A DNA stretch of 64,000 nucleotides from a virus. A program made the position numbers and the translations under genes. Shown piece after piece: positions 1 to 64,000 of this stretch (within the stretch, counting starts at the first letter, position 1; every line of letters starts with the position of its first letter). Location: the IMG/VR virus record IMGVR_UViG_3300003323_000724, positions 1-64,000 of that record, one strand, 5' to 3'. The notes under the pieces are model-generated. The model was not told the origin of the DNA. It worked only from the letters and a program-made list of their open reading frames with translations, and made no database searches.

Positions 1-57
1 TTAGCAGCAGCGTTAGCAGCAGCGTAAGCAGCAGCGTTAGCAGCAGCGTTAGCAGCG
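1..57. repeat. 12-bp coding tandem repeat (TTAGCAGCAGCG)n
   Basis: About 4.7 copies with one variant; encodes AAAN/AAAY on the minus strand. Confidence 0.9.
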
Positions 58-287
58 TTTTTGTTTTTCTCCAAAGGTTCTTGTGCCCACAATTCGGCCG
101 CTTCAATTGCCTTCAATGGTCGATCGTCCTCCGGTTGCTCTTTTTGAAAAATGGGAAGAATCGACCGTGCCCATTCTGCTGCTAACAAAACACGAACTCT
201 ATGAGGAATTTTCTTCAGTTCCCTTTCTCGCTCGCTCCAGCCGTTGTCGGTCCATGCTTTGGGCAGTTGCTCTGTTTTGGTTGCCAT
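1..287 (-). CDS. Imm-5-like domain protein with Ala-rich tail (runs off window start; not in ORF track)
   Basis: Manual translation from ATG at 287: MATKTEQLPKAW...VLLAAEWARSILPIFQKEQPEDDRPLKAIEAAELWAQ...NAANAAANAAAYAAANAAA. Matches the Imm-5-like pattern (A..A..VLP.FE...P.D.RP..AIEAA..W) followed by Ala repeats. Confidence 0.7.
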   Translation of the reverse strand, partial: MATKTEQLPKAWTDNGWSERERELKKIPHRVRVLLAAEWARSILPIFQKEQPEDDRPLKAIEAAELWAQEPLEKNKNAANAAANAAAYAAANAAA

Positions 288-366
288 TTCAGTAAACTCC
301 TGTTAGGTTTCCGGTGTCCAAGTATGGAACACGTAACCCAAAAAGAAAATCGATAGGAACGGATTT

Positions 367-879
367 ATGGACATTGGCGAAGTGCTCACGCGGCACGGAT
401 CGGACAAGAACACGTACCACACTTACGGACCCGTTTACCAAGAACTGTTCGCCCCCATCCGGGAGCAAATCCAAACGGTACTCGAAATCGGCGTGCTCGG
501 TGGGGCTTCCCTGCGCGCGTGGGAGGAATTCTTCCCCAACGCACAGATTTACGGCCTGGATATCAATGTTGAGCCTTACGAGTGTGGTAGGATCAAAGTA
601 TTCAAGTGTGACGCAACGAAGGAAGATGAGATTCCGGAAGAGATTCGGGGCATGTCATTTGACGTAGGCATCGATGACGGGAGCCATTGGGAAAGTCAGC
701 AGATTGATTCGTGGAAACTGTTCTGGCCGAAGATCAAATTGGGGGGCATTTGGTGCGTAGAAGATATCCAAGCGTCACAGTCCTACGCCAAATTCGAGGA
801 AATGGGGGCCACAGTTTACGATCTCCGTGGCCCGAATTTGAGCTTTGACAATGCGTTAGCTGTTTGGCACAAGAAGTGA
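367..879 (+). CDS. Class I SAM-dependent methyltransferase-like protein
   Basis: GSDK...H.Y...Y N-terminus, VLEIGVLGGASL (motif I), YGLDI, FDVGIDDGSH, GGIWCVEDI. Confidence 0.8.
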   Translation: MDIGEVLTRHGSDKNTYHTYGPVYQELFAPIREQIQTVLEIGVLGGASLRAWEEFFPNAQIYGLDINVEPYECGRIKVFKCDATKEDEIPEEIRGMSFDVGIDDGSHWESQQIDSWKLFWPKIKLGGIWCVEDIQASQSYAKFEEMGATVYDLRGPNLSFDNALAVWHKK

Positions 880-883
880 TGTT

Positions 884-1081
884 TTAATCATTATCCCGGT
901 CATAATGAAAGAATATTTGGTGTTCACAGACCGGGCAATTTCCAGTTCCGAAGTCGCCGTCCTTTTGCGTGTATGTGATTTTCAATTCTTTTTGCTCTGC
1001 TTCTATTACAGAATTGGAATTATTACACGATCCTTTCCAAATCCGTTCGTCTGGTGCCTTTCCTCGTTTAACGATTTTCAT
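884..1081 (-). CDS. Small Zn-ribbon-like phage protein
   Basis: Part of a tightly packed minus-strand operon; CPVC motif. Confidence 0.55.
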   Translation of the reverse strand: MKIVKRGKAPDERIWKGSCNNSNSVIEAEQKELKITYTQKDGDFGTGNCPVCEHQIFFHYDRDND

Positions 1082-1256
1082 CCCCGATCTCCCTGTGTTC
1101 CAGTACGTCCCCGACGATCAGTTTCATTTCCAAATCATATCCTTCCTTCTCCGCGTCCCGCTCCTCGCGGTCCATCAACTCTTCGGCTTCTTTGAGCGTT
1201 GGGCACTCGAAGAGGAACCCCTCTCCGTCCGTTTGGACCCACACGAAATGCGGCAC
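1068..1256 (-). CDS. Hypothetical protein
   Basis: Abuts or overlaps neighbours in the minus-strand operon; GGAG Shine-Dalgarno upstream. Confidence 0.55.
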   Translation of the reverse strand: MPHFVWVQTDGEGFLFECPTLKEAEELMDREERDAEKEGYDLEMKLIVGDVLEHREIGDENR

Positions 1257-1257
1257 T

Positions 1258-1716
1258 TCAATTCTCCTTTTTGTCTTCCTCTTTTTGGTTCTTCAACAAC
1301 CATTTCCGGTATTGGTGGTGTAAATCATGCAACGCCCACTTCTCGATTCGCTTGGCCGTCTTGAACACGATCGGGCACCCCGGAACGGTCATGATACCAA
1401 CATGGTTCTCCCCGTCCCAAGTGACTTCCTTCTTGGTCCCCACCGGATCTTTGCACGGCTTTAGGATCGGTGATGTGTTTCTAAAGCAGTTGTAGCACTG
1501 TTTCTTGCACTGCTCCGCGATGTCCTGCGTATGGCCGCAGAACCACCGGAACCGGCCCTCTGCGATTATCCCGTCCTTGGAAACCTTCTGTGGGGGCTTT
1601 TCCTTCTTTGGTTTCTCTTCGGGCTTGGGTTTTGGTGGTGGAGCAGCCTGATCCATTTTGGGAATGGTCGCCGGCTTGTTCGCAATCGCCCGTTTCATAT
1701 CGTCTAACTTACCCAT
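1258..1716 (-). CDS. Hypothetical protein (Lys/Pro-rich N-terminus, Cys motifs)
   Basis: Overlaps the stop of the upstream gene; operon packing. Confidence 0.6.
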   Translation of the reverse strand: MGKLDDMKRAIANKPATIPKMDQAAPPPKPKPEEKPKKEKPPQKVSKDGIIAEGRFRWFCGHTQDIAEQCKKQCYNCFRNTSPILKPCKDPVGTKKEVTWDGENHVGIMTVPGCPIVFKTAKRIEKWALHDLHHQYRKWLLKNQKEEDKKEN

Positions 1717-2149
1717 TCAGTTTCTCCGTCTTTCGGTCTCTGGGGTGTTTTCTGGGGTTTCCGATCTCAACCAGCCTCTCCGGTCCACAATCGTCAAACA
1801 GGGGCCACAATTCTTCGTATTCGACGTATGCCGCTCCCTGCGGTCGCATTTTCCGCATTCGACAACAGAACAAGAAATCGCCCCAAATGTGCCCCTCTGG
1901 ATGAGCCTCTTTCGCGTCTTCCAACGCCTTTTCCAGCTCCCCAATGTTCTCCGGGGTGACCTCCTCCAGATCCGCACAGCCCCAGTAGAACAGATCGTTG
2001 CAGTTGATGAAAAACGATGCCGGGTAGTTGAATTGTCCACCTCCGTATTTTGGTCCGCATCGCCAATAAAACTGGTCCCGCATGTCGTACTTCTCGCCAA
2101 CCTTCAGCAACCGTTCAATAAACTTCATGTCATAAAATCGTCGTTCCAC
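1709..2149 (-). CDS. Hypothetical phage protein
   Basis: Operon packing; FFINCNDLFYWGCAD and LFCCRMRKMRPQ motifs look like a conserved phage family. Confidence 0.65.
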   Translation of the reverse strand: MERRFYDMKFIERLLKVGEKYDMRDQFYWRCGPKYGGGQFNYPASFFINCNDLFYWGCADLEEVTPENIGELEKALEDAKEAHPEGHIWGDFLFCCRMRKMRPQGAAYVEYEELWPLFDDCGPERLVEIGNPRKHPRDRKTEKLNG

Positions 2150-2150
2150 T

Positions 2151-2438
2151 TCAAATCCCCTCCGGAACTGGAACCAACACCCCGTATCGCTTGTTGAGAA
2201 CCCGACGGCACCGGGCGATCTTCATCCGTAAATCATCCACTACGAGTGTGCCGCCCTCAACGTCAACCGTCCCGGCTTGCATCTTGGCCTGAACGCTCCG
2301 GGCCAGTTCGACGCTGTTGTTCAGGGTTTCAAGGACGGCGTCCTTCATTTCAGCTCTCCGTTTGACTTCGGTACTCAACAATGCCAGACAAATCGGGGAA
2401 GTCAAATCACTTACCAGTTTTTGCAGACTTCCCGGCAC
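2151..2438 (-). CDS. Hypothetical protein
   Basis: Operon packing; start codon uncertain. Confidence 0.5.
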   Translation of the reverse strand: MPGSLQKLVSDLTSPICLALLSTEVKRRAEMKDAVLETLNNSVELARSVQAKMQAGTVDVEGGTLVVDDLRMKIARCRRVLNKRYGVLVPVPEGI

Positions 2439-2860
2439 TTTTCAATCGTTCGGTAGGCAGTTAGTGCCCACTGTCTCCAATTGTCATAATCAAACACGCC
2501 CGATCGACTTCCTTGTAAATTCGACGCCAGCACCCACTGCCCTTGATTCACGGCCTCGTTTTCGATGGCCCCTGAATAGACCACCGCCCGGTCAAAATCC
2601 TGAGCGCGCAAACTCCAGATCAGTGAATCACAATCCCCAGAAAACGCATGCAAAACCGGAGGGGCTTTTAGAATCAACCACTCGGCAGCAGCCTTTACGA
2701 TCAGTTCAACTGCTTTGTCTCGGCTTCCTGTTTCATCTTGAACCATGTCGATCGCAATAGCTGGGGGCATGGCTTCCTCCCCAACAAGTTTCTTTAACGG
2801 TGACACGACTCGACTGATCCCCTCCCATGCCTTTTCTGCTAGTTGTTCGGCCGGTGTCAT
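2411..2860 (-). CDS. Hypothetical protein, paralog of 48044-48307
   Basis: First gene after the promoter motif; shares A..AWE...MPPAIA.D.V....G..RDK..E..V with 48044-48307. Confidence 0.65.
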   Translation of the reverse strand: MTPAEQLAEKAWEGISRVVSPLKKLVGEEAMPPAIAIDMVQDETGSRDKAVELIVKAAAEWLILKAPPVLHAFSGDCDSLIWSLRAQDFDRAVVYSGAIENEAVNQGQWVLASNLQGSRSGVFDYDNWRQWALTAYRTIEKCREVCKNW

Positions 2861-2890
2861 TTTCGGTCTCTGTTTTGTCTTAGGTGCTCA

Positions 2891-2918
2891 AATATGCCTC
2901 ACAGATTTCAGGAGTCAA
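2891..2918 (-). promoter_or_regulatory. Phage promoter motif copy (TTGACT-N16-CATATT)
   Basis: One of 12 copies of a conserved intergenic motif oriented toward the downstream gene. Confidence 0.75.
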
Positions 2919-2919
2919 A

Positions 2920-4080
2920 TCACCCCAACCGGAATTCTGTCGCTTTTCTCTCAGTCGCACTCGGAACTCCCTTCCGGACCACAATCAGCCGACCGGAAGC
3001 CACCATCTCGTCAATTACTCGCTTCCCAGTCATCCGAGCTACGTTTAAAGCCTCTGCCGCTTTCCTAGAAGACAAAAAGAACACTCCGCTAGGACTTTGG
3101 GCAGCCAACGCCCTGCATCCCTGTAGAAGCAATTCTGTGCGATTTGTGGCGGTATTCGTTTTCTGAGTTGCTTGCCTCAACAGATTCATCGGTCTGGAGT
3201 TCTGCATCGACACTTCGGTTTTCGACCAGTAGGCCCGAAAGTCTCGGAAGCTCACATCGAATTCCTTGGTCCGCATTTCCGAAACTGAAATCGCGTGCCA
3301 GTAGCAGAATGCGATGTACAAGTCGTGCGGATTTGCATCGACGGGCAGAACATCCCGCAACGCTCGGGAGAACCGGCCAATCATCCGATTCCGGGTTCCC
3401 ATCTGAACCACGCGAGTTTTCCGTGCCGCTTCCCGTATCCCGCTCGGTACTTCGTCAGGGGTCGGGAATGCCCCAAATGGGACACAAGTAGTTGACTGGT
3501 AATCAGGGGTTGTTTGGACGGGTTCTGCGGTGTGGGAATTGAGTAATCCTGTCTCGGCTAGTTTGAGGATCGGAAAGCTGGATTTCGACATCGGTGGAAT
3601 TGTGATCCACTCGTAATTGTGGGTGTTGCTTGATTTGTTCGTGATTCGAGATGGGGGCATCAGAACGAAGTGGCCGTCCGAGATCAGTTCTCCGTTACTC
3701 AACCTCTGCCACGGAACCGGATGAGGACAACGGAAGTGAACGTGGCGCCCACGGTGAGTTCTGACAGTTGGACAAATGATAGCGATTTCTTTGTTTGCTC
3801 TGGCCCACACCCGGTACTCATCCATCGTGTCGAAGTCGCGAACGATGTGATGCAGTCCGGCTCCGCTAATCGAACCACAGACGCACCCAATGGCAGTCGT
3901 TCCCCACCGCTTGAAGTGAAACGCAATGTCTCTGTCGTTGAGTTTTTTCTTTTGAAGTTCCAGCCATTCCATATTCGGTTTTTTGTTCTTCCGGACCGGA
4001 AAAACCGACATGCCGAGATTGCGAAGGATCAGAGCTTCTTGAACCAAGTCGTTGACGGGATCGTGCCAGAGCGATACCAT
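2920..4080 (-). CDS. Bifunctional primase/polymerase (Prim-Pol) domain protein with C-terminal HTH
   Basis: LGMSVFPV..NKKP..W, IGCVCGSISG...VRDFD, PTVRT.RGRHVHF, FVLMPPS; C-terminal LSSRKAAEALNV HTH. Confidence 0.8.
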   Translation of the reverse strand: MVSLWHDPVNDLVQEALILRNLGMSVFPVRKNKKPNMEWLELQKKKLNDRDIAFHFKRWGTTAIGCVCGSISGAGLHHIVRDFDTMDEYRVWARANKEIAIICPTVRTHRGRHVHFRCPHPVPWQRLSNGELISDGHFVLMPPSRITNKSSNTHNYEWITIPPMSKSSFPILKLAETGLLNSHTAEPVQTTPDYQSTTCVPFGAFPTPDEVPSGIREAARKTRVVQMGTRNRMIGRFSRALRDVLPVDANPHDLYIAFCYWHAISVSEMRTKEFDVSFRDFRAYWSKTEVSMQNSRPMNLLRQATQKTNTATNRTELLLQGCRALAAQSPSGVFFLSSRKAAEALNVARMTGKRVIDEMVASGRLIVVRKGVPSATERKATEFRLG

Positions 4081-4259
4081 TTCCCTGCACCTCGCCGGAA
4101 TCGAGGGACTATCGAAAGCGGCACCCAGCCACGGGTGCTTCTTTCACTTATGGACCTAATATCGCACTTCTCCGCTCCAAATCAAGCCTTAACGCTAGAC
4201 ACGAAATCTCGTGATCGGTACTATGCACTTGAAACGACTTCCCTTTTGGGAACTCCTGT

Positions 4260-4589
4260 ATGCAAGACCGGTATCCCACGACGCCGTTGCCCGACGATCC
4301 GGACGCTGAAGCCACCGAGTGGGTGGACGCGCCAGCCGAATCGCACGTCAAGGCATTCCGGTACGTGGACCGGTCCCAGTCGCGTCTCGGCGGTCCCAGC
4401 GAAGTCTGGGTGACGTTTAAGGCCAAGGACACGAAGACCAAGCACTACCCCGAAGTGACGTACAAGTACGAGTGGTATGACCACTCGGCCGGACTCGAAG
4501 CGTGGGGGGCGATTTCCGAAGCCGGAAGCCCCGGGCAAGTCATCGACGGGTGGAAGAAGTCCCACGTTCCTTACCACGGACCGATGTAA
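4260..4589 (+). CDS. KTSC-like domain protein
   Basis: SHVKAFRY...VWVTFK...TYKY...W.AI..A.S.G pattern resembles KTSC. Confidence 0.45.
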   Translation: MQDRYPTTPLPDDPDAEATEWVDAPAESHVKAFRYVDRSQSRLGGPSEVWVTFKAKDTKTKHYPEVTYKYEWYDHSAGLEAWGAISEAGSPGQVIDGWKKSHVPYHGPM

Positions 4590-4625
4590 CCAGCTCGCCC
4601 AATTCCTCTGAACGGAGTCTTAGAC

Positions 4626-4868
4626 TTGCGTAAGTTTCTGATCGCCACGATTCTCGTCCTCTCCCTCCCGGCCGTTTCCGAAGCCGGCTGTAAGGGAGGA
4701 CTGCTCGCCCGGGTGAAGGAAAACGTCCAGGAGAGGCGTTTAAATCGCACAGGATGCTCTCCAGTGCAAAAAGTCGCGTCCGCTGGCCTGTTTCCCCTTC
4801 GGGCAGTTAAATCGCTTCCTGCGTCATCCTGTGCGAACGGGAAGTGTGGTCTTGGGGTCATCAAGTAA
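4626..4868 (+). CDS. Small secreted protein with Cys tail
   Basis: Signal peptide MRKFLIATILVLSLPAVSEA; C-terminal SSCANGKC. Confidence 0.65.
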   Translation: MRKFLIATILVLSLPAVSEAGCKGGLLARVKENVQERRLNRTGCSPVQKVASAGLFPLRAVKSLPASSCANGKCGLGVIK

Positions 4869-4880
4869 CGGATTCGCCCA

Positions 4881-5261
4881 ATGCCGGACCAAGTGTGGAT
4901 TCAATACGGATCGTTCGGAATCGTTTTCCTTATCCTAGTTGGTGGGGGAATCTGGTTCATTCGGTCTGGCTTTCCACAGATGCTTGTTGCGATGCACACG
5001 CTGGCCGATCGGGTAATGCTGACCGTTGAGAAGATGGACGACGGGTGCCGAGCGGAGCGGCGAGAACAACTCGCCGCGTTCCGCACCGAGAGCGAAAAGA
5101 ACCGGGAGATGATGGAGCGGATTTCCAAGTCGGACATGGAGGCGCGGCACAAGCAGGGCGAAGTTTACCAGCGGCAAATCATCGAAATGTTTGAGTATTT
5201 CACGAAACAATCCGGGGGCTTTCATCCGCCCGGAGTAAAACCGAAACCGGGGAACTCCTGA
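4881..5261 (+). CDS. Single-TM membrane protein with coiled coil (holin/spanin-like candidate)
   Basis: N-terminal TM segment GSFGIVFLILVGGGIWFI followed by a charged helical region. Confidence 0.55.
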   Translation: MPDQVWIQYGSFGIVFLILVGGGIWFIRSGFPQMLVAMHTLADRVMLTVEKMDDGCRAERREQLAAFRTESEKNREMMERISKSDMEARHKQGEVYQRQIIEMFEYFTKQSGGFHPPGVKPKPGNS

Positions 5262-5725
5262 TGGCAGAGGCTAACGGGACCAAGGAACGAAAGACCCGGA
5301 TCGGGGCCACTGTTGGTGAAATCGCCGACAGCGCGGAGCAGATCACCGATTCGGCCGTTTCGATTAGCAAGATGCCCTCCCAACAAGCGATCACCCTTCT
5401 CGCCGTGGGGAGCATTACCTTCCTCTGTATCTTCCTCGGGTTCCAATCTTGGCGGGAGTCGGAAGACCGCAAGGCTGCGATCAATTCGATGAAGGACCAG
5501 ATGAACGCTCAGATGCGGGAGAACAACTCTCAGCTTGAACTGAAATCGCTCCACTGCCAGCAGGAAGCGGAAAAGGCCCGTGCGGACTCCAAGGAACTGG
5601 TCAAGACGGTGATGACGGCGTTCATCGAAGAGGGAAGTAAGAACCGGACGTTCCAGGCGGAACAGAACGAGAAGCTCCGGACGGAACTGATTTCCACTCT
5701 CCGGATGAAATCTATCGGGCCGTAA
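5261..5725 (+). CDS. Single-TM membrane protein with coiled coil
   Basis: TM segment AITLLAVGSITFLCIFLGF; start overlaps the upstream stop (TGATG). Confidence 0.6.
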   Translation: MAEANGTKERKTRIGATVGEIADSAEQITDSAVSISKMPSQQAITLLAVGSITFLCIFLGFQSWRESEDRKAAINSMKDQMNAQMRENNSQLELKSLHCQQEAEKARADSKELVKTVMTAFIEEGSKNRTFQAEQNEKLRTELISTLRMKSIGP

Positions 5726-6149
5726 CCACACAGTTCTCCAGACGGACGAAGTAATCCACTCGGAGTGATCGCCATTTACCGTCCCGGACTGGACCCTTTG
5801 AAACTCCTGTGATGAGAACCCCCCGCCCTTCGTCCTTCGGAACCGGTTCCCATGTGTGACACACAATAACCGGCTCGAACGCTCCTTGGGTGAGCCAAAT
5901 GCGAACCTCTTGGCCGTCGGTTTTGTAATCGTCCCGATCCACGCGAATGCGGACCTTCCGCCCGGTGTAAATGTCGGCCGTAGTGTAGTCTCGAATCATG
6001 ACCGTCCACCCCACGTCATGAACCGGATCGGGAACCTTGGGAGTGGAAACCACTTGTTTCGGGGAACACCCCACACAAGCGGCAACGATGGCTAGATAAG
6101 AACCCAGAACCGAAGCACCCATAACCCTGTAGACGTGACGAGGATTCAT
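5712..6149 (-). CDS. Putative lipoprotein / exported protein
   Basis: Hydrophobic N-terminus ending AACVGCS; beta-rich body. Confidence 0.45.
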   Translation of the reverse strand: MNPRHVYRVMGASVLGSYLAIVAACVGCSPKQVVSTPKVPDPVHDVGWTVMIRDYTTADIYTGRKVRIRVDRDDYKTDGQEVRIWLTQGAFEPVIVCHTWEPVPKDEGRGVLITGVSKGPVRDGKWRSLRVDYFVRLENCVVTAR

Positions 6150-6528
6150 GAAGACCTCAGCGGGTAAGAAGGTTTCAGTTCAGTCTAGCAAACTCAGTGC
6201 AGGCAAATCCAAAGTTTCGTCTAATCCTAAAGTTAAGGCGAATCCACAAACGCGGACCGAAGAACTCCTCGAAGAGTTAATCTCTCTCCTGAAACCGCTG
6301 TTGGCGGTTCAGCCCCTCATGGACCCACCGCCTCCGGGAACTGGGACGGCTCCCCCGCAAACTGCGTGTCAGCAACCGTGTTGCTGCGAAGGGGCCGCAG
6401 CAGGTACGATCATGTTTTGCGAGGACGGAGTATGTACCGGTCTGTCCGTTCCTACTTATCCCGCCGTCTTGTCGTTCAATCCGAACGCGAACAACGGATT
6501 GCCGTTCTGGGAGCGGATTACTCCTTAA
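6148..6528 (+). CDS. Hypothetical Pro/Cys-rich protein
   Basis: ORF with a CQQPCCC cluster; start uncertain. Confidence 0.45.
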   Translation: MKTSAGKKVSVQSSKLSAGKSKVSSNPKVKANPQTRTEELLEELISLLKPLLAVQPLMDPPPPGTGTAPPQTACQQPCCCEGAAAGTIMFCEDGVCTGLSVPTYPAVLSFNPNANNGLPFWERITP

Positions 6529-6593
6529 TCGCTACTGTTGCGTAAAAGGTGTCACACCGGACATGGATTCGCCCGAATTATTTTGGAGGGCCA

Positions 6594-7244
6594 ATGAAAC
6601 TCAAAGCGATTGTTGCTCTACTCCTGTCAGCAGTTCCCGTGTGGGCCGCTCCCCCAGAAGCTCCTACAGATGTAACGGCTGCGAAGGGCGAACTTACCGA
6701 AGTTGTGGTTAAAGTTCCGACCGGGAAGACCCTCTGTTACAAGCTCGTCGGAGCGGAAGCTGCGTTTCGCGAAATGAAGGGATCGGCAGACACCGAGAAG
6801 GTGTTCTGGTTGTTCTCGAAGACGGGCGGTCAGTCATTTGTCGTGTGGTGGTTTCAGGGGGACGCGGACAGTTCCGTTACCAACGTGAACAAGGGGGCTG
6901 CTCCTACTCCTCCCCCCGGTCCCGGCCCGGGACCAGTTCCGCCCCCCACTCCGATCAATGCAACGTGGGCGATTGTAGTCGAGGAAACCTCCGCTCGAAC
7001 TCCTGCCATTTCCGCAGTGCTTAATGACCTTGCGATGTGGAATCGGGTAGCGGCAAAGGGCGTCAAATGGAGGACTTATGATAAAGATTCTGCGGACACC
7101 AAGGCCAAGAAATACGACGTTGCTGCGGCTCCTGTGGGCTACCCGGCTCTCTTGCTCCTTGACAGTGTCGGAAAGGTTCTGAAGGTAAGTAAACTGCCCG
7201 CAACGTCCGTTGAAACCGAAGCTGCAATTACGGGAGGGAAATAA
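6594..7244 (+). CDS. Secreted protein with PGPGP linker and thioredoxin-like C-terminal domain
   Basis: GGAGG Shine-Dalgarno, signal peptide MKLKAIVALLLSAVPVWA, PTPPPGPGPGPVPPP linker, YPALLLLD..GKVL. Confidence 0.7.
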   Translation: MKLKAIVALLLSAVPVWAAPPEAPTDVTAAKGELTEVVVKVPTGKTLCYKLVGAEAAFREMKGSADTEKVFWLFSKTGGQSFVVWWFQGDADSSVTNVNKGAAPTPPPGPGPGPVPPPTPINATWAIVVEETSARTPAISAVLNDLAMWNRVAAKGVKWRTYDKDSADTKAKKYDVAAAPVGYPALLLLDSVGKVLKVSKLPATSVETEAAITGGK

Positions 7245-7245
7245 C

Positions 7246-8058
7246 GTGGCCGATGAATTAATTCTTGACGGGAAGCAGGTCTTTACGGGGTGCTTAATTC
7301 ACCCCGTCGGTAAAGTATGCTTCCTTCCCGTTTTTGAAGACTCCGGACCGATGCTCACCCAGACCCAAATTGAAGACATCGCCAAATCCGGAACCGCTCG
7401 GGGGAAGGACCGGTTCGATTCGAGTTACATCACAGACCAAGGGCAGTTCGGGAGCTGTAACGGGCACGCGGGCGCCGGTGCCCTTTCTCGCGCTCGGGTT
7501 CGGCGCGGTTTGGATTACGTCAAGCTCTCGGGCGCATATCTTTATTCTTTAATCAACGGTGGACGGGACAATGGATCACTGCTCGAAGATGGCATGGCCG
7601 CAATGCAGTCTCGGGGAATCGCAAGTGCAGCAGCAGTAAATCCATCGCAGATTTACCCCTCGAAGTACAACAAGGCCCAAGCAGACGCGGAAGCGGCTCA
7701 GTACAAAGGGTTTGAGTGTTACGCAGTTAACACTCAACAAGGACTGTTCTCTGCTCTCGCCAGCGGGTTCGACTGCGTAGTGGCTCTTTGTGCGAACAAT
7801 GGTTTCATGCAATTGGATTCCCGTGGTGTGGCACAGGGCGGAGCCGGGACTCTCAACCACGCGGTTTCCACAGACGGGTTGTGGTGGGACGGGGAACTAA
7901 TCGCCGACGGGTACAATTCATGGGGACTGTCCTATGGCATCCAAGGGCGGATGGGACTAACTTGGAAGCAGCACTTCCAGTACAGCTACCGAGACACCAC
8001 GTTTTACGCGATTCGTAGTACGATCGACGGTGACTCCGGGCCACCGGTCGCAAACTAA
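7246..8058 (+). CDS. Papain-like (C1 family) cysteine peptidase
   Basis: DQGQFGSC (oxyanion Gln and catalytic Cys), LNHAV (His), YNSWG..YG.QG (Asn). Confidence 0.85.
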   Translation: MADELILDGKQVFTGCLIHPVGKVCFLPVFEDSGPMLTQTQIEDIAKSGTARGKDRFDSSYITDQGQFGSCNGHAGAGALSRARVRRGLDYVKLSGAYLYSLINGGRDNGSLLEDGMAAMQSRGIASAAAVNPSQIYPSKYNKAQADAEAAQYKGFECYAVNTQQGLFSALASGFDCVVALCANNGFMQLDSRGVAQGGAGTLNHAVSTDGLWWDGELIADGYNSWGLSYGIQGRMGLTWKQHFQYSYRDTTFYAIRSTIDGDSGPPVAN

Positions 8059-8067
8059 GGAGTAAAA

Positions 8068-8487
8068 ATGGTTCGTTTTTTCCTGACTGCGGCCGTAGTT
8101 CTTTTCGCTTCTTTAGCGCGGGCTGATGATCCCCCCGCTGCCCTTGTAGACGATCCGCCCACAGCGGATGTGATTGTCCTCGAAGAAAAACCGACCAAAA
8201 CGGCAGTTAAGCCCCCTTCCGTTCTAGTCGATCCCGACCACAATTGTCCCTCTTGTGGTCGATCACAGTTCATCGTTAATCGGTTCGTTGGGGACACACA
8301 CAGCCATTTGTGTTCGTCCTGTGGCACTGAGTGGTTTCACAAAGATCCGGGTACTGGAATTGCATCGCAACAACTCAAGTCTATTGGATCGGTCCAATCC
8401 GGTGGGTGTGTTGGTGGGAATTGTCCCACCGGATACTCACAACCGTCCCGGGGCTGGCGTCCGGGGGCGATTCTTTTTGGTCGTTAA
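8068..8487 (+). CDS. Secreted Cys-rich protein
   Basis: Signal peptide; CPSC...HLCSSC; GGCVGGNCP tail. Confidence 0.7.
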   Translation: MVRFFLTAAVVLFASLARADDPPAALVDDPPTADVIVLEEKPTKTAVKPPSVLVDPDHNCPSCGRSQFIVNRFVGDTHSHLCSSCGTEWFHKDPGTGIASQQLKSIGSVQSGGCVGGNCPTGYSQPSRGWRPGAILFGR

Positions 8488-8505
8488 CCCTTTAAGGAGT
8501 TTCAC

Positions 8506-8775
8506 ATGTCCGAACACGTTTTCGCTTCCGCTCCTCCGACCGTTGCTATGACTTCTGTTGGCCTGTCCTTCAGCGGGGTGATCGAATTCGCTAAGAAAGC
8601 TGTCGAACTGCTCCAAGAGAAGGGTGATGACGTTATTGGCATGTTGGACGCCGGGTTCCGCGCGTTCGCGGCCGTTTCCAGTAGGGATTTTACGGCTCTG
8701 TTTGCTGCTCTCAATGACGTGAACCGTACCGCCCAATCGATCATCGACGCGATCAAAGAAACCTTTGGAGTGTAA
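8506..8775 (+). CDS. Small amphipathic/membrane-associated protein
   Basis: AAGGAG Shine-Dalgarno; operon packing. Confidence 0.6.
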   Translation: MSEHVFASAPPTVAMTSVGLSFSGVIEFAKKAVELLQEKGDDVIGMLDAGFRAFAAVSSRDFTALFAALNDVNRTAQSIIDAIKETFGV

Positions 8776-8778
8776 TCG

Positions 8779-9123
8779 ATGCCAGCACCAAAGAGAGTGG
8801 GGCCATTCCGTCAGGCCATGTTCTTGTTCACCGTTCGCAATCGCTTGGCCGGGGAACTCCGGTCCAAGCTCGATATGTCGTTCTTGGATGCGCGAAGGGC
8901 CGCTGCGGATCTCGATGACGACATTATCGAGCAGGCTGCAATTAAGGCTAACAATGGCCCTCCCAAGGCCATTGGTGACGGCGGGATTCTTCAGTTTATT
9001 CTGGACTTCATTACGAGCCAGCAGTTCAAGGACTTGATTGCGTTCCTGATTTCCCTGTTCACGCAAACCGAACTTCCGGTCGGTGCTCAAACTCCTGCTC
9101 CGGCAGAACAGCCCACAGCCTAA
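8779..9123 (+). CDS. Small protein with amphipathic C-terminal helices
   Basis: GGILQFILDFI...LIAFLISLF; last gene before the terminator. Confidence 0.6.
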   Translation: MPAPKRVGPFRQAMFLFTVRNRLAGELRSKLDMSFLDARRAAADLDDDIIEQAAIKANNGPPKAIGDGGILQFILDFITSQQFKDLIAFLISLFTQTELPVGAQTPAPAEQPTA

Positions 9124-9130
9124 CCAACAT

Positions 9131-9172
9131 CCCGGCCGGAACCCCGATTGTTTCGGGGCTTGGGTTTTTTTT
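9131..9172 (+). terminator. Rho-independent terminator
   Basis: CCCCGA-ttgtt-TCGGGG hairpin followed by an 8-T run just after the stop at 9123. Confidence 0.75.
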
Positions 9173-9202
9173 GGGAGAGGACCAAGAACCACGGCCGGGA
9201 AT

Positions 9203-9484
9203 TTAGTCTTCAGGACCAACAAGACGGGGTTCTTGGAAATCATCGATCTGGGATTCTTTGAGAATGCGCCGGACCTCTTCCAAAATACCATCTCGGACCT
9301 TACACGCTTCTTCAAACGTAGCGGTGTAGCAAATTTCACAGCATCCCTCACCGTGATCCACTAATACTCTCGGATTGATAACCGGAGCATTAGGAACAGC
9401 GGACACAGTAATACCAATCGCTCTGACTGACCTTACCTGATCGGCTCGAACTGCGTTTCCATTCGGCAGTACAACGAAATCCAT
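9203..9484 (-). CDS. Hypothetical protein
   Basis: Second gene of a short minus-strand unit. Confidence 0.55.
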   Translation of the reverse strand: MDFVVLPNGNAVRADQVRSVRAIGITVSAVPNAPVINPRVLVDHGEGCCEICYTATFEEACKVRDGILEEVRRILKESQIDDFQEPRLVGPED

Positions 9485-9509
9485 CTTCCCGTCCTCCAGT
9501 TAGAGTAAT

Positions 9510-9794
9510 TCACGCCACCAGTTTGATCTTCGTTCCCCGCAACTCCGGAATCGCTTCCTTCGTCGCTTTCGTCGGCACCAGTTGAACGAGCGAGACCTTC
9601 CCGTCCGCATCCAGTTCCGTCCACTGCTGAGTGTATACGGCCTGCTTGCCCGTTTCTTCACTCACGATCCGAATTCCCATTGCGTGGGATAACGCACAGA
9701 TTGGGATCAGCCTCACGTCTCCGATGCGGCCGCTGAACTCCATCTTCTTCGCGTCGTACTTCAGTTTCTTGGTACTGGTCATTGTCATTGTCAT
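9510..9794 (-). CDS. Hypothetical protein
   Basis: Downstream of the promoter copy at 9829-9856; GGAG Shine-Dalgarno before MTMTMTS. Confidence 0.6.
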   Translation of the reverse strand: MTMTMTSTKKLKYDAKKMEFSGRIGDVRLIPICALSHAMGIRIVSEETGKQAVYTQQWTELDADGKVSLVQLVPTKATKEAIPELRGTKIKLVA

Positions 9795-9828
9795 CTCGGC
9801 TCTCCAGTTCATCGTCTTGTGTGCCTCA

Positions 9829-9856
9829 ACTTTGCCACACGGATTCCGGAAGTCAA
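9829..9856 (-). promoter_or_regulatory. Phage promoter motif copy (TTGACT-N16-CAAAGT)
   Basis: Conserved motif; divergent from a weaker copy at 9902-9930. Confidence 0.7.
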
Positions 9857-9901
9857 ATCAGTGCGGGCGAATTTTTATTTTCCCGAATCCGGTCAGTTCG
9901 T

Positions 9902-9930
9902 TTGACGCGGAACCAAACGTGTGGAATAGA
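9902..9930 (+). promoter_or_regulatory. Weak variant of the phage promoter motif (TTGACG-N17-AATAGA)
   Basis: Shares TTTGAC and CGTGTGG with other copies; lies upstream of the Csx16-like gene. Confidence 0.45.
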
Positions 9931-9965
9931 CATGATGTGAAACGAAACCCAAAAGGAGAAGAGAG

Positions 9966-10478
9966 ATGCAACCGCAACAAGTCGACTTGATCGTTAGCCG
10001 TCATCAAGGGGCAATCGAATGGCTCCGCAGTAATCTGTTCCCGGCCGAACGCCCAGCTTACCATCAGGGGGATCGGCTGGAATGGGTGACAATGGAAGAA
10101 GAACCGTCGGTTTATCGAGTGGTTCCCATTAGATCCGAAGTTGCGGTTACGGAAATTGTCGGTGCCCACGTGGTGGGTAATCTTCCACTTCACTTAGCGG
10201 CACTTTTTAGTAGCGTGACCGCGATTGAGTTTGTGGGAACGCCCCCGCGCGGGGCTGAATATGGAGTCCCCGAAATGTGCCGAGCGGGTGCTCGGCTGAA
10301 CCGATACGTTGTGCTACACAAAGAAGATCAAGCCACGTGTCGTACTGTATTTCAAACAGCAATCGACGCCGGAGTCCCCTTCTCGAATACTCCCGACGGA
10401 GGGGTATCAGAAGTAGAGCGTGTCGCGAAGAAGTTTCAGTGCCCATCACGTTTGGCTTACTTTTGTCGGGAAGTATAA
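9966..10478 (+). CDS. Csx16-like (Cas_VVA1548-type) protein, candidate cOA ring nuclease
   Basis: IVSRHQGAIEWL, HVVGNLPLHLAA and RGAEY...EM..AGARL..YVV match the Csx16 pattern (SRH.GA.EW / V.G.LP.HLAA / RG.EL...E....GARL). Confidence 0.7.
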   Translation: MQPQQVDLIVSRHQGAIEWLRSNLFPAERPAYHQGDRLEWVTMEEEPSVYRVVPIRSEVAVTEIVGAHVVGNLPLHLAALFSSVTAIEFVGTPPRGAEYGVPEMCRAGARLNRYVVLHKEDQATCRTVFQTAIDAGVPFSNTPDGGVSEVERVAKKFQCPSRLAYFCREV

Positions 10479-10515
10479 GATTAACTAGATTACTAACAAT
10501 TTACGGGAGTTCGAG

Positions 10516-10776
10516 ATGACGATTCGAGAGGTTTTGGAAAAGCGGCTGTGTGAACACGGAATGTGGCCGGATGAGGCCAAACAAGTTCTTAAGAATGCTG
10601 AAACACATGCGACGTGTGAGGCTATGAAGGGTCGGTGGGATGAGCAGGAATCAGGGTATCCTGGATTTATGTTACGTGTTCTGTGGGTCTCGGTGACCAA
10701 AATAGCTGTGGAGTGGATTGATGCTAACAAACCAAAACACTTCGCCCGTTCGATTCTTACTGGAGTGGAGAAATAA
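10516..10776 (+). CDS. Hypothetical phage protein
   Basis: GGGAG Shine-Dalgarno; operon packing. Confidence 0.6.
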   Translation: MTIREVLEKRLCEHGMWPDEAKQVLKNAETHATCEAMKGRWDEQESGYPGFMLRVLWVSVTKIAVEWIDANKPKHFARSILTGVEK

Positions 10777-10778
10777 CC

Positions 10779-11255
10779 GTGAGCAAAGAGAAGCGAAAAG
10801 TTACTCGGATGACTCAAGTTCAGACGTTTCAACTGGGCGAGTGGCTGAAGAATCACAAGGACACCATTGCGGACAGCAAGTGGACGGTTTCCGTCACGCA
10901 CAATCATGCCGAAACAGATCTTCAGTTCCCGATCGGTCGCGAAACTGTCAAGGATCTGGGAAAGGCGTTGGGAATCGAGTTCCACACTACCCCGGGAAAT
11001 CAAAACACCAAAAGGGCACAAGCGTTCAACGCACTCAGCCGGCGTGTGGAACGGATCGAAACACGACTGGGTGAGCTGAACTCCTTAGTTGGGTCTGAGA
11101 TGGGGAATATCGACGAGTTGGGACGAAAAGGGGAAAACACTTTTAAAGGGTTGGATTTGTTGGACAAAGCGTTTAATACCCACCAATCCAAAATTCTAAC
11201 TATGTTTCAGCTTATGGCTGATCGAATAGCCAAACTTGAAGGAAACAAGGGCTAG
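10779..11255 (+). CDS. Hypothetical coiled-coil protein
   Basis: GGAG Shine-Dalgarno; heptad-like C-terminus. Confidence 0.6.
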   Translation: MSKEKRKVTRMTQVQTFQLGEWLKNHKDTIADSKWTVSVTHNHAETDLQFPIGRETVKDLGKALGIEFHTTPGNQNTKRAQAFNALSRRVERIETRLGELNSLVGSEMGNIDELGRKGENTFKGLDLLDKAFNTHQSKILTMFQLMADRIAKLEGNKG

Positions 11256-11403
11256 TGCCTTGTCGGTCCGGGCGGGATCGTAGTGCTTTTGGTCGTTGCA
11301 GCACGCATGCCTGGGATCAGCCGAGCAGTGCCCTAAAACCTCGGAAGTGTGGGCGGACTTCACCCTGATTGGCCCGGCCCGCACACCTTTCCAGGAATAA
11401 GCG

Positions 11404-12093
11404 ATGGCTGTGTGGCGAAGTGAGGGCGAGAAGGGCCGCAGCACGCTTCAGGGACTCGATCGCACCCTGGGGCTGGTGGCGTTCGATTGGGTGCAGGAAA
11501 ACGGCCCACAGCCCCTTTTGGTGACCGCAGACGGGATGCTGCGGTTTGATCTTGCCCCGAACTTGGCCAATGACGGACTTGAGTGGGATCGGAGAATGCC
11601 TAACGGAAAGGGAATACGGTGTCGAGGAACCCAAGAGGAGCGACCAAACCGAAACAAAATACCCTGTCCGTGGGTCCGACTGAGCTATTGCCCCCAGTGG
11701 ATCAGGGATGAATTAGCCAACCGGTGGACCGTCCGGTACGTCGCCGTTCAGCAGAGGAAACAAGGAGCGGAAGCGGCTTACCACTGGACCACGCACCAAG
11801 TGTTTCCGTTCGACGTGGTAATCTCGTGGTTCCGGTTCATCTGGCCGGAAGAGAAGGAATGGCTCGGCCGGGCGATGAAGTACCTGACGGGATTCAGTGA
11901 AGCGTATGTGCAAAAACTACCCGGCGTCGGGGCGACAATAAAGGTAACGAAAAGTAAATGGCCCGACTTGATGGAACCGGGAACGTACCGGATGGGGACG
12001 TTCAGTCTGGGAGGATATCCAAGATTAGAGACCGCCAAGAATCTTTACACGATCGTTCCCAACTCGGGGGATGAGTGGGAAGTGATCGATTAA
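11404..12093 (+). CDS. Hypothetical protein
   Basis: 229-aa ORF in the plus-strand operon. Confidence 0.55.
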   Translation: MAVWRSEGEKGRSTLQGLDRTLGLVAFDWVQENGPQPLLVTADGMLRFDLAPNLANDGLEWDRRMPNGKGIRCRGTQEERPNRNKIPCPWVRLSYCPQWIRDELANRWTVRYVAVQQRKQGAEAAYHWTTHQVFPFDVVISWFRFIWPEEKEWLGRAMKYLTGFSEAYVQKLPGVGATIKVTKSKWPDLMEPGTYRMGTFSLGGYPRLETAKNLYTIVPNSGDEWEVID

Positions 12094-12110
12094 CTCACAG
12101 GATAACGGAA

Positions 12111-12404
12111 ATGGCGAATTTACCAGAGCACCCAATGCAGCCTATGTTTCGGGACGATCACAACGTGATTCGGTTCCGACCGAACAAAATCGTGCGGTTC
12201 CTGATCGACTGGGCAACTCCCAGAGGCATCGACATGAATGCCTTGGCGATTATGCAGTTCGACAGAGAGGAACGGGAGCAATTCGCTCAACTGATTGGTT
12301 ACAGCGTTAGTGGGTTCGGCGATTTGTCCTATGTCAGATCCGAAAGCGTGGTCAAGGCCGACCAACTGGCGGAACTTCTCAGAGCGGAAGATAACAAGGA
12401 GTAG
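12111..12404 (+). CDS. Conserved hypothetical phage protein
   Basis: HPMQP...VIRF..N.IV.FL...EQFAQLIGYSVSGFGDLSYV motif. Confidence 0.65.
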   Translation: MANLPEHPMQPMFRDDHNVIRFRPNKIVRFLIDWATPRGIDMNALAIMQFDREEREQFAQLIGYSVSGFGDLSYVRSESVVKADQLAELLRAEDNKE

Positions 12405-12407
12405 CAA

Positions 12408-13037
12408 ATGAGTGTACTCACCGGACTGGAGATACTTCGCGTTGCCGAACACACAAAAGATCCGTTTTGGGATTCGGCAACCCCGGGGTTAGTCGTCAGT
12501 CCACTGATTCCCGAACACGTCGGTCCCAACTCGATTGATGTAACGCTTTCCCCCCACCTGAAGATTTACGACAGGCACGGGAACACGGACGGAACTTGCC
12601 GCGTTTGTGAGTGGGGGAATCCGCCGTTTCTCGACATGAAAGCGGACCACGTAACACACAACCTGACTATTGCGGAAGACGGTTTGATCCTTGAACCGGG
12701 TGAGTTGTATTTAGGTTCGACTAACGAGAAGATTGGCTGTCTCAACTTATTACCCTGGATCGATGGACGTAGTAGCGTCGGTCGATTAGGGATGTACATT
12801 CACGTTACTGCCGGGCGATGTGACAGTGGATTCGGATGGCCCAACGGAGCGACAATCACACTCGAAATCGCCGTCGTGAAGCGGCTGAAAATCTACCCCA
12901 ACGTCCGCATAGGACAAGTGACGTTCTTTACGCTTCAGGGCGAGACTCAGGCATACTCGGGTAAATATAAGAATCAGTCCGGACCAACTCCGTCAATGCT
13001 CTGGAAGGACTTTTTGCCAAAGGAGGAAGGGAAATGA
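12408..13037 (+). CDS. dcd: dCTP deaminase
   Basis: PNSIDVTL, LEPGELYLGST.E, GRSSVGRLG..IH.TAG..D.GF, ITLEI, RIGQV.FF, Y.GKY.NQ.GP. Confidence 0.9.
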   Translation: MSVLTGLEILRVAEHTKDPFWDSATPGLVVSPLIPEHVGPNSIDVTLSPHLKIYDRHGNTDGTCRVCEWGNPPFLDMKADHVTHNLTIAEDGLILEPGELYLGSTNEKIGCLNLLPWIDGRSSVGRLGMYIHVTAGRCDSGFGWPNGATITLEIAVVKRLKIYPNVRIGQVTFFTLQGETQAYSGKYKNQSGPTPSMLWKDFLPKEEGK

Positions 13038-13285
13038 AAATCGAACGGGACGACCTACTCACCGAAGAAGCAGTGCGATTTGTTCTCAAGGGACAAGGGA
13101 GTTACCTCGCCGACGGGTTCGCTGAAGAGTGCGGATTCACCAACGTCGTTGTTCGTCCGTTTGGAAAACGTGGAATCGACATATGGTTTTACAAATTGAA
13201 CGATCCGAATAACTGTTACTGTCAGCACGTTGAATTCGGTCGTACCGGGGGTGAGTGTCTTATTTTGGAGGACGGAAAAGGATGA
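13034..13285 (+). CDS. Hypothetical protein
   Basis: ATGA overlaps at both ends. Confidence 0.55.
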   Translation: MKIERDDLLTEEAVRFVLKGQGSYLADGFAEECGFTNVVVRPFGKRGIDIWFYKLNDPNNCYCQHVEFGRTGGECLILEDGKG

Positions 13286-13962
13286 ACCCCTACGAAGTCC
13301 TCGGAATCCTTCCAAGCGTCAGCGAAGAGGAAATCAAAGTAACATACCGGACGCTCGCCAAACGGTTCCATCCCGATCGATGCCCCGGCGACGAGGAAGC
13401 CAAAAAGAAGTACGCGGAAGTGGATCAGGCGTATCAGATCCTCAGTGACCCCGAGAAGCGAAAAAAGTACGACGAGACGGGCGAGTTCAAGGAAACTCGA
13501 AACACGGAGACGGAGGAACTGGTCCAAGTCCTGATGCCAATACTGTTGTCTAAGATCCAGGAGCACGGCCGGCGCGGGACCAACCTTCGGGAAATCGACC
13601 TGATCGCGGAGATCCAGCAGAAGGTGGATGAGGATAAAGGGAACTTCAACGTTCACATCGCCGGACTCAAACGCGGCATCGAACACATGAAGCAGGCCGT
13701 GTGTCGGTTCGCCGTCGACGGCGATCGGGAAAACGTACTGGAATCGATCGTCCGCAAGGAAATCAGCAACAACGAGCAGGCCATAGCGAACATCGAGGCA
13801 CAGGTTGCTCGACTGGTCCGGGTTCTCGACTACCTGAAGACGTGCAAATACGACTGGGCGAACCCGTGGGATTTGTTCAAACGTAAGGTGCAGGAAAAGC
13901 AGCTCAGTTCCAGTGACGAACTGTTCAAGAAGGCTCTGGAACTGCTACCCAAATCGGAGTGA
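13282..13962 (+). CDS. J-domain (DnaJ-like) protein
   Basis: MNPYEVLGI...EEIK..YR.LAKRFHPDR...AYQILSDPEKRKKYD with intact HPD. Confidence 0.9.
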   Translation: MNPYEVLGILPSVSEEEIKVTYRTLAKRFHPDRCPGDEEAKKKYAEVDQAYQILSDPEKRKKYDETGEFKETRNTETEELVQVLMPILLSKIQEHGRRGTNLREIDLIAEIQQKVDEDKGNFNVHIAGLKRGIEHMKQAVCRFAVDGDRENVLESIVRKEISNNEQAIANIEAQVARLVRVLDYLKTCKYDWANPWDLFKRKVQEKQLSSSDELFKKALELLPKSE

Positions 13963-13965
13963 AGG

Positions 13966-14877
13966 ATGACGGATCAGGAGGGACTACTTGCGGCCATTCT
14001 TCGCGATCCGGACGAGGATACCCCGCGACTGATGTACGCGGACGAGGTGCAGCATGCCGAGCCTGACCGTGCCGAGTTTATTCGGGTGCAGTGCGAGTTG
14101 CATCGCATTCGCCAAAGTACACTAAAGGCTCAACGTCGTGGTACAGAATGGCGCACCGCCTCTCGTGGCTACGCCGCATGTGCCCGCCACGAATCCGCTC
14201 TCCTCGCCGCTCACCCCGACTGGTTCCGGGTCGAGTGCCCGGCGTGCATCGACCATGATGGAATGAATCCATGCCCTGGCTGTGGCGGTAGAGGGCCGAT
14301 TTACCGCGACGGTCACGGAATCGAATCTTGCCGAGAGTGTGGCTCAATTGAGTCATCTATTTGCGATACGTGCTCCGGCATCGGCCACATCCCCGGCACC
14401 CCACGTCGCGGGTTCGCGTACTCGTGTGCGGCGACGATGGGGCAGTGCTTCGAGCAGTGGAATAACGGCGGCGACAATCACAGGTTCGTGAGCCGATTGC
14501 GATTCGTCTGGAGCGATCCAGATCAGCGCGGCACGAATCAAAGGTTGGATGCGTACCGCAACGATGGCTCAGTCGTTGCGCCTGGTGACTGGTTCCCCAC
14601 CGAATGGCTGTTGTGCTTGCTGCGAATTTACCCCACGCTGGAGGAGGTGCGGGTAAGCGATGCTGTTCCGTGGGATGCAGTGGGCGTGTCTGGATGGGCG
14701 ATGCACTCGGAAGAAGTTCACCAACCGCCGCATCGTATCCCAGAGATCCTGTACGACGCACTCACGGGCTGGAGTGATATTGATGACGGGTGGAAGTGGT
14801 ATTCCACTCATGACGCCGCCCACACCGCTCTTGCCCGCGCCGTCGTTGCTGTGGCCAAGAAGTACATACAGGAGTAG
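13966..14877 (+). CDS. TIGR02996 domain protein with CxxC Zn motifs
   Basis: GLLAAILRDPDEDTPRLMYADE...RAEFIRVQCEL; several CxxC motifs. Confidence 0.85.
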   Translation: MTDQEGLLAAILRDPDEDTPRLMYADEVQHAEPDRAEFIRVQCELHRIRQSTLKAQRRGTEWRTASRGYAACARHESALLAAHPDWFRVECPACIDHDGMNPCPGCGGRGPIYRDGHGIESCRECGSIESSICDTCSGIGHIPGTPRRGFAYSCAATMGQCFEQWNNGGDNHRFVSRLRFVWSDPDQRGTNQRLDAYRNDGSVVAPGDWFPTEWLLCLLRIYPTLEEVRVSDAVPWDAVGVSGWAMHSEEVHQPPHRIPEILYDALTGWSDIDDGWKWYSTHDAAHTALARAVVAVAKKYIQE

Positions 14878-15248
14878 TTGATGGAAATTGGAGATAAGTG
14901 GCTGGAAGTGGAATCGAACCGGGTTATTGTAATCGCCACCAAAAACGGACCTAATTCACCGTGGTGGTACTACGAGGACGACCCGAAGAAAACTTACTGG
15001 CACTGTTGCATCGAAGACTTCATTTTATGGGATCGATTTAAGAGGATTTGATGATTCCCAAAAAGGTTTATGACGCAGCGGTTCGAGTTTACATTCTGTC
15101 CTCAACCGACCTGTTTGCAGACGACGAAACCGTTCGAGTGTGGGCAAAACAGAGATGGCCCAACGCCGCAGTCGATGACGGCTGTCCGTGTCAAGTTGTG
15201 TGGTGGGTAATGTCAATTGCTGCTCAGGACGGCCACGAGTGAAACCCA

Positions 15249-15500
15249 ATGAAACGAAAACGGGTGTGTGATGCAGCAGTGGAAGTTCTCAGAGAGACCA
15301 AAAATGAGGCGGTTATGTGGGGAGACAGCGGCTTGTTGCATTTAATTGCGGAACGGGCGGGAATTGCACACCGTGCATGGGAAACCGAAGACCAAATCAT
15401 TGCAGCCCTATCTAAAACACCGGGACTGCTGATTCCTGGACACACACTGAATGGACGCAATCGTCGGGTTCGGATCTTTCGATTGCCGGAGTCGAAATAG
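15249..15500 (+). CDS. Hypothetical protein (winged-helix-like)
   Basis: Operon packing; overlaps the helicase start. Confidence 0.5.
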   Translation: MKRKRVCDAAVEVLRETKNEAVMWGDSGLLHLIAERAGIAHRAWETEDQIIAALSKTPGLLIPGHTLNGRNRRVRIFRLPESK

Positions 15501-16933
15501 TGCAAACCAAGCTGTACGGGTTCCAGTCCGAAGACTGTCGGAGAATAAACCGAGAGTTCGACGGGCGGTGTCTAATAGCAAATAGTGTGGGGACTGGAAA
15601 GACTGTCATTTGTTTGAATTACATCTGGAAATACCTTCCCGAAGATCCGCCGGGACCGATCGTGGTTGTGGTTCCCTCGCATCTGCTCATCAACTGGCAG
15701 CGGGAAGCCAAAAAGCACATCGGGGTGCGTGCAGAGATCCTGACCGGGGAAACGGTCCCACTGCTCCAAAGGAAGCCCAAGAACCCCAACCAGATGTTCG
15801 TCATCAGCTACCGATGTTTAGTCCCGGCCGGCTGGAAACCGTCGCAACCACTCCCCGCCAACTCGTGGGCCAAGTGGCTCCTCGATCAGAACCCGAGACT
15901 GTTGATATGCGACGAGGCCCACGCATGCAAGAGTTCAAGCACAGCACGCACTAAAGCCATTAAGAAAATGTCTCAGTCCATTAGCGGGGTGCTCCTCCTG
16001 ACGGGAACCCCGCTAACGAACAGCCCGAAGGACATGTGGAGCCTGTGCAACATCCTGTGGCCCAGAGAATTTCCAAGTGAGAGTAACTTCCTCCACGAAT
16101 TCACCTTTGGGCGACGGGAATGGTATGGTTGGGTTTTCAAGGGTGCCAAGAACCTCAACCGGCTGCACCAAAAACTCCTCGATCTGGGCATGATCCGCCG
16201 CCGCAAGGAAGACGTGCTCCAAGACCTTCCGGAAGTCCAACACTCGGTAATCCCACTCGAAGTTCCCCTAACCGATTACCGGCGAGCGGAGAACGACTTC
16301 CTGCGGTGGCTCCAAACAGAAGCCCCACACCTGTCCCGTGGAGCGGCCAAGGCCGAAGAAATCGTTAAGCTGAGCTACCTGAAGCAGTTCGCCGGGCGGC
16401 TGAAGATTGACGGTATTGTGGACTGGGTGAAATCCTTCCTCGAAGAGTCTGGGGGGAAGATCCTGATCGGTTCGGTCCACCACGAGTTCACGGACACGCT
16501 ACGGTCGAAGCTGAAGAACTGCATCCAGGTCGACGGCCGGAACAGCACCAAAGAGAAACAGTGGGCGTTCGATGCGTTCAACAACGACCTCAAGTACCGG
16601 GTTCTGATCGGTAACCTACAAGCGGCCGGAACCGGGTGGAGCTGCACTTCGACTTCCGACGCGGCCGTTGCAGAGTACCCCTACGTGCCGTCCGACGTGG
16701 ACCAGTTTTGCGGGCGAGTAACGGGCATCAATCGTGGTATAGTCGGACGAGGGTCACATATTCGGTACTTCACGGCAGTGGGAACGGCGGACGAGGACTT
16801 GTGCCGAATCCTTCAGGAAAAGAGCCGGTGGGCCGCTCAGGTGGTGGACGGCTCGCCCGACATCGGAAGTATGGACATTGCGGACCAAATGATTGAAGCG
16901 ATCAAACAACGACAGGAAAGGGGCTTGGGGTGA
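15500..16933 (+). CDS. SNF2-family (HARP-like) helicase
   Basis: LIANSVGTGKT, VVVPS.L..NW..E, ICDEAH, LLTGTP..N, MIRRRKEDVL.DLP, AAGTG. Confidence 0.9.
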   Translation: MQTKLYGFQSEDCRRINREFDGRCLIANSVGTGKTVICLNYIWKYLPEDPPGPIVVVVPSHLLINWQREAKKHIGVRAEILTGETVPLLQRKPKNPNQMFVISYRCLVPAGWKPSQPLPANSWAKWLLDQNPRLLICDEAHACKSSSTARTKAIKKMSQSISGVLLLTGTPLTNSPKDMWSLCNILWPREFPSESNFLHEFTFGRREWYGWVFKGAKNLNRLHQKLLDLGMIRRRKEDVLQDLPEVQHSVIPLEVPLTDYRRAENDFLRWLQTEAPHLSRGAAKAEEIVKLSYLKQFAGRLKIDGIVDWVKSFLEESGGKILIGSVHHEFTDTLRSKLKNCIQVDGRNSTKEKQWAFDAFNNDLKYRVLIGNLQAAGTGWSCTSTSDAAVAEYPYVPSDVDQFCGRVTGINRGIVGRGSHIRYFTAVGTADEDLCRILQEKSRWAAQVVDGSPDIGSMDIADQMIEAIKQRQERGLG

Positions 16934-17235
16934 CCGAAACTGAACTGGACTGGATGCGAGCACTTTCCCAATTGGAAAAGGCCGAAGCGGACGTGTATTA
17001 CGGCTGGATTGATGTCCGCGACCGGACCGCGCAATCGTTGTCGATCACGGTTCCCTTGAGTCTTTTAGGGGTCATTATCGGTTGGTACGGAATGGCCGTT
17101 GGTTTGGGGCTGGCGTCTCTGGTGTTCGTGTGTGGTACTTCCTTGTGGGCCGTTAAGTTCCGCGTCAGTTCCTTTCGCCGTTGGCCCTGGAACCCCGTTC
17201 GTTACAAGCACTTGGAGAAAACTTCCCCAAAGTGA
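16930..17235 (+). CDS. Two-TM membrane protein
   Basis: Two hydrophobic segments; GTGA overlap with the helicase stop. Confidence 0.55.
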   Translation: MTETELDWMRALSQLEKAEADVYYGWIDVRDRTAQSLSITVPLSLLGVIIGWYGMAVGLGLASLVFVCGTSLWAVKFRVSSFRRWPWNPVRYKHLEKTSPK

Positions 17236-17236
17236 T

Positions 17237-17264
17237 TTGACTCCGGCAATTCATGTTGCATATT
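17237..17264 (+). promoter_or_regulatory. Phage promoter motif copy (TTGACT-N16-CATATT)
   Basis: Conserved motif. Confidence 0.75.
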
Positions 17265-17296
17265 TGATCACACGAGACAACCAAACAGGGGCTAAA

Positions 17297-17656
17297 ATGA
17301 TTACCAACCAAGAACTCAAAAATCTCGATCGTGCGAGACACCCAAACGGTCCAGTAAAGCCGCCGGAGCAATCAGAATTTATGATTGTTGCGGTAGTAAC
17401 AAGAATGCCTCACTCCAAGCGGGAGTGCAAGCAGTTGGGATTGGTGTACGGTGGAGATGCGGAAGTGTTTACGGTCTCGGAAATAACGAAGGGGTGGTCG
17501 GTGGGGGAAGCCAAACCACGACTCATGGCTGCGATAGTAGAGCGGGTGAAAGCCTTGCCGTGGGATTCGGACCGGACCCGAAAGTGCCCAATGGTCAGAA
17601 TTAACCTAAAGGTCAACGGCCAGTTTTTGGGTACTCCTGACATTAGTCTTGTTTAA
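17297..17656 (+). CDS. Hypothetical protein
   Basis: First ATG after the promoter motif. Confidence 0.55.
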   Translation: MITNQELKNLDRARHPNGPVKPPEQSEFMIVAVVTRMPHSKRECKQLGLVYGGDAEVFTVSEITKGWSVGEAKPRLMAAIVERVKALPWDSDRTRKCPMVRINLKVNGQFLGTPDISLV

Positions 17657-17668
17657 TTGGAGATTGTT

Positions 17669-18172
17669 ATGATTATTAGCTTCGATTGCGAGTCCGCTTC
17701 ACTTACCGGCCAGACATTCGCAGTGGGCGCCGTCACCTCGACGGGCGAGACGTTTTTCCGAATTATGGCCACGGGCACGTACACGCCGTGCCAGTGGGTC
17801 GCAGACAACGTGATGCCAGCGATAATGGGGAGGGTGCAGGAGCAGCACTACGTACCTGATTACCGATCCCTTTGCCTCGCATTTTTCGATTGGGTTATGT
17901 CTCACACGGATGTGACTTTGGTAGCTGATTGGGGGATGCCGGTCGAGGGCCGTTTTTGGGCCGACTGCCTCCGGTTCGCCGCAGAGCGGAGTCCGGGGAG
18001 TGAGTTTTCAGCTCCGTGTCCGGTTCACGAGATTGCGACCGCTCTCCTCGTGTCGCGACGGGAGCGTGAAAAATCCCCACTCACCGGTGGCCCCGGCAGT
18101 AACGGAACCTCACACGATCCAGTCTATGATGCGGCTGTCTCGCTACGGGATTGGCTCGCAGTTACTCGTTAG
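17669..18172 (+). CDS. DEDDh-type 3'-5' exonuclease-like protein
   Basis: ISFDCES, WV.DNVMP, LVADWG..VE, HDPVYDA. Confidence 0.65.
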   Translation: MIISFDCESASLTGQTFAVGAVTSTGETFFRIMATGTYTPCQWVADNVMPAIMGRVQEQHYVPDYRSLCLAFFDWVMSHTDVTLVADWGMPVEGRFWADCLRFAAERSPGSEFSAPCPVHEIATALLVSRREREKSPLTGGPGSNGTSHDPVYDAAVSLRDWLAVTR

Positions 18173-18346
18173 CCACCCCGTCCCGCAGGAGTGACCGCGG
18201 GACGTGCTCGTTTCGCAGTGCGGGTCAGGCCGGCTGCGTCTCTTCGGTGATGGCCTGGGCAGCGGGCGCCTCCGGTGTGGGGACACAAGAGGTTCCGCGG
18301 TCGCGGGCGAAGTGCGACAAATCAGGCGGGATTTTCGGCCGTGATC

Positions 18347-18769
18347 TTATCGCACGAATGGCCCCGTAACACACTCCCACCATTCGGGATTGGGCTTAGG
18401 CAAATCAGACCAAAGAAACTTGTGGGTCGAACGAAACGATGCAACCTCGACTTCTGGCAGCCGGACCCACTCTTTTCGTTTATCAATGCGGAATCGCTTC
18501 CATTGCCGCAACCAGTACGTTTCCAGTCGGCCGACACCATTGGTCGCGATGCTCCAGACGTACTTGAGAACACGGCCAGTGAGGAATTTGTGTCGGCGAA
18601 TGTGGTACAGGATGCGCGCATCCGGGTTGACCGACGCACCAAATTTCCACTCGCCTGTGGATTCACAATTGAGTAAGTAGACCGCGCCCGTGGCGACAGG
18701 CCAATCATACGTCGCGAATGCTTCTGGGCCTTCTGCTCTCACCCTTAATGGATATGGGACGTCCCTCAT
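18347..18769 (-). CDS. T5orf172/MUG113-type GIY-YIG-like nuclease
   Basis: AVYLL......WKFGAS.NP..RI, LE......KRFRI...KEWVRL. Confidence 0.65.
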   Translation of the reverse strand: MRDVPYPLRVRAEGPEAFATYDWPVATGAVYLLNCESTGEWKFGASVNPDARILYHIRRHKFLTGRVLKYVWSIATNGVGRLETYWLRQWKRFRIDKRKEWVRLPEVEVASFRSTHKFLWSDLPKPNPEWWECVTGPFVR

Positions 18770-18963
18770 TTCTTGCTCTCCTTCCGTGCGCGTCGCGAAT
18801 GCTCATGGCTAATTAACTGCAAGAGAACCGTAGTGCGGTTCTCTGGGCGCCCAGCCTCGGCCGCAAATTCCTGTACCAATTCGTCCAGCTTAGCGAGAGA
18901 ATCCGCCGGTATCCGGAATGTGCTTCGCGCGGTTTCGCCGGTCTTTTCTGCGGGCCTTGACAT
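18766..18963 (-). CDS. Ribbon-helix-helix DNA-binding protein
   Basis: Beta strand RSTFRIP then helices SLAKLDELV and NRTTVLLQLI; GGAG Shine-Dalgarno before ATG 18963. Confidence 0.65.
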   Translation of the reverse strand: MSRPAEKTGETARSTFRIPADSLAKLDELVQEFAAEAGRPENRTTVLLQLISHEHSRRARKESKK

Positions 18964-18972
18964 TGTCCACTC

Positions 18973-19063
18973 CTGGCATGACACTGTGCAGACAATATAT
19001 CACACACCCGGAAAAATAAAATCTCCAACTTGTCTTGACACTGTCATGACAGAATGCTATATT
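18973..19063. promoter_or_regulatory. Divergent sigma70-type promoters with palindromic operators
   Basis: Plus strand: TTGACA(19035)-17-TATATT(19058), with the perfect palindrome CTGTCATGACAG (19041-19052) in the spacer. A near copy CTGGCATGACAC lies at 18973-18984, and a minus-strand TGnTATATT near 18994-19002. Confidence 0.7.
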
Positions 19064-19121
19064 TACATCACAGACGCGACGGCCGCACCTGAGACGGCCG
19101 ACGCCAAACGGAGGGGTGACG

Positions 19122-19373
19122 ATGACAACGACAACGAGCGACCTCGGGCGAGAGGCACAAAACCGCGGCTGCAACTTCCACGCGATCTGGGAGCAGTGCT
19201 GCAGCCCGATCTTCCGAGTGGTCACCGAGGAAGGCGAGAACACGGGCGACGCTCAGATTCGCCACTTCCTCGGCCGGCATTGGCTATATGTGGACGACGT
19301 GGACGGGTACGAGATCATGGACGAAAGCGAGGCGAGCAACCTACACCTACTCGCCGAAGAAGAGTCGGAGTGA
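19122..19373 (+). CDS. Small acidic hypothetical protein
   Basis: GGAGG Shine-Dalgarno; downstream of the sigma70 promoter. Confidence 0.6.
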   Translation: MTTTTSDLGREAQNRGCNFHAIWEQCCSPIFRVVTEEGENTGDAQIRHFLGRHWLYVDDVDGYEIMDESEASNLHLLAEEESE

Positions 19374-19572
19374 CTTCATACAGGCACTGAGCGGCATCGG
19401 GGAGCCGGCATCGCCACTCACACGCGACGGCCACACCGGACGCCGCGACACAAGGGGGATGGGACGATGACCGCGACTGCTGACCTGACCAGACTGTTCG
19501 CCGCTCTCGCCGCTCGATCCGGTTTACGATGCGGCCATTTCGCTGCGGGACTGGCAAAGTACAACAAGTAAT

Positions 19573-19600
19573 TTGACTCCTGAAATCCGTGTGGCATAGT
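19573..19600 (+). promoter_or_regulatory. Phage promoter motif copy (TTGACT-N16-CATAGT)
   Basis: Conserved motif. Confidence 0.8.
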
Positions 19601-19626
19601 TGCAACACACTAACCGGGAGGATGAG

Positions 19627-19842
19627 ATGCCGAAGAAAGAGACGACTGCCGCGTACGAACGGTCCTTGTACCAAGAAATCGGAAACTTGCGGGAAGTGGC
19701 CGATCGGGTCAGTTCGGTGTTGTACTTAGTGGATCACGTCGAATCACTGATCGAAGCGATTGAGGAAAACAACCCAAACGTTTTGTTGATTGCTGGGGTG
19801 GTGAAAGGGAGTCTGGAAAAGGCTAAAAAGGCTATTTCTTAA
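19627..19842 (+). CDS. Hypothetical protein
   Basis: GGAGG Shine-Dalgarno after the promoter. Confidence 0.6.
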   Translation: MPKKETTAAYERSLYQEIGNLREVADRVSSVLYLVDHVESLIEAIEENNPNVLLIAGVVKGSLEKAKKAIS

Positions 19843-19864
19843 ATACCTTACCGGAGTCCAAATC

Positions 19865-20140
19865 ATGAGCAAGCGAGACGTTCGGGACGCCCGCAAGGAG
19901 TTCAAGGGGTCCGAGGGAGTCATCGGAGAAGTGTACGGTTCGGAAGGTAAGGACAAGATCGCCGCCGTCCACGCAATTGAAAAGCACCTCGCACGCGACC
20001 TGACCACGGCCGAGTACGTTGAGTTCACTAACGGCTGGCTCGTTGGATGGAACGAGTACGTGGAACGGCAGAAGAAAGCCGAAAAGCAGTTCGACGAAAC
20101 AATTTACCCGGCCCCGGATTTTGGGGAGATCCCGCTGTGA
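19865..20140 (+). CDS. Hypothetical protein
   Basis: GGAG Shine-Dalgarno; operon packing. Confidence 0.6.
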   Translation: MSKRDVRDARKEFKGSEGVIGEVYGSEGKDKIAAVHAIEKHLARDLTTAEYVEFTNGWLVGWNEYVERQKKAEKQFDETIYPAPDFGEIPL

Positions 20141-20805
20141 CACCCGGAACTAAAGTGTTGTGGTGGATGGAATCCCGTCGCGGTTACTGCCCTTCGTGGT
20201 GGGTTCCAGCAACGGTAGTAAAAGTCGGCCCAAAGAAGATTACGATCGATGCAGAATTGACCAAAGGCGGAACCAAACGAATCGCAGTTACGCGAGAGCG
20301 GTTAAAAGTGAGGTAGTTATGTTCGTCGTCAACAAGGGGAATGAATGGTTAACGGAATACGCCACGGGCGGTTTCTACTGGACCATTCTTCGGTCTTGGG
20401 CCAGCAAGTTCAAATCTCGGGCGGAAGCACAGAAAGCAGTTGACGTTTATGGTGGTGAGATTGAGCCTTATCGGGAGGATTGATTCGATGTCCGATGCGT
20501 GCAACTTCGCCCTCGACGTTCAAGAGCTAATGCAAGGCCAACCGACCACGGAGAACGCCGAAGTCCTGTGGGGTTTCCTGCGGAAGTATGACGGGATCAT
20601 TCAGGGCGACAACAAGACCATCGAGTTCCCGGACGGGTCGAACGCGGTGTGGGACGGAACGGGGTTTCAATTGATCGAAATGCAAAGAGGGAGTTGAGAT
20701 GAAACAACAACCAACTTACATTTGCCCTAAGTGCGGTAAGGGCAGTTATTTAATGGGCGGATTGCCAATCTGTTGTCACTGTGGGGCAAAACCACCGAGT
20801 AAGTA

Positions 20806-21699
20806 ATGGACATTCGCGATCTGCTGAGAAGTCTCGGTGTGCCCTTCAAGGAACACACCGAGACTTCTCTCGCTTCCCCAGGATGGATTGCGTGCCCGTG
20901 CCCATACTGTGGTCGTGGGGACAAGTTTGGTCTCGGCATTAATGTCAAAAGTCTTGCGGTCTCATGCTGGAAATGTGGCCAGCATAAGTTAGGACAAGTT
21001 TTATCTGATTGTACTAACACACCACTTCGGGAAATCCTCCCACTGCTCCCCAAGCGGGGCGAGTCGTTAGACTTTACCCCGGTCGAACGGGTAACAGGGA
21101 AATACCTTCCACCCCCAGAAGTAGTCCCGCTCGATCACCCGTCCGCTGTCGCCCACCGCAACTACCTCCGCAAGCGGCGGATCGATCCGGAATGGCTGGC
21201 TGAGCACTACAAGGCTGGGGCGATTGCCGGGGACGGGGGGCACTACCGGTGGCGGATCTTCCTTCCCGTCCTGGACATCCGGGGCAAGCCCGTTTCGTGG
21301 ACCACCCGCGCGATCGGGAAGGGCGTCGAACCCCGGTACTTGTCATCCCCACCGGAACGGGAACTGGTTCCTCTCAAACACACGGTCTATGGCGTCCAGC
21401 ACATTCGTAGCCGTGTTGTGATCTGTGAGGGGCCGTTCTCCAGTTTAGCCGTGGGTCCGGGGGCGATCGCCACTTACGGCTTGTCGTACACCAAGGCTCA
21501 GCTCGGTTGGCTCGCCAAGATCCCGTCCCGGACTGTACTTTTCGATTCGGAGCCAGCCGCGCAGCGCAGGGCACACCAGCTAGCCAACGCCCTAGCTTGT
21601 TTCAGTGGCGAAACCAACATCGTGGAACTGTCCGGACCGGACCCAGCGGAAAGTCCGCTCGAAGAAATAGCGGAACTGCGCGCTCGGTTCCTTGACTGA
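20806..21699 (+). CDS. DNA primase (Zn-finger + TOPRIM)
   Basis: CPYC...CWKC Zn finger, YL.KR.I, RI.LPV...G..VSWT.R, PRYL, VICEGPF, LFDSE. Confidence 0.85.
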   Translation: MDIRDLLRSLGVPFKEHTETSLASPGWIACPCPYCGRGDKFGLGINVKSLAVSCWKCGQHKLGQVLSDCTNTPLREILPLLPKRGESLDFTPVERVTGKYLPPPEVVPLDHPSAVAHRNYLRKRRIDPEWLAEHYKAGAIAGDGGHYRWRIFLPVLDIRGKPVSWTTRAIGKGVEPRYLSSPPERELVPLKHTVYGVQHIRSRVVICEGPFSSLAVGPGAIATYGLSYTKAQLGWLAKIPSRTVLFDSEPAAQRRAHQLANALACFSGETNIVELSGPDPAESPLEEIAELRARFLD

Positions 21700-21717
21700 G
21701 AATTTCCACCACTTCGT

Positions 21718-21745
21718 TTGACTCCGACAATTCATGTTGCATAGT
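21718..21745 (+). promoter_or_regulatory. Phage promoter motif copy (TTGACT-N16-CATAGT)
   Basis: Conserved motif; nearly identical to the 17237 copy. Confidence 0.8.
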
Positions 21746-21777
21746 TGAGCACACGAGACAACTAACCGGAGACAAAG

Positions 21778-22209
21778 ATGAAAATGACACACGAAACGAT
21801 GACTAGTTACTGTGTGATCTGTGGGCAAAAGGGCCAATGGGACGTGTGCCCGGAATGTGCGACTCACAGGGTCCGGATCGTCAATCTCACCCCGCACGCG
21901 GTGACGGTCCAGCGGCCCGACGGGAGCCGCGAAACGTATCCGCCCATTGGTCCGCCCGCTCGGGTGGCCACCCTGCCCAGCACGACCCGCGAGTCGGTCG
22001 AGGGCGTGCCGGTGCAATCACCGGTCGAGTTCGGGGAGGTGGCCGATCTCCCCGAACCGCGTGAGGGTGTCGTCTACCTCGTGTCCATCGTCGTCGGGGC
22101 ACGGGTGCAGCGCGCGGACGTATTCGTCCCGGCCACCGGCCCCAATGATGGGGTCATCCGGGAGAACGGGCAGGTCGTCGCGGTGACACGACTCACCGCG
22201 ACCGTGTAA
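21778..22209 (+). CDS. NLTPH-motif protein (Crn4-like ring nuclease candidate) with N-terminal Zn knuckle
   Basis: IVNLTPH, G..ARV, LPEP.EGV.YLVS..V....R.DV.VP...R..GQV; family assignment from memory of the motif only. Confidence 0.5.
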   Translation: MKMTHETMTSYCVICGQKGQWDVCPECATHRVRIVNLTPHAVTVQRPDGSRETYPPIGPPARVATLPSTTRESVEGVPVQSPVEFGEVADLPEPREGVVYLVSIVVGARVQRADVFVPATGPNDGVIRENGQVVAVTRLTATV

Positions 22210-22559
22210 TGCTCACTTTCGTCCGGCGACCATCTCGGGACACCGGACCGCGGTCACTGCCGCGGGACGGGATCGAGCAGGTTCTCGATCAGATTCACGC
22301 CCAGGTTCAAAAGATCGACAAGTGGATGAACCTGATCGGAACCGTTTCGGAGTGAACCCAATGAGCCAATCAGCCTGCCGCACCTGTGGGAAGAAAATCG
22401 CTTCCAAGTTCCGGTGCGGTGAGTGCCAGTCCGAGATTCGCCGGATCGCGGCACTGCACCAGTGGGCGGCACGTAGGATGAACTGCCCGGCGGACCGGAT
22501 CGGCCGCGAGGAGCGGATTCAGGGACACATTGCGAGAGTTCGGGGAGAGGAAAATTCCA

Positions 22560-22859
22560 ATGGAAGATGAAAAGTGTCCCAAGTGCGGCGAAGAAATGTA
22601 CCGGGACGAGGTGGACGTGGAAGTTGGTGTGATCTGTGGTCCGTGGGGGTGCGGTTATTGCGGCTGGTCATCCGATCCCCGGTACGATTGCAGTGGCGAC
22701 AAGGAATCACCTGCTCAGAGCGAACACCCTGAATGGTACGTGGACCAGTGGGGTGGGATGACTCGAAAATCGGCACTAAAGGAACGCTTGGGTAAATTTG
22801 GAATCGGACCGGAAGTGGTGGACGACGTGTTCGGTCCTGAGCCGGAGAAACAAGAGTGA
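22560..22859 (+). CDS. Small Zn-ribbon protein
   Basis: CPKC...EVDV.VG...GP..C..CGW. Confidence 0.6.
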   Translation: MEDEKCPKCGEEMYRDEVDVEVGVICGPWGCGYCGWSSDPRYDCSGDKESPAQSEHPEWYVDQWGGMTRKSALKERLGKFGIGPEVVDDVFGPEPEKQE

Positions 22860-23437
22860 CCGACACTGAACGCGGGCTGCTCGATTCGATATTGGAGAAC
22901 CCCAAAGATAACACTCCCCGACTGATCTACGCGGACTACTTGGACGAGAACGGGGAACCGGAACACGCCGCGTTCATCCGCGCCCAGATCAACCACAAGT
23001 ACGGGTGGGTGAAGCCCCGGGCGCACCAGATCCGAAAGTGGTTCCGGTGGCCATTCAAGGAACGGATTTACGACACGAATAAAGGCCGAATCGGTAAGTC
23101 TGCCAACTTGGTTTTCAGCAACCAACGAACTGAAGTTTCCCAGCAGTTTGCAATATTCACCGTCGAGCGTGGGTTCGTGGATGAAATTCATGCCTACCCG
23201 AACTTTTTCTATGATTGGGGCTGGAAGGTGTTTCGGAAGTTGCCGGTAGCTGAAATTGGTTTGATCGGTCACCGCGAGTACAGCCATGTTGAAATAGACG
23301 CTCCGGGGGAAGACTACGGATGGCAGGCGTACTACTTTGTTCCCGACCAAGTTGAGTACCACACGGTGAACGGTTGGGAAACTCGGGACGAGATGATCCT
23401 TGGCGTGATCGCGGACATCCGAGAAGCGAACGGGTGA
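22856..23437 (+). CDS. TIGR02996 domain protein
   Basis: GLLDSILENPKDNTPRLIYADYLDENGEPEHAAFIRAQ; ERGFVDEI. Confidence 0.85.
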   Translation: MTDTERGLLDSILENPKDNTPRLIYADYLDENGEPEHAAFIRAQINHKYGWVKPRAHQIRKWFRWPFKERIYDTNKGRIGKSANLVFSNQRTEVSQQFAIFTVERGFVDEIHAYPNFFYDWGWKVFRKLPVAEIGLIGHREYSHVEIDAPGEDYGWQAYYFVPDQVEYHTVNGWETRDEMILGVIADIREANG

Positions 23438-23642
23438 TTTCAGAGTTGAATCGGCCGGACTGGGTGTGTAGTCTTGTCTCAGGCTCGCAAACCAATTTCC
23501 AAATCTACCAACGCAAAGACCGGGATTCGAGTTCCCGGTCTTCCGTTCTCTCAAGGAGATCCATCCAGTGCCGTCCCCGAATTCTAGGAACACCCCGGTC
23601 GGGGTGCAAGCGGAAAATCCAAAACAACGCATTGTTTACGCC

Positions 23643-24374
23643 ATGACCCGCCAAGAGCGGGAACGGTGGCGTGTTCGTGCTGGAGGAATTCCCGACAGTG
23701 AAGCGTTCAGTCCCAATAAGAAAAAGAAATCAAAAAAGATTGTCAAACCAGTCGGGTATAAACCAAAAATCAAATCATCTGGATTTCGTTTTGATAATAA
23801 TCCCTATCTTGATTTGTTTCTTGAAAAGAAAATAACCAGGGGGCAATATTTAATTATTCAAATGATTTTGGAATTTACTTCCAAGGGTATGCTGTTTTTG
23901 CCTAGTAATCAGTACATCGGAGCAACGATAGGGACGACTCCAGAGCACGCTCAAAATGAGATCCACAAGCTACTGAAAAAGAAAATCATAAAGGCGGGGC
24001 GTAGAGGACGGCTGCGAACACTTAACGTTAATTACAACTATGGGCAATGGAAAGAACTCCCAAAATCTCAATCCAAACCGAACCCAAAGAAAGAGCAATT
24101 GCGACAACAGGCCAAGATGCGACTTGTTGCTCAACTTCGTCAGTTGCCGTACAGCGAATACCTTAAAACCGATCACTGGAATGGAATCCGACTGGCTGCT
24201 TTGGCTAGATCTTGGTATCGCTGTCAGTTGTGTTACGCAGGTCGTGAAGTGAAGTTGGATGTTCACCACAGAACCTACGAACGTCGAGGGCGTGAAGCCC
24301 GAGCAGACGTAATCGTTCTTTGTCACCCGTGCCACGAAAAATTTCACGACATTCTTGAAGGGAGCAAGAAATGA
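23643..24374 (+). CDS. HTH + HNH endonuclease
   Basis: PSNQYIGATIG HTH-like segment; YSEYLKT.HW...R......CQLC...LDVHH.TY...LCHPCHEKFH. Confidence 0.8.
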   Translation: MTRQERERWRVRAGGIPDSEAFSPNKKKKSKKIVKPVGYKPKIKSSGFRFDNNPYLDLFLEKKITRGQYLIIQMILEFTSKGMLFLPSNQYIGATIGTTPEHAQNEIHKLLKKKIIKAGRRGRLRTLNVNYNYGQWKELPKSQSKPNPKKEQLRQQAKMRLVAQLRQLPYSEYLKTDHWNGIRLAALARSWYRCQLCYAGREVKLDVHHRTYERRGREARADVIVLCHPCHEKFHDILEGSKK

Positions 24375-25849
24375 CTGCTCCCGAACAACACCAATTTCAA
24401 TTTCGAGGTGTTTGGGTTCCGACCCGAGCTTGTGAAGCATTGCGCCATCGACAGATCGGACACTCGGATCTGGCGTTACTGATCGTCGTAGATGCCTTCT
24501 CTCGGGGGGATGATGGGTGTTTCGCTACCAACCGGTATCTAGCTCGTGAGTTGGGGGTGTCCCAGGATCGAATCACTCGAATTGTGTCAAAGTTGGTGAA
24601 GTTGAAATTGCTCAGTTCCACAGGATTACGGGAATTGCGAGTTCTTCGGACGATTTGGTCCCAAATTCCCGACTCAGGTGATCCTGTAGGTGTTTCACAC
24701 CGGGAGGGGGTATCGGTGCCGGACACCGATACAGTAAAGAGTAAAACAATCAAACACCCTAAGAAGAAAATACAAAAACCAAAGACAGTCCGGACTGGCG
24801 TCCGTGACATACGCGGTTCTTCCGGTTGTTCTGGACGAGACCCTAAGACCGTTCCCATTCCGGACCAAGGATCAAGCACCGCCTCGTTCAATTGGCCTTC
24901 GGCCTCAGAAAGTGGCCTAGCTTCGTCTAGGATCGGCGATCGACCGTCCCGACAGGTAAGTGGTCAGCCGGAGAACAAATCTCGCCGGAGAACGAATAGT
25001 GCGATTCCCGTCGTAGGGGCTTCGCCCAATCGAAACGAACAACACCCCTCGAACGCTCAAGAGGCTTCCACTGTGGACTGCATCGAAATCAACCCGTTGG
25101 TCGCGCCGCTTTTCGCCAAAGAATGGGTAAATAGGAGCCAGAAACTAGCTAAATCTCTCGTCTCGAAGGGTCGATTAACCGGGTCGTACAGCTTAACCAA
25201 ATGGGCCGACGAGTTTGGAATTCTCGAAAGGTTGCTCAAACTCGACAAGACCATTAGTGACCCGGCGGCTTTGGTGGATAAAGTGCTTTGCTGGTATGTA
25301 AACAACATCGGTGGAACGGTGATCGGGCGACCGGTTCCCGACGCCCGATCCGCTTCAGGTTTTCGCTGTAAGTTCAGCGCAATTCGAGCCAGTTACGAAA
25401 TTTCGTTACGGACGGGAACACCCGAACCTGTTGCGGTTTCCAAAGAATCCCAAACGATTTTGGATTCGATTACAACTCTGGCGTGGACCAAAGGGTCCGA
25501 AGCTCAACTCCCAACCGCTGTTGAGCAGTCTGTTAAGAACTTCAAAGAGTTCACGTCGAAGTTGTGTTCGGCCGAAATACCCAAGAGATTGGAAGGGTAT
25601 CGAGACACGATAAGTGCCGAGTTGGGAGGAGTGGAGGACACCCTAATTCACTGGTTCCGTTCTGTTTGGAAATCGAAACACAACTGGAAGGATTGGTCCG
25701 GCAGTCTCAGTTCATCGATCTGGTCCACTATGAACAAGGAAGTTGTTGCTCGGATCAAAGCGGCCCTTACTCGGTACACCTGCGATCCGAACAGTCCCGC
25801 TTGGGACGATCTGCTCGCGGCCGTTTGTTCCGAGCAGAGGGGCAAGTGA
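24371..25849 (+). CDS. Replication initiator-like protein (N-terminal HTH)
   Basis: CFATNRYLARELGVS...ITRIVSKLVK..LL; long low-complexity linker; directly upstream of the DnaB-like helicase. Confidence 0.6.
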   Translation: MTAPEQHQFQFRGVWVPTRACEALRHRQIGHSDLALLIVVDAFSRGDDGCFATNRYLARELGVSQDRITRIVSKLVKLKLLSSTGLRELRVLRTIWSQIPDSGDPVGVSHREGVSVPDTDTVKSKTIKHPKKKIQKPKTVRTGVRDIRGSSGCSGRDPKTVPIPDQGSSTASFNWPSASESGLASSRIGDRPSRQVSGQPENKSRRRTNSAIPVVGASPNRNEQHPSNAQEASTVDCIEINPLVAPLFAKEWVNRSQKLAKSLVSKGRLTGSYSLTKWADEFGILERLLKLDKTISDPAALVDKVLCWYVNNIGGTVIGRPVPDARSASGFRCKFSAIRASYEISLRTGTPEPVAVSKESQTILDSITTLAWTKGSEAQLPTAVEQSVKNFKEFTSKLCSAEIPKRLEGYRDTISAELGGVEDTLIHWFRSVWKSKHNWKDWSGSLSSSIWSTMNKEVVARIKAALTRYTCDPNSPAWDDLLAAVCSEQRGK

Positions 25850-25853
25850 GATT

Positions 25854-27245
25854 ATGAAATCGACTACCGTTCGGACCGGAACGAGCGAGCGGCAAGTTAT
25901 TGTGGCGATGATTACGCACAAGACGTTTCTTGCCACGATCGCTTCTCGGTGGAAACGAAACCTATTTCCGTCCCCGTGGGCAAACATCATTGCCGGTTGG
26001 TGCGTGGAGCACGTCAGGAAGTACGACGCGGCCCCACAACTGAAGATCCGAAATTACTTCGAGGAGTGGGCGACACGGGACGGGGACAAAGACACGATTT
26101 CTTTGGTGGAACAACTGCTTCTAGATGTTTCGCAGGAACATCAAAGAAGCGGGCATGAGTTGGATCAGATTCAGTACCTTCTGGACAAGGCGCAAGAACT
26201 GTTTGACGGGCACAGCGCTAACGATTTGGGTCAACAGCTCCAAGTTTTGGCCGGAAAAGGGGACGTAAAGACGGCGCGGGAGTTAATTGAAGGGTGGCGG
26301 CGGGTTGAGGTGGGGGTCGGGACCGGGATCAAAGTTCTAAGCGAGCGGGCCGCTTGGGACATGATGTTCGAGGAGAGCACGGAGAATCTAATTGAGTATC
26401 CGGACGCACTGGGAAACTTTTACAAAGGTGCGTTAGTAAGAGACTGTTTTATATCATATATGGGAAAAGAAAAGATAGGAAAATCGTACATACTTCAGGA
26501 TAATGCCTGGAACGCTGTAAAACAAAGGAGAAAAGTGGCTTATTTCGAGATCGGGGATTCGAGTCAGTCACAAGTCTTGTCTCGATTTGCGGTGCGCATT
26601 TGCGGCCGACCGTTTAAAGAGGGCCGATATGATGTTCCGACTCGGATGGAACCTTCTAGTGGGGGCCGTCAGATTCCAGCGATCGAACGGAAGTTGAAGA
26701 CGTTCAAAACGGGAATATGTCCAGAGCAGTTACACGAGAAGCGATTAGAGTTTTTGGAAGAGGTTGGGGATAATTGGAGGCTGTCCTGTCATCCTAATTC
26801 GTCCATCAGCGTTACCGGAATCGCGTCCATTGTTGAAACGTGGCAACGGGACGACTGGACGCCGGACGTTTTGGTAATCGACTACGCGGACATCCTCGCC
26901 CCGCTCAGCGGGAAAGACGAGAAACGAGACCAGATCAACGAATCGTGGAAAGCAATGCGGGCGCTGTCCCAAAAACTGCACTGCCTTGTTATAACTGCGA
27001 CTCAAACTGACACGGACAGTTACAGTGCGTGGATTTTGAATCGGGGCAATTTCAGCGAGGACAAGAGGAAGTACGCCCACGTCAACGGGATGATTGGGAT
27101 CAACCAGACCGATGACGAGAAAAAGCAGCACGTTTACCGGTTGAACTGGGTTGCACTCCGAGCTTTAGATTTTCAGGAATCGAAGTGCTGTTGGTGCGTC
27201 GGGGAGATGGGCCACGGGAACCCTTTTATGCTCAGTACGTTTTGA
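25854..27245 (+). CDS. DnaB-like replicative helicase
   Basis: GKEKIGKS (Walker A), VAYFEI, LVIDYADIL (Walker B), LRALS...C.VITATQ. Confidence 0.85.
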   Translation: MKSTTVRTGTSERQVIVAMITHKTFLATIASRWKRNLFPSPWANIIAGWCVEHVRKYDAAPQLKIRNYFEEWATRDGDKDTISLVEQLLLDVSQEHQRSGHELDQIQYLLDKAQELFDGHSANDLGQQLQVLAGKGDVKTARELIEGWRRVEVGVGTGIKVLSERAAWDMMFEESTENLIEYPDALGNFYKGALVRDCFISYMGKEKIGKSYILQDNAWNAVKQRRKVAYFEIGDSSQSQVLSRFAVRICGRPFKEGRYDVPTRMEPSSGGRQIPAIERKLKTFKTGICPEQLHEKRLEFLEEVGDNWRLSCHPNSSISVTGIASIVETWQRDDWTPDVLVIDYADILAPLSGKDEKRDQINESWKAMRALSQKLHCLVITATQTDTDSYSAWILNRGNFSEDKRKYAHVNGMIGINQTDDEKKQHVYRLNWVALRALDFQESKCCWCVGEMGHGNPFMLSTF

Positions 27246-27864
27246 AAAGGACCAACGATGGAAGTTATCGAAATTGATCCGGAAGTAGACGGCTGGAATG
27301 GTTCTTGGAACAAGCTGTTTTCAAAAATCAAGAAACAGCTTCCTTTGGAAACGAGAACCGAAAAATACGCCGCGATCGTGACAACCATTATGACTTTCGA
27401 TTCGGGTAACCTGAGAACCAAGATTGGCGCAGATGAATTTCTTTACGTGACGTGGGCACCTGCGAAGCAAAACCAGTTTCCCAAAGCGGTTGTTTGGTAT
27501 GCACTGAAGCACGAAGGAGACGTGAAATGAACCAGAAGCCGAAGAAGAAAAAGTGGAGTCCACCCAAGCCGGAAATCGAACCGCTGCCCGAAGTGGTGCC
27601 GACGTGTCGCCAGTTCTTCACCCAAGCGTGCCCTCACTGCTCCGGGACGGGCACCACGGCCCACACCCCGGGCGGATGGTGGATCGATTGGCACTATCAG
27701 GACTGTCACGAGCAGGAAGGGCCGCTGACCAAAACCCAAGCAATCAAGACGATTTGTCAGCACAAGGACGGATCGTGCCGTCCGACCCTCATTGGTCCGG
27801 ACGGCACGGTTTACGAGATCCCGGAACTGGAAAAGAGAAAATCGAAGAAATCACGCGGGGCGAT

Positions 27865-27892
27865 TTGACAGGTTCGATTCGTGTGGCATAGT
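27865..27892 (+). promoter_or_regulatory. Phage promoter motif copy (TTGACA-N16-CATAGT)
   Basis: Conserved motif. Confidence 0.8.
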
Positions 27893-27932
27893 TGAGCACC
27901 GAAGACGACAAACACGAACCGGAGACAAAGAA

Positions 27933-28157
27933 ATGCAAAATGACGAGATGCGGGAATTGCTGTCGAAGGGACCAACCAAAGACTCTCGATGGATTCACAA
28001 GAAGGGCGGAATTTATCGAGTAGTCACGACCGCCCTTAACGAATCAACTCTTGATGTGGTTGTGGTTTACACCAACGAACAGTATGGGGTCACTTGGATT
28101 AGACCACTTGCGGAATTTATGGATGGGCGATTCATACGACTGGACGGAGGGGTTTAA
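27933..28157 (+). CDS. DUF1653-like protein
   Basis: W.HKKGG.Y.V...A..E.T....VVY......TWIRPL.EF..GRF. Confidence 0.75.
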   Translation: MQNDEMRELLSKGPTKDSRWIHKKGGIYRVVTTALNESTLDVVVVYTNEQYGVTWIRPLAEFMDGRFIRLDGGV

Positions 28158-28506
28158 CTACTCGTCCCACCCTGCTTCACGGACCCGGCGGCGTTCTTCT
28201 TCGGTGAACGGTGGGAACCTGCGGGGCTGATCTTGGGTAAAGGAGTTCCCATTTGGGAACTCCCGGTCTACGAAAAACAAGCGGGCCTGTGCGATGCACT
28301 GCTCCATTCGGGACACCAGAACTTCGAGATCCTCATAACTGTTCACTTTGTCGCCCTCGTACTGGTTTTGGGCGGCACATGAGCCGCAAGTATCGTTCCC
28401 AAAGTGTGTAAGGAAAAACCGAAACAAAATAACGGATTGTCTCAGCACGGCTAAGGTTCATGTGGTAAGTAACTGTACCCGAAGAAAAGATTGAAGGTAG
28501 GAAGAA

Positions 28507-29757
28507 ATGAAGAAGGCAAAAGAGAAAGGATCTACGGTTGTTAGAGCTGTGACTTTGCCCGTATCGGTTCCACTGGGAACAGATCCCAGCGGTAAGTCCT
28601 GGACTTGGGAATCGTTCAACGCAGCGATGACGAATGCGTTCCGGCTGTCGACGGATCTGGCCAACTGGTGCGTTCGTCGGTTGTTCATGATTGATGATTC
28701 GGGCAGCACCAAGACACCGGAAGCGATCAAGAAGTGGTACGGGTACAAGGACGCAAACGAGAATTTTCCCCGGATCGCGGGTTGGGCCGGGGCGATGGCG
28801 AGCATGAACATCGTGACTCGAAACGTCCAGCGGAAGTACATTCAGGATCGGTTTTCGGTAATTATCAAGCACGATTCGAGTTTGCTTACGTACCGGTTCC
28901 CGCAGCCGTTTCCGGTTCACAACGCGAGTTGGAAAACGGGCTACGCAGACGGGGATTTCCCAACAGTTAGGATGGCGATTCCGGGAGTGGGTCAGGTGGA
29001 ACTGAGACTGAAACGAAGGGCCGATTTTGGGCGACAGTTGGCAATGTTTCGCCAACTCCACGACGGGACAGCCAAGAAGGGTGAAGCGGCACTCTACCGT
29101 GACAAAAAGGGTGTTCTCTTGCTGAAGATGGTGGGGCACTTTCCGAAGAAGGAGCGGACGGAAGCGGCTAACGTGTGTTTCCTGCACACGGACCCGAACG
29201 CGATGCTAGTGGCTGAGATCAACGGCCGGTCAGTAACCGTGACTAACGGGGACCACCTAAAGCGAGCACACAAGGTTATCCGGGAGATGAACGACAGGCA
29301 CCGGGTGTTCTTGCAACGGATCGGGGAGGACAAGAAACGGGAAGTTCGGATGGATCGGGACCAGCGACAGAACGTGAACAAGAAGGTCGAAGATCGGTGT
29401 AACAAGCAGAGGAACCGAATCGACACGGCCGTGAAACAGATTGCGGCTCAGGTGGCTCGGTTCTTGGAACGACAGAAGGTTGGTCTTGTTGCCTACGATG
29501 ATTCGATCAAGACTTTCCTTCCTGACGGGTTCACTTGGCACGCTTTGAAAACACGGATCACCCAATTGTTTGTTGGTGAGATGGGTGGGGAGTGGATTGA
29601 CGGTAAATTCACACACTTGAAGGACGAAACGGAGAAACAGGAATGGCTGATAAGAGCACGGGCGGTGTACACAACGATTCCGAAAGTCGTGGCACACAAG
29701 TCCCGACCCCGGAAGAAGTCGCATCCGGCGGTGTCGATACCGCCAAAGACCATGTGA
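28507..29757 (+). CDS. Cas12f/TnpB-like type V effector, predicted nuclease-dead
   Basis: Colinear with Cas12f1 segments: WED strand, REC helix, SLLTYR.PQP ~ SIPSYK..IP, RIDTAVKQIAAQVA ~ FRDTTNHRYSRYIV, FTWHALKTRI ~ WTYYDLQQKI. RuvC-I GIDLG reads FLHTD, RuvC-II QMED reads AYDD, and there is no CxxC ribbon or RuvC-III. Adjacent to a CRISPR array. Confidence 0.75.
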   Translation: MKKAKEKGSTVVRAVTLPVSVPLGTDPSGKSWTWESFNAAMTNAFRLSTDLANWCVRRLFMIDDSGSTKTPEAIKKWYGYKDANENFPRIAGWAGAMASMNIVTRNVQRKYIQDRFSVIIKHDSSLLTYRFPQPFPVHNASWKTGYADGDFPTVRMAIPGVGQVELRLKRRADFGRQLAMFRQLHDGTAKKGEAALYRDKKGVLLLKMVGHFPKKERTEAANVCFLHTDPNAMLVAEINGRSVTVTNGDHLKRAHKVIREMNDRHRVFLQRIGEDKKREVRMDRDQRQNVNKKVEDRCNKQRNRIDTAVKQIAAQVARFLERQKVGLVAYDDSIKTFLPDGFTWHALKTRITQLFVGEMGGEWIDGKFTHLKDETEKQEWLIRARAVYTTIPKVVAHKSRPRKKSHPAVSIPPKTM

Positions 29758-29880
29758 AAATGGCTTCGGCCTTGATGAACGGTCTGTTTAATGGCGGGTT
29801 GAAATCTCGAACGTCTCGCGATGCCGTTCGGATCGGGCACTACGGTTTGCGGGCGATCCAAACGGACACTACCAGCGAGT
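29727..29880 (+). ncRNA. Putative tracrRNA-like structured RNA
   Basis: Several hairpins plus two segments complementary to the CRISPR repeat (29837-29843; 29867-29878); boundaries uncertain. Confidence 0.4.
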
Positions 29881-30111
29881 GATTAGGTGATAAACTGATG
29901 GTTTGTTTGAAAATCGATGTAAGTTGCGGGTTGTGTTTAGTTTGTGCTGATCTTTGACAAATCAACCGCTCGCAACAACATAACTTAGTGATTACATTGT
30001 CTTTGCGCTCCTGCCGAGCGCGGACGCAACGGGCACCTGTCTCACGCAGTCAGGTCCGCTCGCGTAACGTGGGATAAAACTGGTCCGGGAGATGACTTAA
30101 GTGTCCCCGCC
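29881..30111 (+). promoter_or_regulatory. CRISPR leader
   Basis: Non-coding and partly AT-rich; repeated CCGCTCGC and a CGAGCG...CGCTCG inverted repeat immediately before repeat 1. Confidence 0.55.
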
Positions 30112-30367
30112 CCGGAACTACTACACCGATCGTTGGAGTGGTGCAGGGTGGCCCGGGTCGAGTACGACGGAAGTACTGGGGCCCGGAACTACTACACCGA
30201 TCGTTGGAGTGGTGCAGGGGCCTGACGGCGTTCGGCCGCGACTTCGCCGGCCTCCCGGAACTACTACACCGATCGTTGGAGTGGTGCAGGTACATGCGCG
30301 CCTCCGGCGCGTTCACGTGCTTGTAGAGATTCCGGAACTACTACACCGATCGTTGGAGTGGTGCAGG
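30112..30367 (+). CRISPR. CRISPR mini-array: 4 x 36-bp repeat CCGGAACTACTACACCGATCGTTGGAGTGGTGCAGG, 3 spacers (35, 36, 41 nt)
   Basis: Identical repeats at 30112, 30183, 30255 and 30332 with unique spacers. Orientation is inferred from the leader position and from the variant preceding base at the last repeat (C,C,C,T). Confidence 0.95.
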
Positions 30368-30387
30368 GAGGTAGTTAAGGGGAAAAA

Positions 30388-30996
30388 ATGACATTGACCG
30401 AAAAAGAAGTCCGAGGAGTGTTTCGAGCGTTGTGGGTGAAGGAATCCGAAGAGTGGTCTGTGGACGAACTGACTCGACGTGTTAACCGAGTGGGTGAAGT
30501 TCATAGTTGGGTAAAACCAAAACAGAATTACTTGTTCCGGTCGGATGAGCTGGAAACTCTGTTGAAGTTGGTCAATTGCGACGGACGGGGAGAAATTGAA
30601 ATAACCCCGACACCAAGTCGGGATAAGCCAGAGTCTCGATTGAAGTGGAAGGAGCGGTTGAACGCGATCCGCCGGGGAACGGGTGCCAAGAACAAACCCC
30701 GTAAGGGGTCTGCTAAGGATTTGGCCCACCGGCTGCTTTTGAAGGCCACGGAGAAATCTCCGCTGACCATTGAAAAACTAGCGAAGATCATCCACGCCAA
30801 TTTCCAGAACCGAGAATACTATGCGGTTCTGAAGTCGATGAAGCGGGTTATGATCGAACTGAAGGTGGAGTATGGGGTTTACGTTTCCTCTCGACGGCTA
30901 GATAAGTCCGAAAGAAACGGGAAACGTAATTTGTTTGGATACTGGATCGAAGGGGACGGGAAAATCAAACCGAGTGAGGAGAAGACAGGTGAGTAA
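30388..30996 (+). CDS. Basic hypothetical protein, possible winged-helix C-terminus
   Basis: Starts 20 nt after the last repeat; LTIEKLAKII helix pattern. Confidence 0.6.
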   Translation: MTLTEKEVRGVFRALWVKESEEWSVDELTRRVNRVGEVHSWVKPKQNYLFRSDELETLLKLVNCDGRGEIEITPTPSRDKPESRLKWKERLNAIRRGTGAKNKPRKGSAKDLAHRLLLKATEKSPLTIEKLAKIIHANFQNREYYAVLKSMKRVMIELKVEYGVYVSSRRLDKSERNGKRNLFGYWIEGDGKIKPSEEKTGE

Positions 30997-31477
30997 GTCC
31001 GAATTGACGCTGGAACAGCAAGCAACGAATTACCAGACAACGCGGCACATTCGATTGGTTCAGCGGCTTCTACATCTTTGCATCGGGGATTTGATGCGGA
31101 GGGCGGACGAGCACGATCAGTCGAAACTGGAAAGCCCCGAAGTGGAAATGTTTACTGAGTTCACAGCGAAGCTGGCAACAAGCACTTACGGATCGTCGGA
31201 ATACGAAGGGTTTCGCAAAGCGATGGGGCCAGCATTGGCACACCACTATGCCAACAATCCGCATCATCCCGAGCATCATAAGAATGGAGTAGCAGATATG
31301 AATCTGCTTGATATTCTCGAAATGTTATGTGATTGGAAGGCGAGCAGCACGCGGCATAATGATGGTAATATCAAAAAATCGATTGAAATTAATGCTAACA
31401 GATTCAATCTGTCCCCACAGTTGGTGCAGATTTTAGAGAACACTGCTCCACTGTTTGATGGACAGAAGGAGATTTGA
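30989..31477 (+). CDS. HD-like hydrolase (DUF5662-type)
   Basis: T.RHI..V, HDQSKL, HHY.NN.HHPEH, D.LEMLCDW.A. Confidence 0.75.
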   Translation: MSKSELTLEQQATNYQTTRHIRLVQRLLHLCIGDLMRRADEHDQSKLESPEVEMFTEFTAKLATSTYGSSEYEGFRKAMGPALAHHYANNPHHPEHHKNGVADMNLLDILEMLCDWKASSTRHNDGNIKKSIEINANRFNLSPQLVQILENTAPLFDGQKEI

Positions 31478-31770
31478 TTCACAAGTTTTCGTTCGAGTCC
31501 AAGTTCCATCCGGGGGATTTTGTGTATTTGAAGGTCGAGAAGGTGTTTAGCGACAATTACAACAAGAAGCTGAACAAGACGTTAAAAGTGGATATGGAGT
31601 ATTGTCCTCCCAAGGTATTTCAGGTTCTTGGTGTGTTTGGAATGTTTACGGAACGAGGACTAAAGGAAATAACATACCGACTCAATTCAGCGGGAATCGA
31701 AGGGTCAAAGACGGAATACCTACACGCCGAAGAAGAGGAATTGGAACTGTTTAAGGATGGCGAGATTTGA
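31474..31770 (+). CDS. Hypothetical protein
   Basis: Operon packing; KFHPGDFVY SH3-like start. Confidence 0.55.
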   Translation: MIHKFSFESKFHPGDFVYLKVEKVFSDNYNKKLNKTLKVDMEYCPPKVFQVLGVFGMFTERGLKEITYRLNSAGIEGSKTEYLHAEEEELELFKDGEI

Positions 31771-31777
31771 TGCGAAC

Positions 31778-31866
31778 GGCCGGGGCCAGATAGATTTATG
31801 GAGGTTTGGGCGGCTGCTGTAGTCGAAACGGGTCGAAGGAGAGGACGACCCTTCTGGTTACCGGCC
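31778..31866 (+). ncRNA. Structured RNA candidate 1
   Basis: Terminal stem GGCCGGGGCCAGA / TCTGGTTACCGGCC and internal hairpin GGGTCG/CGACCC, in an ORF-free gap. Confidence 0.45.
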
Positions 31867-31876
31867 TAATTTACTT

Positions 31877-31967
31877 GCCGTGTTAGTTTAGTGGAAGAAC
31901 ATTCCCCGCAAGGGAAAGGCGGAATCTCGACTGACGAGTCGGGTAGGTTCGATACCTCCACACGGCT
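31877..31967 (+). tRNA. Atypical tRNA-like element (Cys-like: GCA in loop, U discriminator, long variable arm)
   Basis: Acceptor GCCGTGT/ACACGGC, TA, D-arm GTTT-AGTGGAA-GAAC, stem TTCCC-CGCAA-GGGAA, T-arm GG(T)AGG-TTCGATA-CCTCC. Confidence 0.6.
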
Positions 31968-31970
31968 TTA

Positions 31971-32049
31971 GACTGGACAGAATCACACTGGTGATTTTTG
32001 GGCGAAGCATTAAGTGTAACCTCCCATGATGGGATGGTTCTGTCCGGTC
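31971..32049 (+). ncRNA. Structured RNA candidate 3
   Basis: 15-bp terminal stem GACTGGACAGAATCA / TGGTTCTGTCCGGTC (two G-U pairs) with an internal TCCCA/TGGGA hairpin. Confidence 0.45.
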
Positions 32050-32073
32050 TTTTACATTTTGACGGGATGAGTA

Positions 32074-33105
32074 ATGCACACAGTCAACCGAGACGAATTG
32101 CTGAAGCAGCTGCAAACGATCGAGCCGGGTAGGTCCAAGAATCCACAAGTGGAACAGTCCGATTGCTTCGTGTTTGATGAAGGCTCCGTAATGACCTTCA
32201 ACGCGGAAATTTTCTGCCGCGCGATGGGGACCGGCTTACCGGACGATTTCAAAGCGGCCGTCAACGGCTCTCGCCTTCTCGAAGTTCTCGATAAGCTCAC
32301 TGAGGAAGAGATCCAAATCGGCTTGCGGGGTGGGAGCTTTGTGATCCGGTCCGGGTCTCGAACGGAAGTGAAACTCCGCACCCAAGCTAAAATCACGCTC
32401 CCGCTCGATGAAGTAGCCCCACCCCAGAAATGGAACAAACTACCCGAGTCGTTTGGGGACGCGGTGGCTCACGTTTGTAAGATCCCGAGTGGGGACCAGT
32501 TCATCACGTCCTCGGTGAACCTGACCCCCGACCACATCGAGGGAACCAACCGAATCCAGGTCGTTCGGCACGCCTTCAAAACGGGACTGGAAAACACCTT
32601 TCTCGTTCGCGCCAAGTCACTTGCGCACGTTGCGAAACTGGGCTTGATTCGGGTGGGCGAAACGGAACAATGGGTACACTTTCGGTCCAAGTCCTTAATC
32701 TTTTCCTGCCGCCGTCACGTTTGCCCCGAGTACCCCGAATTGGGTCAGTATTTCGACTTCGAGGGGACGGAAATTGAGTTTCCCCGTGGCGCTGAGCCGG
32801 CTGCGGCGATTGGAAACATCTTTGGTAAAGAGGACAAGGACGACCCGTCTGTAGACGTGGTGATCGAGGACGGAAAGATGACGATCGAGGGTTGCGGGTC
32901 GCAGGGCGAAGCCCGGGTCGTTCTCGACACGGAACACAAGGGGCCGCGACGGGAATTCCGGATGCACGCGGGAATGCTGGAACACATTGTGAAGCAGTAC
33001 CAGCGGTGCGAGTTCGGGGACGGCCGGTTGCGGGTGGTCGGGGACAACTGGTGGTTTTTTTCCTGTCTCCCCGCACCCAAGCGGGAACGACAAACGGAGG
33101 AATGA
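32074..33105 (+). CDS. Sliding clamp (DNA Pol III beta-like)
   Basis: 343 aa; VNRDELLKQL start, EGTNR, YPEL..YF motifs; located in the replication cluster. Confidence 0.7.
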   Translation: MHTVNRDELLKQLQTIEPGRSKNPQVEQSDCFVFDEGSVMTFNAEIFCRAMGTGLPDDFKAAVNGSRLLEVLDKLTEEEIQIGLRGGSFVIRSGSRTEVKLRTQAKITLPLDEVAPPQKWNKLPESFGDAVAHVCKIPSGDQFITSSVNLTPDHIEGTNRIQVVRHAFKTGLENTFLVRAKSLAHVAKLGLIRVGETEQWVHFRSKSLIFSCRRHVCPEYPELGQYFDFEGTEIEFPRGAEPAAAIGNIFGKEDKDDPSVDVVIEDGKMTIEGCGSQGEARVVLDTEHKGPRREFRMHAGMLEHIVKQYQRCEFGDGRLRVVGDNWWFFSCLPAPKRERQTEE

Positions 33106-33548
33106 TGGATGTAGTGGAACAGGAAGAAGCCGAATTCACCAGACAGATTCTCGAACGGCCGGACGACGTGACAACTCGATTAGTTTTTGCGGACTGGCTT
33201 GATGAACACGGAAGGAAGGTAGAGGCGAAATACCTGCGGGACATTCGGAAGCACAAATTCATTCGACTGGTGGGAATCTGCGGCGGATGGGCACTAAAGC
33301 CCCAGTGGGCGGTGGATCGGGGCAAAAGATTGGATTTGGATTACACGCCAAAGGAAGAATGCAACGGACACAGCGAACGTTGGAAATACTGGGACTGGCG
33401 GTTTAGGTGTGGGTGGAAGGTTCCGGCTCACGTAGTCCATTACGGGTACTCGATGGCGGTTACGTGGTTTGGGGTGTACGTGTGGGAATACTTGGACGAT
33501 TTGAGTAATCGAATGCCTTATTGGAACAGAGATGAAAGAGCTGTTTAG
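33102..33548 (+). CDS. TIGR02996 domain protein
   Basis: EAEFTRQILERPDDVTTRLVFADWLDEHGRKVEAKYLR. Confidence 0.85.
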   Translation: MMDVVEQEEAEFTRQILERPDDVTTRLVFADWLDEHGRKVEAKYLRDIRKHKFIRLVGICGGWALKPQWAVDRGKRLDLDYTPKEECNGHSERWKYWDWRFRCGWKVPAHVVHYGYSMAVTWFGVYVWEYLDDLSNRMPYWNRDERAV

Positions 33549-34752
33549 CGTTTCCGAAGCGAAGAAGGTTCGTAAGCCACTTCTGATGATCCCCAACTGT
33601 GGCCGGTGTGGTCTCCACGAACGGTGCCAATCCCCGAAGATTCCGTTCGGTGGCAAGGGCTTAAGGAAAATACTACTAGTTTCAGAATATCCGGGGAAGT
33701 ACGAAGACCAGCAGGGCAAGTTTCTCGTTGGGCCGATGGGTCGGTTCCTCGAAGATGAGTTGGCTCGGTTTAGTATCGACATGTGGCGGGACTGTTGGGT
33801 CACCAATGCGTTGATTTGTCACGACGTGGACAAGGTTTACGCAGGAGAAGGAAAGTGGAAGTCGGCCGTTGAGGACTGCCGCCCGAACTTGCTTCGGACA
33901 ATCGAAAGGACGAACCCGGAAGTTATCATCTTGCTCGGGACCGCAGCTGTCGAATCCCTAATAGGGCACCTGTGGAAAGAATCCCCCGGAGCCATTAGTC
34001 GGTGGACGGGATACAAAATACCGAACCATTCCCCCAACTGCTGGATTTGTCCCACGAACAACCCGGCTTACGTGATGCGGCAGATGGACCGCGATCCGGT
34101 CGTGCTGTCCGATTTTAGGAGCCATTTAAGAGCCGCAGTTAAGCTCCAGGGGCGACCGTGGTCCGAAGGCCCACCGGACTACCAGCGAGACGTGATAGTC
34201 GAACTGGACGCGAATAAAGCGGCACAATGGCTATCGACGATTCGGGACGGGAAGATTGCGTTTGACCTGGAAACCGATCGACTAAAGAGTCAGCACCCCG
34301 AAGCAGAAATTGTGTGTGCTTCAGTTTACCACCGGGACGAGTGTTGGGCGTTTCCGTGGCACGGACCGGTTATCGGAGAGATGCGGCGGATATTGGAAGA
34401 TCACCAAATACTTAAAATAGGATACAATCAAAAGTTTGAGCATCTGTGGATACATTCCAAATTAGGTATTGATATCAAGGGGTGGGGCCACGATGGGATG
34501 TTGGTGGCTCATGCGATTGACCCGAGACGTGGAGTAACCGGGTTGAAATTTCAGGCTTTCGTACAATATGGACAACCAGATTATGATGGTCACGTAAAAC
34601 CTTTTCTATCAGGTGAGGAAGAGGGCGGGAACTCGAAGAATCGGATCAGGGAAGTGGGAATGGCTGAAATTTGTCGGTACTGCGGTACTGACTCTATTCT
34701 TGAATGGAATGTGGCACACAGACAATCAGACATACTTGGATTAGACTTGTGA
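33532..34752 (+). CDS. Uracil-DNA glycosylase family-4-like domain + 3'-5' exonuclease (N-terminal part of a split DNA polymerase)
   Basis: C..C.L, ILLVSEYPG..ED..G..LVGP.G, TNALIC, PEVIILLG..A, T.NPAYV.R; then AFDLET, GYNQKFE, DGML.AH, YCGTDS (Exo I-III). Confidence 0.85.
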   Translation: MKELFSVSEAKKVRKPLLMIPNCGRCGLHERCQSPKIPFGGKGLRKILLVSEYPGKYEDQQGKFLVGPMGRFLEDELARFSIDMWRDCWVTNALICHDVDKVYAGEGKWKSAVEDCRPNLLRTIERTNPEVIILLGTAAVESLIGHLWKESPGAISRWTGYKIPNHSPNCWICPTNNPAYVMRQMDRDPVVLSDFRSHLRAAVKLQGRPWSEGPPDYQRDVIVELDANKAAQWLSTIRDGKIAFDLETDRLKSQHPEAEIVCASVYHRDECWAFPWHGPVIGEMRRILEDHQILKIGYNQKFEHLWIHSKLGIDIKGWGHDGMLVAHAIDPRRGVTGLKFQAFVQYGQPDYDGHVKPFLSGEEEGGNSKNRIREVGMAEICRYCGTDSILEWNVAHRQSDILGLDL

Positions 34753-34759
34753 GGAACCA

Positions 34760-35554
34760 ATGCGATCGGGGAATAGAAAGGAACTGACGACGGGGGAAGT
34801 GGCGAAACACTGCGGGGTGGCTCCGAGGACGGTAACGAAGTGGACGGATTCGAGGAGACTCAAGGCTTACAAGTTGCCGGGAAGTGGAGACCGTCGGATC
34901 GTTCAAGGGGATCTAATTGATTTCCTCCGCGAATACCAGATGCCCGTTCCGGTCGAACTACTCCCAGCCGAAGTGTTGATCTACGGTAACTGCTTGAAGG
35001 AAGCGAAGGGCACTGCGGTTGATGCTTACACGCTTGGCATCCTCTGCGGCCGGGCAAACGTGGGCTGTGTGGCGTTTTGCGACTCGTGCGGTATCGCACA
35101 TGCGGAATCAACGGCTTCTCGGGTCCGCACCGAACTTCCTGATACGGTACTTGTGTTTGTGGTTTCTGAAGATCAGACGGGGTACAAATCCCCGGTCGGG
35201 CTGTGGGACAAAGTTTTCGTCCGGCCCTGTAACTGGAGTCAGGTTAATTTCTACATCGAGGTCGCGACCAAGATGAGTCCCGAAAAAGCCCAGCAGATGT
35301 GCGACCGGGGAGCTTCTTTTGGTGACGTGTTCGATCAGGTTCCAGTGGAATTTCGGGAAGCGTTTAAAGAGTGGTGGCTGACCAACCCGAACGTGCCCAA
35401 CAAAGCTGCTCGGGAAAAGACGGGAAAAGTGCCGGTGTTGGCCGGGTTAGGTTTCACAGGCAGCGTGTGTCCGAATTGTCAGGGATCGCGAATGGTACGC
35501 CGGGGTTCGTGTGAGTGCTGTGAGGATTGTGGGTCCAGTTCATCATGTGGGTAG
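34760..35554 (+). CDS. Excisionase-type HTH regulator with degenerate receiver-like region and C-terminal Zn ribbon
   Basis: LTTGEVAKHCGVAPRTVTKW.DS.RLK.YKLPGS.DRRI...LI.FL.E..MP; C-terminal GFTGSVCPNC....VRRGSC..C.DCGSSSSCG. Confidence 0.75.
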   Translation: MRSGNRKELTTGEVAKHCGVAPRTVTKWTDSRRLKAYKLPGSGDRRIVQGDLIDFLREYQMPVPVELLPAEVLIYGNCLKEAKGTAVDAYTLGILCGRANVGCVAFCDSCGIAHAESTASRVRTELPDTVLVFVVSEDQTGYKSPVGLWDKVFVRPCNWSQVNFYIEVATKMSPEKAQQMCDRGASFGDVFDQVPVEFREAFKEWWLTNPNVPNKAAREKTGKVPVLAGLGFTGSVCPNCQGSRMVRRGSCECCEDCGSSSSCG

Positions 35555-35570
35555 TTATTGGAGAATAACT

Positions 35571-36305
35571 GTGGAACAGGAATGCAAATTTCGTTCGGAT
35601 TTTCGAGTTCAGTTGGTGCGGAACTGGGGAAGCGATCGGGCTATCGTCGAGGACGCGCAGGCTCGCGACCCGGACACGTTTGTTGAAGAGAACCGAATCA
35701 AGCCGATTTTGGGAAAGCTGATAGGCGGCAAGATTCGTCACACGTCCCCGCTTGAACACTCGGGCATGTGCGTGTACGTAGAGTGTCCGGCCGTGGTGTG
35801 GTGGGAGTGGACCCGACACCGGTTCCTTCCGCAATCCCGAGCTGACCACAGTTTTAACTTGGAGAGCGGCCGGTACAAAATCCTCAAAGGAGAGTTCTAT
35901 CTTACGCCCCCAGAACGACCGATTGAGGAGCCGGACGACTTCAAACCGATGCGGCCGGCGCATGTGGTCAACGAGGAATTGACCAACAGAACCCGAACCG
36001 AACACATGATTTTGTTTCAATCTGCGTGGCGATCGTACCAACGGCAAATCGAAATGGGTGTTGCTCGTGAAGTCGCCCGCAACGTGTTTGGGCCGGCGAT
36101 TTACTACAGCGGTCGGGTTTCGGGCGGGGTGATGACGTGGCTTCACTTTTTGGCGCTGCGGACCAAAGATAATCCCCAAACCCCGTCATCGTACCCGCAG
36201 TGGGAAATTGAGCAGGTGGCGAACAAGTGCGAGACGATCTTTGCGGACCTGTTTCCCGTGGTTCATCAGGTGTTTAACGAAACTGGTCGGTTCACAATGA
36301 TGTGA
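35571..36305 (+). CDS. thyX: Flavin-dependent thymidylate synthase
   Basis: RHTSPLEH, EWTRHR...SFNLESGRY, GVAREVAR, LHFLALR, PQWEI. Confidence 0.9.
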   Translation: MEQECKFRSDFRVQLVRNWGSDRAIVEDAQARDPDTFVEENRIKPILGKLIGGKIRHTSPLEHSGMCVYVECPAVVWWEWTRHRFLPQSRADHSFNLESGRYKILKGEFYLTPPERPIEEPDDFKPMRPAHVVNEELTNRTRTEHMILFQSAWRSYQRQIEMGVAREVARNVFGPAIYYSGRVSGGVMTWLHFLALRTKDNPQTPSSYPQWEIEQVANKCETIFADLFPVVHQVFNETGRFTMM

Positions 36306-36461
36306 GGAGTGGAGAATGTGGAAGTTTTTGTCACAGTTGAAGGACGGGGAACGGTTTCTATTGCTTTATTTTGGTGGATTTGCTGTTGTCGGTTTGTTGG
36401 TGGGTTTGGGATTTTTCGTGCTTGAGTGCCTGAAGATCATGTTTCCGAACGGAGTCGGGCA

Positions 36462-38006
36462 ATGAAATGGCTGCCGACACCAGAAGCAATTGCGTTGCTT
36501 CACGAAGGTCAGATGGCGTTAGCCGACATGGAGTCCCACGGGATACGGATCGCTAAAGATTACCTCGAACAGACAATGCAGGAATGCACGAACCGGATCA
36601 AAGAAGTCGAATCGGAAATGATGCGGGATTCGGTGTATCGTTTGTGGCTGCGGAGATTTGGGGACAAGACCAAGCTGAGCAGTCCGGACCAGTTGGCCGA
36701 TGTTGTGTACGGGGATTTGGGGTTCAAGCCGAAGTACAACACCAAGGAAGAGGAGTGGACCGACGACAGCGACGATCGGGGCAGCGCAACTGAAGAGGCT
36801 CTCCAATCGGTGGCATCCGAAGTCCCGTTCGTCAAGAAATACTTCTACGCTCAGAAGTACCGCAAGGCCAAGGGGACGTACCTCGAAGGCATTTGGCGGG
36901 AGATGGTTAAACACAAAGACGGGAACTGGTACGTTCACCCGTCATTTAACCTCAATACGGTAGAAACGTTCAGAAGTTCGTGTAACTCTCCGAACTTCAT
37001 GAATGTGCCCGTTCGATACCCCGAGATCGGGGAAATGATTCGCCGGGCGTACATCCCGCGACCGGGACACCAGTTAGTTGAAGTTGACCTAGGCCAGATC
37101 GAAGTCCGCGTTCCATGCTTCTACAACAAAGATCCCAACCTGCTTTCGTATTGTTGGGACAGTACCAAGGACATGCACCGGGACACGGCCGCGAAGTTGT
37201 TCTTTCTCGATTTGAAGCAGGCGAAGAACAAGGGCGTTCGACACACGGCGAAGAACAAGACGGTTTTTCCCTTCATTTATGGCTCGTGTGCAGCGAACAT
37301 TGCTCCGGCCGTATGGGAGACGATCGACCGCGAGAACTTGATTGTGGAGGGCGAGTTTGTTGAGGAGAGCGGGAAGAAACGGCCACTAACCGTGCGGGAG
37401 CATTTGACTAAAAAGGGCATTACGGAGCTGGGCGAGTGCGACATGGAAAAGTCGCCGATTCCGGGCACGTTTGAGGCCCACGTCAAGAGTCTGGAAAACG
37501 ACTTTTGGCACAAGCAGTTCCCTGTGTTCACTCGGTGGAAACGGGAATGGATCGAGGCGTACCACCGCGAGGGTGGTTGTCGGTTCCTGACCGGGTTCGT
37601 GATGAAGGGGCCGCACATCCGGAACCAGATCACGAACTACCCCATTCAGTCTGTGGCGTTTCACATTCCGCTCTGGGCGATGATCCGAATTAACAAGGTG
37701 CTGAAGAAGTACAAGTTTCGTTCGCGACTCATTGGCGAAGTCCACGACTGCTTGAACTTCGATGTGTGGCCCCCGGAGCGAGACGATGTGATTGACATTG
37801 CAGTGGACTACATGTCGAACCGGGTCAAGAAACACTGGGAATGGATCAATACCCCACTGCCGTGTGAGCCTGAAGTTTGCCCAATTGATGGATCGTGGTT
37901 CGAGAAGCAAAGTATGATTGAGGAAGGTGGTCGGTGGGTTCCGGCGTCGATGGAGAAGTGGCAAAAAGCGCACGGGCCGTGGCAAAACCAAATCATCTGT
38001 AACTAA
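36462..38006 (+). CDS. Family A DNA polymerase, polymerase domain
   Basis: T.R.SC.SPNFMNVP, motif A DLGQIEVR, DMHRDTA, motif B R..AK....F..IYG, NYPIQS, motif C VHD. Confidence 0.92.
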   Translation: MKWLPTPEAIALLHEGQMALADMESHGIRIAKDYLEQTMQECTNRIKEVESEMMRDSVYRLWLRRFGDKTKLSSPDQLADVVYGDLGFKPKYNTKEEEWTDDSDDRGSATEEALQSVASEVPFVKKYFYAQKYRKAKGTYLEGIWREMVKHKDGNWYVHPSFNLNTVETFRSSCNSPNFMNVPVRYPEIGEMIRRAYIPRPGHQLVEVDLGQIEVRVPCFYNKDPNLLSYCWDSTKDMHRDTAAKLFFLDLKQAKNKGVRHTAKNKTVFPFIYGSCAANIAPAVWETIDRENLIVEGEFVEESGKKRPLTVREHLTKKGITELGECDMEKSPIPGTFEAHVKSLENDFWHKQFPVFTRWKREWIEAYHREGGCRFLTGFVMKGPHIRNQITNYPIQSVAFHIPLWAMIRINKVLKKYKFRSRLIGEVHDCLNFDVWPPERDDVIDIAVDYMSNRVKKHWEWINTPLPCEPEVCPIDGSWFEKQSMIEEGGRWVPASMEKWQKAHGPWQNQIICN

Positions 38007-38021
38007 CAGCGGAGAGCGATC

Positions 38022-38978
38022 GTGGACACGATGGGACTGGCAATTAAGTACCGCCCTAATACGCTCGATGACGTGGTGGGGCAGGCGGAAGCCGTCAGCG
38101 TGATCCGGGCGTTCGGGAGCCGGATTCCGCACACGGTGCTGATGCACGGCTCAAGTGGTAACGGTAAAACAAGTTTAAGTAGAATAATGGCTCGGAACTT
38201 GGGCTGCGATCCGTCCAACACGATGGACTTTCGCGAAGACAACGTGGCCCTGTGGGAATCACCACTGGAGAACGTGCGGAACATCGGGTACGAGGTCACA
38301 ATGAAGCCCTACAAGGCTCCGTGCCGCGTTCACTTGCTCGATGAAGTACAATCCCTATCTCGGGCCGGGTTCACGCAGCAAGCGTTCCTGAAGATTCTGG
38401 AGGACCACCCGCCGCACGCTTACTTTTTCCTCTGCACCACGGACACTAGCAAGATTCTCCCGGCGATCCAGAACCGTTGCACCAAGATCGAAATCAAGGA
38501 CATCGGGGAAGCCCAGTTGGTGGCCCTCCTGAAGCGCGTGGCGAAGGCGGAAGGACACGAAGTTGCTGATGAGGTGGCAACGAAGATCGCGGAACTCGCA
38601 TCTGGGAGCGCTCGTGCGGCCCTCAAGGAACTGGAAAAGTCCCTTGTACTGCCACCGGAGGAGCGATTAAACGCATTGGAATCGACCGGGAGCAAAGCCG
38701 CCGCGTTTGATTTGGTCCGAGCCTTGGACTTGTTCGGGACCAAGATGCCGAATTGGAAGAAATGCCAAGAGATCCTGACCCAACTCGGGGACCACAACCC
38801 GGAAGAGATCCGCCGAATGGTGCTCAAGTCTGCCCGGTCCGCACTGCTCAAGAACGACGGCCCGAACGCTTACAAAGCACTCAAGATCATGTCCGAATCG
38901 TACTTTGACACCGTGACCGGACCGGCCTTTCTCGTTCGGGACATCTATGCGATCTGCCACGCCACAGCGAAATCGTAA
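38022..38978 (+). CDS. Clamp loader AAA+ ATPase (DnaX/RFC-like)
   Basis: KYRP.TLDDVVGQ, GSSGNGKT, LLDEVQ, FLKILE, FFLCTT, IQNRC, GSARAA. Confidence 0.9.
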   Translation: MDTMGLAIKYRPNTLDDVVGQAEAVSVIRAFGSRIPHTVLMHGSSGNGKTSLSRIMARNLGCDPSNTMDFREDNVALWESPLENVRNIGYEVTMKPYKAPCRVHLLDEVQSLSRAGFTQQAFLKILEDHPPHAYFFLCTTDTSKILPAIQNRCTKIEIKDIGEAQLVALLKRVAKAEGHEVADEVATKIAELASGSARAALKELEKSLVLPPEERLNALESTGSKAAAFDLVRALDLFGTKMPNWKKCQEILTQLGDHNPEEIRRMVLKSARSALLKNDGPNAYKALKIMSESYFDTVTGPAFLVRDIYAICHATAKS

Positions 38979-38995
38979 AATCTGTTCACTTTGAT

Positions 38996-39024
38996 TTGCT
39001 AACACCCGGTTTGTGGTGCATAGT
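38996..39024 (+). promoter_or_regulatory. Phage promoter motif copy (TTGCTA-N17-CATAGT)
   Basis: Shares GCATAGTTGAGCACC and the leader sequence with other copies. Confidence 0.7.
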
Positions 39025-39056
39025 TGAGCACCGAAAACACAAACCGGAGAAAAGTG

Positions 39057-39440
39057 ATGGACTGGATCAAAGTAAATTGCCACACCAATCTTGATCTTTG
39101 TTTTGGGGACAAGAGAGGGTGGCCCACCAAACTGCCGTTCCGTCCGATGGTCGGAGACTACATTCGCAGTGCTTACATCCACCCCGGGCGAACTGCTTTG
39201 TACAAAACAGACAACGAAAAGGGATACGAGGAGAGGTTTGTTGGGAAGGGATTTCAGTTAGAGTTGGTTGTGGTTCGGATCACGGTCGTCACTAAGGACT
39301 TTGAAGGCGATCAGCGGTGGGGAGAGGGAAACTTTGAGAGATTGGATGTAGAACTGCACCTCCCGGCCAATCGGTATCAAAGCCTGAAGGATTTTTACGA
39401 GAACTGGTACGAAAAGATAACGGGAAATAAGTTTATTTAG
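39057..39440 (+). CDS. Hypothetical protein
   Basis: First gene after the promoter; GGAG Shine-Dalgarno. Confidence 0.6.
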   Translation: MDWIKVNCHTNLDLCFGDKRGWPTKLPFRPMVGDYIRSAYIHPGRTALYKTDNEKGYEERFVGKGFQLELVVVRITVVTKDFEGDQRWGEGNFERLDVELHLPANRYQSLKDFYENWYEKITGNKFI

Positions 39441-39450
39441 GGAGGGAGGA

Positions 39451-39933
39451 ATGTCGGACATTTTTAAGATCGACGAATCAAAGTTAGATCGAGAATGGGT
39501 AATCCAGCCTCAATTACAGAGGCAGGTAGGGGAGGAGGAAGCCGATGCACAGCACGTTTTGAACCAGAAGAAGGCTGAGTTTGATGTGATTTGCGCCCGG
39601 CTGTCGCTGGCCATTCGATCTGATCCGGAAAAGTACGGGATCGGTAAGAAACCAACTATTGGGGAGGTGGATCACGCTTTAACCCTAGAAAGGGACTATC
39701 AAGCGGGTCTTACTCAACTCAACTTGGCCAAGTACCAACTGGACGTGGCCGGGGCCAAGAAAACGGCGATGATCGACCGCCGCAAGGCTCTGGAGAACTT
39801 GGTTCAACTCCTGAGCCTGAACTATTACAGTGAGCGGGAGCCGCGAACGAAGTCCTACGACGGGCCGCGTCGGATGAGTGACGCGGAAAGACACGAAGTT
39901 CGTGGTGACGGGGTGGACGTGGATTTGGGTTGA
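39451..39933 (+). CDS. UvsY-like recombination mediator
   Basis: FKIDE..LD.EW..QP start, helical body, RRKALE.LV.L; lies next to the SSB and RecA-like genes. Confidence 0.55.
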   Translation: MSDIFKIDESKLDREWVIQPQLQRQVGEEEADAQHVLNQKKAEFDVICARLSLAIRSDPEKYGIGKKPTIGEVDHALTLERDYQAGLTQLNLAKYQLDVAGAKKTAMIDRRKALENLVQLLSLNYYSEREPRTKSYDGPRRMSDAERHEVRGDGVDVDLG

Positions 39934-39956
39934 TTTTTCAACAAGAAAGGTGAGTT

Positions 39957-41177
39957 ATGGGACGGCGTGACGATGACGAATTCGAGATCGAGGACCGGCG
40001 GCGTGAGAGCTATGTGTCGGGAGGAGGGTCTGGGGCACTGGAAATTCCCACCGGACTGAGTTTTCTCAAGATGGATTGGGAGGGGTCCAAGTTACTGGAG
40101 TTCATCCCGTTCAAAGTGACCGAAGCCCACCTGAAGTTCTCTTCGGCGTTCCCGAAGAACCTTCAGTTCAGCCGGCCCGGGAAATGGTATCCCGAACGGA
40201 CGTACTTCCGGCACGAGAACGTTGGACCGGACAACGGCCGGTACGCTTGCCCGTACATGAACTTCGGGAAGAAGTGCCCGATCTGTGAGGAACGGTCGCG
40301 GCTGGCCAAATCTCCCAACCCGATCGACAAGAAGGCGGCGGAAAAGCTCCGGCCGAAGGAACGGCAATTGTTTTTGGTCATGCTGCGGGACCAAAAGAGT
40401 GGCCGGTTGGAGGACGGAATCAAACTGATCGAGTTGTCCACGGCCGCGTTCGGCAAGCAACTTGATGCGTTCATTCAGAACGCTCTGCCGCGCTACCAAG
40501 AGGCGTACTCGCAATATTACCACCCACTCAAGGGACTGACGGTTCAGGTCGTGGGTGCGAAGGAGAAGATGAAGAACAACGACACGGGTGAAGGAAGCTC
40601 GTGGAACAAGTACACCCCGATGCGGTGTGACCAACGGGAAGACCCGATCCCGCGCGAGGTGTTCGACCACGGGTTCGACCTGGACGCGATGGTCCGCGAG
40701 GTGAGCTATGAAACCCTTCGGAAAGCCTTTTACGGCTTGGAGGAAGAGGGACAAGACGAAGATAGAGAAATCGACAATTACGTTCGCCGTCAGGAAGTTG
40801 CTCGGGAGAACGGTCCAGAGTTGAACACCGAACCGAAGCGGGAACCGACCAAGGCCGAGCCGAAGAAGTCTGAACCGATCAAGGTGGATGGGTTCGCCAG
40901 CAAGGACATCGTGACATTCGACCGTAAGGGGGACAAACTGGAAGGGGAGATCATCCGGATCGATAAGGAAAAGGAAACGGCGACGGTGTACTGTGAGGAT
41001 CGCGGTCGGGAATACGTTCTCGACTTCGAGGAAATGAAGGTAGTCAAGCGGGACACCACTTTCGACGCCAAACCGGAACCGGCCAAGACCGAAACAAAGA
41101 AGCCGGCCCGGGGGTGGGAAATGGGGGATGAGGACGAACAGGACGATCGGGTAGTGAACCGAACTACGCGACGGTAG
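39957..41177 (+). CDS. Single-stranded DNA-binding protein (gp32-like)
   Basis: H.NVG....Y.CP..NFGK.CPICE Zn motif, LRPK.R.L..V, acidic tail. Confidence 0.7.
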   Translation: MGRRDDDEFEIEDRRRESYVSGGGSGALEIPTGLSFLKMDWEGSKLLEFIPFKVTEAHLKFSSAFPKNLQFSRPGKWYPERTYFRHENVGPDNGRYACPYMNFGKKCPICEERSRLAKSPNPIDKKAAEKLRPKERQLFLVMLRDQKSGRLEDGIKLIELSTAAFGKQLDAFIQNALPRYQEAYSQYYHPLKGLTVQVVGAKEKMKNNDTGEGSSWNKYTPMRCDQREDPIPREVFDHGFDLDAMVREVSYETLRKAFYGLEEEGQDEDREIDNYVRRQEVARENGPELNTEPKREPTKAEPKKSEPIKVDGFASKDIVTFDRKGDKLEGEIIRIDKEKETATVYCEDRGREYVLDFEEMKVVKRDTTFDAKPEPAKTETKKPARGWEMGDEDEQDDRVVNRTTRR

Positions 41178-41186
41178 AGGCTGATT

Positions 41187-41217
41187 GTGGGTGGTCCGGA
41201 GTTTCCGGACCACCCAC
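41187..41217. repeat. Perfect 14-bp inverted repeat
   Basis: GTGGGTGGTCCGGA-gtt-TCCGGACCACCCAC between the SSB and ArsR genes; no U-tract. Confidence 0.85.
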
Positions 41218-41243
41218 CAAACTACAACAATTCAAGGTGATTT

Positions 41244-41552
41244 ATGGCGGTGGTGAAGGAAAAGAAGAAAGCTAAGAAGAACGATGCCGTGGTTATGCTC
41301 GCGGCCCTAGCGGAAGAAACGCGGCTGGGCATCGTGAAACTGCTCGCGGCCGAAAGCAAGAACGTGACGGACATTGGACGCACACTCAATGTAGAAATCG
41401 TCAACGTTTCCCATCACTTACGGATTCTCAGTGACGCGGGGATCATCCAAGGAACCAGGGACGGCCGGATGATTTTCTACTCGATCGATCCGAACGTGTT
41501 TCAGGACGGGGTGTTCGATTTCGGCGAAGTTCAGGTGACGTTGGTGAAGTGA
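41244..41552 (+). CDS. ArsR/SmtB-family HTH regulator
   Basis: ALAEETRL.IV.LL....NV.DI...L......VSHHLRIL..AGII...RDGR..FYS. Confidence 0.85.
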   Translation: MAVVKEKKKAKKNDAVVMLAALAEETRLGIVKLLAAESKNVTDIGRTLNVEIVNVSHHLRILSDAGIIQGTRDGRMIFYSIDPNVFQDGVFDFGEVQVTLVK

Positions 41553-41575
41553 AGCAATTCAACTTGGGGTGATCT

Positions 41576-42718
41576 GTGGGCAAGTCGAAACTGAGTAAGG
41601 AAGAGATTGATGCCAAAGCGGACCAACTCTTGTCCACGGAACCCCGCGTCGAGCCGGCCAAGCCGGAAGACCTGCTGAGCACTGGCTGTGCCTTGTTCGA
41701 CATTGCCATTTCCAAGACCTACCCGGGAGGGATTCCGGTAGGGAATTACATGTACTACGTGGGGGACTCGGGAACGGCGAAAACGTGGTGTGCGTTTTCG
41801 TTCTTGGCAGAGGCTTCGAGAAATCCACGGTTCAAGAAGCACCGGTTGATTTTCGATAACGTCGAGAACGGTGCTTTGATGGACATTGAATACTTTTTCG
41901 GCAAGAAGGTGTTCGATCGGTTGGAACCGCCTGCATGGAACGGAAGTGAACCATATTACTCAAATACAGTACAAGAATTGTACTATAATATAGATATAAA
42001 CTGTTCCAAGGGACCGTGTATCTACATTGTGGATTCGATGGACGCTTTACGAGATGATAGCGACGAGAAGAAGTTCGACGCCGAAGTGAAGCGATACGAA
42101 ACGGGCAAAGGAGAAGTTCCCGGATCGATGGGGGTGACCAAAGCGAAGACCAACAGCCAGAACATCAATCGCGTGGCCAGTTCCCTGCGGGACAGTGACA
42201 GCATTCTCTTTCTGATCGGCCAGACTCGCGACAAACTGGGAATGCCGTTCCCGATGAAAACACGCAGCGGGGGTCACGCACTGAAGTTCTTCGCTCACGT
42301 CGAAGCGTGGACGAAAATCGAAGAGAAGATCAAGAACCGGTACGCCGGCAAGGACCGGGACATTGGGGACACGATTCAGATTGATCTTCGCAAGAACCGC
42401 GTGTGCGGCTGGCATGGCAAGATCAGCGTGGACTTCTTGACCGGATTCGGGTTCGATGACGTAGGGACTTCTGTTAACTATCTGCTCGAAGAAAAACACT
42501 GGAAGTACGAGAAAAAACAGAAAGGGGAAGACGATGAAGAGGAATCAGACAGCAAGAACTTGACTGCACCGGAATTCGAGTTTACCGGTAAGAAGGAAAA
42601 GTTGGTGGAACTGATTCAGGATTCCAACCGGGAAGTTGAGTTGCACCAGTTGGTTCTGAGGGTATGGAAAGAGATCGAAGAGGGTTCGAGACTGAACAGG
42701 AAACGAAAATATTCTTGA
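41576..42718 (+). CDS. RecA/UvsX-like recombinase
   Basis: LSTGC..FD.AI...GGIP.G, GDSGTAKT, FD.VE, IVDSMDAL, IGQTRD, SGGHALKFFA, KNRV. Confidence 0.9.
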   Translation: MGKSKLSKEEIDAKADQLLSTEPRVEPAKPEDLLSTGCALFDIAISKTYPGGIPVGNYMYYVGDSGTAKTWCAFSFLAEASRNPRFKKHRLIFDNVENGALMDIEYFFGKKVFDRLEPPAWNGSEPYYSNTVQELYYNIDINCSKGPCIYIVDSMDALRDDSDEKKFDAEVKRYETGKGEVPGSMGVTKAKTNSQNINRVASSLRDSDSILFLIGQTRDKLGMPFPMKTRSGGHALKFFAHVEAWTKIEEKIKNRYAGKDRDIGDTIQIDLRKNRVCGWHGKISVDFLTGFGFDDVGTSVNYLLEEKHWKYEKKQKGEDDEEESDSKNLTAPEFEFTGKKEKLVELIQDSNREVELHQLVLRVWKEIEEGSRLNRKRKYS

Positions 42719-42865
42719 GGAACAAAATGACGATTAAGAAGATGCTGGAAGAGATCCGGAGGATCATCGGTCAATGTACCGCTTCCGAAAAGGAAACCTA
42801 CGAAGCGTTGGTAGATGAAGCGGCTGGATGGGAAATGCGGTTGGAGGAATTGGAGGAGGAACCCG

Positions 42866-43525
42866 ATGAGTAGCGAACATTTCAGTTACCACCACAACAA
42901 ACCCAAGTACCGACCGAACCCGACGCGGGAGTGGACGATTCAGGAGGACTTCGCGATCCTTCCTGTCGTTCTCGCGTGCCCGTCCCAAATCGCATACGAT
43001 GCGTCCTGCCGCCTTCTCGTTGACGCATTCGACCGAAACCACTGCCATCCGCCCGGAACCGTCCTGACGACGGCTGACAAGAACCGGGAGTGTCGGGAAC
43101 TGATCGAGGGGCGGATTGCACACATAGTGATGGACAGTCACGGCGAGCAGGATTTTTCCAGTTGGCTGCTGATGGGGAAACGAGACGAACTTAACCTGAG
43201 TTGGGGCGAAAGGGAAATAGTTCTAAAACAGTGGGTTCGTCGGGTTTTGTCTTACGACGAATACCTGTATCAACCGACTGCGATTTTGGATCGGAAGACG
43301 ACATCTGCGGGAGGCTTTGGGGAAGTTAAAGTTTCGACTTATTGCATGAATTGTGATCTTGACCGAATCGAATCTGACGAAGAAAGGCCGTCTCCGGCGT
43401 CCCCCAAGAACATGCAGAAGGTGTACGGAGCGGTGACGGATTTCCTCAAAGCAAGTGTCGATGACGAGTACGCGATCACGACGGCATGGGGTAAACTACA
43501 TGCGGTGTGTCGCGACTTGGATTAG
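42866..43525 (+). CDS. Hypothetical protein
   Basis: GGAGG Shine-Dalgarno; operon packing. Confidence 0.6.
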   Translation: MSSEHFSYHHNKPKYRPNPTREWTIQEDFAILPVVLACPSQIAYDASCRLLVDAFDRNHCHPPGTVLTTADKNRECRELIEGRIAHIVMDSHGEQDFSSWLLMGKRDELNLSWGEREIVLKQWVRRVLSYDEYLYQPTAILDRKTTSAGGFGEVKVSTYCMNCDLDRIESDEERPSPASPKNMQKVYGAVTDFLKASVDDEYAITTAWGKLHAVCRDLD

Positions 43526-43545
43526 TTGAAGTAAGGAGACGTGAA

Positions 43546-43749
43546 GTGTTGGAGATCAAGCGCAAAGTGGGCCAGCGGATCATTGTTCCTCCGGACCTGA
43601 TTATCGAGTTGGTGGACAACGGGCCGGTGGGGGCCATTATTGGGTTCATCTGCCCGCGAGACGTGGACGTGGTGCGGGAGGAACTGATGCCGCTCGCAGA
43701 GGTACGAGAGGTGTACGAAGAGGCCACGGGGATACGGAGGGAAGAATGA
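43546..43749 (+). CDS. CsrA/RsmA-like RNA-binding protein
   Basis: MLEIKRKVGQRIIV...IGF.CPRDV.V.REEL matches the CsrA pattern ML.L.RK.GE.I.I...IGI.AP..V.V.REE. Confidence 0.75.
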   Translation: MLEIKRKVGQRIIVPPDLIIELVDNGPVGAIIGFICPRDVDVVREELMPLAEVREVYEEATGIRREE

Positions 43750-44198
43750 CGCGAACGGAATACCTACTGAACCGGTTGGTTAACGTGTGTGGGGAACTCA
43801 GTTCAATTTCATCGGCACGGTTGATCTACTACCCGTTTGTTGGTTTGGATCAGGGCCAGTTCAAGAACAAAATTGAGGAGTTCGCGGCCGTTATTCAATT
43901 GCTGGTGCAGGAAGGGGCGATGGAACAAGGGGACGAGTTCGAGAAGCACGTTGACGCCAAAGCGAAACAGATCGAGATCGATTACACCGGGGTGGAGAAC
44001 CGAAGGGCCAAGGGGAAGCTGTACCAGTTGAAGGAATCACCACTCACGGACCTGCCCAAGTTCTACCACGAGTTCAAGACGCAGTTTCCCGAAGTGGCCA
44101 AGAGGAAATCTCTGCGAGTGTACGAGAGCGAAACTACCGAACCGCTGATGGACCTGCTGCACGCTCACGCGATGGTTCTGCAAGAGGTGAAGACGTAA
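43746..44198 (+). CDS. Hypothetical protein
   Basis: ATGA/TAATG overlaps with neighbours. Confidence 0.6.
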   Translation: MTRTEYLLNRLVNVCGELSSISSARLIYYPFVGLDQGQFKNKIEEFAAVIQLLVQEGAMEQGDEFEKHVDAKAKQIEIDYTGVENRRAKGKLYQLKESPLTDLPKFYHEFKTQFPEVAKRKSLRVYESETTEPLMDLLHAHAMVLQEVKT

Positions 44199-45025
44199 TG
44201 CACCTGATCGCCTTCGACGTGAGTTTCTGTTGCTGGCGGTCGTTCCACTCGCACGGGGGTAAAGATCCCTTTGCGAGTGTTTTGCTTGCCGTCTACGAAA
44301 TGGAACGGACTCGGAAGTTCATCGACCCCCGAGCCGTTCCCGTCTTCGCCTTTGATCGCAAGCCGTACAAGCGGAACGAATTGTACCTAGACTACAAGAA
44401 GAAGTCCCAGAAGGGGGACGACGGGGAGCGAGAAGCAAAGGAAGAACTGCTCCGGCAGGTGGACAAACTCAGGACCAAGTACCTCGAACAGTTGGGACTG
44501 CCCAATGCACTGTCCTCTCCGGGCTGCGAAGCGGACGACGTGTTTGCTTCGTTGGTAGCCAAAACCAGTTACGGGGATTTGAGGGATCAGATAACGATCG
44601 TGTCGAGGGACCAAGACCTGTACCAACTGCTGTCCAGTCGGGTGCGAATGTTCGATCCGATCAAGCGGCAGTTTTACACCCACAGGGATTTCAGGGACGA
44701 GTACGATTTGCACCCCACACAGTGGCCGCAGGTAAAAGCACTTGGGGGCTGCGAGTCGGACAACATCGACGGTCCGCCCGGAATTGCTCAGGGCCGGGCG
44801 TTGAAGCACGTCAGCGGCGAGAAGCCGAATAAGGTCTGTAAGGAGTTCATGGAAACGGAAGCGTACCAAGTGAACCTGAAACTGACGACGCTACCGTACC
44901 TGAACAAAGCGATCGAGTTCGATATCTCAACGGAATCAGCGTTCCAACAAGAATGGTGGGTTTGCCTGTGTTCGGCCTTGGACCGTGAGGCACTGGCCGA
45001 ATTTGTATTGGGGGTGAGGAGTTGA
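44198..45025 (+). CDS. 5'-3' exonuclease / flap endonuclease
   Basis: FAFD, R..LY.DYK, EADDV, SRDQDLYQL, ALGGC.SDNI.G.PGI. Confidence 0.88.
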   Translation: MHLIAFDVSFCCWRSFHSHGGKDPFASVLLAVYEMERTRKFIDPRAVPVFAFDRKPYKRNELYLDYKKKSQKGDDGEREAKEELLRQVDKLRTKYLEQLGLPNALSSPGCEADDVFASLVAKTSYGDLRDQITIVSRDQDLYQLLSSRVRMFDPIKRQFYTHRDFRDEYDLHPTQWPQVKALGGCESDNIDGPPGIAQGRALKHVSGEKPNKVCKEFMETEAYQVNLKLTTLPYLNKAIEFDISTESAFQQEWWVCLCSALDREALAEFVLGVRS

Positions 45026-45096
45026 AATGGGACATATCCATCTACCAGAATGCGTTAACTGCCCAATAAGGAATACGTGATTGTGAGGACCGAATA

Positions 45097-45573
45097 ATGC
45101 CTAGAAAGAAAAAGGCAACTGTGGGGGACAGATTGATGCTGGCCCTAGAGCACTTCGCATCCGATTTGGAAAACAATCGACCCCTGAAAGTTACCGTTCG
45201 TCAGAAACCAATCGTTGATTTGGAATTGCCTTTTCCTCCCACGATTAACACTTATTGGCGACGTGTGGGCAACCAGACGATCCTCTCAGCAGACGCGAGA
45301 CAGTACCGTAAGGACGTGTTGAACACCTATGCTTGCCGTCGCATCCGCCCGATGCAGGGGCCGCTCAAGGTGTCAATCATTTTCTATCGTCCGGACAAGC
45401 GACGGCGTGACTTGGACAATCTCCCCAAGGGGCTGCTCGACTCGCTGAAGCACGCGGGTGTGTACGAGGACGATTCACAGATCGAGCACCTTGATATGAA
45501 GTTCGGTCCGGTTCGGAAGGGCGGCTTAGCCGTGGTGACGATTATTGACCTTCCAGCGGAGCAAACCAAATGA
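45097..45573 (+). CDS. rusA: RusA Holliday junction resolvase
   Basis: LPFPPTINTYWR, PDKRRRDLDNL.K.LLDSL..AGV.EDDSQI. Confidence 0.9.
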   Translation: MPRKKKATVGDRLMLALEHFASDLENNRPLKVTVRQKPIVDLELPFPPTINTYWRRVGNQTILSADARQYRKDVLNTYACRRIRPMQGPLKVSIIFYRPDKRRRDLDNLPKGLLDSLKHAGVYEDDSQIEHLDMKFGPVRKGGLAVVTIIDLPAEQTK

Positions 45574-46603
45574 ATGAGTACGACAAGGGGTTTTTGGAAG
45601 CCTTGCAAGCGGTGTGTTGGATGGGAGGGATGAAATGGAAAGTCCATATGAAGAACGCCGAAGACTCCAGTCTTTCCGAAGCGTACCAAGATGCCGCTTT
45701 GACGGCAGCTATGACTATCGGAAAATTCGTCTCCGACCTTAAGAGTCTGGGAGCGTCGATTCACAGAAAGCAGCTAGATCCCAAGAAAATCGTAACTACC
45801 AACGCTCCGGAACACGGAGGATTTTGGTGGGCAAACGAAGAAGGAAAAGGAGTTAGTTAATGAACGATTTGCCGTTACTTCAAGGAATGGGAACCGCACT
45901 GGACAGTGGAAGGAAGTTGGGATCGAGGTTGCCTTGGGTCGGATGACGGCCGATGAGGTGTACCAGTTCGGGCTGAAGTTGATTACAGAGTTGCGAGAAA
46001 CGACGTGGGAAGAGTGTCTTAATTGGATTGATGGGGGTGAGGACTAACAATGACGATGCTCGACACGCACGAGAAGTGGGCGATGTCTTTGGGGACCGGA
46101 CTCCCACTCGTGATCGCTAGTTGGATGTTTGCCTTTGCCGGGTTCTTGCCCGGCCTTCTCGCTTACATCGTTCCCGTGCTCGTTACAGCCGTTTACGTGA
46201 TTCAAGTGGGGTGTTGGGTTCAGTGGTTCAGGATCAAAGGGAGGGGGAAGAAATGGAAGTGGCGGCAGTGATTGTGGGATTGTTCATTTACGTTTGGCTG
46301 TGTCTGTTAGTTCAACGGAAGTGGCCCGGTAGTCTAGCGAATCGAATCAGGAAGGCTATTGCAGGGGAGAATCCGAAATGACCAAGAAGCTCCCGGACGG
46401 GACGGAGATTGAGTACACGGTAGCAGATTCATATGGCGGTCCCGGCAACTGTTTTTCAAATTTGAATATCAACCACAACGTAGTGTTTTGGCGATTGCCG
46501 CAGACCACTTGGGTTTCGACTCAGCACAGGAACATGCATGGGTTCACGGAATGGTTGGATTGTTGTGAGACACACTGGAGGATTTCTTGGAAGGAGAAAA
46601 GGA

Positions 46604-47554
46604 ATGACTAGTGAAATCGATCTGCTGAGGGCGTATGCGGCCAAGCCGGAAGAGGAGGAGTTCTATCGCGGGCTGCTCCTCGATTACTACTTGGAGAACG
46701 ATCCGGAGCGAGCGGAGTTCCTGAAGCTTCACAGTCAGTTAAAGGGAATGAATTGTCCGTTGCATCTTTGCACTAAGCCACTGTTTGGTGCTGACAAAAG
46801 ATTCAACTGGGCTGGGACTTGTACAGAATGTACTAAAGATTCGTGGTGTGTGTTCCATTCGGTTGAACAAGACATTGAATTGATTCTCCAAAAGAATCGC
46901 GATCGGTGGCTTCGGGTCCGCTGTCCCGAGTGCATTGCGGGCCGTGTGGTTGACGTCTCCACCGGAACCCGATCGGGCTGCAAGACGTGCATGAGTACCG
47001 GTGACCTATGTCGGTTCACCCACCCCGGAACGGCCAGTCAGGACCAATTCGATGTCGAGCGGAAGAACGGGTTCCCGTACAAGGTGACTGGGGCTAAACA
47101 CGCGGACGTGTTTAGGCAGATGACCAAATTGACCGAAACCAAATGTAAGGACTGCAACGGTTATGGGCGGGTGCGTAACGATTGGTTTGCTGGGGATGAG
47201 GGAAGCCGAAAATGCGTTCGTTGCGAAGGAATGGGACGTTTTGCCGGGTTCTCAAGTTTCTACTGGGAGCCGACAGAGGTTGCGGTTGCGTGGCTGACAC
47301 ACCACCCGACAGTGAGGGAGATCGAGGTATCTGATGTTAGGCCATTGAACGTAAGTTGGATGCCGGATATGCCCCAAGTGTTCCGGAACGATAACTGGGA
47401 ACCGCAGAGCCATTGGTGGATCGTCGGGGAAGTTTATGACCGTATGGAAACGGACAGTCTGGACACGCTGGGGACCGGGGTGGTTGCCAGAAGGTGGAAC
47501 CGCCAAGACCACAGTCGGGCTGTGGCGGACTGGGTGCGATCATTCGTGAAATAG
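46604..47554 (+). CDS. Degenerate TIGR02996 domain protein with CxxC Zn motifs
   Basis: LLRAYAAKPEEE..R.LLLDYYLENDPERAEFLKL; architecture like 13966-14877. Confidence 0.75.
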   Translation: MTSEIDLLRAYAAKPEEEEFYRGLLLDYYLENDPERAEFLKLHSQLKGMNCPLHLCTKPLFGADKRFNWAGTCTECTKDSWCVFHSVEQDIELILQKNRDRWLRVRCPECIAGRVVDVSTGTRSGCKTCMSTGDLCRFTHPGTASQDQFDVERKNGFPYKVTGAKHADVFRQMTKLTETKCKDCNGYGRVRNDWFAGDEGSRKCVRCEGMGRFAGFSSFYWEPTEVAVAWLTHHPTVREIEVSDVRPLNVSWMPDMPQVFRNDNWEPQSHWWIVGEVYDRMETDSLDTLGTGVVARRWNRQDHSRAVADWVRSFVK

Positions 47555-47621
47555 CCAGATTACGAAATTTAGTTACTTAGGCTCACCTAACCCGACGGAA
47601 TACTGTATTTTGCAAAGCCGC

Positions 47622-47649
47622 TTGACAATGGCCGATCGTGTGGCACAGT
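47622..47649 (+). promoter_or_regulatory. Phage promoter motif copy (TTGACA-N16-CACAGT), probable leaderless transcript
   Basis: The ATG at 47655 lies 5 nt after the -10 box, with no Shine-Dalgarno. Confidence 0.7.
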
Positions 47650-47654
47650 TGGGC

Positions 47655-48047
47655 ATGGAAACGACAACTACTAAAACGTGTAAGCAATTGTATGATGCTA
47701 ACCCCGTCTTCCGCGAGATGGTGGACGTATGGGTAGAACACCGGTGGTGCCCGGCCGAGATGCAGGATGTGCTCTTGGAGGAGGGATTGGAGCACGCGGC
47801 GGACTGCGCTAAGTGGTGTTACGAGACGGAGGAGCGGGAGGGTCAGATTGATAAAGGCCCCGGTAGAGTTTACCCCTATTGGGTAGCCTGGAAATCGCAC
47901 TGGTGGGTGAGAGAATGTCAAGACTACTTTCCTCATAACAAAGTACCCCCAAAGAACTTACCGTCGGTGAATGATGAAATGTGGAAGCACAGCAACCACC
48001 GAGAGGCAATCCTAGCCCTTCTCGACGCATGGAGGATCGCCCAGTGA
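47655..48047 (+). CDS. Hypothetical protein (weak TIGR02996-like segment)
   Basis: EMQDVLLEEGLEHAADCAKW. Confidence 0.6.
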   Translation: METTTTKTCKQLYDANPVFREMVDVWVEHRWCPAEMQDVLLEEGLEHAADCAKWCYETEEREGQIDKGPGRVYPYWVAWKSHWWVRECQDYFPHNKVPPKNLPSVNDEMWKHSNHREAILALLDAWRIAQ

Positions 48048-48307
48048 GTCCCGAAGACGCAGCGGCCAGGGCGTGGGAACTGATGCTCCAAGAAGAGAAC
48101 CCGATGCCGCCCGCGATCGCACGGGACTGGGTGATGGAGCAGTTGGGGTGTGAACGTGATAAAGTGCTTGAAATTCTAGTGAATCAGGCACATGACAGAC
48201 TTAAGAGTTCTCGCCCTGATGAACATGATGCCAACGTTGTGTTGGACAAGATTCGCAAGAAACAATGGGAAGAAGCAGAACGACCAGTCTTAAAATACAC
48301 ACAATAA
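48044..48307 (+). CDS. Hypothetical protein, paralog of 2411-2860
   Basis: AAARAWE...MPPAIARDWV...GCERDKVLEILV. Confidence 0.6.
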   Translation: MSPEDAAARAWELMLQEENPMPPAIARDWVMEQLGCERDKVLEILVNQAHDRLKSSRPDEHDANVVLDKIRKKQWEEAERPVLKYTQ

Positions 48308-48319
48308 AGGAGTTACAGA

Positions 48320-48628
48320 ATGCAATCTGAACTCCAACTACTGACCAAGAGCGTTCGGGAGAACCTGACCGAACTGGGAATTGACGTGCTGGCGGACAAG
48401 CTGCAAGACCTTGACAGGGAACGGGATGCGATGTTGTTGCGGAGACGTAAAGTCAGATGGCAGAAGACGATGCAGAAAAGATGGGAGTCGATGGAACTAC
48501 TCACTTGGCGGTTTAGTGAAAGGATTACGAGACAGGAGATGTTGCAGATGTCTCTGGAAGCCATTCAGCGTGACGCAACGTGGTCGATGAGTATGTACTT
48601 AACTCGATTTGAAAAGGAGCCGAAATGA
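48320..48628 (+). CDS. Hypothetical protein (weak TIGR02996-like N-terminus)
   Basis: LLTKSVRENL......VLADKLQD..RERDA.LLR. Confidence 0.6.
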   Translation: MQSELQLLTKSVRENLTELGIDVLADKLQDLDRERDAMLLRRRKVRWQKTMQKRWESMELLTWRFSERITRQEMLQMSLEAIQRDATWSMSMYLTRFEKEPK

Positions 48629-48810
48629 GCACGGAATTCAAGGTCGGTGACGTGGTGCAACTCAAGAGCGGTGGGCCAATTATGACGGTTATCGGGGACA
48701 GGGATGGAAAGTTGGTTGTGGTGTGGATGGACTGGTACGGGCATTTACAGGACGGTGTGTTTTCGGAAGTGTGCTTAAAGGAATCCAAAGGCGGATGGGG
48801 CTATAGTTGA
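48625..48810 (+). CDS. YodC/DUF2158-like small protein
   Basis: FKVGDVVQLKSGGPIMTV. Confidence 0.8.
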   Translation: MSTEFKVGDVVQLKSGGPIMTVIGDRDGKLVVVWMDWYGHLQDGVFSEVCLKESKGGWGYS

Positions 48811-48877
48811 CCGCTGAGTTCCCTTTGGGGTACACTATCTCCTCCCGTACCCCTTATTTTGCAGTGATTTAGTTCTC

Positions 48878-49651
48878 ATGGCGAACAAGAAGAAGCTCGA
48901 ATGGACCCCGCAGGTTCCCGGTGAGATCGAGTATGACATCGATCTGACGGAGGAGGAGGTTACGTTCATCAAGTGGTACTGCATAAAGCCAAACGTGGCT
49001 TACGCTTACCGCAAAACACATCCCGAGTGCAAGCAGCGGATGGAGCTGGCCTGGAAGCGGGGCACGAACCTCTATAACCGCCCCCACGTTCGCAAGGAGA
49101 TCGACGCGGCCCAGAGCGCGGTTGCGATTACGAAGGACTTGAGGACTGATGAAACCCTCATGGAAGTGAAGGCGATTGCGTTCTCGGACCCTATTGACTT
49201 GTTTGACGAGAAGGGCCAACCACTCCCACTACATGAAATACCGTTCGAGGTGCGTAAAGTCATTAAGGGTTTCAAGTTACGGTCAACCAAGACGGAAACG
49301 ATCAGCAGCGGGAAGAAGACGAAGAAGGTCACATACGAGATCCTCGAATATATCCCTTACGACAAGATCGACGCATTGCAAATCATCTGCAAGCACTTGG
49401 GGATCAACAAGGAGATCCCGCCTTTGGAGGCGCTGATGAACTTGCTGCCCAAGAACGTAGCGGAGAAGTTGCGGAAACTGCTTGCTGGGGAAGTAGTTAA
49501 GTCACAAGAACAGAGAAAAGAACCGGAGGAGAAAAAGAATGGACCGGCCGCTAGTAGTGCTCAGCAAGAAGACGGGGTACGGCAGAACTCCGGACACGGC
49601 GACGGTGTATGTGAACCGGGAGGGACTGGCGGACTTGAAGAAGTTGATTGA
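48878..49651 (+). CDS. terS: Terminase small subunit
   Basis: LT.....FI..Y....N...AY, L...P.V...I, E...IAFSD..DLFD..G...PL.E.P, DK..AL..I.KHLG. Confidence 0.85.
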   Translation: MANKKKLEWTPQVPGEIEYDIDLTEEEVTFIKWYCIKPNVAYAYRKTHPECKQRMELAWKRGTNLYNRPHVRKEIDAAQSAVAITKDLRTDETLMEVKAIAFSDPIDLFDEKGQPLPLHEIPFEVRKVIKGFKLRSTKTETISSGKKTKKVTYEILEYIPYDKIDALQIICKHLGINKEIPPLEALMNLLPKNVAEKLRKLLAGEVVKSQEQRKEPEEKKNGPAASSAQQEDGVRQNSGHGDGVCEPGGTGGLEEVD

Positions 49652-50121
49652 GTCCCTGAACACGAAAACACTGGAATTCAAAGCGGTTTCGGAAGTGGTG
49701 GGCAGGATTCCCGTGTTTCAGGACGGGGACTGGTCGTGGCTCGAAATTCGCACTTGTAGTCACGAAGGGTTCAATTGCGGTGGGAAGCCTTGTAGATGTG
49801 GGTGCCAAAAGGAATTCGAGCAGATCGAAGACAAGTACAGAGCCGCTGAAGGATTTGAGTACCGAACTGATAGGGACTGACTAATGATAATCGACCGCTT
49901 GCTCGGAGTGATGTGGATCGACACGGGAAATCAGCGTTTTTACTGGAAAACCCCACCAGATTACTACGAGTGGGGCGGTCCCAAGATCGTCCGAGAGTGG
50001 CAGCGGTTCACATCGAATTTTACCCACAAGCCCCGGTGGACGTTCTTGCAGACTGGTGCCGGGGGCGAGTTCGTGCCGGCGGATCAAGTGGACTGGTGGA
50101 CCGAAGCAATGAAGGAAACAC

Positions 50122-51141
50122 ATGGAAACCAACACGATTGACCTGCTCCGGGAAATCATCCTGAACCCGGACGATGACGCACTGCGGCTCATCTACGCGG
50201 ACAAGATCGAGGAGGATGATCCGAAGAACGCGGACCGGGCGGAATTCATTAGGTTGCAAGTAGAACGAAGCAGACTAGAGGACCAAGAGTGCAAATACGA
50301 CTGTCGATCGCGGATCGATTATCGATGCAAATGGTGCAATTCCATCGATAAGGGAGATGGATTACTAGGCCGAAACCAGCAATGGTGTCCGTGGACGTGG
50401 GACGACAATCAGCGGACTCCTTTGCCTGTTTTCTGGTCCCGTGGTTTCATCGAATCGATCTCAGTTCCGGCGGACGTGTGGATCGCGAATCACTACAAAA
50501 TCGCGTGGAACGAGGGGCAGGCCACGTGGTGCCCAACGTGTGCCGGCAAGTGCGGACACATAATGGGGACTTCGGACCAGTATCGGAGTCCGGCCAATTG
50601 CATGACCGAAGGAGAGTTTAAACGGGACGCGGGTAAAGGATGGAGGTCCCTAAAACCGCATCCGACTTGGAAACGATGTGAGCAATGTGACGGCGGAAGT
50701 GTTCCGCGACCGTTACCCAAAACCGCCCACCCGATTCGGAAGGTGGAAATCACGACGAGTCCGGCGATTAACCATGAAAATGCTCGTGATGGGCGAGAAC
50801 GTGCTTGGTCTAGCTGGGGGATTTTAAAGGAATGGTTGGACCCTAGACCTTATCCAAACGGAGGGTATTTTCCTCCCGACCGTGTTTTTGCGGTGTTACA
50901 GCAGGGTTGTGAGTATTGGTGGCCCCGCATCGAATTTACGTTCCGAGAGCGGCCGTGGGAAACAGAAAGACATTGGGTGAATGTGAACTTTGGTACTGGG
51001 GGTAGGACGGACTGGGTAGAGGCGGGAGAAGCCATTTTGGTGGGTCATCAAATTGCCGCAGATTCGCAAGGCAGAGCCGTCCGTGTTCGTGTCGGTGATT
51101 ACATTGTTGGTCACGCAATTTCAAACTCCCAGACGCGATAA
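50122..51141 (+). CDS. TIGR02996 domain protein with CxxC Zn motifs
   Basis: LLREIILNPDDDALRLIYADKIEE...RAEFIRLQVE; WSRGFIESI; HPIRKVEIT. Confidence 0.85.
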   Translation: METNTIDLLREIILNPDDDALRLIYADKIEEDDPKNADRAEFIRLQVERSRLEDQECKYDCRSRIDYRCKWCNSIDKGDGLLGRNQQWCPWTWDDNQRTPLPVFWSRGFIESISVPADVWIANHYKIAWNEGQATWCPTCAGKCGHIMGTSDQYRSPANCMTEGEFKRDAGKGWRSLKPHPTWKRCEQCDGGSVPRPLPKTAHPIRKVEITTSPAINHENARDGRERAWSSWGILKEWLDPRPYPNGGYFPPDRVFAVLQQGCEYWWPRIEFTFRERPWETERHWVNVNFGTGGRTDWVEAGEAILVGHQIAADSQGRAVRVRVGDYIVGHAISNSQTR

Positions 51142-51165
51142 TCCCTTCGCTTCCCCAATCATTTC

Positions 51166-54100
51166 ATGCTAAACTGGCTCCATTGGGACACTCAACACCA
51201 ACTCGGAGCCAGTTCGATGGCCGATCCGTACCGCCTACCCGTCTGGGACTACTCCGGGACGTTCGCTCAGGGTAAGTTTTTAGAACCCATCAAGCGACCG
51301 GACGGTAAGTGGTATTGGGCATCTGCCCTAACCCAGCCTAGACACCAGCTCGAAAACAAGGCCGAACTGACGGACTTCCTAGGCATTCATCCGGACAGCA
51401 CTGACTTCGGTTCGCACCACATCGATAGCCATTTAGGTCAACCACTCTCCTCACAGCACGTCTGGATGCACACGGGGGGTGCCGAAGGCGAACCCCCCGT
51501 GTTGGAGCAACCGGACTGGCGTCCAACGGATACAATTCCGGAAGACTTTTACGCTTACGAGGCTGCAAACGGCCCTAGCTTCGCACAGGAAGAACAAACT
51601 CAGCATCAGATAGGCAACTGGTCAGCGGGGCAACAAAACGCAATAGAGACGCAATACGGCGATTCTGGGCAGCACCCACTTGCGGATGAGGATGGTTGGT
51701 TGGTTCAGGACGAATCGAATCCCGTGGAGTTGACCAAGCTCGGACACGACGACCACTTGCGATATCTTCGTCCGTACCACAACGGTCACGATTGGGTTTG
51801 GCGAATTCATCGAATGGAACCGGAAGCAGCAGATTGGCTCGCACTCACTGAGTTGTTCGGAAAAGATCCCATGCATATGACTCCGGAAGAATTCAAGCAC
51901 ATTGGAACTCCGGACCATCAGCACCGACCCCTGACTCCGGACGAGAGGATTGTTGCCGGAATCGACCCAATGCCGGAAGTCGATTGGCGCCCCAATGAAA
52001 CCATTCCCGAAGACTTTTACGCGTTTTCCCGTGGGGAATCTCCCGTGAACTACAACTGTTACTCGTTCCACGACGTGATTGCCAAGCTCCAGCGGGCGGA
52101 CCAGCCGGTTACGTACAACGAAAACGCATTCCTCGAACAGATCCGTCAGAACCCCAATGATTTTACAAACAGGGCCGTCTTTGCGGATTGGCTAGAAGAT
52201 CAGGAACACCCGGACCGCAACCTGTTGGACGCCCTCCGATCGCACCAAGGGTTCGGAACTATCAGTCGAACCCCCCAAGGGTTTCACCTCGATACCCGTT
52301 CCCGCGCCCAACAGGTCGGCGAACGGGTCGGTCGGGCGATGGCCGAATCCGCTGCTCAGTTCGGAGATGACCTGCGAGACAGTCCGAACGGGTTTGAATT
52401 GGACTCACAGGACGCAGACCAATTACACGCGGCCGGCATAGAGTTCGGTTCTCCCGAGTGGAGGGAAGCAGAAAACCATGCCGAACGAGCGTTTTTGGAA
52501 CATTTTAACCCCCCGACACAAAACGACGGGGATGAAGGAATGGTTGATTACGGCTGGTCCGCTCCTCTCCGAACGCGGCCAAAAACGAATGCGTTGGCCC
52601 AGTTTCATGCGCCGGGGTACGAAGTGATTGAGGACCAGCCGCAGCAGATGCAATGGGAAGAGGGCTTACTGCCCCCAACGGCCGTTTCCAAGCACCCCAC
52701 GCAGGAATTTGCAGGCCAATCACTGCGGCCGAACGAACAGGGAACCGTGTGGGACAATCCGTTCCAGCCGTGGGGACAGGACTATGAGCCGGAAACGGGA
52801 CTGTTTCAGCTCCCTTATGCGGAACAATTGGACGACGGGATGTTCGATCAGGAAGGGTTTTTGTTGACTCCCAAAGGAGCGAGCCGTCGTGCGGTCCGGG
52901 GTATTCACTTCGATCCCGAAGTTGGGAATTATCGACTTCATGGGTACTGGATCAATCGGGACGATCAGGGCAATCCGCAGTGGTGGAGCAGAGGACCATC
53001 GATGTGGAAAGGACCGTCTCCCGAACACATTGAGGGCATGATCTACGAACCGGGGGACACTCGGGATCATATGCTTTTCGGTGAAAATCCGGATCGAACC
53101 CCTGTTTCTCCCGAGCACCTGTGGGCACTTGGATTAGGGGGCCAACCGCCGCAAGCCCCCGACGCACCCGATTGGAGAACTCCTGACACAGTTCCAGAGG
53201 ACTTTTATGCGTACGGGAGGGCTGATTACGGCTGGGGCCAAACTCTGAAGTCTGCGTTCGATCTCGGTAAGCAGTACTGGCCCCAGATCGCCGCAGCCGC
53301 ACCGCACGCTTGGAACGCAGCCAAGTCTTGGTGGAACGGAGAAGAAGGATCGTCCCAGCACGCCCAAAACGCTTGGGATTCTTGGAACTCGGCTACGCAG
53401 AACGATGATGATGGGGACATGGTAGGGTATGGCGACTTGTCATCCGAAAAAGCACGGGAAATTCTACATGACGGGACCGTTCACGGGCACCCGATCACGG
53501 ACAAACAGAGGCGATTCTTTGGGTGGAAATCGCACCAGACGGATTATGCTGACGAACTGAACCAGGACGAGAACAATGCGTTCATCCAAACCATCCACGC
53601 AAACCCGCTGGATGCAACGAATCACCTCGTTCATTCGGACTGGCTCCGGGACCGGGGGCACCATGATGAAGCGGAGTTCCGACAAGCGATGGGGGAATGG
53701 GTGAAGGGTTGGAACAGGATTCAAGATTTGCACAAACCCAGATTGGACCCGGATCGACCTTGGATGGTTCCGTTATCGTTTCTTCCTGGTGGAATAGTTG
53801 CCGATAACCTCCCTGGTGCAAGATTTACTGTAGCCCGTGATTACACGGAGCAGGCCAGACAACTGGACCCTCACACTGGAATGCGATTTAGAGACACGTA
53901 TCACTACCCCTCCTACCCCCACATGGAAGAAGCCTTCCGCCGGGCCTTCCATCAGGGTCGAGGGGAACAAACCCAAGCCTCGATGTACGCCGATCCGTAC
54001 CAGTACCCGAGTTTCACCGATATGAGGCTCCCGCCGGCCACTCCCGGGACGGGCGAAATGCTCGATCCCGTCCAACTCGGGTTCACCCAGTGGACCGCAC

Positions 54101-56229
54101 CGGGCGGACTCGCACGCATCGCCGGGCCACAGTTCATGCCTACCGATTGGCACTCTCCGTCAATCATGTGGAGCCAGCCGAACGGGGAGGACTACGACCA
54201 GTTCGGCCAAACTGCCGGCGATCGTGGGGAATACGCACGGGCGGACTACTTCCTTCCCGCTATTGCAGCCGCAGCGGAATCGTTAGCTCCGGCAATGGCT
54301 CGATCTGCCACAATCGGAGCTGCTTCGGACGCGGCCGGGGACCTGTTTGGCGGTGGTGATGACCAGCAAGACTACGCAGCCTACGGAATGGCCCAGTACG
54401 GCGATGAGGAAGACAACCAAGCGTTCCTGAACGCAATCCACGCCAACCCGCTCGACGCAACCAACCACCTCGTTCACGCAGATTGGTTGGACGAACGGGG
54501 GCAGCACGGGGAAGCGGCGTTTCGGCGGGCGATGGGGGAGTGGGCTGCGAGAACCAGTCCCCATCTTCTGGACGTTACTCCATCTCGTGTCGAAGGAACT
54601 CACGGAATTTCGACACGAGCAATTCCTTCGTGGGTCAACGGGAGGATAGGAGTATCCTCAACAAGCTCCGATCCAAATATCGGCTACTCCCCTAATTCCC
54701 TTTGGACTTATTTCCACGGGTTCGGTCCAATGGAAGAAGCCTTCCGCCGGGCCTTCCACGCGAACCAAAACACGGTCCAACCGGGCCAAATACCCGCCGA
54801 TCTGGGGGACGACAGCGACGTGAGGATGGGTGGGGGCGAACAACCGGTTGAGTTTGCCGCTTACAGCCAGATACACACCACTCACCCCGATGACGAGTCC
54901 GGCTGGGGCGAACCGGACTTTCGCCGGGAGGACGAGATTGCTAACTGGGTGAGTTCCCCGATCCCGCACCCGCACGACAACTTTCCGGGGACGCCGAGCG
55001 CTTACGCCGGCCACGTCAACCAACCCAACTGGGGCAACGTTGACGGAATCATGCGGGCGATTCCCGAGAACAAGTTCGTCGGTGGGAAGTACGGGTACAA
55101 GTCCGCTGCGAACTACGAGGGCGAAGAGGAAGCCTTTCAACAGGCCATTCACCAGAACCCGTTCGAGTTCGTTAACCACGGGGCATATGCGGACTGGCTC
55201 CGAGAGCAAGGAAGGCACGAGGACGCCGATTTCCGAACGAACATGGGGGAATGGATGCAATCCCGGGCAGCGGGGCATGATAATGGATTTCTTCCCGTGC
55301 CGACAGTCGTTCGGCACACGGAAGCCCCGCAGTGGGCCAAGGGGAAGATTCGCATCGAGAACATTTTCACGCCCCATGCCAAAGACGCTCCGTTCCGGTG
55401 GGACTCGCGACACGTCGGGTGGGACAGTTACCCGCAGATGGAAGAGGCTCTCCGACGTGCGCACGATTTCGTCGGTCCTCCGGTTCAGCAACACGAAGAA
55501 ACACCGAACTGGTTCCGAGATCGGGAGTACCTAAGTAATGATGCCCATCCGATGAACTACGAGCACGACTGGATGGGGCCGACGGACTATGCTCCACCGG
55601 AAAGTCTCTATGCTGCTTACGGCGATCCGGGCGACAACGGCACCACCGCATCGGCCGGGAACACGCAGGAGTGGAACTACCAGCCGAAGAATTATTGGGA
55701 AACAACCCGGTACGGCGATTTGACTTCGATGGAATATGGGGCATATTTGGGGTACGCGGACGATCAGTACGAAGACGAGCACCAGCCCGAATCGGAGATT
55801 CCAGTGGAAGAAACTACCCCGACCAGACCAGAGTTGTTAAACGGTGCTTTGGTTTCTGCTGCACTCAAGCCGTCTCGTAAGCGGGGGCCGAACGTGGGCC
55901 AATTTGATCGGGCTGCAATGGGAGCACTTGGAGACCACCTCCAAGAAATCGGGAATCCACTAGGAGTTGCCGTTTCCCATTTCGTCCGAACCGGACAGAA
56001 CATCCCGTTTTCGTCCCTGTCGGGAACTTCGGAACACGAAGTGTCAACGGCCGATGGTTCACACCAAGTGTTCGGTCGGCGTGGGATCAGTCGAGACGGG
56101 AAGCCGATTGTGTGGACTGTGATTAAGCAAAACAAACCACGCCAACACCCAGACGGACGAATTATTTGGGATAGTGACAAGTCCCACAGTTTTGCTGTTC
56201 CGGCTGAGTTGTTCGACCAACCACAATAA
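51166..56229 (+). CDS. 1687-aa modular acidic protein with four internal TIGR02996-like cassettes
   Basis: Four AF...I..NP.D..N..V.ADWL units, three DWR...T.PEDFYA repeats, and recurrent Tyr-small-residue junction motifs; 2 nt upstream of terL. Confidence 0.85.
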   Translation: MLNWLHWDTQHQLGASSMADPYRLPVWDYSGTFAQGKFLEPIKRPDGKWYWASALTQPRHQLENKAELTDFLGIHPDSTDFGSHHIDSHLGQPLSSQHVWMHTGGAEGEPPVLEQPDWRPTDTIPEDFYAYEAANGPSFAQEEQTQHQIGNWSAGQQNAIETQYGDSGQHPLADEDGWLVQDESNPVELTKLGHDDHLRYLRPYHNGHDWVWRIHRMEPEAADWLALTELFGKDPMHMTPEEFKHIGTPDHQHRPLTPDERIVAGIDPMPEVDWRPNETIPEDFYAFSRGESPVNYNCYSFHDVIAKLQRADQPVTYNENAFLEQIRQNPNDFTNRAVFADWLEDQEHPDRNLLDALRSHQGFGTISRTPQGFHLDTRSRAQQVGERVGRAMAESAAQFGDDLRDSPNGFELDSQDADQLHAAGIEFGSPEWREAENHAERAFLEHFNPPTQNDGDEGMVDYGWSAPLRTRPKTNALAQFHAPGYEVIEDQPQQMQWEEGLLPPTAVSKHPTQEFAGQSLRPNEQGTVWDNPFQPWGQDYEPETGLFQLPYAEQLDDGMFDQEGFLLTPKGASRRAVRGIHFDPEVGNYRLHGYWINRDDQGNPQWWSRGPSMWKGPSPEHIEGMIYEPGDTRDHMLFGENPDRTPVSPEHLWALGLGGQPPQAPDAPDWRTPDTVPEDFYAYGRADYGWGQTLKSAFDLGKQYWPQIAAAAPHAWNAAKSWWNGEEGSSQHAQNAWDSWNSATQNDDDGDMVGYGDLSSEKAREILHDGTVHGHPITDKQRRFFGWKSHQTDYADELNQDENNAFIQTIHANPLDATNHLVHSDWLRDRGHHDEAEFRQAMGEWVKGWNRIQDLHKPRLDPDRPWMVPLSFLPGGIVADNLPGARFTVARDYTEQARQLDPHTGMRFRDTYHYPSYPHMEEAFRRAFHQGRGEQTQASMYADPYQYPSFTDMRLPPATPGTGEMLDPVQLGFTQWTAPGGLARIAGPQFMPTDWHSPSIMWSQPNGEDYDQFGQTAGDRGEYARADYFLPAIAAAAESLAPAMARSATIGAASDAAGDLFGGGDDQQDYAAYGMAQYGDEEDNQAFLNAIHANPLDATNHLVHADWLDERGQHGEAAFRRAMGEWAARTSPHLLDVTPSRVEGTHGISTRAIPSWVNGRIGVSSTSSDPNIGYSPNSLWTYFHGFGPMEEAFRRAFHANQNTVQPGQIPADLGDDSDVRMGGGEQPVEFAAYSQIHTTHPDDESGWGEPDFRREDEIANWVSSPIPHPHDNFPGTPSAYAGHVNQPNWGNVDGIMRAIPENKFVGGKYGYKSAANYEGEEEAFQQAIHQNPFEFVNHGAYADWLREQGRHEDADFRTNMGEWMQSRAAGHDNGFLPVPTVVRHTEAPQWAKGKIRIENIFTPHAKDAPFRWDSRHVGWDSYPQMEEALRRAHDFVGPPVQQHEETPNWFRDREYLSNDAHPMNYEHDWMGPTDYAPPESLYAAYGDPGDNGTTASAGNTQEWNYQPKNYWETTRYGDLTSMEYGAYLGYADDQYEDEHQPESEIPVEETTPTRPELLNGALVSAALKPSRKRGPNVGQFDRAAMGALGDHLQEIGNPLGVAVSHFVRTGQNIPFSSLSGTSEHEVSTADGSHQVFGRRGISRDGKPIVWTVIKQNKPRQHPDGRIIWDSDKSHSFAVPAELFDQPQ

Positions 56230-56231
56230 CC

Positions 56232-57854
56232 ATGTCCGCCAACACATCCGATCTTGCCAAAGCACTGGCCCGGGTCTACGGCTCACGGGCCGTAGACCGC
56301 CTCGTTTCCACGCCCGTCGCCAGTTCGGACGACATGGCGAAGTACCACGACGATCCGGTGGGGTTCATCCGCGATGCGTTTGGAATAGACCTGACAATGC
56401 CGCAGTTGAACGCGGCATTGGCAATGCCCGGACGAATTAAAATCAATTCAGGGCACGGGTTAGGTAAAACTCTCCTGTGCGCCGCTCTTGCCATTTGGTG
56501 GTACGCGACCCGGAATCCCGGCGTGGTCATCATTACCGCACCCACCAGCCACCACATCACTACGGTTCTGTTTGCTGAAATTAGACTCCTGCTCGCCAAG
56601 TGTCGTATTAAACTGCCCGGGACCCTGTCGCCCAAGGCACCCCTCTTGTACGACTCACCGGAGCACTGGATCGAAGGATTTACGAGTTCATCGGGGGAAG
56701 GTTTCCAAGGTCGTCACCGCGCGAGCATGTTTTTCATCTTTGACGAGTGCGAAGACGTAGACGCGGTATATTGGCAAACTACCGAAACGATGTACAAGGA
56801 CGGAGAAGACCATGCTTGGCTTACCGTTGGTAATCCATTAACAACGTCTTCGCAAAGCTACCTTGAAGACTTGGCCGAACGGGAGGACGGAACGCCGAAA
56901 TGGAAGCAGTACGTATTGTCCTCGATGGATCACCCCAACATCATCGCTCAACTCAATGGTGAACCACCGCCGATACCCAACGCGGTTACGCTTCACCAAG
57001 TTAACCAGTGGGTCAAGGACTGGACCGATCCGGTTCAATTTGGCGACATCAAGCCATTGGACTTCGAGTGGCCCGTAGGATCACAGAAGTGGCGCAGACC
57101 ATCCCCGATCTTTAAGGGCCGCGTTCTCGGCATTCGACCGACGGAAGGGGTTGATACGGTTTGGGGCGCCGTTGTGTGGCAAATGGCCACGACACGAACT
57201 GCTAACCCCTCCGCTTGTTGGTGGGGCGAATACGGTATTACAATTGGTGTGGACGTTGCTATGTTCGGGGACGATTCAACGGCCATTCACCTTCGCAGTG
57301 GTCCGATGAGTTTGCTGCACGAGGAACACAACGGCTGGACACCTCAGCAAACGGCCGGTCGTCTGAAGGACTTGTGCGTTGAGTACGCTGACGTTTACAA
57401 CTCGTGGGCGGTGATCCCCACTCGTCCGCGACTGGAACCGTCTGACGTTAGCGTAGTTATCGAAGTGGATGGGTACGGGTATTCGGTACTGTCACACTGT
57501 GACGGGTTTGGTAACTGGTCCGGGTTTAAGGCCGGGGAAGCATCGACCGCTTTGGACCATAAGGGCCAGCCCCGGTACACGAAAAGACGGAGCGAGATGT
57601 GGTTCACCGGTAAGGAAAAGGCTATGGGGGGCCAAATGGACCTGTCGTACTTACCCCAAGACGTGTTGCAGAAACTTCGACTGGAACTGATGTCGTCCAT
57701 GTATTGGGCGACATCATCGGGGGCAATTCAGGTCGAAGAGAAAGTGGACATCAAGAAGCGGCTGAAAAAGTCCCCAGACGGGGCCGACGCACTGCTAGTT
57801 TGCTACGCGGACGTAACTTCGGATCTTCCAATGGCGATAATCAGGGGGGAGTAG
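56232..57854 (+). CDS. terL: Terminase large subunit
   Basis: SGHGLGKT (Walker A), IITAPT, FQGRH, FIFDE (Walker B), VGNP, IGVDVA.FGDDST, KKRL.KSPD.ADAL. Confidence 0.92.
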   Translation: MSANTSDLAKALARVYGSRAVDRLVSTPVASSDDMAKYHDDPVGFIRDAFGIDLTMPQLNAALAMPGRIKINSGHGLGKTLLCAALAIWWYATRNPGVVIITAPTSHHITTVLFAEIRLLLAKCRIKLPGTLSPKAPLLYDSPEHWIEGFTSSSGEGFQGRHRASMFFIFDECEDVDAVYWQTTETMYKDGEDHAWLTVGNPLTTSSQSYLEDLAEREDGTPKWKQYVLSSMDHPNIIAQLNGEPPPIPNAVTLHQVNQWVKDWTDPVQFGDIKPLDFEWPVGSQKWRRPSPIFKGRVLGIRPTEGVDTVWGAVVWQMATTRTANPSACWWGEYGITIGVDVAMFGDDSTAIHLRSGPMSLLHEEHNGWTPQQTAGRLKDLCVEYADVYNSWAVIPTRPRLEPSDVSVVIEVDGYGYSVLSHCDGFGNWSGFKAGEASTALDHKGQPRYTKRRSEMWFTGKEKAMGGQMDLSYLPQDVLQKLRLELMSSMYWATSSGAIQVEEKVDIKKRLKKSPDGADALLVCYADVTSDLPMAIIRGE

Positions 57855-58254
57855 GGCTTCCCGGTGGTACCACCGGAGCGGGCGGCATCACAATTGGCGG
57901 TGTCGGGTTCACCGGCTCTGGGGAACCGGTGGGATCTTCGGGCTGGGCACCGACGGGGTTGATCCGGTCGTCTAGGACTTCGAGTTGCGGTTTGAAGTTC
58001 ATTAGGAATTTGAAGTATTCGTTGTGATTGATTTAGCGTTGACGCAGACCAGTTTGGCCTTTGTCGCTTCCAACAATTGACTAGTGTATCGCCGCAGATC
58101 AGCGACATCCTGAGAGGTAATTAGCTCAGGATGATTAAGCAATTCGGCGATCCGCCTATCGCCGCCGAGCAAAACAATAGTGTCGTGGAGACAATGCAGA
58201 ACTTCCGTCATCAATTTCACTTTTTACTCCTCCCGTGGTTTCGGTTGACACCCA

Positions 58255-58282
58255 ACTATGCCACACGGATCACGGTAGTCAA
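58255..58282 (-). promoter_or_regulatory. Phage promoter motif copy (TTGACT-N16-CATAGT)
   Basis: Conserved motif upstream of 58002-58220. Confidence 0.8.
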
Positions 58283-58297
58283 ATGAAGTGGGAGGAA

Positions 58298-58621
58298 TTA
58301 CCTCCCTAGTGCTTTGGCTATCGCTTCCCGGGCGGCTTTTCGGTTCTTGTTAATCCACGCTAACAACTGTGGAATGTCGAACTCTTCACCGTCAACAAAA
58401 CCCTGATCCCACAACTGACATGCGGCCAGCAGTTCGGGAGCCGCAGCCATCAGTTGGAACTTACGCTCCACGTCTTCGGGAACCCCATCCTTTTCGAGAA
58501 AGTCCAAACTGTAAGCAAATGAATCACAATCGTCGTTCTCGTGCGGTCCGATTCCCAGACTGACCCGATCCCCGTAGTCTTCTGGGGTGCTGTGGTGGTT
58601 GATGTGCCACTTCTCGTTCAT
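58298..58621 (-). CDS. Hypothetical phage protein
   Basis: LMAAAPELLAAC...AREAIAKALG, a pattern common in small phage proteins. Confidence 0.65.
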   Translation of the reverse strand: MNEKWHINHHSTPEDYGDRVSLGIGPHENDDCDSFAYSLDFLEKDGVPEDVERKFQLMAAAPELLAACQLWDQGFVDGEEFDIPQLLAWINKNRKAAREAIAKALGR

Positions 58622-59463
58622 TTCGCTTCTCCCTGATCGCGTCTGATCTTTTCCATCGCGGTCTTCACGGCTTGGTCCTTCTCCGCGTCAGTGGAATCGT
58701 TGAACGCGGACGCCAGCAGCTTCTTCATCGCGTCCTTGGTGTCCTGTGGCATTTTCTTGAACCAACAGGTCGAACACAATCCGCTTTCACCCTCTTTGAT
58801 GCTGTGAAGCACCCGATTGCATTGCGGGACCGTACACCGATCGTGAACCACGATCGTTCGAGTTGCCATTACTTCTTCCCCTCAATCTGTTCCAAGAGCT
58901 GTTTCGCCTGATGATACGTTGCCATTACCTGAGCGTGCGACCCGTCTACGGCATCGATGAACTGTCGGAGCATGACGATTACCATTATCTTTTCAGCGTT
59001 CGGAAGACCTAACGGTTCGTAAATGATGGCTTTTTGCGTCATCCGGTACGAAAAAGCTTCGGTCAGCGATTTGCACAGCCAGAAGTCATTCCGTGAAGCG
59101 AACGCAATGTACCGTGCCGGAATGATAACCCCACTCGGTTTGATCTCTTCGTTGACCTTCTCGGACCAGTACCCAAATTCATCGTCTTCCATTATTTCTC
59201 CTCCCCGTTGAACCCTTCCCAGTCGATCTGGTCCGGGCTGGTGATCTTTACCGTGTCCAGGGCGAAATCGGCTACCCACAGACTTTTGGTGGGGTCCGAT
59301 TCGCCACGCTTGAATTTAGCGAGCGCGGCCGTCCGCTCTGGTCCATACGTTTCCTTCCTGTCGTATACTGAGTTCCACGGTGAAACGCAGTCAGCGGGCA
59401 TCACAAGAACGCGGCTGTGGTGACACTTGATACCGTTTCCAACTGTTCGAGAATGGGGCCAGT

Positions 59464-59850
59464 TCATTGCGAGACCTCAACTGGAATGAGTGATTGGAGT
59501 TGTTCACCGATAGTGCAGATTTGCAATGCCATTCCTAGCCAAGAGTTCCAATGATCTTGGATGTTTCCATCTCGCCTTCTCTTAAGATCGGTCATGGCGT
59601 AATCCGTAGCGTGTCCCCAGTACCCATAGGCAACTTTTATGTGCAGATCCGAACCACGTCTTCTGTCTCTTTTCTCCCTTTCGTCTTCGAGCCAGTCCGC
59701 CAAAGCGTGCCGGATCTGCTCGTAAGCCTCTGCCGCTTCGCACTCTAATTCATCCCGGACGTAATCCAAGGCCGCTTGGGACAGCATCGGGTGTTCCGGG
59801 TGCATGAGCATTTCAGCGGCACGGACGGCTGCGGGGTGAATGGTCACCAT
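59464..59850 (-). CDS. Hypothetical protein (ALADWLED segment)
   Basis: Minus-strand operon 58298-60287; partial TIGR02996-like motif. Confidence 0.55.
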   Translation of the reverse strand: MVTIHPAAVRAAEMLMHPEHPMLSQAALDYVRDELECEAAEAYEQIRHALADWLEDEREKRDRRRGSDLHIKVAYGYWGHATDYAMTDLKRRRDGNIQDHWNSWLGMALQICTIGEQLQSLIPVEVSQ

Positions 59851-60316
59851 GAGACCTCCGTGTCGGACGTTCCCGCAGTAATCTCAAATCCTGCGGCACT
59901 GAGTTGCCTTAATGCTTCTTGACGAGCGTTATCGGGTATGGGGGTGCGAACGTTGCCCAAGTCGCTGGCGTAAACAGCCGACAGTCCTTTTTCGGCCGCG
60001 CGTTTGATTCCTTCGTACCACAGCTCTAGGACGATTCGCACTTTGACCGGATCGGCCGCGTTAACTTTGTCTGTGATGTTGCGGGCATCTTGAGCTGTCA
60101 TCTCACTTCCCTCCGTTAAGGATTCGGTCCACTAGTTCGAGCACGTCAAAGGGACCGGCCGCTTCCAGTTCCCGGACGATCCCGACGATTTGGAGCCGCT
60201 CGGCCGTCGTAGCGTGCTTCCGAACGTCCTCGATCAGCCGGTCCGTCTCGGTGCGGATCTGGGCGACGATTTCAGGTGACGCGAACATTCGTTGTCTCCA
60301 GTTTCGGACGCACACA

Positions 60317-60344
60317 ACTATGCACCACGATCGGGGAGAGTCAA
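60317..60344 (-). promoter_or_regulatory. Phage promoter motif copy (TTGACT-N16-CATAGT)
   Basis: Back-to-back with the 60360-60387 copy at a strand switch. Confidence 0.8.
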
Positions 60345-60359
60345 ATTCGATTTCCCGAT

Positions 60360-60387
60360 TTGACTTCTCGGAACCGCGTGGCATATT
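60360..60387 (+). promoter_or_regulatory. Phage promoter motif copy (TTGACT-N16-CATATT)
   Basis: Divergent partner of 60317-60344. Confidence 0.8.
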
Positions 60388-60850
60388 TGAGAACCACTAA
60401 CGGGAGGACTGTGAATGGGAAATTGCGTGCTGACCGGAATGTACAAAGACGAACAGCCGGAACAGGTAACGTGGTGCGGCCGGAACGCGGGCAAACAAGA
60501 GTGGTTGTTCCAGTCTGCTTCACATGTTGCACTGAACGCTCGGAATCGCGGCAGCGTTTCTCCGTGTCGTAAGTGTATTGAGTCAATTATCAAAGCACTC
60601 CGAAAGGAGTTGAAATGACGCAAGCCGACCGAGCAATGTACGACGCCGGCAACGTATTTTGCGAAACGCGCAAAGCACTGGTGGATTTGGCAACCAAGAA
60701 GGGCATCAAGGACCGAGTGGTTTTTATGGTTGGCCGTGTCGCGTGGTACATCGACCCACCGAAGTCCGCCCGGAACTACGAGCACGACAACGGATTAGAC
60801 GGATGGGTAATCAGCTTCGGTTCTCGGCCGGAAGAGATCGAGGTGATCGA

Positions 60851-61456
60851 ATGAGTGTGCTCAAAGGATTAATGCGGAACATCTGCGAAAACCCGTTCGA
60901 TGACAACGCTCGGCTCGTACTGGCCGATTACTTCGATGAGAACGGAAAGCAATGGCACGCGGATCTGATTCGGTTGCAACTGCGAAAACCTAGTTTCCAA
61001 GAGGTTTACGATTTTGCAAAGGGACTGGGGACGAATCCAGAACCGAACCGAGAGTTCGGGGCATTTTACTTTGCCGAACTGGGGTGGATGTCTTCTCCCC
61101 TGCACCACTCGCACATTGTCAGCCGGGGTTTAATTGGGGGCATTCACACCGATACCAACACATTCCTTCGGTCCCCCGAGTTGGTTTTCACTAAGAACCC
61201 GATAGTTCACGTAGTGTTCCAAGACGTTTGGCCGTACATGGGTAGCGGTTCCCCCCAACTGCGAAGGACGACCAAACCAAAACCAATCGGCAGTCAAACT
61301 TCTTCGGTTCCTGCTGTGATTTATGATCGACTGCCGAAAGGACGTAACAGGTTCCGAACGCGACAAGACGTGACTCGGCTCCTTAGTCGGACCGCTGTGG
61401 ATTACGGGCGAGAACGAGCGGGGCTGCCAAAACTGAACTGGGAGGACGAACGGTGA
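60851..61456 (+). CDS. TIGR02996 domain protein
   Basis: GLMRNICENPFDDNARLVLADYFDENGKQWHADLIRLQ; SRGLI; NPIVHV. Confidence 0.85.
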   Translation: MSVLKGLMRNICENPFDDNARLVLADYFDENGKQWHADLIRLQLRKPSFQEVYDFAKGLGTNPEPNREFGAFYFAELGWMSSPLHHSHIVSRGLIGGIHTDTNTFLRSPELVFTKNPIVHVVFQDVWPYMGSGSPQLRRTTKPKPIGSQTSSVPAVIYDRLPKGRNRFRTRQDVTRLLSRTAVDYGRERAGLPKLNWEDER

Positions 61457-62016
61457 GCGACGGGGACGCACTTTTGAAGGCGATACTTGCGAACCGGGAC
61501 GATGACACACCGAGACTGGTGTACGCGGACTGGTTAACTGAGAACGGACAAGAGGCGAGAGCGGAATTCATTCGGGTGCAGGTGGAATTGATGCGTTGGT
61601 TGAAAGAGAACTCAGAAAGCCCCAATCGTGACCCAGACATTTATGGAGCGAGGGAAGGAATTTCTCGCATGAAGCAATTGTGGAACCTTCGAGCTTACCC
61701 ACCCGCACCTAAAGGATTCATTGCTTGTTTGGCCACAGATTATTTTGGATACCTTCCTTCGCACCGAGTGGCAGTTTACCGAAGAGGGTTTCCCCATCAG
61801 ATTTACTGCCCCACTGAAGATTGGTTGGAGTGTGCTGACGTGGTGTTTGGTCAATATCCAATTCAAAAAGTAAATCTAACTACTCACATCCCACTGGGCA
61901 ACCTATTCGATCTGTGCCGAAAGGCAGGATTGGGGGAATACCCCGGGAACCGGATTTCGTTCCATGAAGAGATCCTTGGCGGTATCTGGAAAGGGATCAA
62001 ATTCACACTCCCTTGA
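61453..62016 (+). CDS. TIGR02996 domain protein
   Basis: ALLKAILANRDDDTPRLVYADWLTENGQEARAEFIRVQVEL; YRRGFP; YPIQKV.LT. Confidence 0.88.
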   Translation: MSDGDALLKAILANRDDDTPRLVYADWLTENGQEARAEFIRVQVELMRWLKENSESPNRDPDIYGAREGISRMKQLWNLRAYPPAPKGFIACLATDYFGYLPSHRVAVYRRGFPHQIYCPTEDWLECADVVFGQYPIQKVNLTTHIPLGNLFDLCRKAGLGEYPGNRISFHEEILGGIWKGIKFTLP

Positions 62017-62222
62017 GAATAGCCCTAATTTCGCTCAAGATCAATTTTGGCCACTCGGACGTGACGTATCCCTGTTGACGTGTCGATCGATCAACCTGGA
62101 GCATCCTGTGCTAAATAAAAAGGGTCCGGATCGCCTACCAAGGTAATCCGAACCCCTACTGCAATGAAGGCCCAACAACGAGTTGGGTGAGCTGCAACGG
62201 AATGGTAACAGAGAGGTGAAGG

Positions 62223-62759
62223 ATGGGAAAGTTAACTCGGTTCCAAGACGTGGACCGGTTCACGCGAGACGGGAGTTGGGAATGTGACTACACCCCGGAC
62301 CGTCTAATTAAGCAAATCGATGATTGGGTGGGAGAAGAGAAACTAAATATGGACCCGGACTTCCAACGGGGACACGTTTGGACCGCGAAACAACAAACGG
62401 CCTACATCGAGTTCTACCTTCGCGGCGGGAAAACCGCTCGGGTGATCTACTTCAACAACCCAACCTGGAACCGAGACTGTGACGACTATCGAGATTTCGT
62501 AATCGTTGATGGTCTCCAACGGGTGACCGCGTTTCGGACGTTCATCGAGAATCGAATCAAGGTGTTCGGGAGCTATTACCGAGAGTACACGGACAGTTTC
62601 CGAATGGGACTGAACACGGTGCGGCTGAACGTGAACGATCTGAAGACCCGGGCCGAGGTGCTTCAGTGGTACTTGGATTTCAACACCGGTGGCGTGGTCC
62701 ACACGGACGCGGAGATCCAACGGGTTCGGAAACTGCTCGAAGCGGAGAAGGTCAAATGA
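62223..62759 (+). CDS. DUF262 (ParB-like/GmrSD N-terminal) domain protein
   Basis: PDFQRGHVW...QQ..YIE, IVDGLQRVTA, FNTGG..HT..EI. Confidence 0.85.
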   Translation: MGKLTRFQDVDRFTRDGSWECDYTPDRLIKQIDDWVGEEKLNMDPDFQRGHVWTAKQQTAYIEFYLRGGKTARVIYFNNPTWNRDCDDYRDFVIVDGLQRVTAFRTFIENRIKVFGSYYREYTDSFRMGLNTVRLNVNDLKTRAEVLQWYLDFNTGGVVHTDAEIQRVRKLLEAEKVK

Positions 62760-63143
62760 ACAAGACGGCAGATTGCTACCGGTGCGGGGAACCGTCCGAG
62801 AACCCGGGCGAATCTTGGATGGGCGGTAAGGACAGCATGGAACCGGTTGTGGTGTGCGGAATGTGTTTTCAGTTGTCTATGATCGATCCGGACGAGTTCT
62901 GGCGAGTGATTCGAGAAAAGGAGGACAAGGAATGACGGATTTGAAGTGGACTAAAGATATGCCCCGGAAGCCGGGATTTTATTGGATGTCCAAATTCCCT
63001 CATGACGATCCGGAGATTGTGGAAATTGATGTTTACGAGGGGCGAGCGTTCCGCGTGTGGTTGCGAGGTAACTACTACCCTTTGGACGATGTTGGTTTGG
63101 AGTGGGTGTGGTGTGGCCCGTTAACCGTTCCGGAGGGGCTGAA

Positions 63144-63470
63144 GTGACGGAGCAAGAAATGCGGCAACTGGACGCGGAGATCCACACCAAGGTGTTCGGG
63201 AAGTTGGCAGGACATACCTATCATTGGACGGACGATTTGGTTTTCGAGCCACCGGAGGATCTTCCTAGGTACTCAACGAATTTGGTCGATGCGTGGAAGG
63301 TTGTGGACAAACTGACGGATAACTACGGGTTTTGTTTGGACTCTGGAATCCAACCGGACAAGTGGCAGGCGACCTTTACTCACTTTCCGCACATGTTGGA
63401 CGAGACAGGAAACACGCCGGCGGAAGCGATCTGCCGGGCCGCACTGCTAGTTGTCGGGAATCGGGTTTGA
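63144..63470 (+). CDS. Phage ABA-sandwich-like protein
   Basis: LDAEI...VFG, P.YST....AW.VV.KL, T.AEAICRAAL. Confidence 0.65.
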   Translation: MTEQEMRQLDAEIHTKVFGKLAGHTYHWTDDLVFEPPEDLPRYSTNLVDAWKVVDKLTDNYGFCLDSGIQPDKWQATFTHFPHMLDETGNTPAEAICRAALLVVGNRV

Positions 63471-63493
63471 TTGGGTGATTCCGTACCGATTCT

Positions 63494-63521
63494 TTGCATT
63501 CCCGAATCCGTGAGGCATAGT
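63494..63521 (+). promoter_or_regulatory. Phage promoter motif copy (TTGCAT-N16-CATAGT), probable leaderless transcript
   Basis: The ATG at 63527 lies 5 nt after the -10 box. Confidence 0.7.
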
Positions 63522-63526
63522 TGAGC

Positions 63527-63745
63527 ATGGAAACACTAGCTAACCGACTAGCTCTATGGACCGGCCTGTTTACATTTGCGTGTCTTGGGGTAATGGCTTG
63601 TGGGATGGAGTTGTTGGGTCGGCACTGGGAAGCTGGAATGATGCTGGGAGCGAATGCAGTTTGTGTGATTCTGATGATGTGGTTTACAGTGGAACACCGA
63701 CTCCAAAAGGGTTGGTGGCCGTGGCAGGATAAACCAGAGGATTGA
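63527..63745 (+). CDS. Two-TM membrane protein
   Basis: Two hydrophobic segments. Confidence 0.55.
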   Translation: METLANRLALWTGLFTFACLGVMACGMELLGRHWEAGMMLGANAVCVILMMWFTVEHRLQKGWWPWQDKPED

Positions 63746-63746
63746 G

Positions 63747-64000
63747 ATGAGCACCGAGTTGAAGCTAGGCCAACTGATTGAGGGCAACCCACAGCGGGAC
63801 GCCATTCACATCGCCGTGATTCCGATGGTGGCGATTAGGACGATGAAACCGGGTGAACACCTGAAGAACGGGTGCGTAGACCCATTCCTGAATGCTCCAG
63901 TGCAGCCCGGACAGCGGTTTTGGCTGTTTTTGTATCCGAACACAGTTACCAGCCTGCGGCACGTCTGGGAACATGCCGCATTTCCCACGGAACCGGAACT
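63747..64000 (+). CDS. Conserved hypothetical phage protein (partial, runs off window end)
   Basis: Manual translation: MSTELKLGQLIEG..QRDAIHIAV...VDPFL...V.PGQRFWLFLYPNT.TSLRHVW.H.AF. Confidence 0.65.
   Translation, partial: MSTELKLGQLIEGNPQRDAIHIAVIPMVAIRTMKPGEHLKNGCVDPFLNAPVQPGQRFWLFLYPNTVTSLRHVWEHAAFPTEPE

What the first reader, a model, noticed from the sequence alone, without database searches (positions are those of the whole stretch)
13966..62016. Large expansion of the TIGR02996 domain in a phage
Seen: seven stand-alone genes with an N-terminal TIGR02996 motif (13966, 22856, 33102, 46604, 50122, 60851, 61453), four copies in the giant protein, and weaker remnants (47655, 48320, 59464). 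Several share later motifs (RGF; HP/YP/NP-I..V), and three contain CxxCxG zinc insertions. Known: this domain is highly expanded in Gemmata-type planctomycetes, usually N-terminal to repeat domains, and its function is unknown. Inference: it indicates the host group and suggests the domain belongs to a host immunity or protein-targeting pathway that the phage floods with decoys or hijacks as an adaptor.
Basis: partly seen in the sequence, partly recalled or inferred. Interest (0 to 1): 0.7.

Follow-up and report, generated by a model that had tools for sequence, protein, structure and literature searches.

The report
Planctomycete-type domain family expanded in phage
An uncultured ~104-kb tailed phage, probably of Gemmata-like planctomycetes, carries eleven copies of a small host-type domain of unknown function: seven small proteins plus a giant acidic protein encoded between the two terminase genes; relatives fuse that giant's repeat unit to the phage portal, so it may be packed in the head and injected.

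Summary
The TIGR02996 HMM (cut-off 29 bits) hits six stand-alone ORFs and four sites in the 1,687-aa ORF. 46604 fails the HMM but is colinear with 13966 (E 3e-7). The three 'remnants' (47655, 48320, 59464) are not significant. The record is a real phage (terS, terL, Mu-type portal, tail fibre, replication genes).

Density is about 10 copies per 100 kb, against 0.1-0.8 in five bacterial genomes that carry the domain. The domain was found in 0 of 80 genomes sampled across that phylum, but in 15 of 31 from the Gemmata order, so the host inference is supported.

The case is not unique. 49 other IMG/VR records carry 1-14 copies, and this scan noted similar expansions on about ten other genomes. No paper and no GenBank phage has it.

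New here:
- Viral copies are shorter than bacterial ones.
- Only viral copies carry CxxC zinc ribbons (31/112 vs 0/113).
- Viral and bacterial copies mostly separate on a tree.
- The giant's 136-aa unit recurs up to 14 times in very acidic 1.6-3.7-kaa proteins, and sits in C-terminal extensions of Mu-type portals.

Fold: TPR-like three-helix head plus a small α/β body. Function is untested. My best guess is protein-binding decoys or adaptors, partly delivered with the virion.

The parts
13966..14877 (+). TIGR02996 protein, 303 aa. Head at residues 3-45, four CxxC (two of them CxxCxG) at 91-138, RGF at 148, then YPT..E.VRVSD. Start lies 4 nt after the stop of a J-domain gene.
   Evidence: TIGR02996 59.3 bits; motifs; neighbour PF00226
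22856..23437 (+). TIGR02996 protein, 193 aa. Head at 5-45, RGF at 105, no zinc ribbon.
   Evidence: 67.4 bits; C-domain profile E 0.004
33102..33548 (+). TIGR02996 protein, 148 aa. Head plus a Trp-rich ~100-aa tail with no RGF. Start overlaps the stop of the upstream ORF. It resembles the units of the giant protein only weakly beyond the head.
   Evidence: 57.4 bits; phrog_18306 1e-10; module HMM matches positions 4-50 only; BLAST to giant 1318-1403 E 0.011
46604..47554 (+). Diverged family member, 316 aa. Degenerate head, five CxxC (two CxxCxG), NGF at 155, HPT..E.EVSD.
   Evidence: No TIGR02996 hit; colinear with 13966, BLASTP E 3e-7; weak DnaJ_CXXCXGXG 14.7 bits, below cut-off
50122..51141 (+). 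TIGR02996 protein, 339 aa. Head at 8-49, RGF at 107, CxxC clusters inserted after RGF. Lies between terS and the giant ORF.
   Evidence: 45.5 bits; C-domain profile E 3e-13; best full-length relatives are in other viral contigs, including the terL-related phage G025
51166..56229 (+). Giant acidic protein, 1,687 aa, net charge -127, 8% Pro, 9% Gly. It carries four ~130-aa units, each a TIGR02996-type head plus a tail ending in a MEEA(F/L)RRA motif in units 2-4. It also has three DWR..T.PEDFYA(Y/F) motifs. Encoded between terS (48878-49651) and terL (56232-57854).
   Evidence: TIGR02996 136 bits, 4 stretches; composition and motifs; terS and terL
52117..52503 (+). Giant protein, unit 1 (weakest)
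   Evidence: module HMM iE 1.5e-9; TIGR02996 44.3 bits
53560..53979 (+). Giant protein, unit 2
   Evidence: module HMM iE 8e-34, HMM positions 5-134
54406..54780 (+). Giant protein, unit 3
   Evidence: module HMM iE 5e-34; TIGR02996 52.1 bits
55114..55467 (+). Giant protein, unit 4
   Evidence: module HMM iE 1.5e-25
60851..61456 (+). TIGR02996 protein, 201 aa from the ATG at 60851. Head, RGL in place of RGF, NPIVHVV.
   Evidence: 42.5 bits; full-length relatives in viral loci L012, L022 and L015
61453..62016 (+). TIGR02996 protein, 187 aa, the most canonical copy. Head at 3-46, RGF at 111, YPI..V.LTT, ending W.GI.F.LP. Start overlaps the stop of 60851.
   Evidence: 81.1 bits; 768 homologues, many full-length; AF2 model with pLDDT 83.6
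13255..13962 (+). J-domain (DnaJ) protein, 235 aa, directly upstream of 13966. This is context and a possible functional partner, not a family member.
   Evidence: PF00226 1.5e-23. The same J-domain gene followed by a TIGR02996 gene occurs in viral record G031, but only 4 of 50 TIGR02996-bearing records have a J domain

Best explanation
This is a phage-borne branch of the TIGR02996 family, present in two forms.

(a) Six or seven small proteins are encoded in the phage's replication operons and near terL. They have no evident signal peptide (by inspection only). Each has a conserved three-helix, TPR-like head at the very N-terminus, often one or two DnaJ-type CxxC zinc ribbons, and a small α/β 'RGF' body. 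In bacterial relatives that body continues into long LRR arrays. In the phage it stops.

(b) Four head-plus-tail units are strung on a 1,687-aa, very acidic, probably disordered protein encoded between terS and terL.

Proposed mechanism (inferred, not shown): these are protein-binding modules. The conserved head engages whatever the heads of the host's 40-80 TIGR02996-LRR proteins engage, either a common partner or each other. The shortened or altered bodies then make the phage proteins competitors or re-targeting adaptors in that host pathway. The giant protein would act as a multivalent sponge. Because relatives carry the same unit on the C-terminal extension of Mu-type portals (taken here, by analogy with solved portals, to face the head interior), the giant is probably packed in the head and reaches the cell with the DNA, before phage genes are expressed.

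Shown: family membership, copy number, viral nature, virus-specific architecture, portal fusions in relatives. Inferred: binding partner, decoy/adaptor action, packaging of the giant protein.
For: - Membership and counts.
- Viral record.
- Density is about 12 times the four dense bacterial genomes: 9.6 per 100 kb against 0.62-0.83 (a fifth has 0.08).
- Constant head on variable bodies. In 45 homologues the invariant columns are D18, R21, A25, D26, R36, A37, E38 and R41 in the head, plus R111 and G112, while the mean column identity is 18%.
- The head is three helices resembling 1.5 TPR repeats: Z 6.7, rmsd 1.8 A over 53 residues to 5fzq.
- Bacterial long forms are LRR proteins. Phage copies have no LRR hit and are shorter (median open frame 286 vs 397 aa, p 9e-11).
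- CxxC ribbons occur only in viral copies: 31/112 vs 0/113, p 4e-11.
- Viral and bacterial copies are clustered on the tree (15 label changes vs 42.6 when shuffled). The phage's own six copies do not group together, so they are old subfamilies shared among phages rather than a recent burst.
- The nearest ESM-Atlas clusters are 50-69% viral.
- The giant's unit has 257 relatives. They include acidic 1.6-3.7-kaa proteins with up to 14 units, some on contigs of about 100-105 kb.
- Four Mu-type portals carry the unit in their C-terminal extension. This phage's portal is of the same Pfam family.
- The giant gene lies in the packaging module, between terS and terL.
Against: - No partner is known, and no experiment or paper exists on the domain.
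- Nothing links the host family to defence. The one bacterial cluster I examined is among housekeeping genes.
- The invariant RGF co-varies with the head, so the head may be only a structural cap of the body rather than a free docking surface.
- The two closest terL relatives (G025, G008) have 2-3 copies and no giant ORF next to terL. The giant is therefore dispensable for this type of virion.
- This phage's own portal extension has no such unit, and no significant similarity to the giant beyond a 7-residue motif.
That they are phage genes rests on contig sizes only.
Confidence: 0.4

Rival explanations
1. An autonomous family of phage binder or inhibitor proteins. The variable bodies and zinc ribbons each bind a different host target, for example defence nucleases or other effectors. 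The head is merely a fold-capping element inherited from the host family. No shared partner with host TIGR02996 proteins is involved.
For: RGF is invariant together with the head, which suggests one structural unit. Full-length model pTM is 0.74 despite a low-confidence linker. Bodies are highly diverged (14-18% mean column identity). The zinc ribbons are virus-specific additions. Subfamilies are old and phage-specific.
Against: The head is by far the most conserved part and keeps charged, probably exposed residues across phage and host copies. The giant's units and 33102 keep the head without the RGF body. So the head is not simply an RGF/LRR cap.
Confidence: 0.25
2. A virion-assembly role. 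The giant acidic protein would be a scaffold-like or DNA-mimicking internal head protein needed for packaging. The small proteins would be assembly chaperones or co-chaperones, working with the phage J-domain protein and host Hsp70.
For: The giant and 50122 lie between terS and terL. The unit is fused to portals in relatives. The giant has net charge -127. A J-domain gene sits directly upstream of 13966, whose zinc ribbons are of the DnaJ CxxCxG type, and the same gene pair occurs in G031.
Against: Most small copies lie among replication genes, not structural genes. Only 4 of 50 TIGR02996-bearing viral records have a J domain at all. The terL relatives lack the giant. The family is abundant in bacterial chromosomes outside prophages.
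Confidence: 0.15
3. F-box-like adaptors. The three-helix head followed by an LRR-type body would recruit targets to a host degradation machine, as eukaryotic FBXL proteins do and as poxvirus or Legionella mimics do.
For: Architecture is analogous: a ~45-aa helical N-domain directly followed, in host forms, by RNI/FBXL-type LRRs (PF13516, PF24758). The nearest Pfam-bearing Atlas cluster is auto-named after a plant F-box/LRR protein (score 0.77). TIR1 appears among weak Foldseek rows (E 2.2).
Against: No F-box Pfam hit at E<=0.1. The head's top structural matches are TPR and F-box chains are not among the 50 rows shown. No Skp1 was found in five host-type genomes, although that search rang in no control genome either.
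Confidence: 0.05
4. Not a phage feature: host DNA wrongly binned or assembled with a phage, or host-derived passenger genes with no role.
For: The domain is typical of bacterial genomes, where tandem clusters also occur (4 copies in 2.3 kb in G054).
Against: The copies are spread over 48 kb of one contig. They are on the same strand as, and often start-stop coupled to, phage replication and packaging genes. Complete records with terminal repeats carry 7 and 14 copies (G012, G049). Viral copies form their own clades and have their own architecture.
Confidence: 0.03

Closest known systems
TIGR02996 / rpt_mate_G_obs ('repeat-companion' domain) proteins of Gemmataceae, Isosphaeraceae and some Myxococcota
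   Same: The same ~45-aa N-terminal head, scoring above the curated cut-off. The same RGF / HP(V/I)..V.L segment follows it. Full-length 30-40% identity to short bacterial members, such as proteins a source labels as Singulisphaera, Isosphaera or Gemmataceae.
   Different: Bacterial members mostly continue into long LRR arrays, and none of 113 had CxxC clusters. Phage members are shorter, lack detectable LRRs, often carry zinc ribbons, and include poly-unit giants and portal fusions.
phrog_18306 (PHROGs v4, unknown function)
   Same: Its first ~45 profile positions match the heads of 33102 (1e-10), the giant (1e-11), 61453 and 22856. So a (pro)phage family with this head is already catalogued.
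   Different: Only the head matches. The PHROG has no function assigned. No GenBank phage record matched 61453 by tblastn.
Head-packaged cargo fused to phage head proteins (MuF/portal-fused polymorphic toxins; from my own knowledge of that literature, not checked here)
   Same: A variable module attached to a head protein, so that it would travel in the capsid. Here the unit sits on Mu-type portal C-termini in relatives, next to 2H-phosphoesterase-like domains in two of them.
   Different: No toxin or enzyme domain is recognisable in the giant protein or in the units. In this phage the units are on a separate protein, not on the portal.
Lineage-specific expansions of small binding or immunity domains that viruses recruit (SUKH superfamily; PMC3113570)
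   Same: Large paralogue families in Gemmata (21 SUKH paralogues are reported there), tandem arrays of divergent copies, and recruitment by DNA viruses.
   Different: Unrelated fold and sequence. No adjacent toxin genes were seen for TIGR02996.
TPR helical hairpins
   Same: The head superposes on 1.5 TPR repeats: Z 6.7, rmsd 1.8 A, 53 residues.
   Different: No TPR Pfam hit. It is a single unit, not an array. A Z below 8 for a helical motif may reflect only a common arrangement.

Membership tests
TIGR02996 (NCBIfam domain model) | HMM score at or above the curated cut-off of 29.05 bits | tested here: met
   Six stand-alone ORFs score 42.5-81.1 bits. Four stretches in the giant score 34.6-52.1 bits each in the six-frame search. 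Not met by 46604, 47655, 48320 or 59464.
TIGR02996 (NCBIfam domain model) | Domain lies at the N-terminus, ahead of a repeat region (LRR or WD40) | tested here: not met
   The N-terminal position holds for all stand-alone copies (head starts at residues 3-8). But no LRR or WD40 Pfam hit occurs in any phage copy at E<=0.1. In the giant the heads are internal. Membership of the domain family stands; the typical architecture does not.
Short 'head + RGF body' subfamily (defined here from alignment A1) | Invariant RGF and HP..V.L after the head, with a C-terminal W.G..F.LP ending | tested here: met
   C-domain profile: 61453 at 2e-22, 50122 at 3e-13, 22856 at 0.004, 60851 at 0.04. 13966 and 46604 fit by motif and colinearity only. 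33102 and the giant's units do not belong.
Poly-unit acidic giant proteins (defined here) | Several ~130-aa head-plus-tail units in a long, strongly acidic, Pro/Gly-rich chain without other Pfam domains | tested here: met
   Four units, net charge -127. Relatives have 3-14 units and net charge -80 to -260, and three of them have no Pfam hit.
F-box / SCF adaptors | F-box profile match, and a Skp1 partner in the host | tested here: not met
   No F-box Pfam hit at E<=0.1. Skp1 (PF01466) was not found in five host-type genomes, but that search rang in no control either, so that half is inconclusive.
DnaJ cysteine-rich (CXXCXGXG) zinc-finger domain, PF00684 | Profile match above 32.7 bits; four CxxCxGxG repeats | tested here: not met
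   The best hit is 14.7 bits (E 0.039) in 46604. 13966 has four CxxC, of which two are CxxCxG. The resemblance is at motif level only.
TPR repeat | Helix-turn-helix pairs that superpose on TPR units, and a TPR profile match | tested here: inconclusive
   Structural Z 6.7 / rmsd 1.8 A / 53 aa to a designed TPR. No Pfam TPR hit.
Leucine-rich repeat (body of the short forms) | LRR profile match or LRR solenoid fold | tested here: inconclusive
   The C-domain-only model (pLDDT 81) has a best Z of 4.0. Roco LRR N-termini score Z 3.3 and 2.8, among many unrelated α/β folds. Some homologues of similar length do carry PF13516.
Virion-packaged / injected cargo | Physical presence in the capsid | not testable with these tools
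   Indirect evidence only: portal fusions in relatives and gene position between terS and terL.

The most novel reading that the evidence does not exclude
The TIGR02996 head is a homotypic adaptor, in the manner of death-fold or 'effector-associated' domains. It would wire together a Gemmatales-specific network of 40-80 LRR/WD40 sensor proteins. Phages of these bacteria would have evolved a dedicated counter-measure: short headed proteins, and a head-packaged, multivalent 'poly-head' protein injected with the DNA, which caps or sequesters the host heads and jams the network before it can signal.
Probability: 0.12. Interest if true: 0.85.

Novelty: new variant of a known kind. Interest (0 to 1): 0.55.

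Why it matters
TIGR02996 is one of the largest paralogue families in Gemmata-like planctomycetes (43-77 matches in each of three planctomycete genomes searched), yet no paper in the searched library mentions it.

Phages of these bacteria keep their own diverged, architecturally distinct versions. Some carry up to 14 per genome, some string up to 14 units on one acidic giant protein, and some fuse a unit to the portal. This is the first functional handle on the family, because whatever the head binds must matter during infection.

It gives concrete experiments:
- Pull down partners with a 45-residue head.
- Look for the giant protein in virions.

It also offers a sequence marker for assigning uncultured phages to Gemmatales-type hosts, for which almost no phages have been isolated. 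If the injected-sponge idea is right, it would be a new kind of phage counter-measure.

Tried and rejected
- **Literature.** 'TIGR02996' and 'repeat-companion domain' returned no paper. Two Aravind-lab papers that mention Gemmata expansions do not treat this domain.
- **Sequence search of PDB chains.** Nothing at E<=1.
- **Foldseek against PDB.** Nothing at E<=0.001 for the full model or the C-domain model. VIA second look and wide search gave only TPR-like rows for the head. For the body they gave Z<=4 rows to assorted α/β folds, including restriction-endonuclease-like ones. I do not read a nuclease into this, because no acidic or Lys catalytic residues are conserved.
- **GenBank phages (INPHARED), tblastn with 61453.** No match.
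- **Close terL relatives in IMG/VR.** None found by pattern scan. Searching records already in hand found G025 and G008, which have no giant ORF beside terL.
- **A general link between J domains and TIGR02996.** Rejected: only 4 of 50 records have a J domain.
- **F-box/Skp1 idea.** No support.
- **Bacterial cluster L083 as a prophage or defence island.** Rejected: purF-like and DUF6065 neighbours.
- **The 'remnants' 47655, 48320 and 59464.** Not significant with three different profiles. 47655 and 48320 do have homologues in other TIGR02996-rich viral loci, but outside the head.
- **Similarity between the giant protein and the portal extension.** None beyond a TQAS.YA heptad.
- **Pfam on the presumed protease/scaffold and capsid ORFs.** No hits, so the 'Tyr cleavage motif' idea from earlier notes could not be tested.
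Full report
**What is there.**
The window is the first 64 kb of a 103,939-bp IMG/VR virus record (linear, CheckV completeness 77%). It encodes a normal tailed-phage gene set:
- Replication: helicase, replication initiator, DnaB, a split family-A DNA polymerase, clamp loader, SSB and UvsX-like recombinase, plus a primase-like protein, 5'-3' exonuclease and dCTP deaminase.
- Packaging and structure: terS at 48878-49651, terL at 56232-57854, a Mu-type portal and a J-like tail fibre further on.

**The observation.**
The NCBIfam model TIGR02996 (cut-off 29.05 bits) hits six of the seven stand-alone ORFs at 42.5-81.1 bits. It hits the 1,687-aa ORF four times. A six-frame search of the whole record finds exactly these ten places and no others.

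The seventh gene, 46604, is not seen by the model. It is nevertheless colinear with 13966 from the first residue through the zinc clusters, the (R/N)GF motif and the HPT..E..VSD segment (E 3e-7). I accept it as a diverged member.

The three 'weaker remnants' (47655, 48320, 59464) are not significant with TIGR02996 or with two profiles built here. I drop them.

The secondary details hold:
- RGF or a variant is present in six genes.
- A C-terminal profile is significant in 61453 and 50122 and marginal in 22856 and 60851.
- CxxC/CxxCxG clusters occur in exactly 13966, 46604 and 50122.

**Is the density unusual?**
The phage has about 9.6 HMM hits per 100 kb. Five bacterial genomes that carry the domain have 0.08-0.83 per 100 kb (three Gemmataceae, one Singulisphaera, one Archangium). 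Local tandem clusters do exist in bacteria, for example four copies in 2.3 kb. The one cluster I annotated lies among housekeeping genes, not in a prophage.

The case is not unique among viruses:
- A pattern scan of IMG/VR found 72 loci.
- The 49 records I then searched whole hold 1-14 matches each.
- Complete, terminally redundant genomes are among them, with 7 (42.9 kb) and 14 (109.8 kb) matches.
- This scan's notebook lists similar expansions on about ten other genomes.

Against that, no GenBank phage record matched and no paper in the library mentions the domain.

**Host.**
- The best bacterial matches are almost all Gemmataceae.
- The domain was found in none of 80 genomes drawn evenly from the phylum of a Gemmata genome.
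- It was found in 15 of 31 genomes from its order, at a much stricter threshold.
- It was found in none of 14 control genomes.

A Gemmatales-type host is therefore the reasonable inference. Isosphaeraceae and some Myxococcota also carry the domain. No direct link such as a CRISPR spacer or a prophage was tested.

**Anatomy of the small proteins.**
61453 has 768 homologues of similar length, many aligned end to end at 30-40% identity. The alignment shows four parts:
- an almost invariant head (D18, R21, A25, D26, R36, A37, E38, R41);
- a variable and often Cys-rich linker;
- an invariant RGF;
- HP(V/I)..V.LTT and a W.G..F.LP end.

AlphaFold2 with this alignment gives pLDDT 83.6. The head is three helices that superpose on 1.5 TPR repeats (Z 6.7, rmsd 1.8 A, 53 residues). 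That is a modest score for a helical motif.

The body (β-β-β-α-β-α-α-β) was also folded alone (pLDDT 81). It has no convincing structural neighbour: best Z 4.0, and LRR N-termini at Z about 3.

Longer relatives continue from this body into LRR arrays: PF13516, PF12799, PF00560, PF13855, PF23598 and PF24758. None of the phage proteins has a detectable LRR. None shows an evident signal peptide by inspection, since the head starts at residues 3-8.

**Viral copies differ from bacterial ones.**
- Open frames with the head are shorter in viral records: median 286 against 397 aa, with 12% against 49% at 400 aa or more (p 9e-11).
- Of the head-bearing ORFs in the fetched loci, 31 of 112 viral ones have two or more CxxC within 200 residues after the head. 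None of 113 bacterial ones does (p 4e-11).
- Complete C-terminal ends of the short form are mostly viral.
- The nearest ESM-Atlas clusters are 50-69% viral.
- On a quick maximum-likelihood tree of 127 head-plus-body sequences, the viral/bacterial label needs 15 changes, against 42.6 when shuffled (0 of 500 shuffles as low).
- On the same tree this phage's six copies need 5 changes, so they do not group together. Support values are low because the alignment is short.
- The best full-length match of each copy is in another viral contig, not in a paralogue.

The set is therefore a collection of old subfamilies shared among phages. It is not a recent local burst or a fresh capture from the host.

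**The giant protein.**
It lies between terS and terL, together with 50122. It has net charge -127 and is rich in Asp, Glu, Pro and Gly. It has three DWR..T.PEDFYA(Y/F) motifs and four ~130-aa units, each a head plus a tail that ends in MEEA(F/L)RRA in units 2-4.

An exhaustive search with unit 3 found 257 relatives:
- About 85 of the 150 listed are stand-alone proteins of up to about 220 aa.
- Many are giants of 1.6-3.7 kaa with 3-14 units and net charge down to -260.
- Three of these giants have no Pfam domain at all.
- Several sit on contigs of 101-105 kb, the size of this phage.

Among nine mid-sized relatives, four are Mu-type portal proteins carrying the unit in their C-terminal extension. 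Two of those also have a 2H-phosphoesterase-like domain. This phage's portal belongs to the same Pfam family. It has a 500-aa extension with an HExxH motif but no unit.

I take portal C-termini to face the head interior, by analogy with solved portals. The fusions would then place the unit inside capsids in those phages. This is the basis for proposing that the giant is head cargo. An earlier follow-up on another genome reached the same idea. I verified the portal fusions independently, but not its claim of toxin fusions.

**A local lead.**
The gene directly upstream of 13966 is a J-domain protein, and 13966 carries DnaJ-type CxxCxG knuckles. The same J-gene-then-TIGR02996-gene pair occurs in one other record (G031). 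Only 4 of 50 TIGR02996-bearing records have a J domain. This may matter for that one copy, but it does not explain the family.

**Mechanism.**
What is shown is a constant, charged, TPR-like head on variable and, in phages, truncated or zinc-decorated bodies. It is present in many copies per phage and occurs in a multivalent form in the packaging module.

The best reading (confidence about 0.4) is that these are protein-binding modules that use the head to enter the same interaction as the host's TIGR02996-LRR proteins. They would act as competitors or adaptors, and the giant would be an injected multivalent sponge.

The rivals are:
- independent binders whose head is only a cap (0.25);
- an assembly or chaperone role (0.15);
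- F-box-like adaptors (0.05);
- an artefact or passenger genes (0.03).

None can be settled by sequence analysis alone. The decisive tests are virion proteomics and head pull-downs.

**Verdict.**
The host inference is supported. The functional idea is plausible but untested. The finding is a new, virus-specific variant of a known but uncharacterised domain family. It recurs in many uncultured phages and is absent from the literature.

Noticed in passing
window 48878-57854: terS (Terminase_2, 48878-49651) and terL (56232-57854) are separated by 6.6 kb. That stretch holds a small ORF, the TIGR02996 gene 50122 and the 1,687-aa acidic protein, which is an unusual interruption of a packaging module.
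   Followed up: partly
window 13255-13962: Phage-encoded J-domain (DnaJ) protein of 235 aa. Homologues occur in three other TIGR02996-bearing viral records. In G025 it sits just upstream of terL.
   Followed up: partly
window 33532-38006: The family-A DNA polymerase is split into two ORFs: 33532-34752 (matches phrog_17 positions 480-826) and 36426-38006 (positions 826-1233). They are separated by two ~264-aa ORFs, the first of which has an HTH_17/MerR-like domain.
   Followed up: no
window 28507-29757: A 416-aa ORF among the replication genes with no PHROG hit. Other notes of this scan read it as a Cas12f-like protein with a mini CRISPR array downstream. Not examined here.
   Followed up: no
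window 62223-62759: A 178-aa protein with a GmrSD_N / DUF262 domain (7e-10), directly after the last two TIGR02996 genes.
   Followed up: no
window 31877-31967: ARAGORN calls a 91-nt tRNA-Cys (GCA). Rfam finds no family at gathering score anywhere in the window, so the call is doubtful.
   Followed up: partly
L001:8712-11702 (G000 72712-75702, outside the window): The portal protein is 996 aa. The Portal_Mu domain ends near residue 476. A Pro/Gly/Met-rich linker and a ~400-aa extension with an HExxH motif follow. Pfam finds no domain there.
   Followed up: partly
window 53434-53523 (giant protein residues 757-786): A 30-residue segment is 77% identical to a translated stretch in an unrelated viral locus (L029). 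A related mid-sized protein (P0265) carries DUF6496. This may be a separate small conserved motif embedded in the giant.
   Followed up: no
window 52001-56000: The giant ORF has higher G+C (0.578 against about 0.53) and almost no GC skew, unlike the flanking + strand genes (skew 0.12-0.17). This may reflect its amino-acid make-up or a separate origin.
   Followed up: no
window 47655-48047 and 48320-48628: These two small ORFs are not TIGR02996 members. Each has a homologue in another TIGR02996-rich viral record (L043/L044 and L008), so they may belong to other gene families shared by this group of phages.
   Followed up: no

Follow-up and report, generated by a model that had tools for sequence, protein, structure and literature searches.

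A phage-borne, RuvC-truncated Cas12f-like protein with its own guide-RNA scaffold and CRISPR array as a candidate silencer of host chromosomal genes

Several RuvC-impaired relatives of type V effectors and TnpB, namely Cas12m, Cas12c, TldR and dCas12f, are described as silencing by binding (PMC11656645, PMC10705468, PMC13472631). Cas12m (type V-M) and Cas12c are CRISPR-associated proteins of about 600 aa or more, with a complete RuvC fold, a TNB domain and a crRNA-only guide, and they block transcription by DNA binding without cutting; Cas12m is carried by mobile elements (plasmids). The TldR proteins (PMC10705468) are TnpB-derived and chromosomal, keep the TnpB fold with an inactivated or truncated RuvC domain, and are presumed to repress through RNA-guided binding with a single omega-like guide that is dedicated to one particular promoter (e.g., of fliC or an ABC transporter). 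The dCas12f of the dCas12f-sigma-E systems (9n9c), which has an rpoE/HTH partner and a single chimeric guide, is naturally truncated at the C-terminus, with loss of part of RuvC, and RNA-guided DNA binding without cleavage is presumed for it as well.

Hoffmann et al. (Nature 2026, PMC13472631) reported a 'distinct cluster' of array-associated dCas12f that is bacterial (Chitinophagaceae), targets an efflux promoter, has kept its CRISPR arrays with a covarying RNA upstream and is suspected of repression, and Altae-Tran et al. (PNAS 2023, PMC10691335) described Cas12f branches that lost RuvC-III. In view of these two reports, the claim that array-associated dCas12f is unknown is too strong; bacterial array-linked dCas12f clusters are already in the literature, and the viral array-bearing family presented here is a variant of that kind. 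The phage CRISPR systems (huge-phage, Cas-phi/Cas12j and Cas-lambda; Al-Shayeb et al. 2020, PMC7162821) are compact type V systems without adaptation genes, in which some of the spacers point to genes of the host or to rival phages, and their effectors are active, crRNA-only nucleases of 700-800 aa.

The locus described here was found in a stretch of 64,000 nt (the window), which covers positions 1 to 64,000 of the 103,939-bp (~104 kb) IMG/VR virus record IMGVR_UViG_3300003323_000724. Its features are as follows.

28507..29757, + strand: effector gene, encoding a 416-aa protein of modelled Cas12f fold (WED/REC, RuvC-I, RuvC-II and a short helical basic tail)
29760..29882, + strand: small ORF of 40 aa (MASALMNGLF...), with codon-like conservation in alignment A2, confined to the subclade of the window effector
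30000..30111, + strand: putative multi-helix scaffold RNA (tracrRNA- or omega-like), a conserved block in alignments A2-A4 directly adjoining repeat 1, with an approximate 5' boundary
30011..30014, + strand: loop of scaffold helix 1 (CUGC), predicted to form a pseudoknot with the repeat end GCAG (30143-30146 in repeat 1)
30084..30089, + strand: anti-repeat UCCGGG, predicted to pair with the repeat 5' end CCCGGA (30111-30116)
30112-30147, 30183-30218, 30255-30290 and 30332-30367, + strand: mini-array of four identical 36-nt repeats
30148..30182, + strand: spacer 1 (35 nt), 33/35 to a large serine recombinase gene of Gemmatales genome G057 (E 4.5e-9)
30219..30254, + strand: spacer 2 (36 nt), which encodes GLTAFGRDFAGL, 30/36 to a STAND NTPase gene of a Limnoglobus MAG
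30291..30331, + strand: spacer 3 (41 nt), antisense to nrdB, 40/41 in Gemmatales genomes G057, G058 and G060

The order given in the first-pass annotation, a 416-aa ORF followed by a gap and by four identical 36-bp repeats with three unique spacers, was confirmed. The same is true of the phage setting among replication genes, as the sequence comes from a virus record and the effector gene is preceded by a gene for a DnaB-like helicase and followed by a sliding-clamp-like gene. The lack of cas1, cas2 and TnpA, first noticed in the window, extends to the whole 103,939-bp record, in which no Cas1, Cas2 or Y1 transposase (TnpA) was found. The gap between the end of the effector ORF and repeat 1 is 354 nt long and had been taken for about 350 nt of non-coding structured DNA. 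The structured part was retained, as about 112 nt of conserved structured RNA lie directly 5' of repeat 1, but the gap is not wholly non-coding, because the conserved 40-aa ORF lies inside it. Homologues of this ORF, 39-87 aa in length, are present in four related loci (L020, L022, L025 and L026), and a Pfam search with it gave no match. It was considered as a split-off RuvC-III or zinc ribbon and rejected, since it lacks Cys pairs as well as any conserved Asp. An Rfam search of positions 27500-31500 returned no match at E up to 1, and a scan of positions 28300-30500 for sigma-70 promoters and terminators, which does not cover planctomycete promoters, found none.

The AF2 model of the effector (pLDDT 87) bore out the Cas12f-like reading. 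Foldseek found 8j12 with an E of 1.6e-15, and the VIA comparison aligned 344 of the 416 residues with AsCas12f (8dzj) at Z 21.0. The values for other structures were Z 20.4 for dCas12f 9n9c, with a sequence identity of only 14%, Z 16.5 for Un1Cas12f, Z 15.2 for TnpB and only Z 10.7 for Cas12m2 (8hhl). At the level of the model, a miniature bilobed WED/REC/RuvC fold like that of the solved Cas12f structures is therefore confirmed. Sequence similarity to Cas12f was weak but significant: the PADLOC profiles Cas12f (E 4e-7) and Cas12u3 (E 1.5e-6) matched with coverage of residues ~74-328 only, and the OsCas12f profile matched at E 2e-4. This last profile reproduced two of the Cas12f alignments proposed in the first-pass annotation (the SSLLTYR..P.PF block, and F-W-HALK against WTYYDLQSKI). 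For the effector, no significant match came from Pfam, NCBIfam or PHROGs or from a single-sequence comparison with the PDB sequences, and a profile search of PDB sequences gave no match to 9n9c.

The effector chain stops about 70 residues past RuvC-II, which is followed by a short helical tail, basic as had been noted earlier, and the complete RuvC triad (D...E...D) including the RuvC-III helix is not present. In 237 homologues, the median number of residues after the F-x-W (post-RuvC-II) helix is 43. None of them has the two CxxC motifs of a zinc ribbon, and no credible case of the RuvC-III motif DxNAA was seen (two chance matches), so that the absence of both elements, first read from the window protein, holds for all 237. 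Pfam did not detect the TNB/zinc-ribbon domain PF07282 in the effector; its atlas cluster has no common Pfam family, and the structural neighbours carry PF07282. RuvC residues were mapped by secondary-structure order and the OsCas12f HMM alignment. On this basis, the RuvC-II position, where an exchange of Glu for Asp had been proposed, reads D331/D332, and D331 is kept in 80% of the members. The description of RuvC-I as degenerate needs correction with respect to the Asp itself, which is not lost: D229 is present and kept in 75% of the family. From this architecture we infer that the effector is nuclease-dead. The acidic positions D229 and D331/D332 are retained in 75-86% of the members, so that some residual metal-dependent chemistry (pre-crRNA processing, nicking) may persist.

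The array consists, as expected of CRISPR arrays, of identical direct repeats within the 23-47-nt range and unique spacers of similar length (35, 36 and 41 nt). Each 36-nt repeat (CCGGAACTAC...GGTGCAGG) contains an internal hairpin, its 3' UGCAGG is conserved, and no further copies of the repeat were found elsewhere in the 103,939-bp record. Folding the repeat alone was not decisive for the choice of strand; the orientation of the array was settled because the scaffold, the strand of the gene and the conserved 3' end of the repeat agree.

The analysis of the scaffold with RNAalifold showed compensatory changes in 29 of 41 pairs, and covariation extended to 40 of the 41 modelled pairs and the pseudoknot. 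In about 35 loci, the covariance model R1 recovered the scaffold at full length, on the gene's strand and 3' of the gene. In this set, 87.2% of the cells were paired, whereas shuffles gave 57.5% and slid controls 36-45%. The anti-repeat helix was 99.1% paired, with compensatory changes at all six pairs across 41 distinct sequences. Four pairs of the pseudoknot covary (one of them, for example, is CG 18 and UA 12 times), and since they lay outside the model used for the alignment, they constitute an independent test. The energy-based search for an anti-repeat (RNAduplex, repeat against gap) gave nothing above background because contacts of 6 and 4-5 bp are too short for such a search; covariation exposed them later. 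On this comparative evidence, the scaffold is a Cas12f/omega-like guide RNA predicted to contact both ends of the repeat.

The effector family comprises 643 representative clusters, mostly viral (78% viral in the atlas cluster of the effector); the closest homologues share 62-74% identity with it, and the family was found in 3 of 267 Gemmatales genomes. All 15 viral loci with homologues and, among the testable metagenome loci with homologues, 22 of 29 had an adjacent array of 36-37-nt repeats, which argues that the linkage of protein and array is not due to chance. Arrays almost always lie downstream of the effector gene on the same strand. In most loci the number of repeats ranges from 2 to ~19, and a lone scaffold-repeat-guide takes the place of the array in L036 and L056 only. 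Across the family loci, 118 unique spacers were collected.

Compared with Cas12f (AsCas12f 8dzj, OsCas12f 9nzq and Un1Cas12f 7c7l), the system has the same miniature fold and a similar size, a CRISPR array with a structured scaffold RNA that is predicted to touch the repeat at two separate sites, and 36-37-nt repeats ending in ...UGCAAG or UGCAGG. Unlike Cas12f, the phage effector has neither the TNB/zinc ribbon nor the RuvC-III Asp, has Asp for Glu in RuvC-II and is not accompanied by cas1, cas2 or cas4; moreover, its scaffold lies directly 5' of repeat 1 on the same strand, and the system is phage-carried with spacers that match host genes. The C-terminal truncation and the presumed binding without cleavage are shared with the dCas12f of the dCas12f-sigma-E systems. 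In contrast to those systems, no rpoE (encoding an ECF sigma factor extended at its C-terminus) adjoining the effector gene and no HTH partner was found among the tested neighbours, and most loci have arrays rather than single chimeric guides. The array-associated cluster of Hoffmann et al. resembles the phage system in its arrays and in the covarying RNA 5' of them; it differs, by its description, in that the family studied here is mostly viral and its array matches host ORFs.

The two members with a lone scaffold-repeat-guide resemble TldR in this respect. Unlike TldR, the phage family is closest to Cas12f, phage-borne and usually equipped with variable multi-spacer arrays, and, where TldR has one guide to a promoter in its own genome, we found 118 different spacers, no self-target and targets in host ORFs. 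The separation from TldR and sigma-associated dCas12f, proposed earlier on the grounds of their single guide, therefore stands for most loci of the family. Carriage by phages is comparable to that of Cas12m by plasmids; unlike Cas12m, the effector is 416 aa long, has no TNB and has a scaffold RNA, in addition to the low structural similarity given above. Unlike the effectors of the phage CRISPR systems described earlier, it is RuvC-truncated, about 400 aa long and predicted to depend on a scaffold.

The targets of spacers 1 and 3 are found in one and the same genome, G057. The protein targeted by spacer 1 has the domains Resolvase, Recombinase and Zn_ribbon_recom; a DUF2924 gene is adjacent to its gene and the other surrounding ORFs are unannotated, and the DUF2924 gene gives the region a mobile-element-like appearance. 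Spacer 2 differs from its target in the Limnoglobus MAG at synonymous sites only. This target, known through an orthologue only, has the architecture Schlafen-AlbA_2 / nSTAND-NTPase5 / TPR and is an Avs-like candidate defence gene; in the close host relatives G056-G060, spacer 2 had no match with three mismatches allowed. The target of spacer 3 is the ribonucleotide reductase small subunit (PF00268, E 1.8e-77), encoded in a canonical nrdA-nrdB operon beside housekeeping genes on three large chromosomes. The motive for silencing nrdB by a phage without its own RNR is not obvious.

The proposal that the phage represses host genes without destroying the chromosome is supported by the matches of spacers 1 and 3 to Gemmatales chromosomal genes and by the synonymous-only divergence of spacer 2 from the orthologue. 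The spacers had no match longer than 12 nt to their own phage genome, and homologues of the target genes were not found in the phage. A spacer common to loci L061 and L064 and a spacer duplicated in L007 matched only their own arrays, and the arrays of L025 and L001 had no match at E up to 1e-6 in Gemmatales genomes (two candidates per genome scored), so that the window array is the only one for which targets were found. No PAM was derivable, with G at position -1 in the two near-exact cases only. All three protospacers lie within ORFs, on both strands and none at a promoter, which looks like random acquisition and not like tuned regulation.

Taken together, the data favour, with a probability of roughly 0.6, an RNA-guided, non-cutting DNA binder directed by the phage against chromosomal genes of its host. 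The system would be a type V CRISPR module derived from Cas12f, self-contained and carried by the phage, and transcribed from the + strand as a scaffold of ~112 nt followed by repeat-spacer units. Pairing of UCCGGG with the 5' end of the repeat and of the helix-1 loop with its last nucleotides would yield a Cas12f/omega-like guide with the spacer 3' of the repeat. The 416-aa protein, in which the model shows the WED/REC lobe and the initial two thirds of RuvC but no TNB/zinc ribbon and no RuvC-III helix, would load this guide RNA, form an R-loop at matching DNA and remain bound. The guides would be aimed at a Gemmataceae-like host chromosome, at nrdB, the Avs-like STAND NTPase gene and the mobile-element recombinase. 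During infection, genes of the host, defence genes and those of rival elements would probably be blocked in their transcription (or replication) in a CRISPRi-like manner, with the chromosome left unbroken. A broader version, in which phage CRISPRi is widespread and this planctomycete phage is one representative, arrays gain host-chromosome spacers via adaptation machinery acting in trans, and defence and core-metabolism genes are silenced, is more tentative and in our estimation falls somewhat short of an even chance.

The same binding mechanism may serve competition between mobile elements, with replication or transcription blocked in rivals (prophages, integrative elements or co-infecting phages) equipped with a serine recombinase, a defence island or nrdB as an auxiliary gene. 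RNR genes are common phage auxiliary genes, STAND defence genes are often located on mobile islands, and the surroundings of the spacer 1 target resemble a mobile element. Such a role has been proposed for plasmid-borne Cas12m and type IV systems, and interference-defective CRISPR systems borne by mobile elements serve inter-element competition (PMC11656645). We nevertheless consider this purpose unlikely, as the nrdB matched by spacer 3 at 40 of 41 positions belongs to a chromosomal nrdA-nrdB operon, and none of the three window spacers had an exact match in IMG/VR over its first 22 nt.

Another possibility is that the effector is not a simple roadblock and recruits, via its conserved C-terminal tail, a factor of host or phage (such as a nuclease, helicase, RNA polymerase, sigma factor, recombinase or replisome parts), whereupon the site would be degraded, be activated, or serve integration or replication. 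Dead type V proteins offer precedents in dCas12f with sigma-E (PMC13472631) and Cas12k with TniQ/TnsC (PMC11656645). The tails are conserved by clade: an SHP motif is present in 75 of 237 members (SHPAVS in the clade of the window effector), and distant members have acidic tails. The position of the gene between those for the DnaB-like helicase and the sliding clamp would also suit a recruiter, as would the relative L048, in which a spacer resembles the 3' half of a tRNA and adjoins an att-like tRNA fragment. Nevertheless, tails that vary between clades do not imply a single partner. The tested window neighbours (DUF1653, DUF5662, helicase, clamp and ORFs without matches) included no sigma factor, transposase or nuclease, and a comparison of 25 family loci revealed no conserved neighbour gene, so no obvious partner nuclease is encoded alongside the effector. 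Recruitment consequently appears rather improbable.

It is very unlikely that the truncated protein still cuts and attacks the host chromosome or rival elements like an ordinary interference nuclease, whether through a rearranged site (D229, D331, D332), through dimerisation or with RNA or single-stranded DNA as substrate. Most members retain these three residues, and active RuvC rearrangements are documented in TnpB clades, one of them without a zinc finger (PMC10691335). However, the whole RuvC-III helix and the TNB domain are missing in all 237 members, and the catalytic positions are less conserved than residues of nucleic-acid-binding type (R115, K277 and R281, conserved in 96-98% of the members, above D229/D331). 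The closest structure besides active Cas12f is the naturally dead, C-terminally truncated dCas12f. Moreover, cleavage of nrdAB would break the chromosome on which the phage depends, although lytic phages tolerate such breaks.

A viral decoy or anti-CRISPR that soaks up host type V guide RNAs or competes for their targets, with the array as a by-product, can practically be dismissed, even though a preprint reports viral cas-gene homologues acting as anti-CRISPRs (bioRxiv 10.1101/2023.06.24.545427), since the protein has its own scaffold and repeats and evolves together with them, family and repeat are nearly absent from the host order, and the spacers are diverse and match host genes.

If the phage-borne, non-cutting binder is real, viruses too, and not only bacteria and plasmids, would have turned dead type V effectors into silencers of the host chromosome, a route of counter-defence and host takeover distinct from protein anti-defence factors. 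The matched genes belong to core dNTP synthesis, candidate Avs-like defence and a mobile-element recombinase. Should widespread phage CRISPRi also prove true, adaptive host takeover and anti-defence guided by RNA would be a strategy common among viruses, and the effector would rank with the smallest DNA-binding CRISPR effectors found in nature. For practical purposes, a predicted non-cutting binder of ~400 aa with a guide of ~150 nt and hundreds of natural variants may be an attractive chassis for compact CRISPRi/a and for base or epigenome editors, and the scaffold structure defined by covariation makes the system directly testable. The family documents a stage that lies between active Cas12f and regulators without arrays (dCas12f/TldR), at which RuvC-III has been lost, arrays are kept and a few members are already down to single guides.

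The first-pass annotation had described an effector ORF with its own four-repeat mini-array in a phage setting, and this was confirmed, as the ORF, the repeats, the spacers and the neighbouring replication genes were all found. The features of the locus are as follows.

27792-28157, + strand: DUF1653 protein gene (E 6e-8)
28507-29757, + strand: effector ORF, 416 aa
29760-29882, + strand: small ORF right behind the effector gene
30112, 30183, 30255 and 30332 (starts), + strand: four identical CRISPR repeats, 36 nt each
30368-30390, at once after the terminal repeat: ribosome-binding site and ATG (30388) of the next ORF (202 aa, no family match)
30935-31477, + strand: DUF5662 protein gene (E 1.2e-37)
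31877-31967, + strand: tRNA-Cys (GCA), unusually long at 91 nt
One side of the module: DnaB-like helicase gene (PHROG 19)
Other side of the module: sliding-clamp-like gene (PHROG 947)

Unique spacers of 35, 36 and 41 nt separate the repeats, and no further copy of the repeat occurs anywhere in the 103,939-bp IMG/VR virus record, which has an estimated completeness of 77% and whose first 64 kb make up the window. The absence of cas1, cas2 and a TnpA-type transposase, noted earlier for the window, holds for this whole record, where no Cas1, Cas2 or Y1 transposase was found. The DUF1653 and DUF5662 genes flank the module and are not kept beside the effector in other loci; the tRNA lies between the module and the sliding-clamp gene. 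Because the terminal repeat directly adjoins the start signals of the next ORF, array transcription may read through into the downstream genes. Any 'guide' formed behind the last repeat would correspond to the beginning of the 202-aa ORF.

Curated sequence libraries gave almost no signal for the effector. The PADLOC profiles of Cas12f (E 4e-7) and Cas12u3 (E 1.5e-6) matched it, both over residues about 74-328 only. A word-indexed search of the family returned 106 matches and an exhaustive search at E up to 1e-3 returned 643 representative clusters, nearly all of about 350-500 aa; the atlas cluster of the family is 78% viral. The AlphaFold2 model, built on an alignment of 56 sequences (A1), was confident (pLDDT 87, pTM 0.74). 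Its comparison with Cas12f and TnpB structures, proposed in the first-pass annotation as a check, upheld the Cas12f assignment with the following matches.

AsCas12f (8dzj): Z 21.0, 344 aligned residues
Sigma-E-associated dead dCas12f (9n9c): Z 20.4, 326 aligned residues
Al3Cas12f: Z 18.8
Un1Cas12f: Z 16.5
TnpB: Z 15.2

The larger Cas12 types, in contrast, reached Z 9-13, and Foldseek against solved structures gave E 1.6e-15. Among PDB sequences the family profile matched OsCas12f (E 2e-4), aligning FLPDGF-W-HALK... to KFLRHWTYYDLQSKI...GIQVVKINPRHTSQ, which is the helix-strand stretch immediately behind RuvC-II; two of the Cas12f alignments given in the first-pass annotation are thereby reproduced by computation. 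The RNase-H elements of the model are arranged in this order.

Residues 222-229: beta strand ending in T228-D229-P230
Next: two further strands
Residues 249-322: long helical hairpin
Residues 325-331: beta strand ending in Y-D331-D332
Residues 344-358: helix
Residues 362-365: beta strand
Last: two short helices and a basic tail

Cas12f and TnpB would have, after the strand matching residues 362-365, the zinc-ribbon/TNB insertion and the helix with the third catalytic Asp. Of 242 homologues aligned to the family HMM, the 237 with the F-x-W helix were counted: the helix is followed by a median of 43 residues (95th percentile 106), two CxxC motifs occur in none, and a DxNAA-like string occurs in two, judged to be chance. 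The lack of a CxxC zinc ribbon and RuvC-III reported for the window protein is thereby borne out across the family. Whether homologues share the degenerate RuvC had been set as a check: the truncation is family-wide, and D229, D331 and D332 are kept in 75%, 80% and 86% of the family, compared with 96-98% for the presumed nucleic-acid-binding positions R115, K277, R281 and R322. The short tails, the missing motifs and this difference in conservation show that RuvC-III and the TNB domain are absent from the whole family, and that the remaining acidic positions are under relaxed constraint. The effector is thus probably nuclease-dead, and the truncation of dCas12f is of the same kind (PMC13472631).

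The C-terminal tails (residues 345-416 of the window protein and homologues) differ from clade to clade. In 75 of the 237 members the tail is basic and has a conserved G-S-H-P-A-V-S motif; the window protein is one of them (SHPAVS at 405-410). Distant members have short acidic tails. Such tails may be partner-binding or regulatory elements. The small ORF, of 40 aa in the window and 39-87 aa across the window subclade, is conserved in this subclade only (L020:1669-1803, L022:4215-4334, L025:1696-1830 and L026:1222-1485 in related loci). It carries the motif ...ARDAVRIGHYGLRA... or ...ARGAGLVFRGVSGQLRA..., with no Pfam match and no Cys pairs. It was ruled out as a split-off catalytic piece, and may serve the module as an accessory or regulatory peptide.

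Whether homologues keep arrays had also been set as a check, and they do. Arrays of 36-37-nt repeats were present in all 15 IMG/VR loci with homologues (spaced about 72-75 nt, and downstream on the gene's strand in 14) and in 22 of 29 metagenome loci, counted by a strict exact-match criterion in loci with at least 400 nt downstream. Repeat sequences vary between loci and have in common an internal hairpin with compensatory changes and a 3' end UGCRGG or UGCAAG. As no other neighbour gene is conserved across 25 non-redundant loci, the module consists of the effector and RNA genes only. Two loci (L036:1209-1355 and L056:4045-4192) carry a scaffold and a single repeat with no second one, natural single-guide forms similar to the guides of TldR and dCas12f-sigma-E; array size in the family therefore ranges from about 19 repeats to a single guide. 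In locus L001 a single effector gene is followed by a tandem of two scaffold-array units (L001:5090-5236 and L001:6162-6305). The anti-repeat UCCAG of its first unit fits the first repeat beside it (CUGGA) but none of the others, which read CCGGA, and this suggests scaffold-repeat pairing in cis for the first guide. One spacer is common to two different phage arrays (L061:4262-4300 and L064:1641-1676), and spacers are duplicated inside the arrays of L007 (5366 and 5515) and L014 (5688 and 5759); IMG/VR contained no protospacer for the shared spacer or the duplicated L007 spacer.

An anti-repeat search based on pairing energy gave nothing in the window's stop-to-repeat gap. The gap is only about 110-150 nt in distant relatives. 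When it was aligned within the window clade, a stretch of some 112-120 nt immediately before repeat 1 proved to be conserved, in homologues as far apart as 47% protein identity. RNAalifold gave this scaffold a multi-helix structure with compensatory changes in 29 of 41 pairs. With the scaffold-and-repeat covariance model R1, about 35 loci gave a full-length match on the gene's strand, close behind the gene; among them are distant ones (E 1e-10 to 1e-2) and some in which the array search had found no array. In an alignment of 41 sequences, fitted to R1 and so favouring the modelled helices, 87.2% of cells were paired vs 57.5% in shuffles and 36-45% in slid controls, with double changes in 40 of 41 modelled pairs; the pseudoknot and the slid controls are free of this bias. 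The scaffold UCCGGG (30084-30089) and the repeat 5' end (30111-30116) form a helix that is 99% paired, with 6/6 pairs covarying. Four further covarying pairs, outside the R1 model, join the helix-1 loop (30011-30014) to the last repeat nucleotides (for example CCUGC/GCAGG, CCGCA/UGCGG, AUCAC/GUGAU and CCGUA/UACGG across loci). Through these two contacts the scaffold clamps both repeat ends. This is reminiscent of Cas12f sgRNAs and omega RNAs, which contain two repeat:anti-repeat duplexes and a pseudoknot.

The window spacers did not match the phage's own genome, and the first 22 nt of each had no exact match in IMG/VR. Their GC content is 70%, compared with 54% in the phage, and in one frame each looks like coding sequence, with a high GC3. 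Their targets are listed below.

Spacer 1: 33/35 in Gemmatales genome G057 (E 4.5e-9), near the 3' end of a large serine recombinase gene
Spacer 2: 30/36 in a Limnoglobus MAG (Gemmataceae), all six differences synonymous; target gene L070:2710-6360, - strand, encoding a 1217-aa Schlafen-AlbA_2 / nSTAND-NTPase5 ('novel STAND NTPase 5') / TPR protein
Spacer 3: antisense to nrdB; 40/41 in G057, G058 and G060, three genomes of 9-10 Mb from the same order

The spacer 2 match was found with a codon-degenerate pattern. Its target is a candidate defence gene in Gemmataceae, with a PADLOC PDC-S50 (candidate defence) match and an Avs-like architecture, and is the orthologue of the gene that gave the spacer. 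The nrdB target (PF00268, E 1.8e-77) belongs to an nrdA-nrdB operon beside a housekeeping peptidase gene, and the recombinase gene is paired with DUF2924 and is mobile-element-like. The protospacers lie inside ORFs, on both strands; PAM-side position -1 is G in the two near-exact cases, too few for a PAM call. Two independent spacers match the same genome among 267, which identifies a Gemmataceae-like host and shows that the guides are aimed at its chromosome. None of the three target genes has a homologue in the phage, and the effector family is nearly absent from the host order (3/267 genomes). The L025 and L001 arrays had no targets in Gemmatales genomes at E up to 1e-6, with two candidates scored per genome. 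The first spacer of L048 (L048:4219-4253) looks like the 3' half of a tRNA (T arm and acceptor) in reverse complement and matches at 29/29 nt a tRNA 3' fragment (L048:5005-5033) about 370 nt beyond its own array, the differences being confined to the first five (PAM-proximal) nt. As ARAGORN finds no intact tRNA there, the fragment is att-like; the spacer may be directed against tRNA or attB sites.

Dead type V and TnpB derivatives are already known. Altae-Tran et al. reported a Cas12f branch with RuvC-III lost before arrays (PMC10691335), and Hoffmann et al. mentioned, on bioinformatic grounds alone, a cluster of bacterial dCas12f proteins that are associated with arrays and have a covarying RNA upstream and a target at an efflux promoter (PMC13472631). 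Our literature search, whose scope excluded the virus-encoded CRISPR survey of Al-Shayeb et al. 2022, found no predominantly viral dead-Cas12f family of such kind, and no account of the family's scaffold architecture or of its spacers matching host chromosomal genes.

We favour, with a probability of roughly 0.6, an RNA-guided DNA binder, derived from Cas12f and carried by the phage, that leaves its targets uncut and is aimed at host genes. Use of the same binding mainly against rival mobile elements is possible but doubtful; the mobile-element-like spacer 1 target speaks for it, and the nrdB target, in its nrdA-nrdB operon, against it. Recruitment of a partner through the clade-specific tails is unlikely; like the use against rival elements, it would rest on the binding mechanism already described. 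Residual or rearranged nuclease activity is quite improbable, with aspartates still kept in much of the family and RuvC-III missing throughout, and a decoy role is hardly credible. As a non-cutting binder, the effector would be loaded with scaffold:crRNA guides and would bind host genes without cleaving them. A binding-type block has been shown for Cas12m and Cas12c (PMC11656645), TldR (PMC10705468) and dCas12f (PMC13472631); the expected effect on the host would be CRISPRi-like, a block of transcription and possibly of replication.

Follow-up and report, generated by a model that had tools for sequence, protein, structure and literature searches.

The RNA encoded at positions 29996-30111 of the phage DNA analysed here, probably together with an outer stem that begins at 29875, can with good confidence be regarded as the guide-RNA scaffold of the Cas12f-like protein encoded next to it. 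The DNA, referred to below as the window, comprises positions 1 to 64,000 of IMG/VR virus record IMGVR_UViG_3300003323_000724, from a phage genome of 103,939 bp. A first-pass annotation of the window had placed a tracrRNA-like scaffold RNA with a split anti-repeat between this gene and the adjoining CRISPR array. Such an RNA lies inside the interval then proposed and is backed by covariation, but the covariance model across homologous loci located it at 29996-30111, a part that had been called a leader and is a conserved structured RNA, the core of the scaffold. The element sits in the replication module of the phage. The features of the locus, all on the + strand, are as follows.

27865..27892, + strand: promoter-like motif TTGAC..N16..CATAGT, the nearest copy 5' of the locus (exact motif match)
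28507..29757, + strand: Cas12f-like protein gene, 416 aa, P0001 (fold match, no sequence-family match)
29760..29882, + strand: small protein-coding ORF, 40 aa, beginning 2 nt past the stop of the Cas12f-like gene
29875..29973, + strand: P1, putative outer stem; 5' arm GCGAGUG (29875-29881), 3' arm CGCUCGC (29967-29973) (conservation only)
30005..30021, + strand: P2 hairpin, GCGCU, 7-nt loop, AGCGC (stem 98.9% paired, 4/5 pairs compensatory)
30010-30014, + strand: anti-repeat 1, CCUGC in the P2 loop, complementary to GCAGG, the final 5 nt of the repeat (e.g., 30143-30147)
30024..30065, + strand: P3, long stem with internal loop and variable distal hairpin (30035-30055) (helices 3 and 4, 94% and 88% paired)
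30084..30089, + strand: anti-repeat 2, UCCGGG, complementary to CCGGA, the 5' end of the repeat, and to the base ahead of repeat 1 (30111-30116)
30094..30105, + strand: small hairpin linking anti-repeat 2 to repeat 1 (helix 6, 88.7% paired, 4/4 pairs compensatory)
30112..30367, + strand: CRISPR mini-array, four identical 36-nt repeat copies at 30112, 30183, 30255 and 30332

A conserved structured RNA directly precedes the array

A mini-array of 36-37-nt repeats adjoins the gene homologue in 12/12 viral loci and also in those metagenome loci that are long enough to show it. The compared loci encode proteins with 28-63% identity to the window protein, the closest homologues (60-74% identity) standing outside this set. 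A covariance model of the element, built from 6 loci, matches on the + strand directly 5' of repeat 1 in 17 of 18 distinct array-bearing viral or metagenomic loci; the exception, L009, has an array and gives no match. A further match is to L017, on a contig that breaks off within repeat 1, and L001 holds two copies of the element, one ahead of each of its two arrays.

Across 18 elements, standard pairs occupy 91.0% of the pair cells, compared with 67.1% in shuffles (0/500 as high, a count that is not a probability because the element sequences are related) and 35-43% when partners are slid. Compensatory changes are seen at 28 of 34 pairs, in a nested-helix alignment that was fitted to the model's own structure, which favours nested helices. 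Many of the pairs are G-U on the + strand and would become A-C mismatches on the opposite strand. Changes in P3 include A-U to C-G, and RNAalifold finds many in its distal hairpin; the linker hairpin of relatives carries a tetraloop-type UUNN loop. The sequence of the window by itself is uninformative on this point, in that by folding and duplex energies even the true core cannot be told apart from shuffles. Rfam covariance models gave no match to 29600-30450 at E up to 1.

It is thus very likely, from comparison of these loci, that the scaffold core corresponds to 29996-30111, with P1 (29875-29973) as a less certain addition. P1 is an 8-bp GCGAGCGG/CCGCUCGC stem kept in 8 loci, where the changes are of G-U type only; these data are compatible with pairing, short of proof by covariation. 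The loop of P1 contains an AT-rich insertion of about 85 nt in the window phage. An overlap of the scaffold with the end of the effector ORF, as in TnpB omega-RNAs, had also been suggested. This holds for the distant loci L005 and L007, in which the 3' end of the Cas12f-like ORF contains the P1-equivalent stem, but in the window the 5' arm of P1 overlaps just the stop codon of the small ORF. In L012, the 3' arm of P1 starts directly past the stop codon.

An inverted repeat noted earlier ahead of repeat 1, CGAGCG..GAC / GTC..CGCTCG (about 30015-30062), is present and conserved, but not as the helix that its symmetry implies: its bases belong to P2 and P3, most of them to P3, and pairing between the two arms is seen in 68.7% of cells compared with 67.4% in shuffles (18 elements).

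Two short anti-repeats track the ends of the repeat

Arrays of 2-17 repeats follow the scaffold across loci; that of the window has three spacers of 35, 36 and 41 nt. Both ends of the repeat have a counterpart in the scaffold. Anti-repeat 2 forms helix 5, which is 98.1% paired with compensatory changes at 6/6 pairs; the loci use no fewer than 8 distinct pair sets. It fits the repeat of its own locus at 5.89 of 6 bp compared with 3.97 for the repeats of other loci (0/10000 permutations as high), and each of the four window repeats at 5/5 bp. Anti-repeat 1 forms a pseudoknot directly 5' of the guide, 85% paired with 3/5 pairs compensatory. The pair variants include CUGC:GCAG, CUUC:GAAG, CCGC:GCGG and UUGC:GCAA, and own-locus pairing was better than cross-locus pairing in all but 17/10000 permutations; this pseudoknot was outside the model behind the alignment. 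The anti-repeats are very short, at 5-6 bp and 4-5 bp. In 12/15 scored loci, all repeats of an array can form both pairings, each with one mismatch or none; the low pseudoknot scores of L002 and L003 stem from register or alignment, and L001 was scored on repeat 1 only.

The middle of the repeat can also form a hairpin with itself (helix 7, 84% paired, 6/6 pairs compensatory across loci), and in most loci the repeat folds into a hairpin over its full length, with z from -2.4 to -6. Such palindromic repeats are tied in the literature to Cas12 variants that are independent of a tracrRNA (PMC10097598, PMC12721324). The crRNAs might accordingly be self-sufficient, as in tracrRNA-free type V systems, and the upstream RNA might be a cis element of the pre-crRNA that pairs with repeat 1 only, for example to govern how the array transcript folds, how it is processed or how stable it is. 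The element abuts repeat 1 at a fixed distance, with 21-24 nt between anti-repeat 2 and repeat 1 in all loci, and the base preceding repeat 1 joins the helix. L001 points the same way: the first repeat after each scaffold fits anti-repeat 2 perfectly and the remaining repeats carry an A-C mismatch, a pattern that appears to fit cis use better than trans use.

Several observations nevertheless make self-sufficient crRNAs unlikely. The pseudoknot takes in the final 4-5 nt of the repeat, beside the guide, exactly the site at which TnpB and Cas12f scaffolds pair (PMC10097598), and the protein, at only ~360-416 aa, belongs to a size class reported to need large RNA scaffolds. P2 and P3 are kept with compensatory changes across proteins that are just 28-35% identical. 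The repeats of the window and of L013 form weak hairpins by themselves. Moreover, the repeat ends of L013 (GGCGA...GAAGG) cannot pair with each other, and both scaffold sites have changed to match them (UCGCC and CUUC), which indicates that selection acts on the pairing between scaffold and repeat.

The adjacent protein has a predicted Cas12f fold

Sequence searches with P0001 against Pfam, NCBIfam, PHROG and PDB gave no match. Its AlphaFold2 model (pLDDT 83.7) was compared with the PDB using Foldseek, which returned AsCas12f (E 2.8e-16), the natural dCas12f 9n9c (E 3e-14), and then TnpB and Cas12k. By this model the 416-aa protein has a Cas12f fold. There are 106 homologues, none named for a function and a few entered as 'hypothetical protein'; the Atlas cluster of P0001 is 78% viral, and a protein search of the genome contig collection found no relative.

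Two acidic residues, D229 and D332, are nearly invariant, and by secondary structure their positions would fit RuvC-I and RuvC-II. Past residue 332 neither a Cys cluster nor a third acidic residue is conserved; no zinc finger or RuvC-III motif is recognisable in P0001, which ends in a conserved SHPAVS tail. Because the A1 profile gave no Cas12f match among PDB sequences, the catalytic residues cannot be aligned by sequence. The effector may bind rather than cut DNA.

The spacers had no match in the phage's own genome or in the phage collection, and exact 22-mers of all three found none in viral contigs. For spacer 2 there were 24 exact 22-mer matches in genome contigs, which are chance GC-rich matches, since just 3-7 of the other 14 bases agree.

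Transcription of the locus

Neither a sigma-70-like promoter nor an intrinsic terminator was recognised in 29500-30500, so that a separate tracrRNA transcript is unsupported. The motif TTGAC..N16..CATAGT recurs in this phage, with about 12 exact copies within the window, and its copy at 27865..27892 is a likely transcript start for the Cas12f-like gene, small ORF, scaffold and array, if the motif is indeed a promoter.

The position of the element directly 5' of repeat 1 is typical of CRISPR leaders, and the element might act at the DNA level alone, through promoter, integration-host or adaptation signals. This is very improbable. What is conserved is base pairs and not sequence, as the compensatory changes and many G-U pairs indicate, and the element co-varies with both ends of the repeat. 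That no promoter-like site was found also counts against a leader, as does the fact that no cas1 or cas2 was noticed near the window array in the ORF list and partial domain scans.

A small gene occupies the sites first proposed for the scaffold

The region between the Cas12f-like gene and P1 is coding. Compared with L015, codon changes in 29760-29882 are 15 synonymous and 4 non-synonymous (1 versus 18 in the other two frames), and third positions hold 16 of the 25 differences. By this measure the small ORF evolves as a protein under purifying selection. Related small ORFs are found in the same place in L013, L016, L017, L019, L020, L002, L003, L004 and L006; that of the window has no Pfam or PHROG family.

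The first-pass annotation had read a tracrRNA at about 29727-29900, with anti-repeats at 29837-29843 and 29867-29878, followed by a leader at 29900-30111. All of the motifs that it listed were found where it had placed them, among them GGCGGT (29727-29732) with ACCGCC (29739-29744), GCACTAC (29837-29843) and CACTACCAGCGA (29867-29878), and the latter two can pair with the repeat. The GGCGGT/ACCGCC hairpin, taken as part of the scaffold, sits in the SHPAVS codons of the Cas12f-like gene, where substitutions between loci, read by eye, are synonymous in the gene's own frame. The GAACG/CGTTC and GATCG/CGATC hairpins and both proposed anti-repeats fall within the small ORF, so that these motifs are protein-coding, and they do not exceed chance level. 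The caution of the first-pass annotation that such short pairings could arise by chance was well placed: on the + strand of the window, 12-mers that pair as well as CACTACCAGCGA (-13.7 kcal/mol) occur 4.8 times per 354 nt and 7-mers equal to GCACTAC (-8.9 kcal/mol) 6.8 times, i.e. a chance level of about 5-7 per 354 nt. The best repeat duplex in 29727-29995 likewise does not exceed dinucleotide shuffles (27% as good) or other 269-nt segments of the window (50%).

A possible third anti-repeat between the gene end and P2 found no support, own-locus complementarity being 8.55 nt compared with 8.89 nt for the repeats of other loci (11 loci). At the position of L015 that is homologous to 29840, a change from C to T does match by eye a G to A difference in the repeat, but this single matching substitution is a synonymous change of a His codon. 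With the interval coding, its pairings at chance level, no own-locus excess in this zone, and a different sequence without equivalent sites in L013, L016, L019 and L020, a scaffold at 29727-29900 is scarcely credible.

A probable natural single-guide RNA

The reading that we favour is a scaffold at 29996-30111, joined to the array. It would be read on the + strand, most likely within a single transcript that spans the protein gene and small ORF as well as the array, and the RNA folds into P2 and P3 and probably P1. Two short anti-repeats clamp the repeat at both ends: UCCGGG (30084-30089) pairs with its first 5 nt and the P2 loop CCUGC (30010-30014) with its last 5 nt, giving a pseudoknot beside the spacer-derived guide, while the middle of the repeat folds on itself. 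The outcome is a guide-pseudoknot-stem core of the kind that TnpB and Cas12f proteins bind, and the Cas12f-like protein would be expected to bind it in turn. A 21-nt hairpin linker joins the scaffold to repeat 1 in cis, such that scaffold, repeat 1 and spacer 1 may constitute a natural single-guide RNA. For repeats 2-4 the same pairings are available in trans and may be used there, and the transcript is presumably processed.

Comparison with known guide RNAs

All TnpB and Cas12 guide RNAs are reported to share a conserved pseudoknot of 3-5 bp immediately 5' of the guide, with a stem after it, and the Cas12f guide RNA contains two repeat:anti-repeat duplexes, R:AR-1 and R:AR-2 (PMC10097598). 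The scaffold resembles the dual guide of type V-F (Cas12f) in being encoded between a miniature Cas12f-fold gene and an array, in having repeats of similar length (36-37 nt), and in its split anti-repeat, of which one part forms the pseudoknot at the 3' end of the repeat (as R:AR-1) and the other pairs with the 5' part (as R:AR-2) (PMC10097598). It differs in that the anti-repeats, of 5-6 and 4-5 bp, clamp the ends of a self-folding repeat and are much shorter than characterised V-F duplexes. Furthermore, the scaffold abuts repeat 1 at 21-24 nt with no recognisable promoter or terminator of its own, and the protein has no sequence similarity to known Cas12f/TnpB families, no zinc finger and no recognisable RuvC-III motif. 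Non-palindromic repeats have been proposed for tracrRNA-dependent Cas12 systems (PMC10097598), whereas here the repeats of most loci self-fold and helix 7 covaries.

Compared by description, the element shares with the TnpB omega-RNA (ISDra2 type) the same guide-pseudoknot-stem core (PMC10097598), and its tracr-like and crRNA-like parts are joined in cis via a short hairpin loop. In relatives L005 and L007 only, the 3' end of the protein ORF contains the 5' stem, as in TnpB (PMC10097598). Unlike an omega-RNA, the element has its last module, the repeat, in several copies that alternate with different spacers as an array, and in the window a gene of 40 aa stands between the protein gene and the RNA. 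The window thus departs from the omega-RNA arrangement of a single scaffold and guide over the 3' end of a nuclease ORF with a transposon end as its boundary; in gene content and domain scans of the window, neither a transposase nor transposon ends were noticed.

The nuclease-dead Cas12f (dCas12f) systems comprise sigma-E-linked single gRNAs and a CRISPR-linked cluster, whose putative gRNAs were found 5' of arrays by covariance (PMC13472631), a placement to which the present one is likened by description. Shared features are the Cas12f fold, a C-terminal part without recognisable RuvC-III, and the rank of 9n9c among the best structural matches of the P0001 model. The solved dCas12f has no detectable sequence similarity to P0001, the locus lacks the rpoE (sigma-E) or efflux context of the sigma-E-linked group, the family is mostly viral, and a multi-spacer array is retained. 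The scoutRNA of Cas12c and Cas12d (Harrington et al., 2020) is reportedly a short non-coding RNA with few bases complementary to the repeat. Recognition of the repeat through few bases by a short non-coding RNA is a likeness drawn by description, as cited in PMC12721324; effector family and RNA fold are different, and here there are two anti-repeat sites in an RNA joined to the array.

Implications for phage Cas12f-like proteins and array origin

Type V models set a split omega-RNA (tracrRNA, non-palindromic repeats) against a condensed, duplicated omega-RNA (palindromic repeats) (PMC10097598, PMC10691335), and a half repeat near the tracrRNA has been described as an evolutionary stage (PMC10691335). 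It is conceivable, if doubtful, that the locus represents a living intermediate between omega-RNA and tracrRNA-plus-CRISPR, in which a single transcript would hold the complete scaffold, fused to repeat 1 as a natural single guide, followed by copies of the last module only, which would be served in trans by clamping of their ends. The widespread, unannotated phage Cas12f-like family, probably nuclease-impaired, might then use it to silence genes of the host or of rival elements under RNA guidance, and not to cut.

For the phage itself the map is corrected, as 29760-29882 is a small gene and not an RNA scaffold. The analysis also defines the guide RNA of more than 100 miniature proteins with a Cas12f fold, a phage-encoded family without functional annotation, and knowledge of the guide is a precondition for reconstituting and testing them. 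The locus combines an array-fused scaffold, two mini anti-repeats and a self-folding repeat, features that models of type V evolution treat as alternatives (PMC10097598, PMC10691335), and therefore offers a concrete test case for the origin of arrays from omega-RNAs.

Genome setting and the Cas12f-like gene

The window comprises the initial 64 kb of a virus record 103,939 bp in length. Its CRISPR mini-array and Cas12f-like ORF sit among phage replication genes (for an HTH protein, DnaB-like helicase, sliding clamp and DNA polymerase). The central part of the repeat folds into its own hairpin (helix 7 in the 18-element alignment discussed below). No spacer targets were found in the phage's own genome, a phage collection, viral contigs or genome contigs. 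Elsewhere, a short direct repeat spaced at 55-95 nt was picked up in a k-mer screen (18710-18803).

Features of the window
28507-29757, + strand: Cas12f-like ORF, 416 aa, upstream of the array
29760-29882, + strand: small ORF, 40 aa, beginning 2 nt past the stop of the Cas12f-like gene
29875-29881 with 29967-29973, + strand: P1 stem, conserved without covariation
30005-30021, + strand: P2 hairpin, loop CCUGCCG
30024-30065, + strand: P3, with a variable distal hairpin, followed by a single-stranded stretch
30084-30089, + strand: anti-repeat 2, UCCGGG
30094-30105, + strand: small linker hairpin, followed by repeat 1 from 30112
30112-30367, + strand: mini-array; four identical direct repeats of 36 nt with three spacers (35, 36 and 41 nt)

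The 416-aa protein had no match in Pfam, NCBIfam, PHROG or PDB sequences, and none of its 106 homologues carries a function name or Pfam domain. The best structural matches of an AlphaFold2 model built from 32 of these homologues (pLDDT 83.7) are Cas12f proteins (AsCas12f, E 2.8e-16; the natural nuclease-dead Cas12f 9n9c, E 3e-14), with TnpB and Cas12k ranking below. The ESM Atlas concurs with a Cas12f fold, and 78% of the cluster to which the protein itself belongs is viral. D229 and D332 are retained in the homologue alignment, where neither a Cys cluster nor a conserved third acidic residue was found after residue 332; thus, judging from the sequences, the RuvC site looks incomplete.

In the window, the gene's reading frame runs on through the C-terminal tail (..EW..RA.., then SHPAVS; 29620-29757). 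Four related loci encode the tail as a short ORF of its own (L003 4071-4226, L004 4074-4361, L006 1715-1882, L020 1190-1354) overlapping the end of a core of ~355-365 aa in another frame, and many database homologues of 353-366 aa lack the SHPAVS tail. Between-locus differences in the SHPAVS codons are synonymous in the tail frame and non-synonymous in the overlapping frame. The pattern suggests an accessory module that is either fused or split, or perhaps a case of frameshifting. An N-terminal CxxC...CxxC extension, absent from the window protein, occurs in some homologues (P0034, P0095 and P0106).

A conserved RNA element upstream of the array

Scans of viral and metagenome collections yielded 23 loci with 28-63% protein identity, and in every locus long enough a mini-array of 36-37-nt repeats lies beside the gene. 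A conserved element directly upstream of repeat 1, noticed by eye, was then recovered formally by a covariance model built from six loci, which has + strand matches in 17 of 18 distinct array-carrying loci and also in L017, whose contig ends inside repeat 1. The remaining locus, L009, gave no match anywhere in its 5 kb; its array (2237-2405, 37-nt repeats, spacers of only ~29 nt) starts 17 nt past the gene. The element occurs twice in L001, a viral contig, once before each of two arrays, as tandem scaffold-plus-array units (4086-4237 and 5158-5300); the repeats closest to the first scaffold are degenerate. The order in L008 is element, array, gene (1794-2543 and 3001-4134). Rfam holds no family for the element.

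Standard pairs fill 91.0% of pair cells in the 18-element alignment, versus 67.1% in shuffles (0 of 500 as high, a count that is not a probability because the loci are related) and 35-43% with slid partners. Compensatory changes occur in 28 of 34 pairs, the nested helices being counted on an alignment fitted to the covariance model. P1 and the 5' end of the scaffold are uncertain. In the window, the P1 loop (29885-29965) holds an AT-rich insertion of ~85 nt, in which a TTGACA hexamer lies at 29955. L004 has an insertion of comparable length (about 4535-4620), and in other loci the P1 loop is 25 nt with a conserved GUGAACGAAA motif.

Pairing between the probable scaffold and the repeat

Two sites in the element pair with the repeat. 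Anti-repeat 2 pairs with the base preceding repeat 1 and the first five bases of the repeat (98% of cells paired, compensatory changes in 6 of 6 pairs). The P2 loop (30010-30014) forms, with the final 4-5 repeat bases, a pseudoknot (85% paired, compensatory changes in 3 of 5 pairs) that lies outside the covariance model, so that the alignment was not fitted to it.

Pairing sets (scaffold:repeat)
Anti-repeat 2: UCCGG:CCGGA, window; UCGCC:GGCGA, L013; UCAGG:CCUGA, L016 and L011; GCUGG:CCAGC, L004; ACGGG:CCCGU, L005; GAGAG:CUCUC, L010
Pseudoknot: CUGC:GCAG, most loci; CUUC:GAAG, L013; UUGC:GCAA, L001; CCGC:GCGG, L004, L005, L007 and L010

Own-locus pairing was compared with cross-locus pairing in 10000 permutations: none equalled it for anti-repeat 2, and 17 did for the pseudoknot. 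Both pairings are possible for every array repeat, with at most one mismatch each, in 12 of 15 scored loci; the low pseudoknot scores of L002 and L003 have register or alignment reasons, and L001 was scored on repeat 1 only. The repeat ends of L013 are unable to pair mutually, and both scaffold sites nonetheless track the repeat, which points to selection acting on scaffold-repeat pairing itself. Abundant G-U pairs identify the + strand as the RNA strand. In L001, the first repeat 3' of each scaffold is a variant that begins with CUGGA and is a perfect match to anti-repeat 2 of the scaffold before it, and later repeats have an A-C mismatch; this argues that the cis form, with scaffold joined to repeat 1, may be important.

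A small gene between the Cas12f-like gene and the probable scaffold

The first-pass annotation had proposed, in the interval from gene to array, a scaffold RNA whose anti-repeat is split (29837-29843 and 29867-29878) and a leader up to repeat 1. The hairpins, anti-repeats and inverted repeat it listed are all present where it placed them. Both proposed anti-repeats and two hairpins, however, lie inside the 40-aa ORF, and the hairpin at 29727-29744 falls within the codons for the conserved SHPAVS motif of the Cas12f-like protein. On the + strand, repeat pairings as good as those of the 12-mer and 7-mer arise ~4.8 and ~6.8 times per 354 nt, respectively; the best duplex between repeat and proposed zone is equalled by 27% of shuffles and half of other windows. 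Across 11 loci, complementarity of this zone is 8.55 nt to the own repeat versus 8.89 nt to foreign repeats. The inverted repeat CGAGCG..GAC / GTC..CGCTCG is real as sequence but not as a helix (68.7% paired versus 67.4% in shuffles), its bases belonging to the P2 3' arm and part of P3. Covariation across homologous loci did recover a structured element, but in the supposed leader. The proposal holds in general but not in its particulars: what had been called leader is the scaffold, and the supposed tracrRNA is a small gene.

The small ORF and its L015 counterpart (3715-3834) differ by 15 synonymous and 4 non-synonymous codon changes, and third positions account for 16 of the 25 differences; in the other two frames the count is 1 against 18. 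Small ORFs related to it are found at the equivalent position in nine further loci (e.g., L013 1669-1803, L016 2336-2470, L006 1753-2121, L003 4019-4453). The conserved protein (40 aa in the window, up to ~160 aa elsewhere) belongs to no known family. Its start codon and the stop codon of the preceding gene overlap in several loci (ATGA/TGATG), and it is missing from loci with short gaps (L001, L005, L007, L011, L012).

Expression and proposed function

The phage has a recurrent promoter-like motif (TTGAC.., a 16-nt spacer often ending GTGTGG, then CATAGT/CATATT), with 11-12 exact copies in the window and, allowing one mismatch, 21 matches versus 10.8 expected.

Copies of the promoter-like motif in the window
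2891, 17237, 19573, 21718, 27865, 47622, 55720, 58255, 60317, 60360, 63494

No promoter or terminator was recognisable around the scaffold element, and the closest motif copy is at 27865. Omega-RNAs are cut from tnpB mRNA; the scaffold RNA would likewise probably be excised from the operon transcript, given the lack of local signals.

TnpB omega-RNA and all Cas12 guide RNAs are described as sharing a conserved core, in which the bases immediately 5' of the guide form a short pseudoknot and a stem comes next; the Cas12f equivalents are repeat:anti-repeat 1 and 2, and the omega-RNA is portrayed as a natural single guide in which a tetraloop joins tracr-like and crRNA-like halves (PMC10097598). 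As the element has exactly the parts of these guide cores, it is most likely the guide-RNA scaffold of the Cas12f-like protein. Among known systems it most resembles the tracrRNA:crRNA pair of Cas12f and the omega-RNA of TnpB. In contrast to Cas12f guides, it has very short anti-repeats, a palindromic repeat and a fixed fusion to the array, and the protein lacks sequence similarity to known families; unlike the omega-RNA, it comes with an array and lacks a transposon context. Nuclease-dead Cas12f near CRISPR arrays has been mentioned, together with covariance-derived putative guide RNAs upstream of the arrays (PMC13472631), and an evolutionary stage with a half repeat beside the tracrRNA has been proposed (PMC10691335).

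We suggest that the scaffold clamps both ends of the self-folding repeat. Since a 21-nt hairpin linker joins it in cis to repeat 1, scaffold, repeat 1 and spacer 1 would constitute a natural single guide, and other repeats might form the same pairings in trans. The scaffold would be bound by the Cas12f-like protein, and DNA may be bound without being cut.
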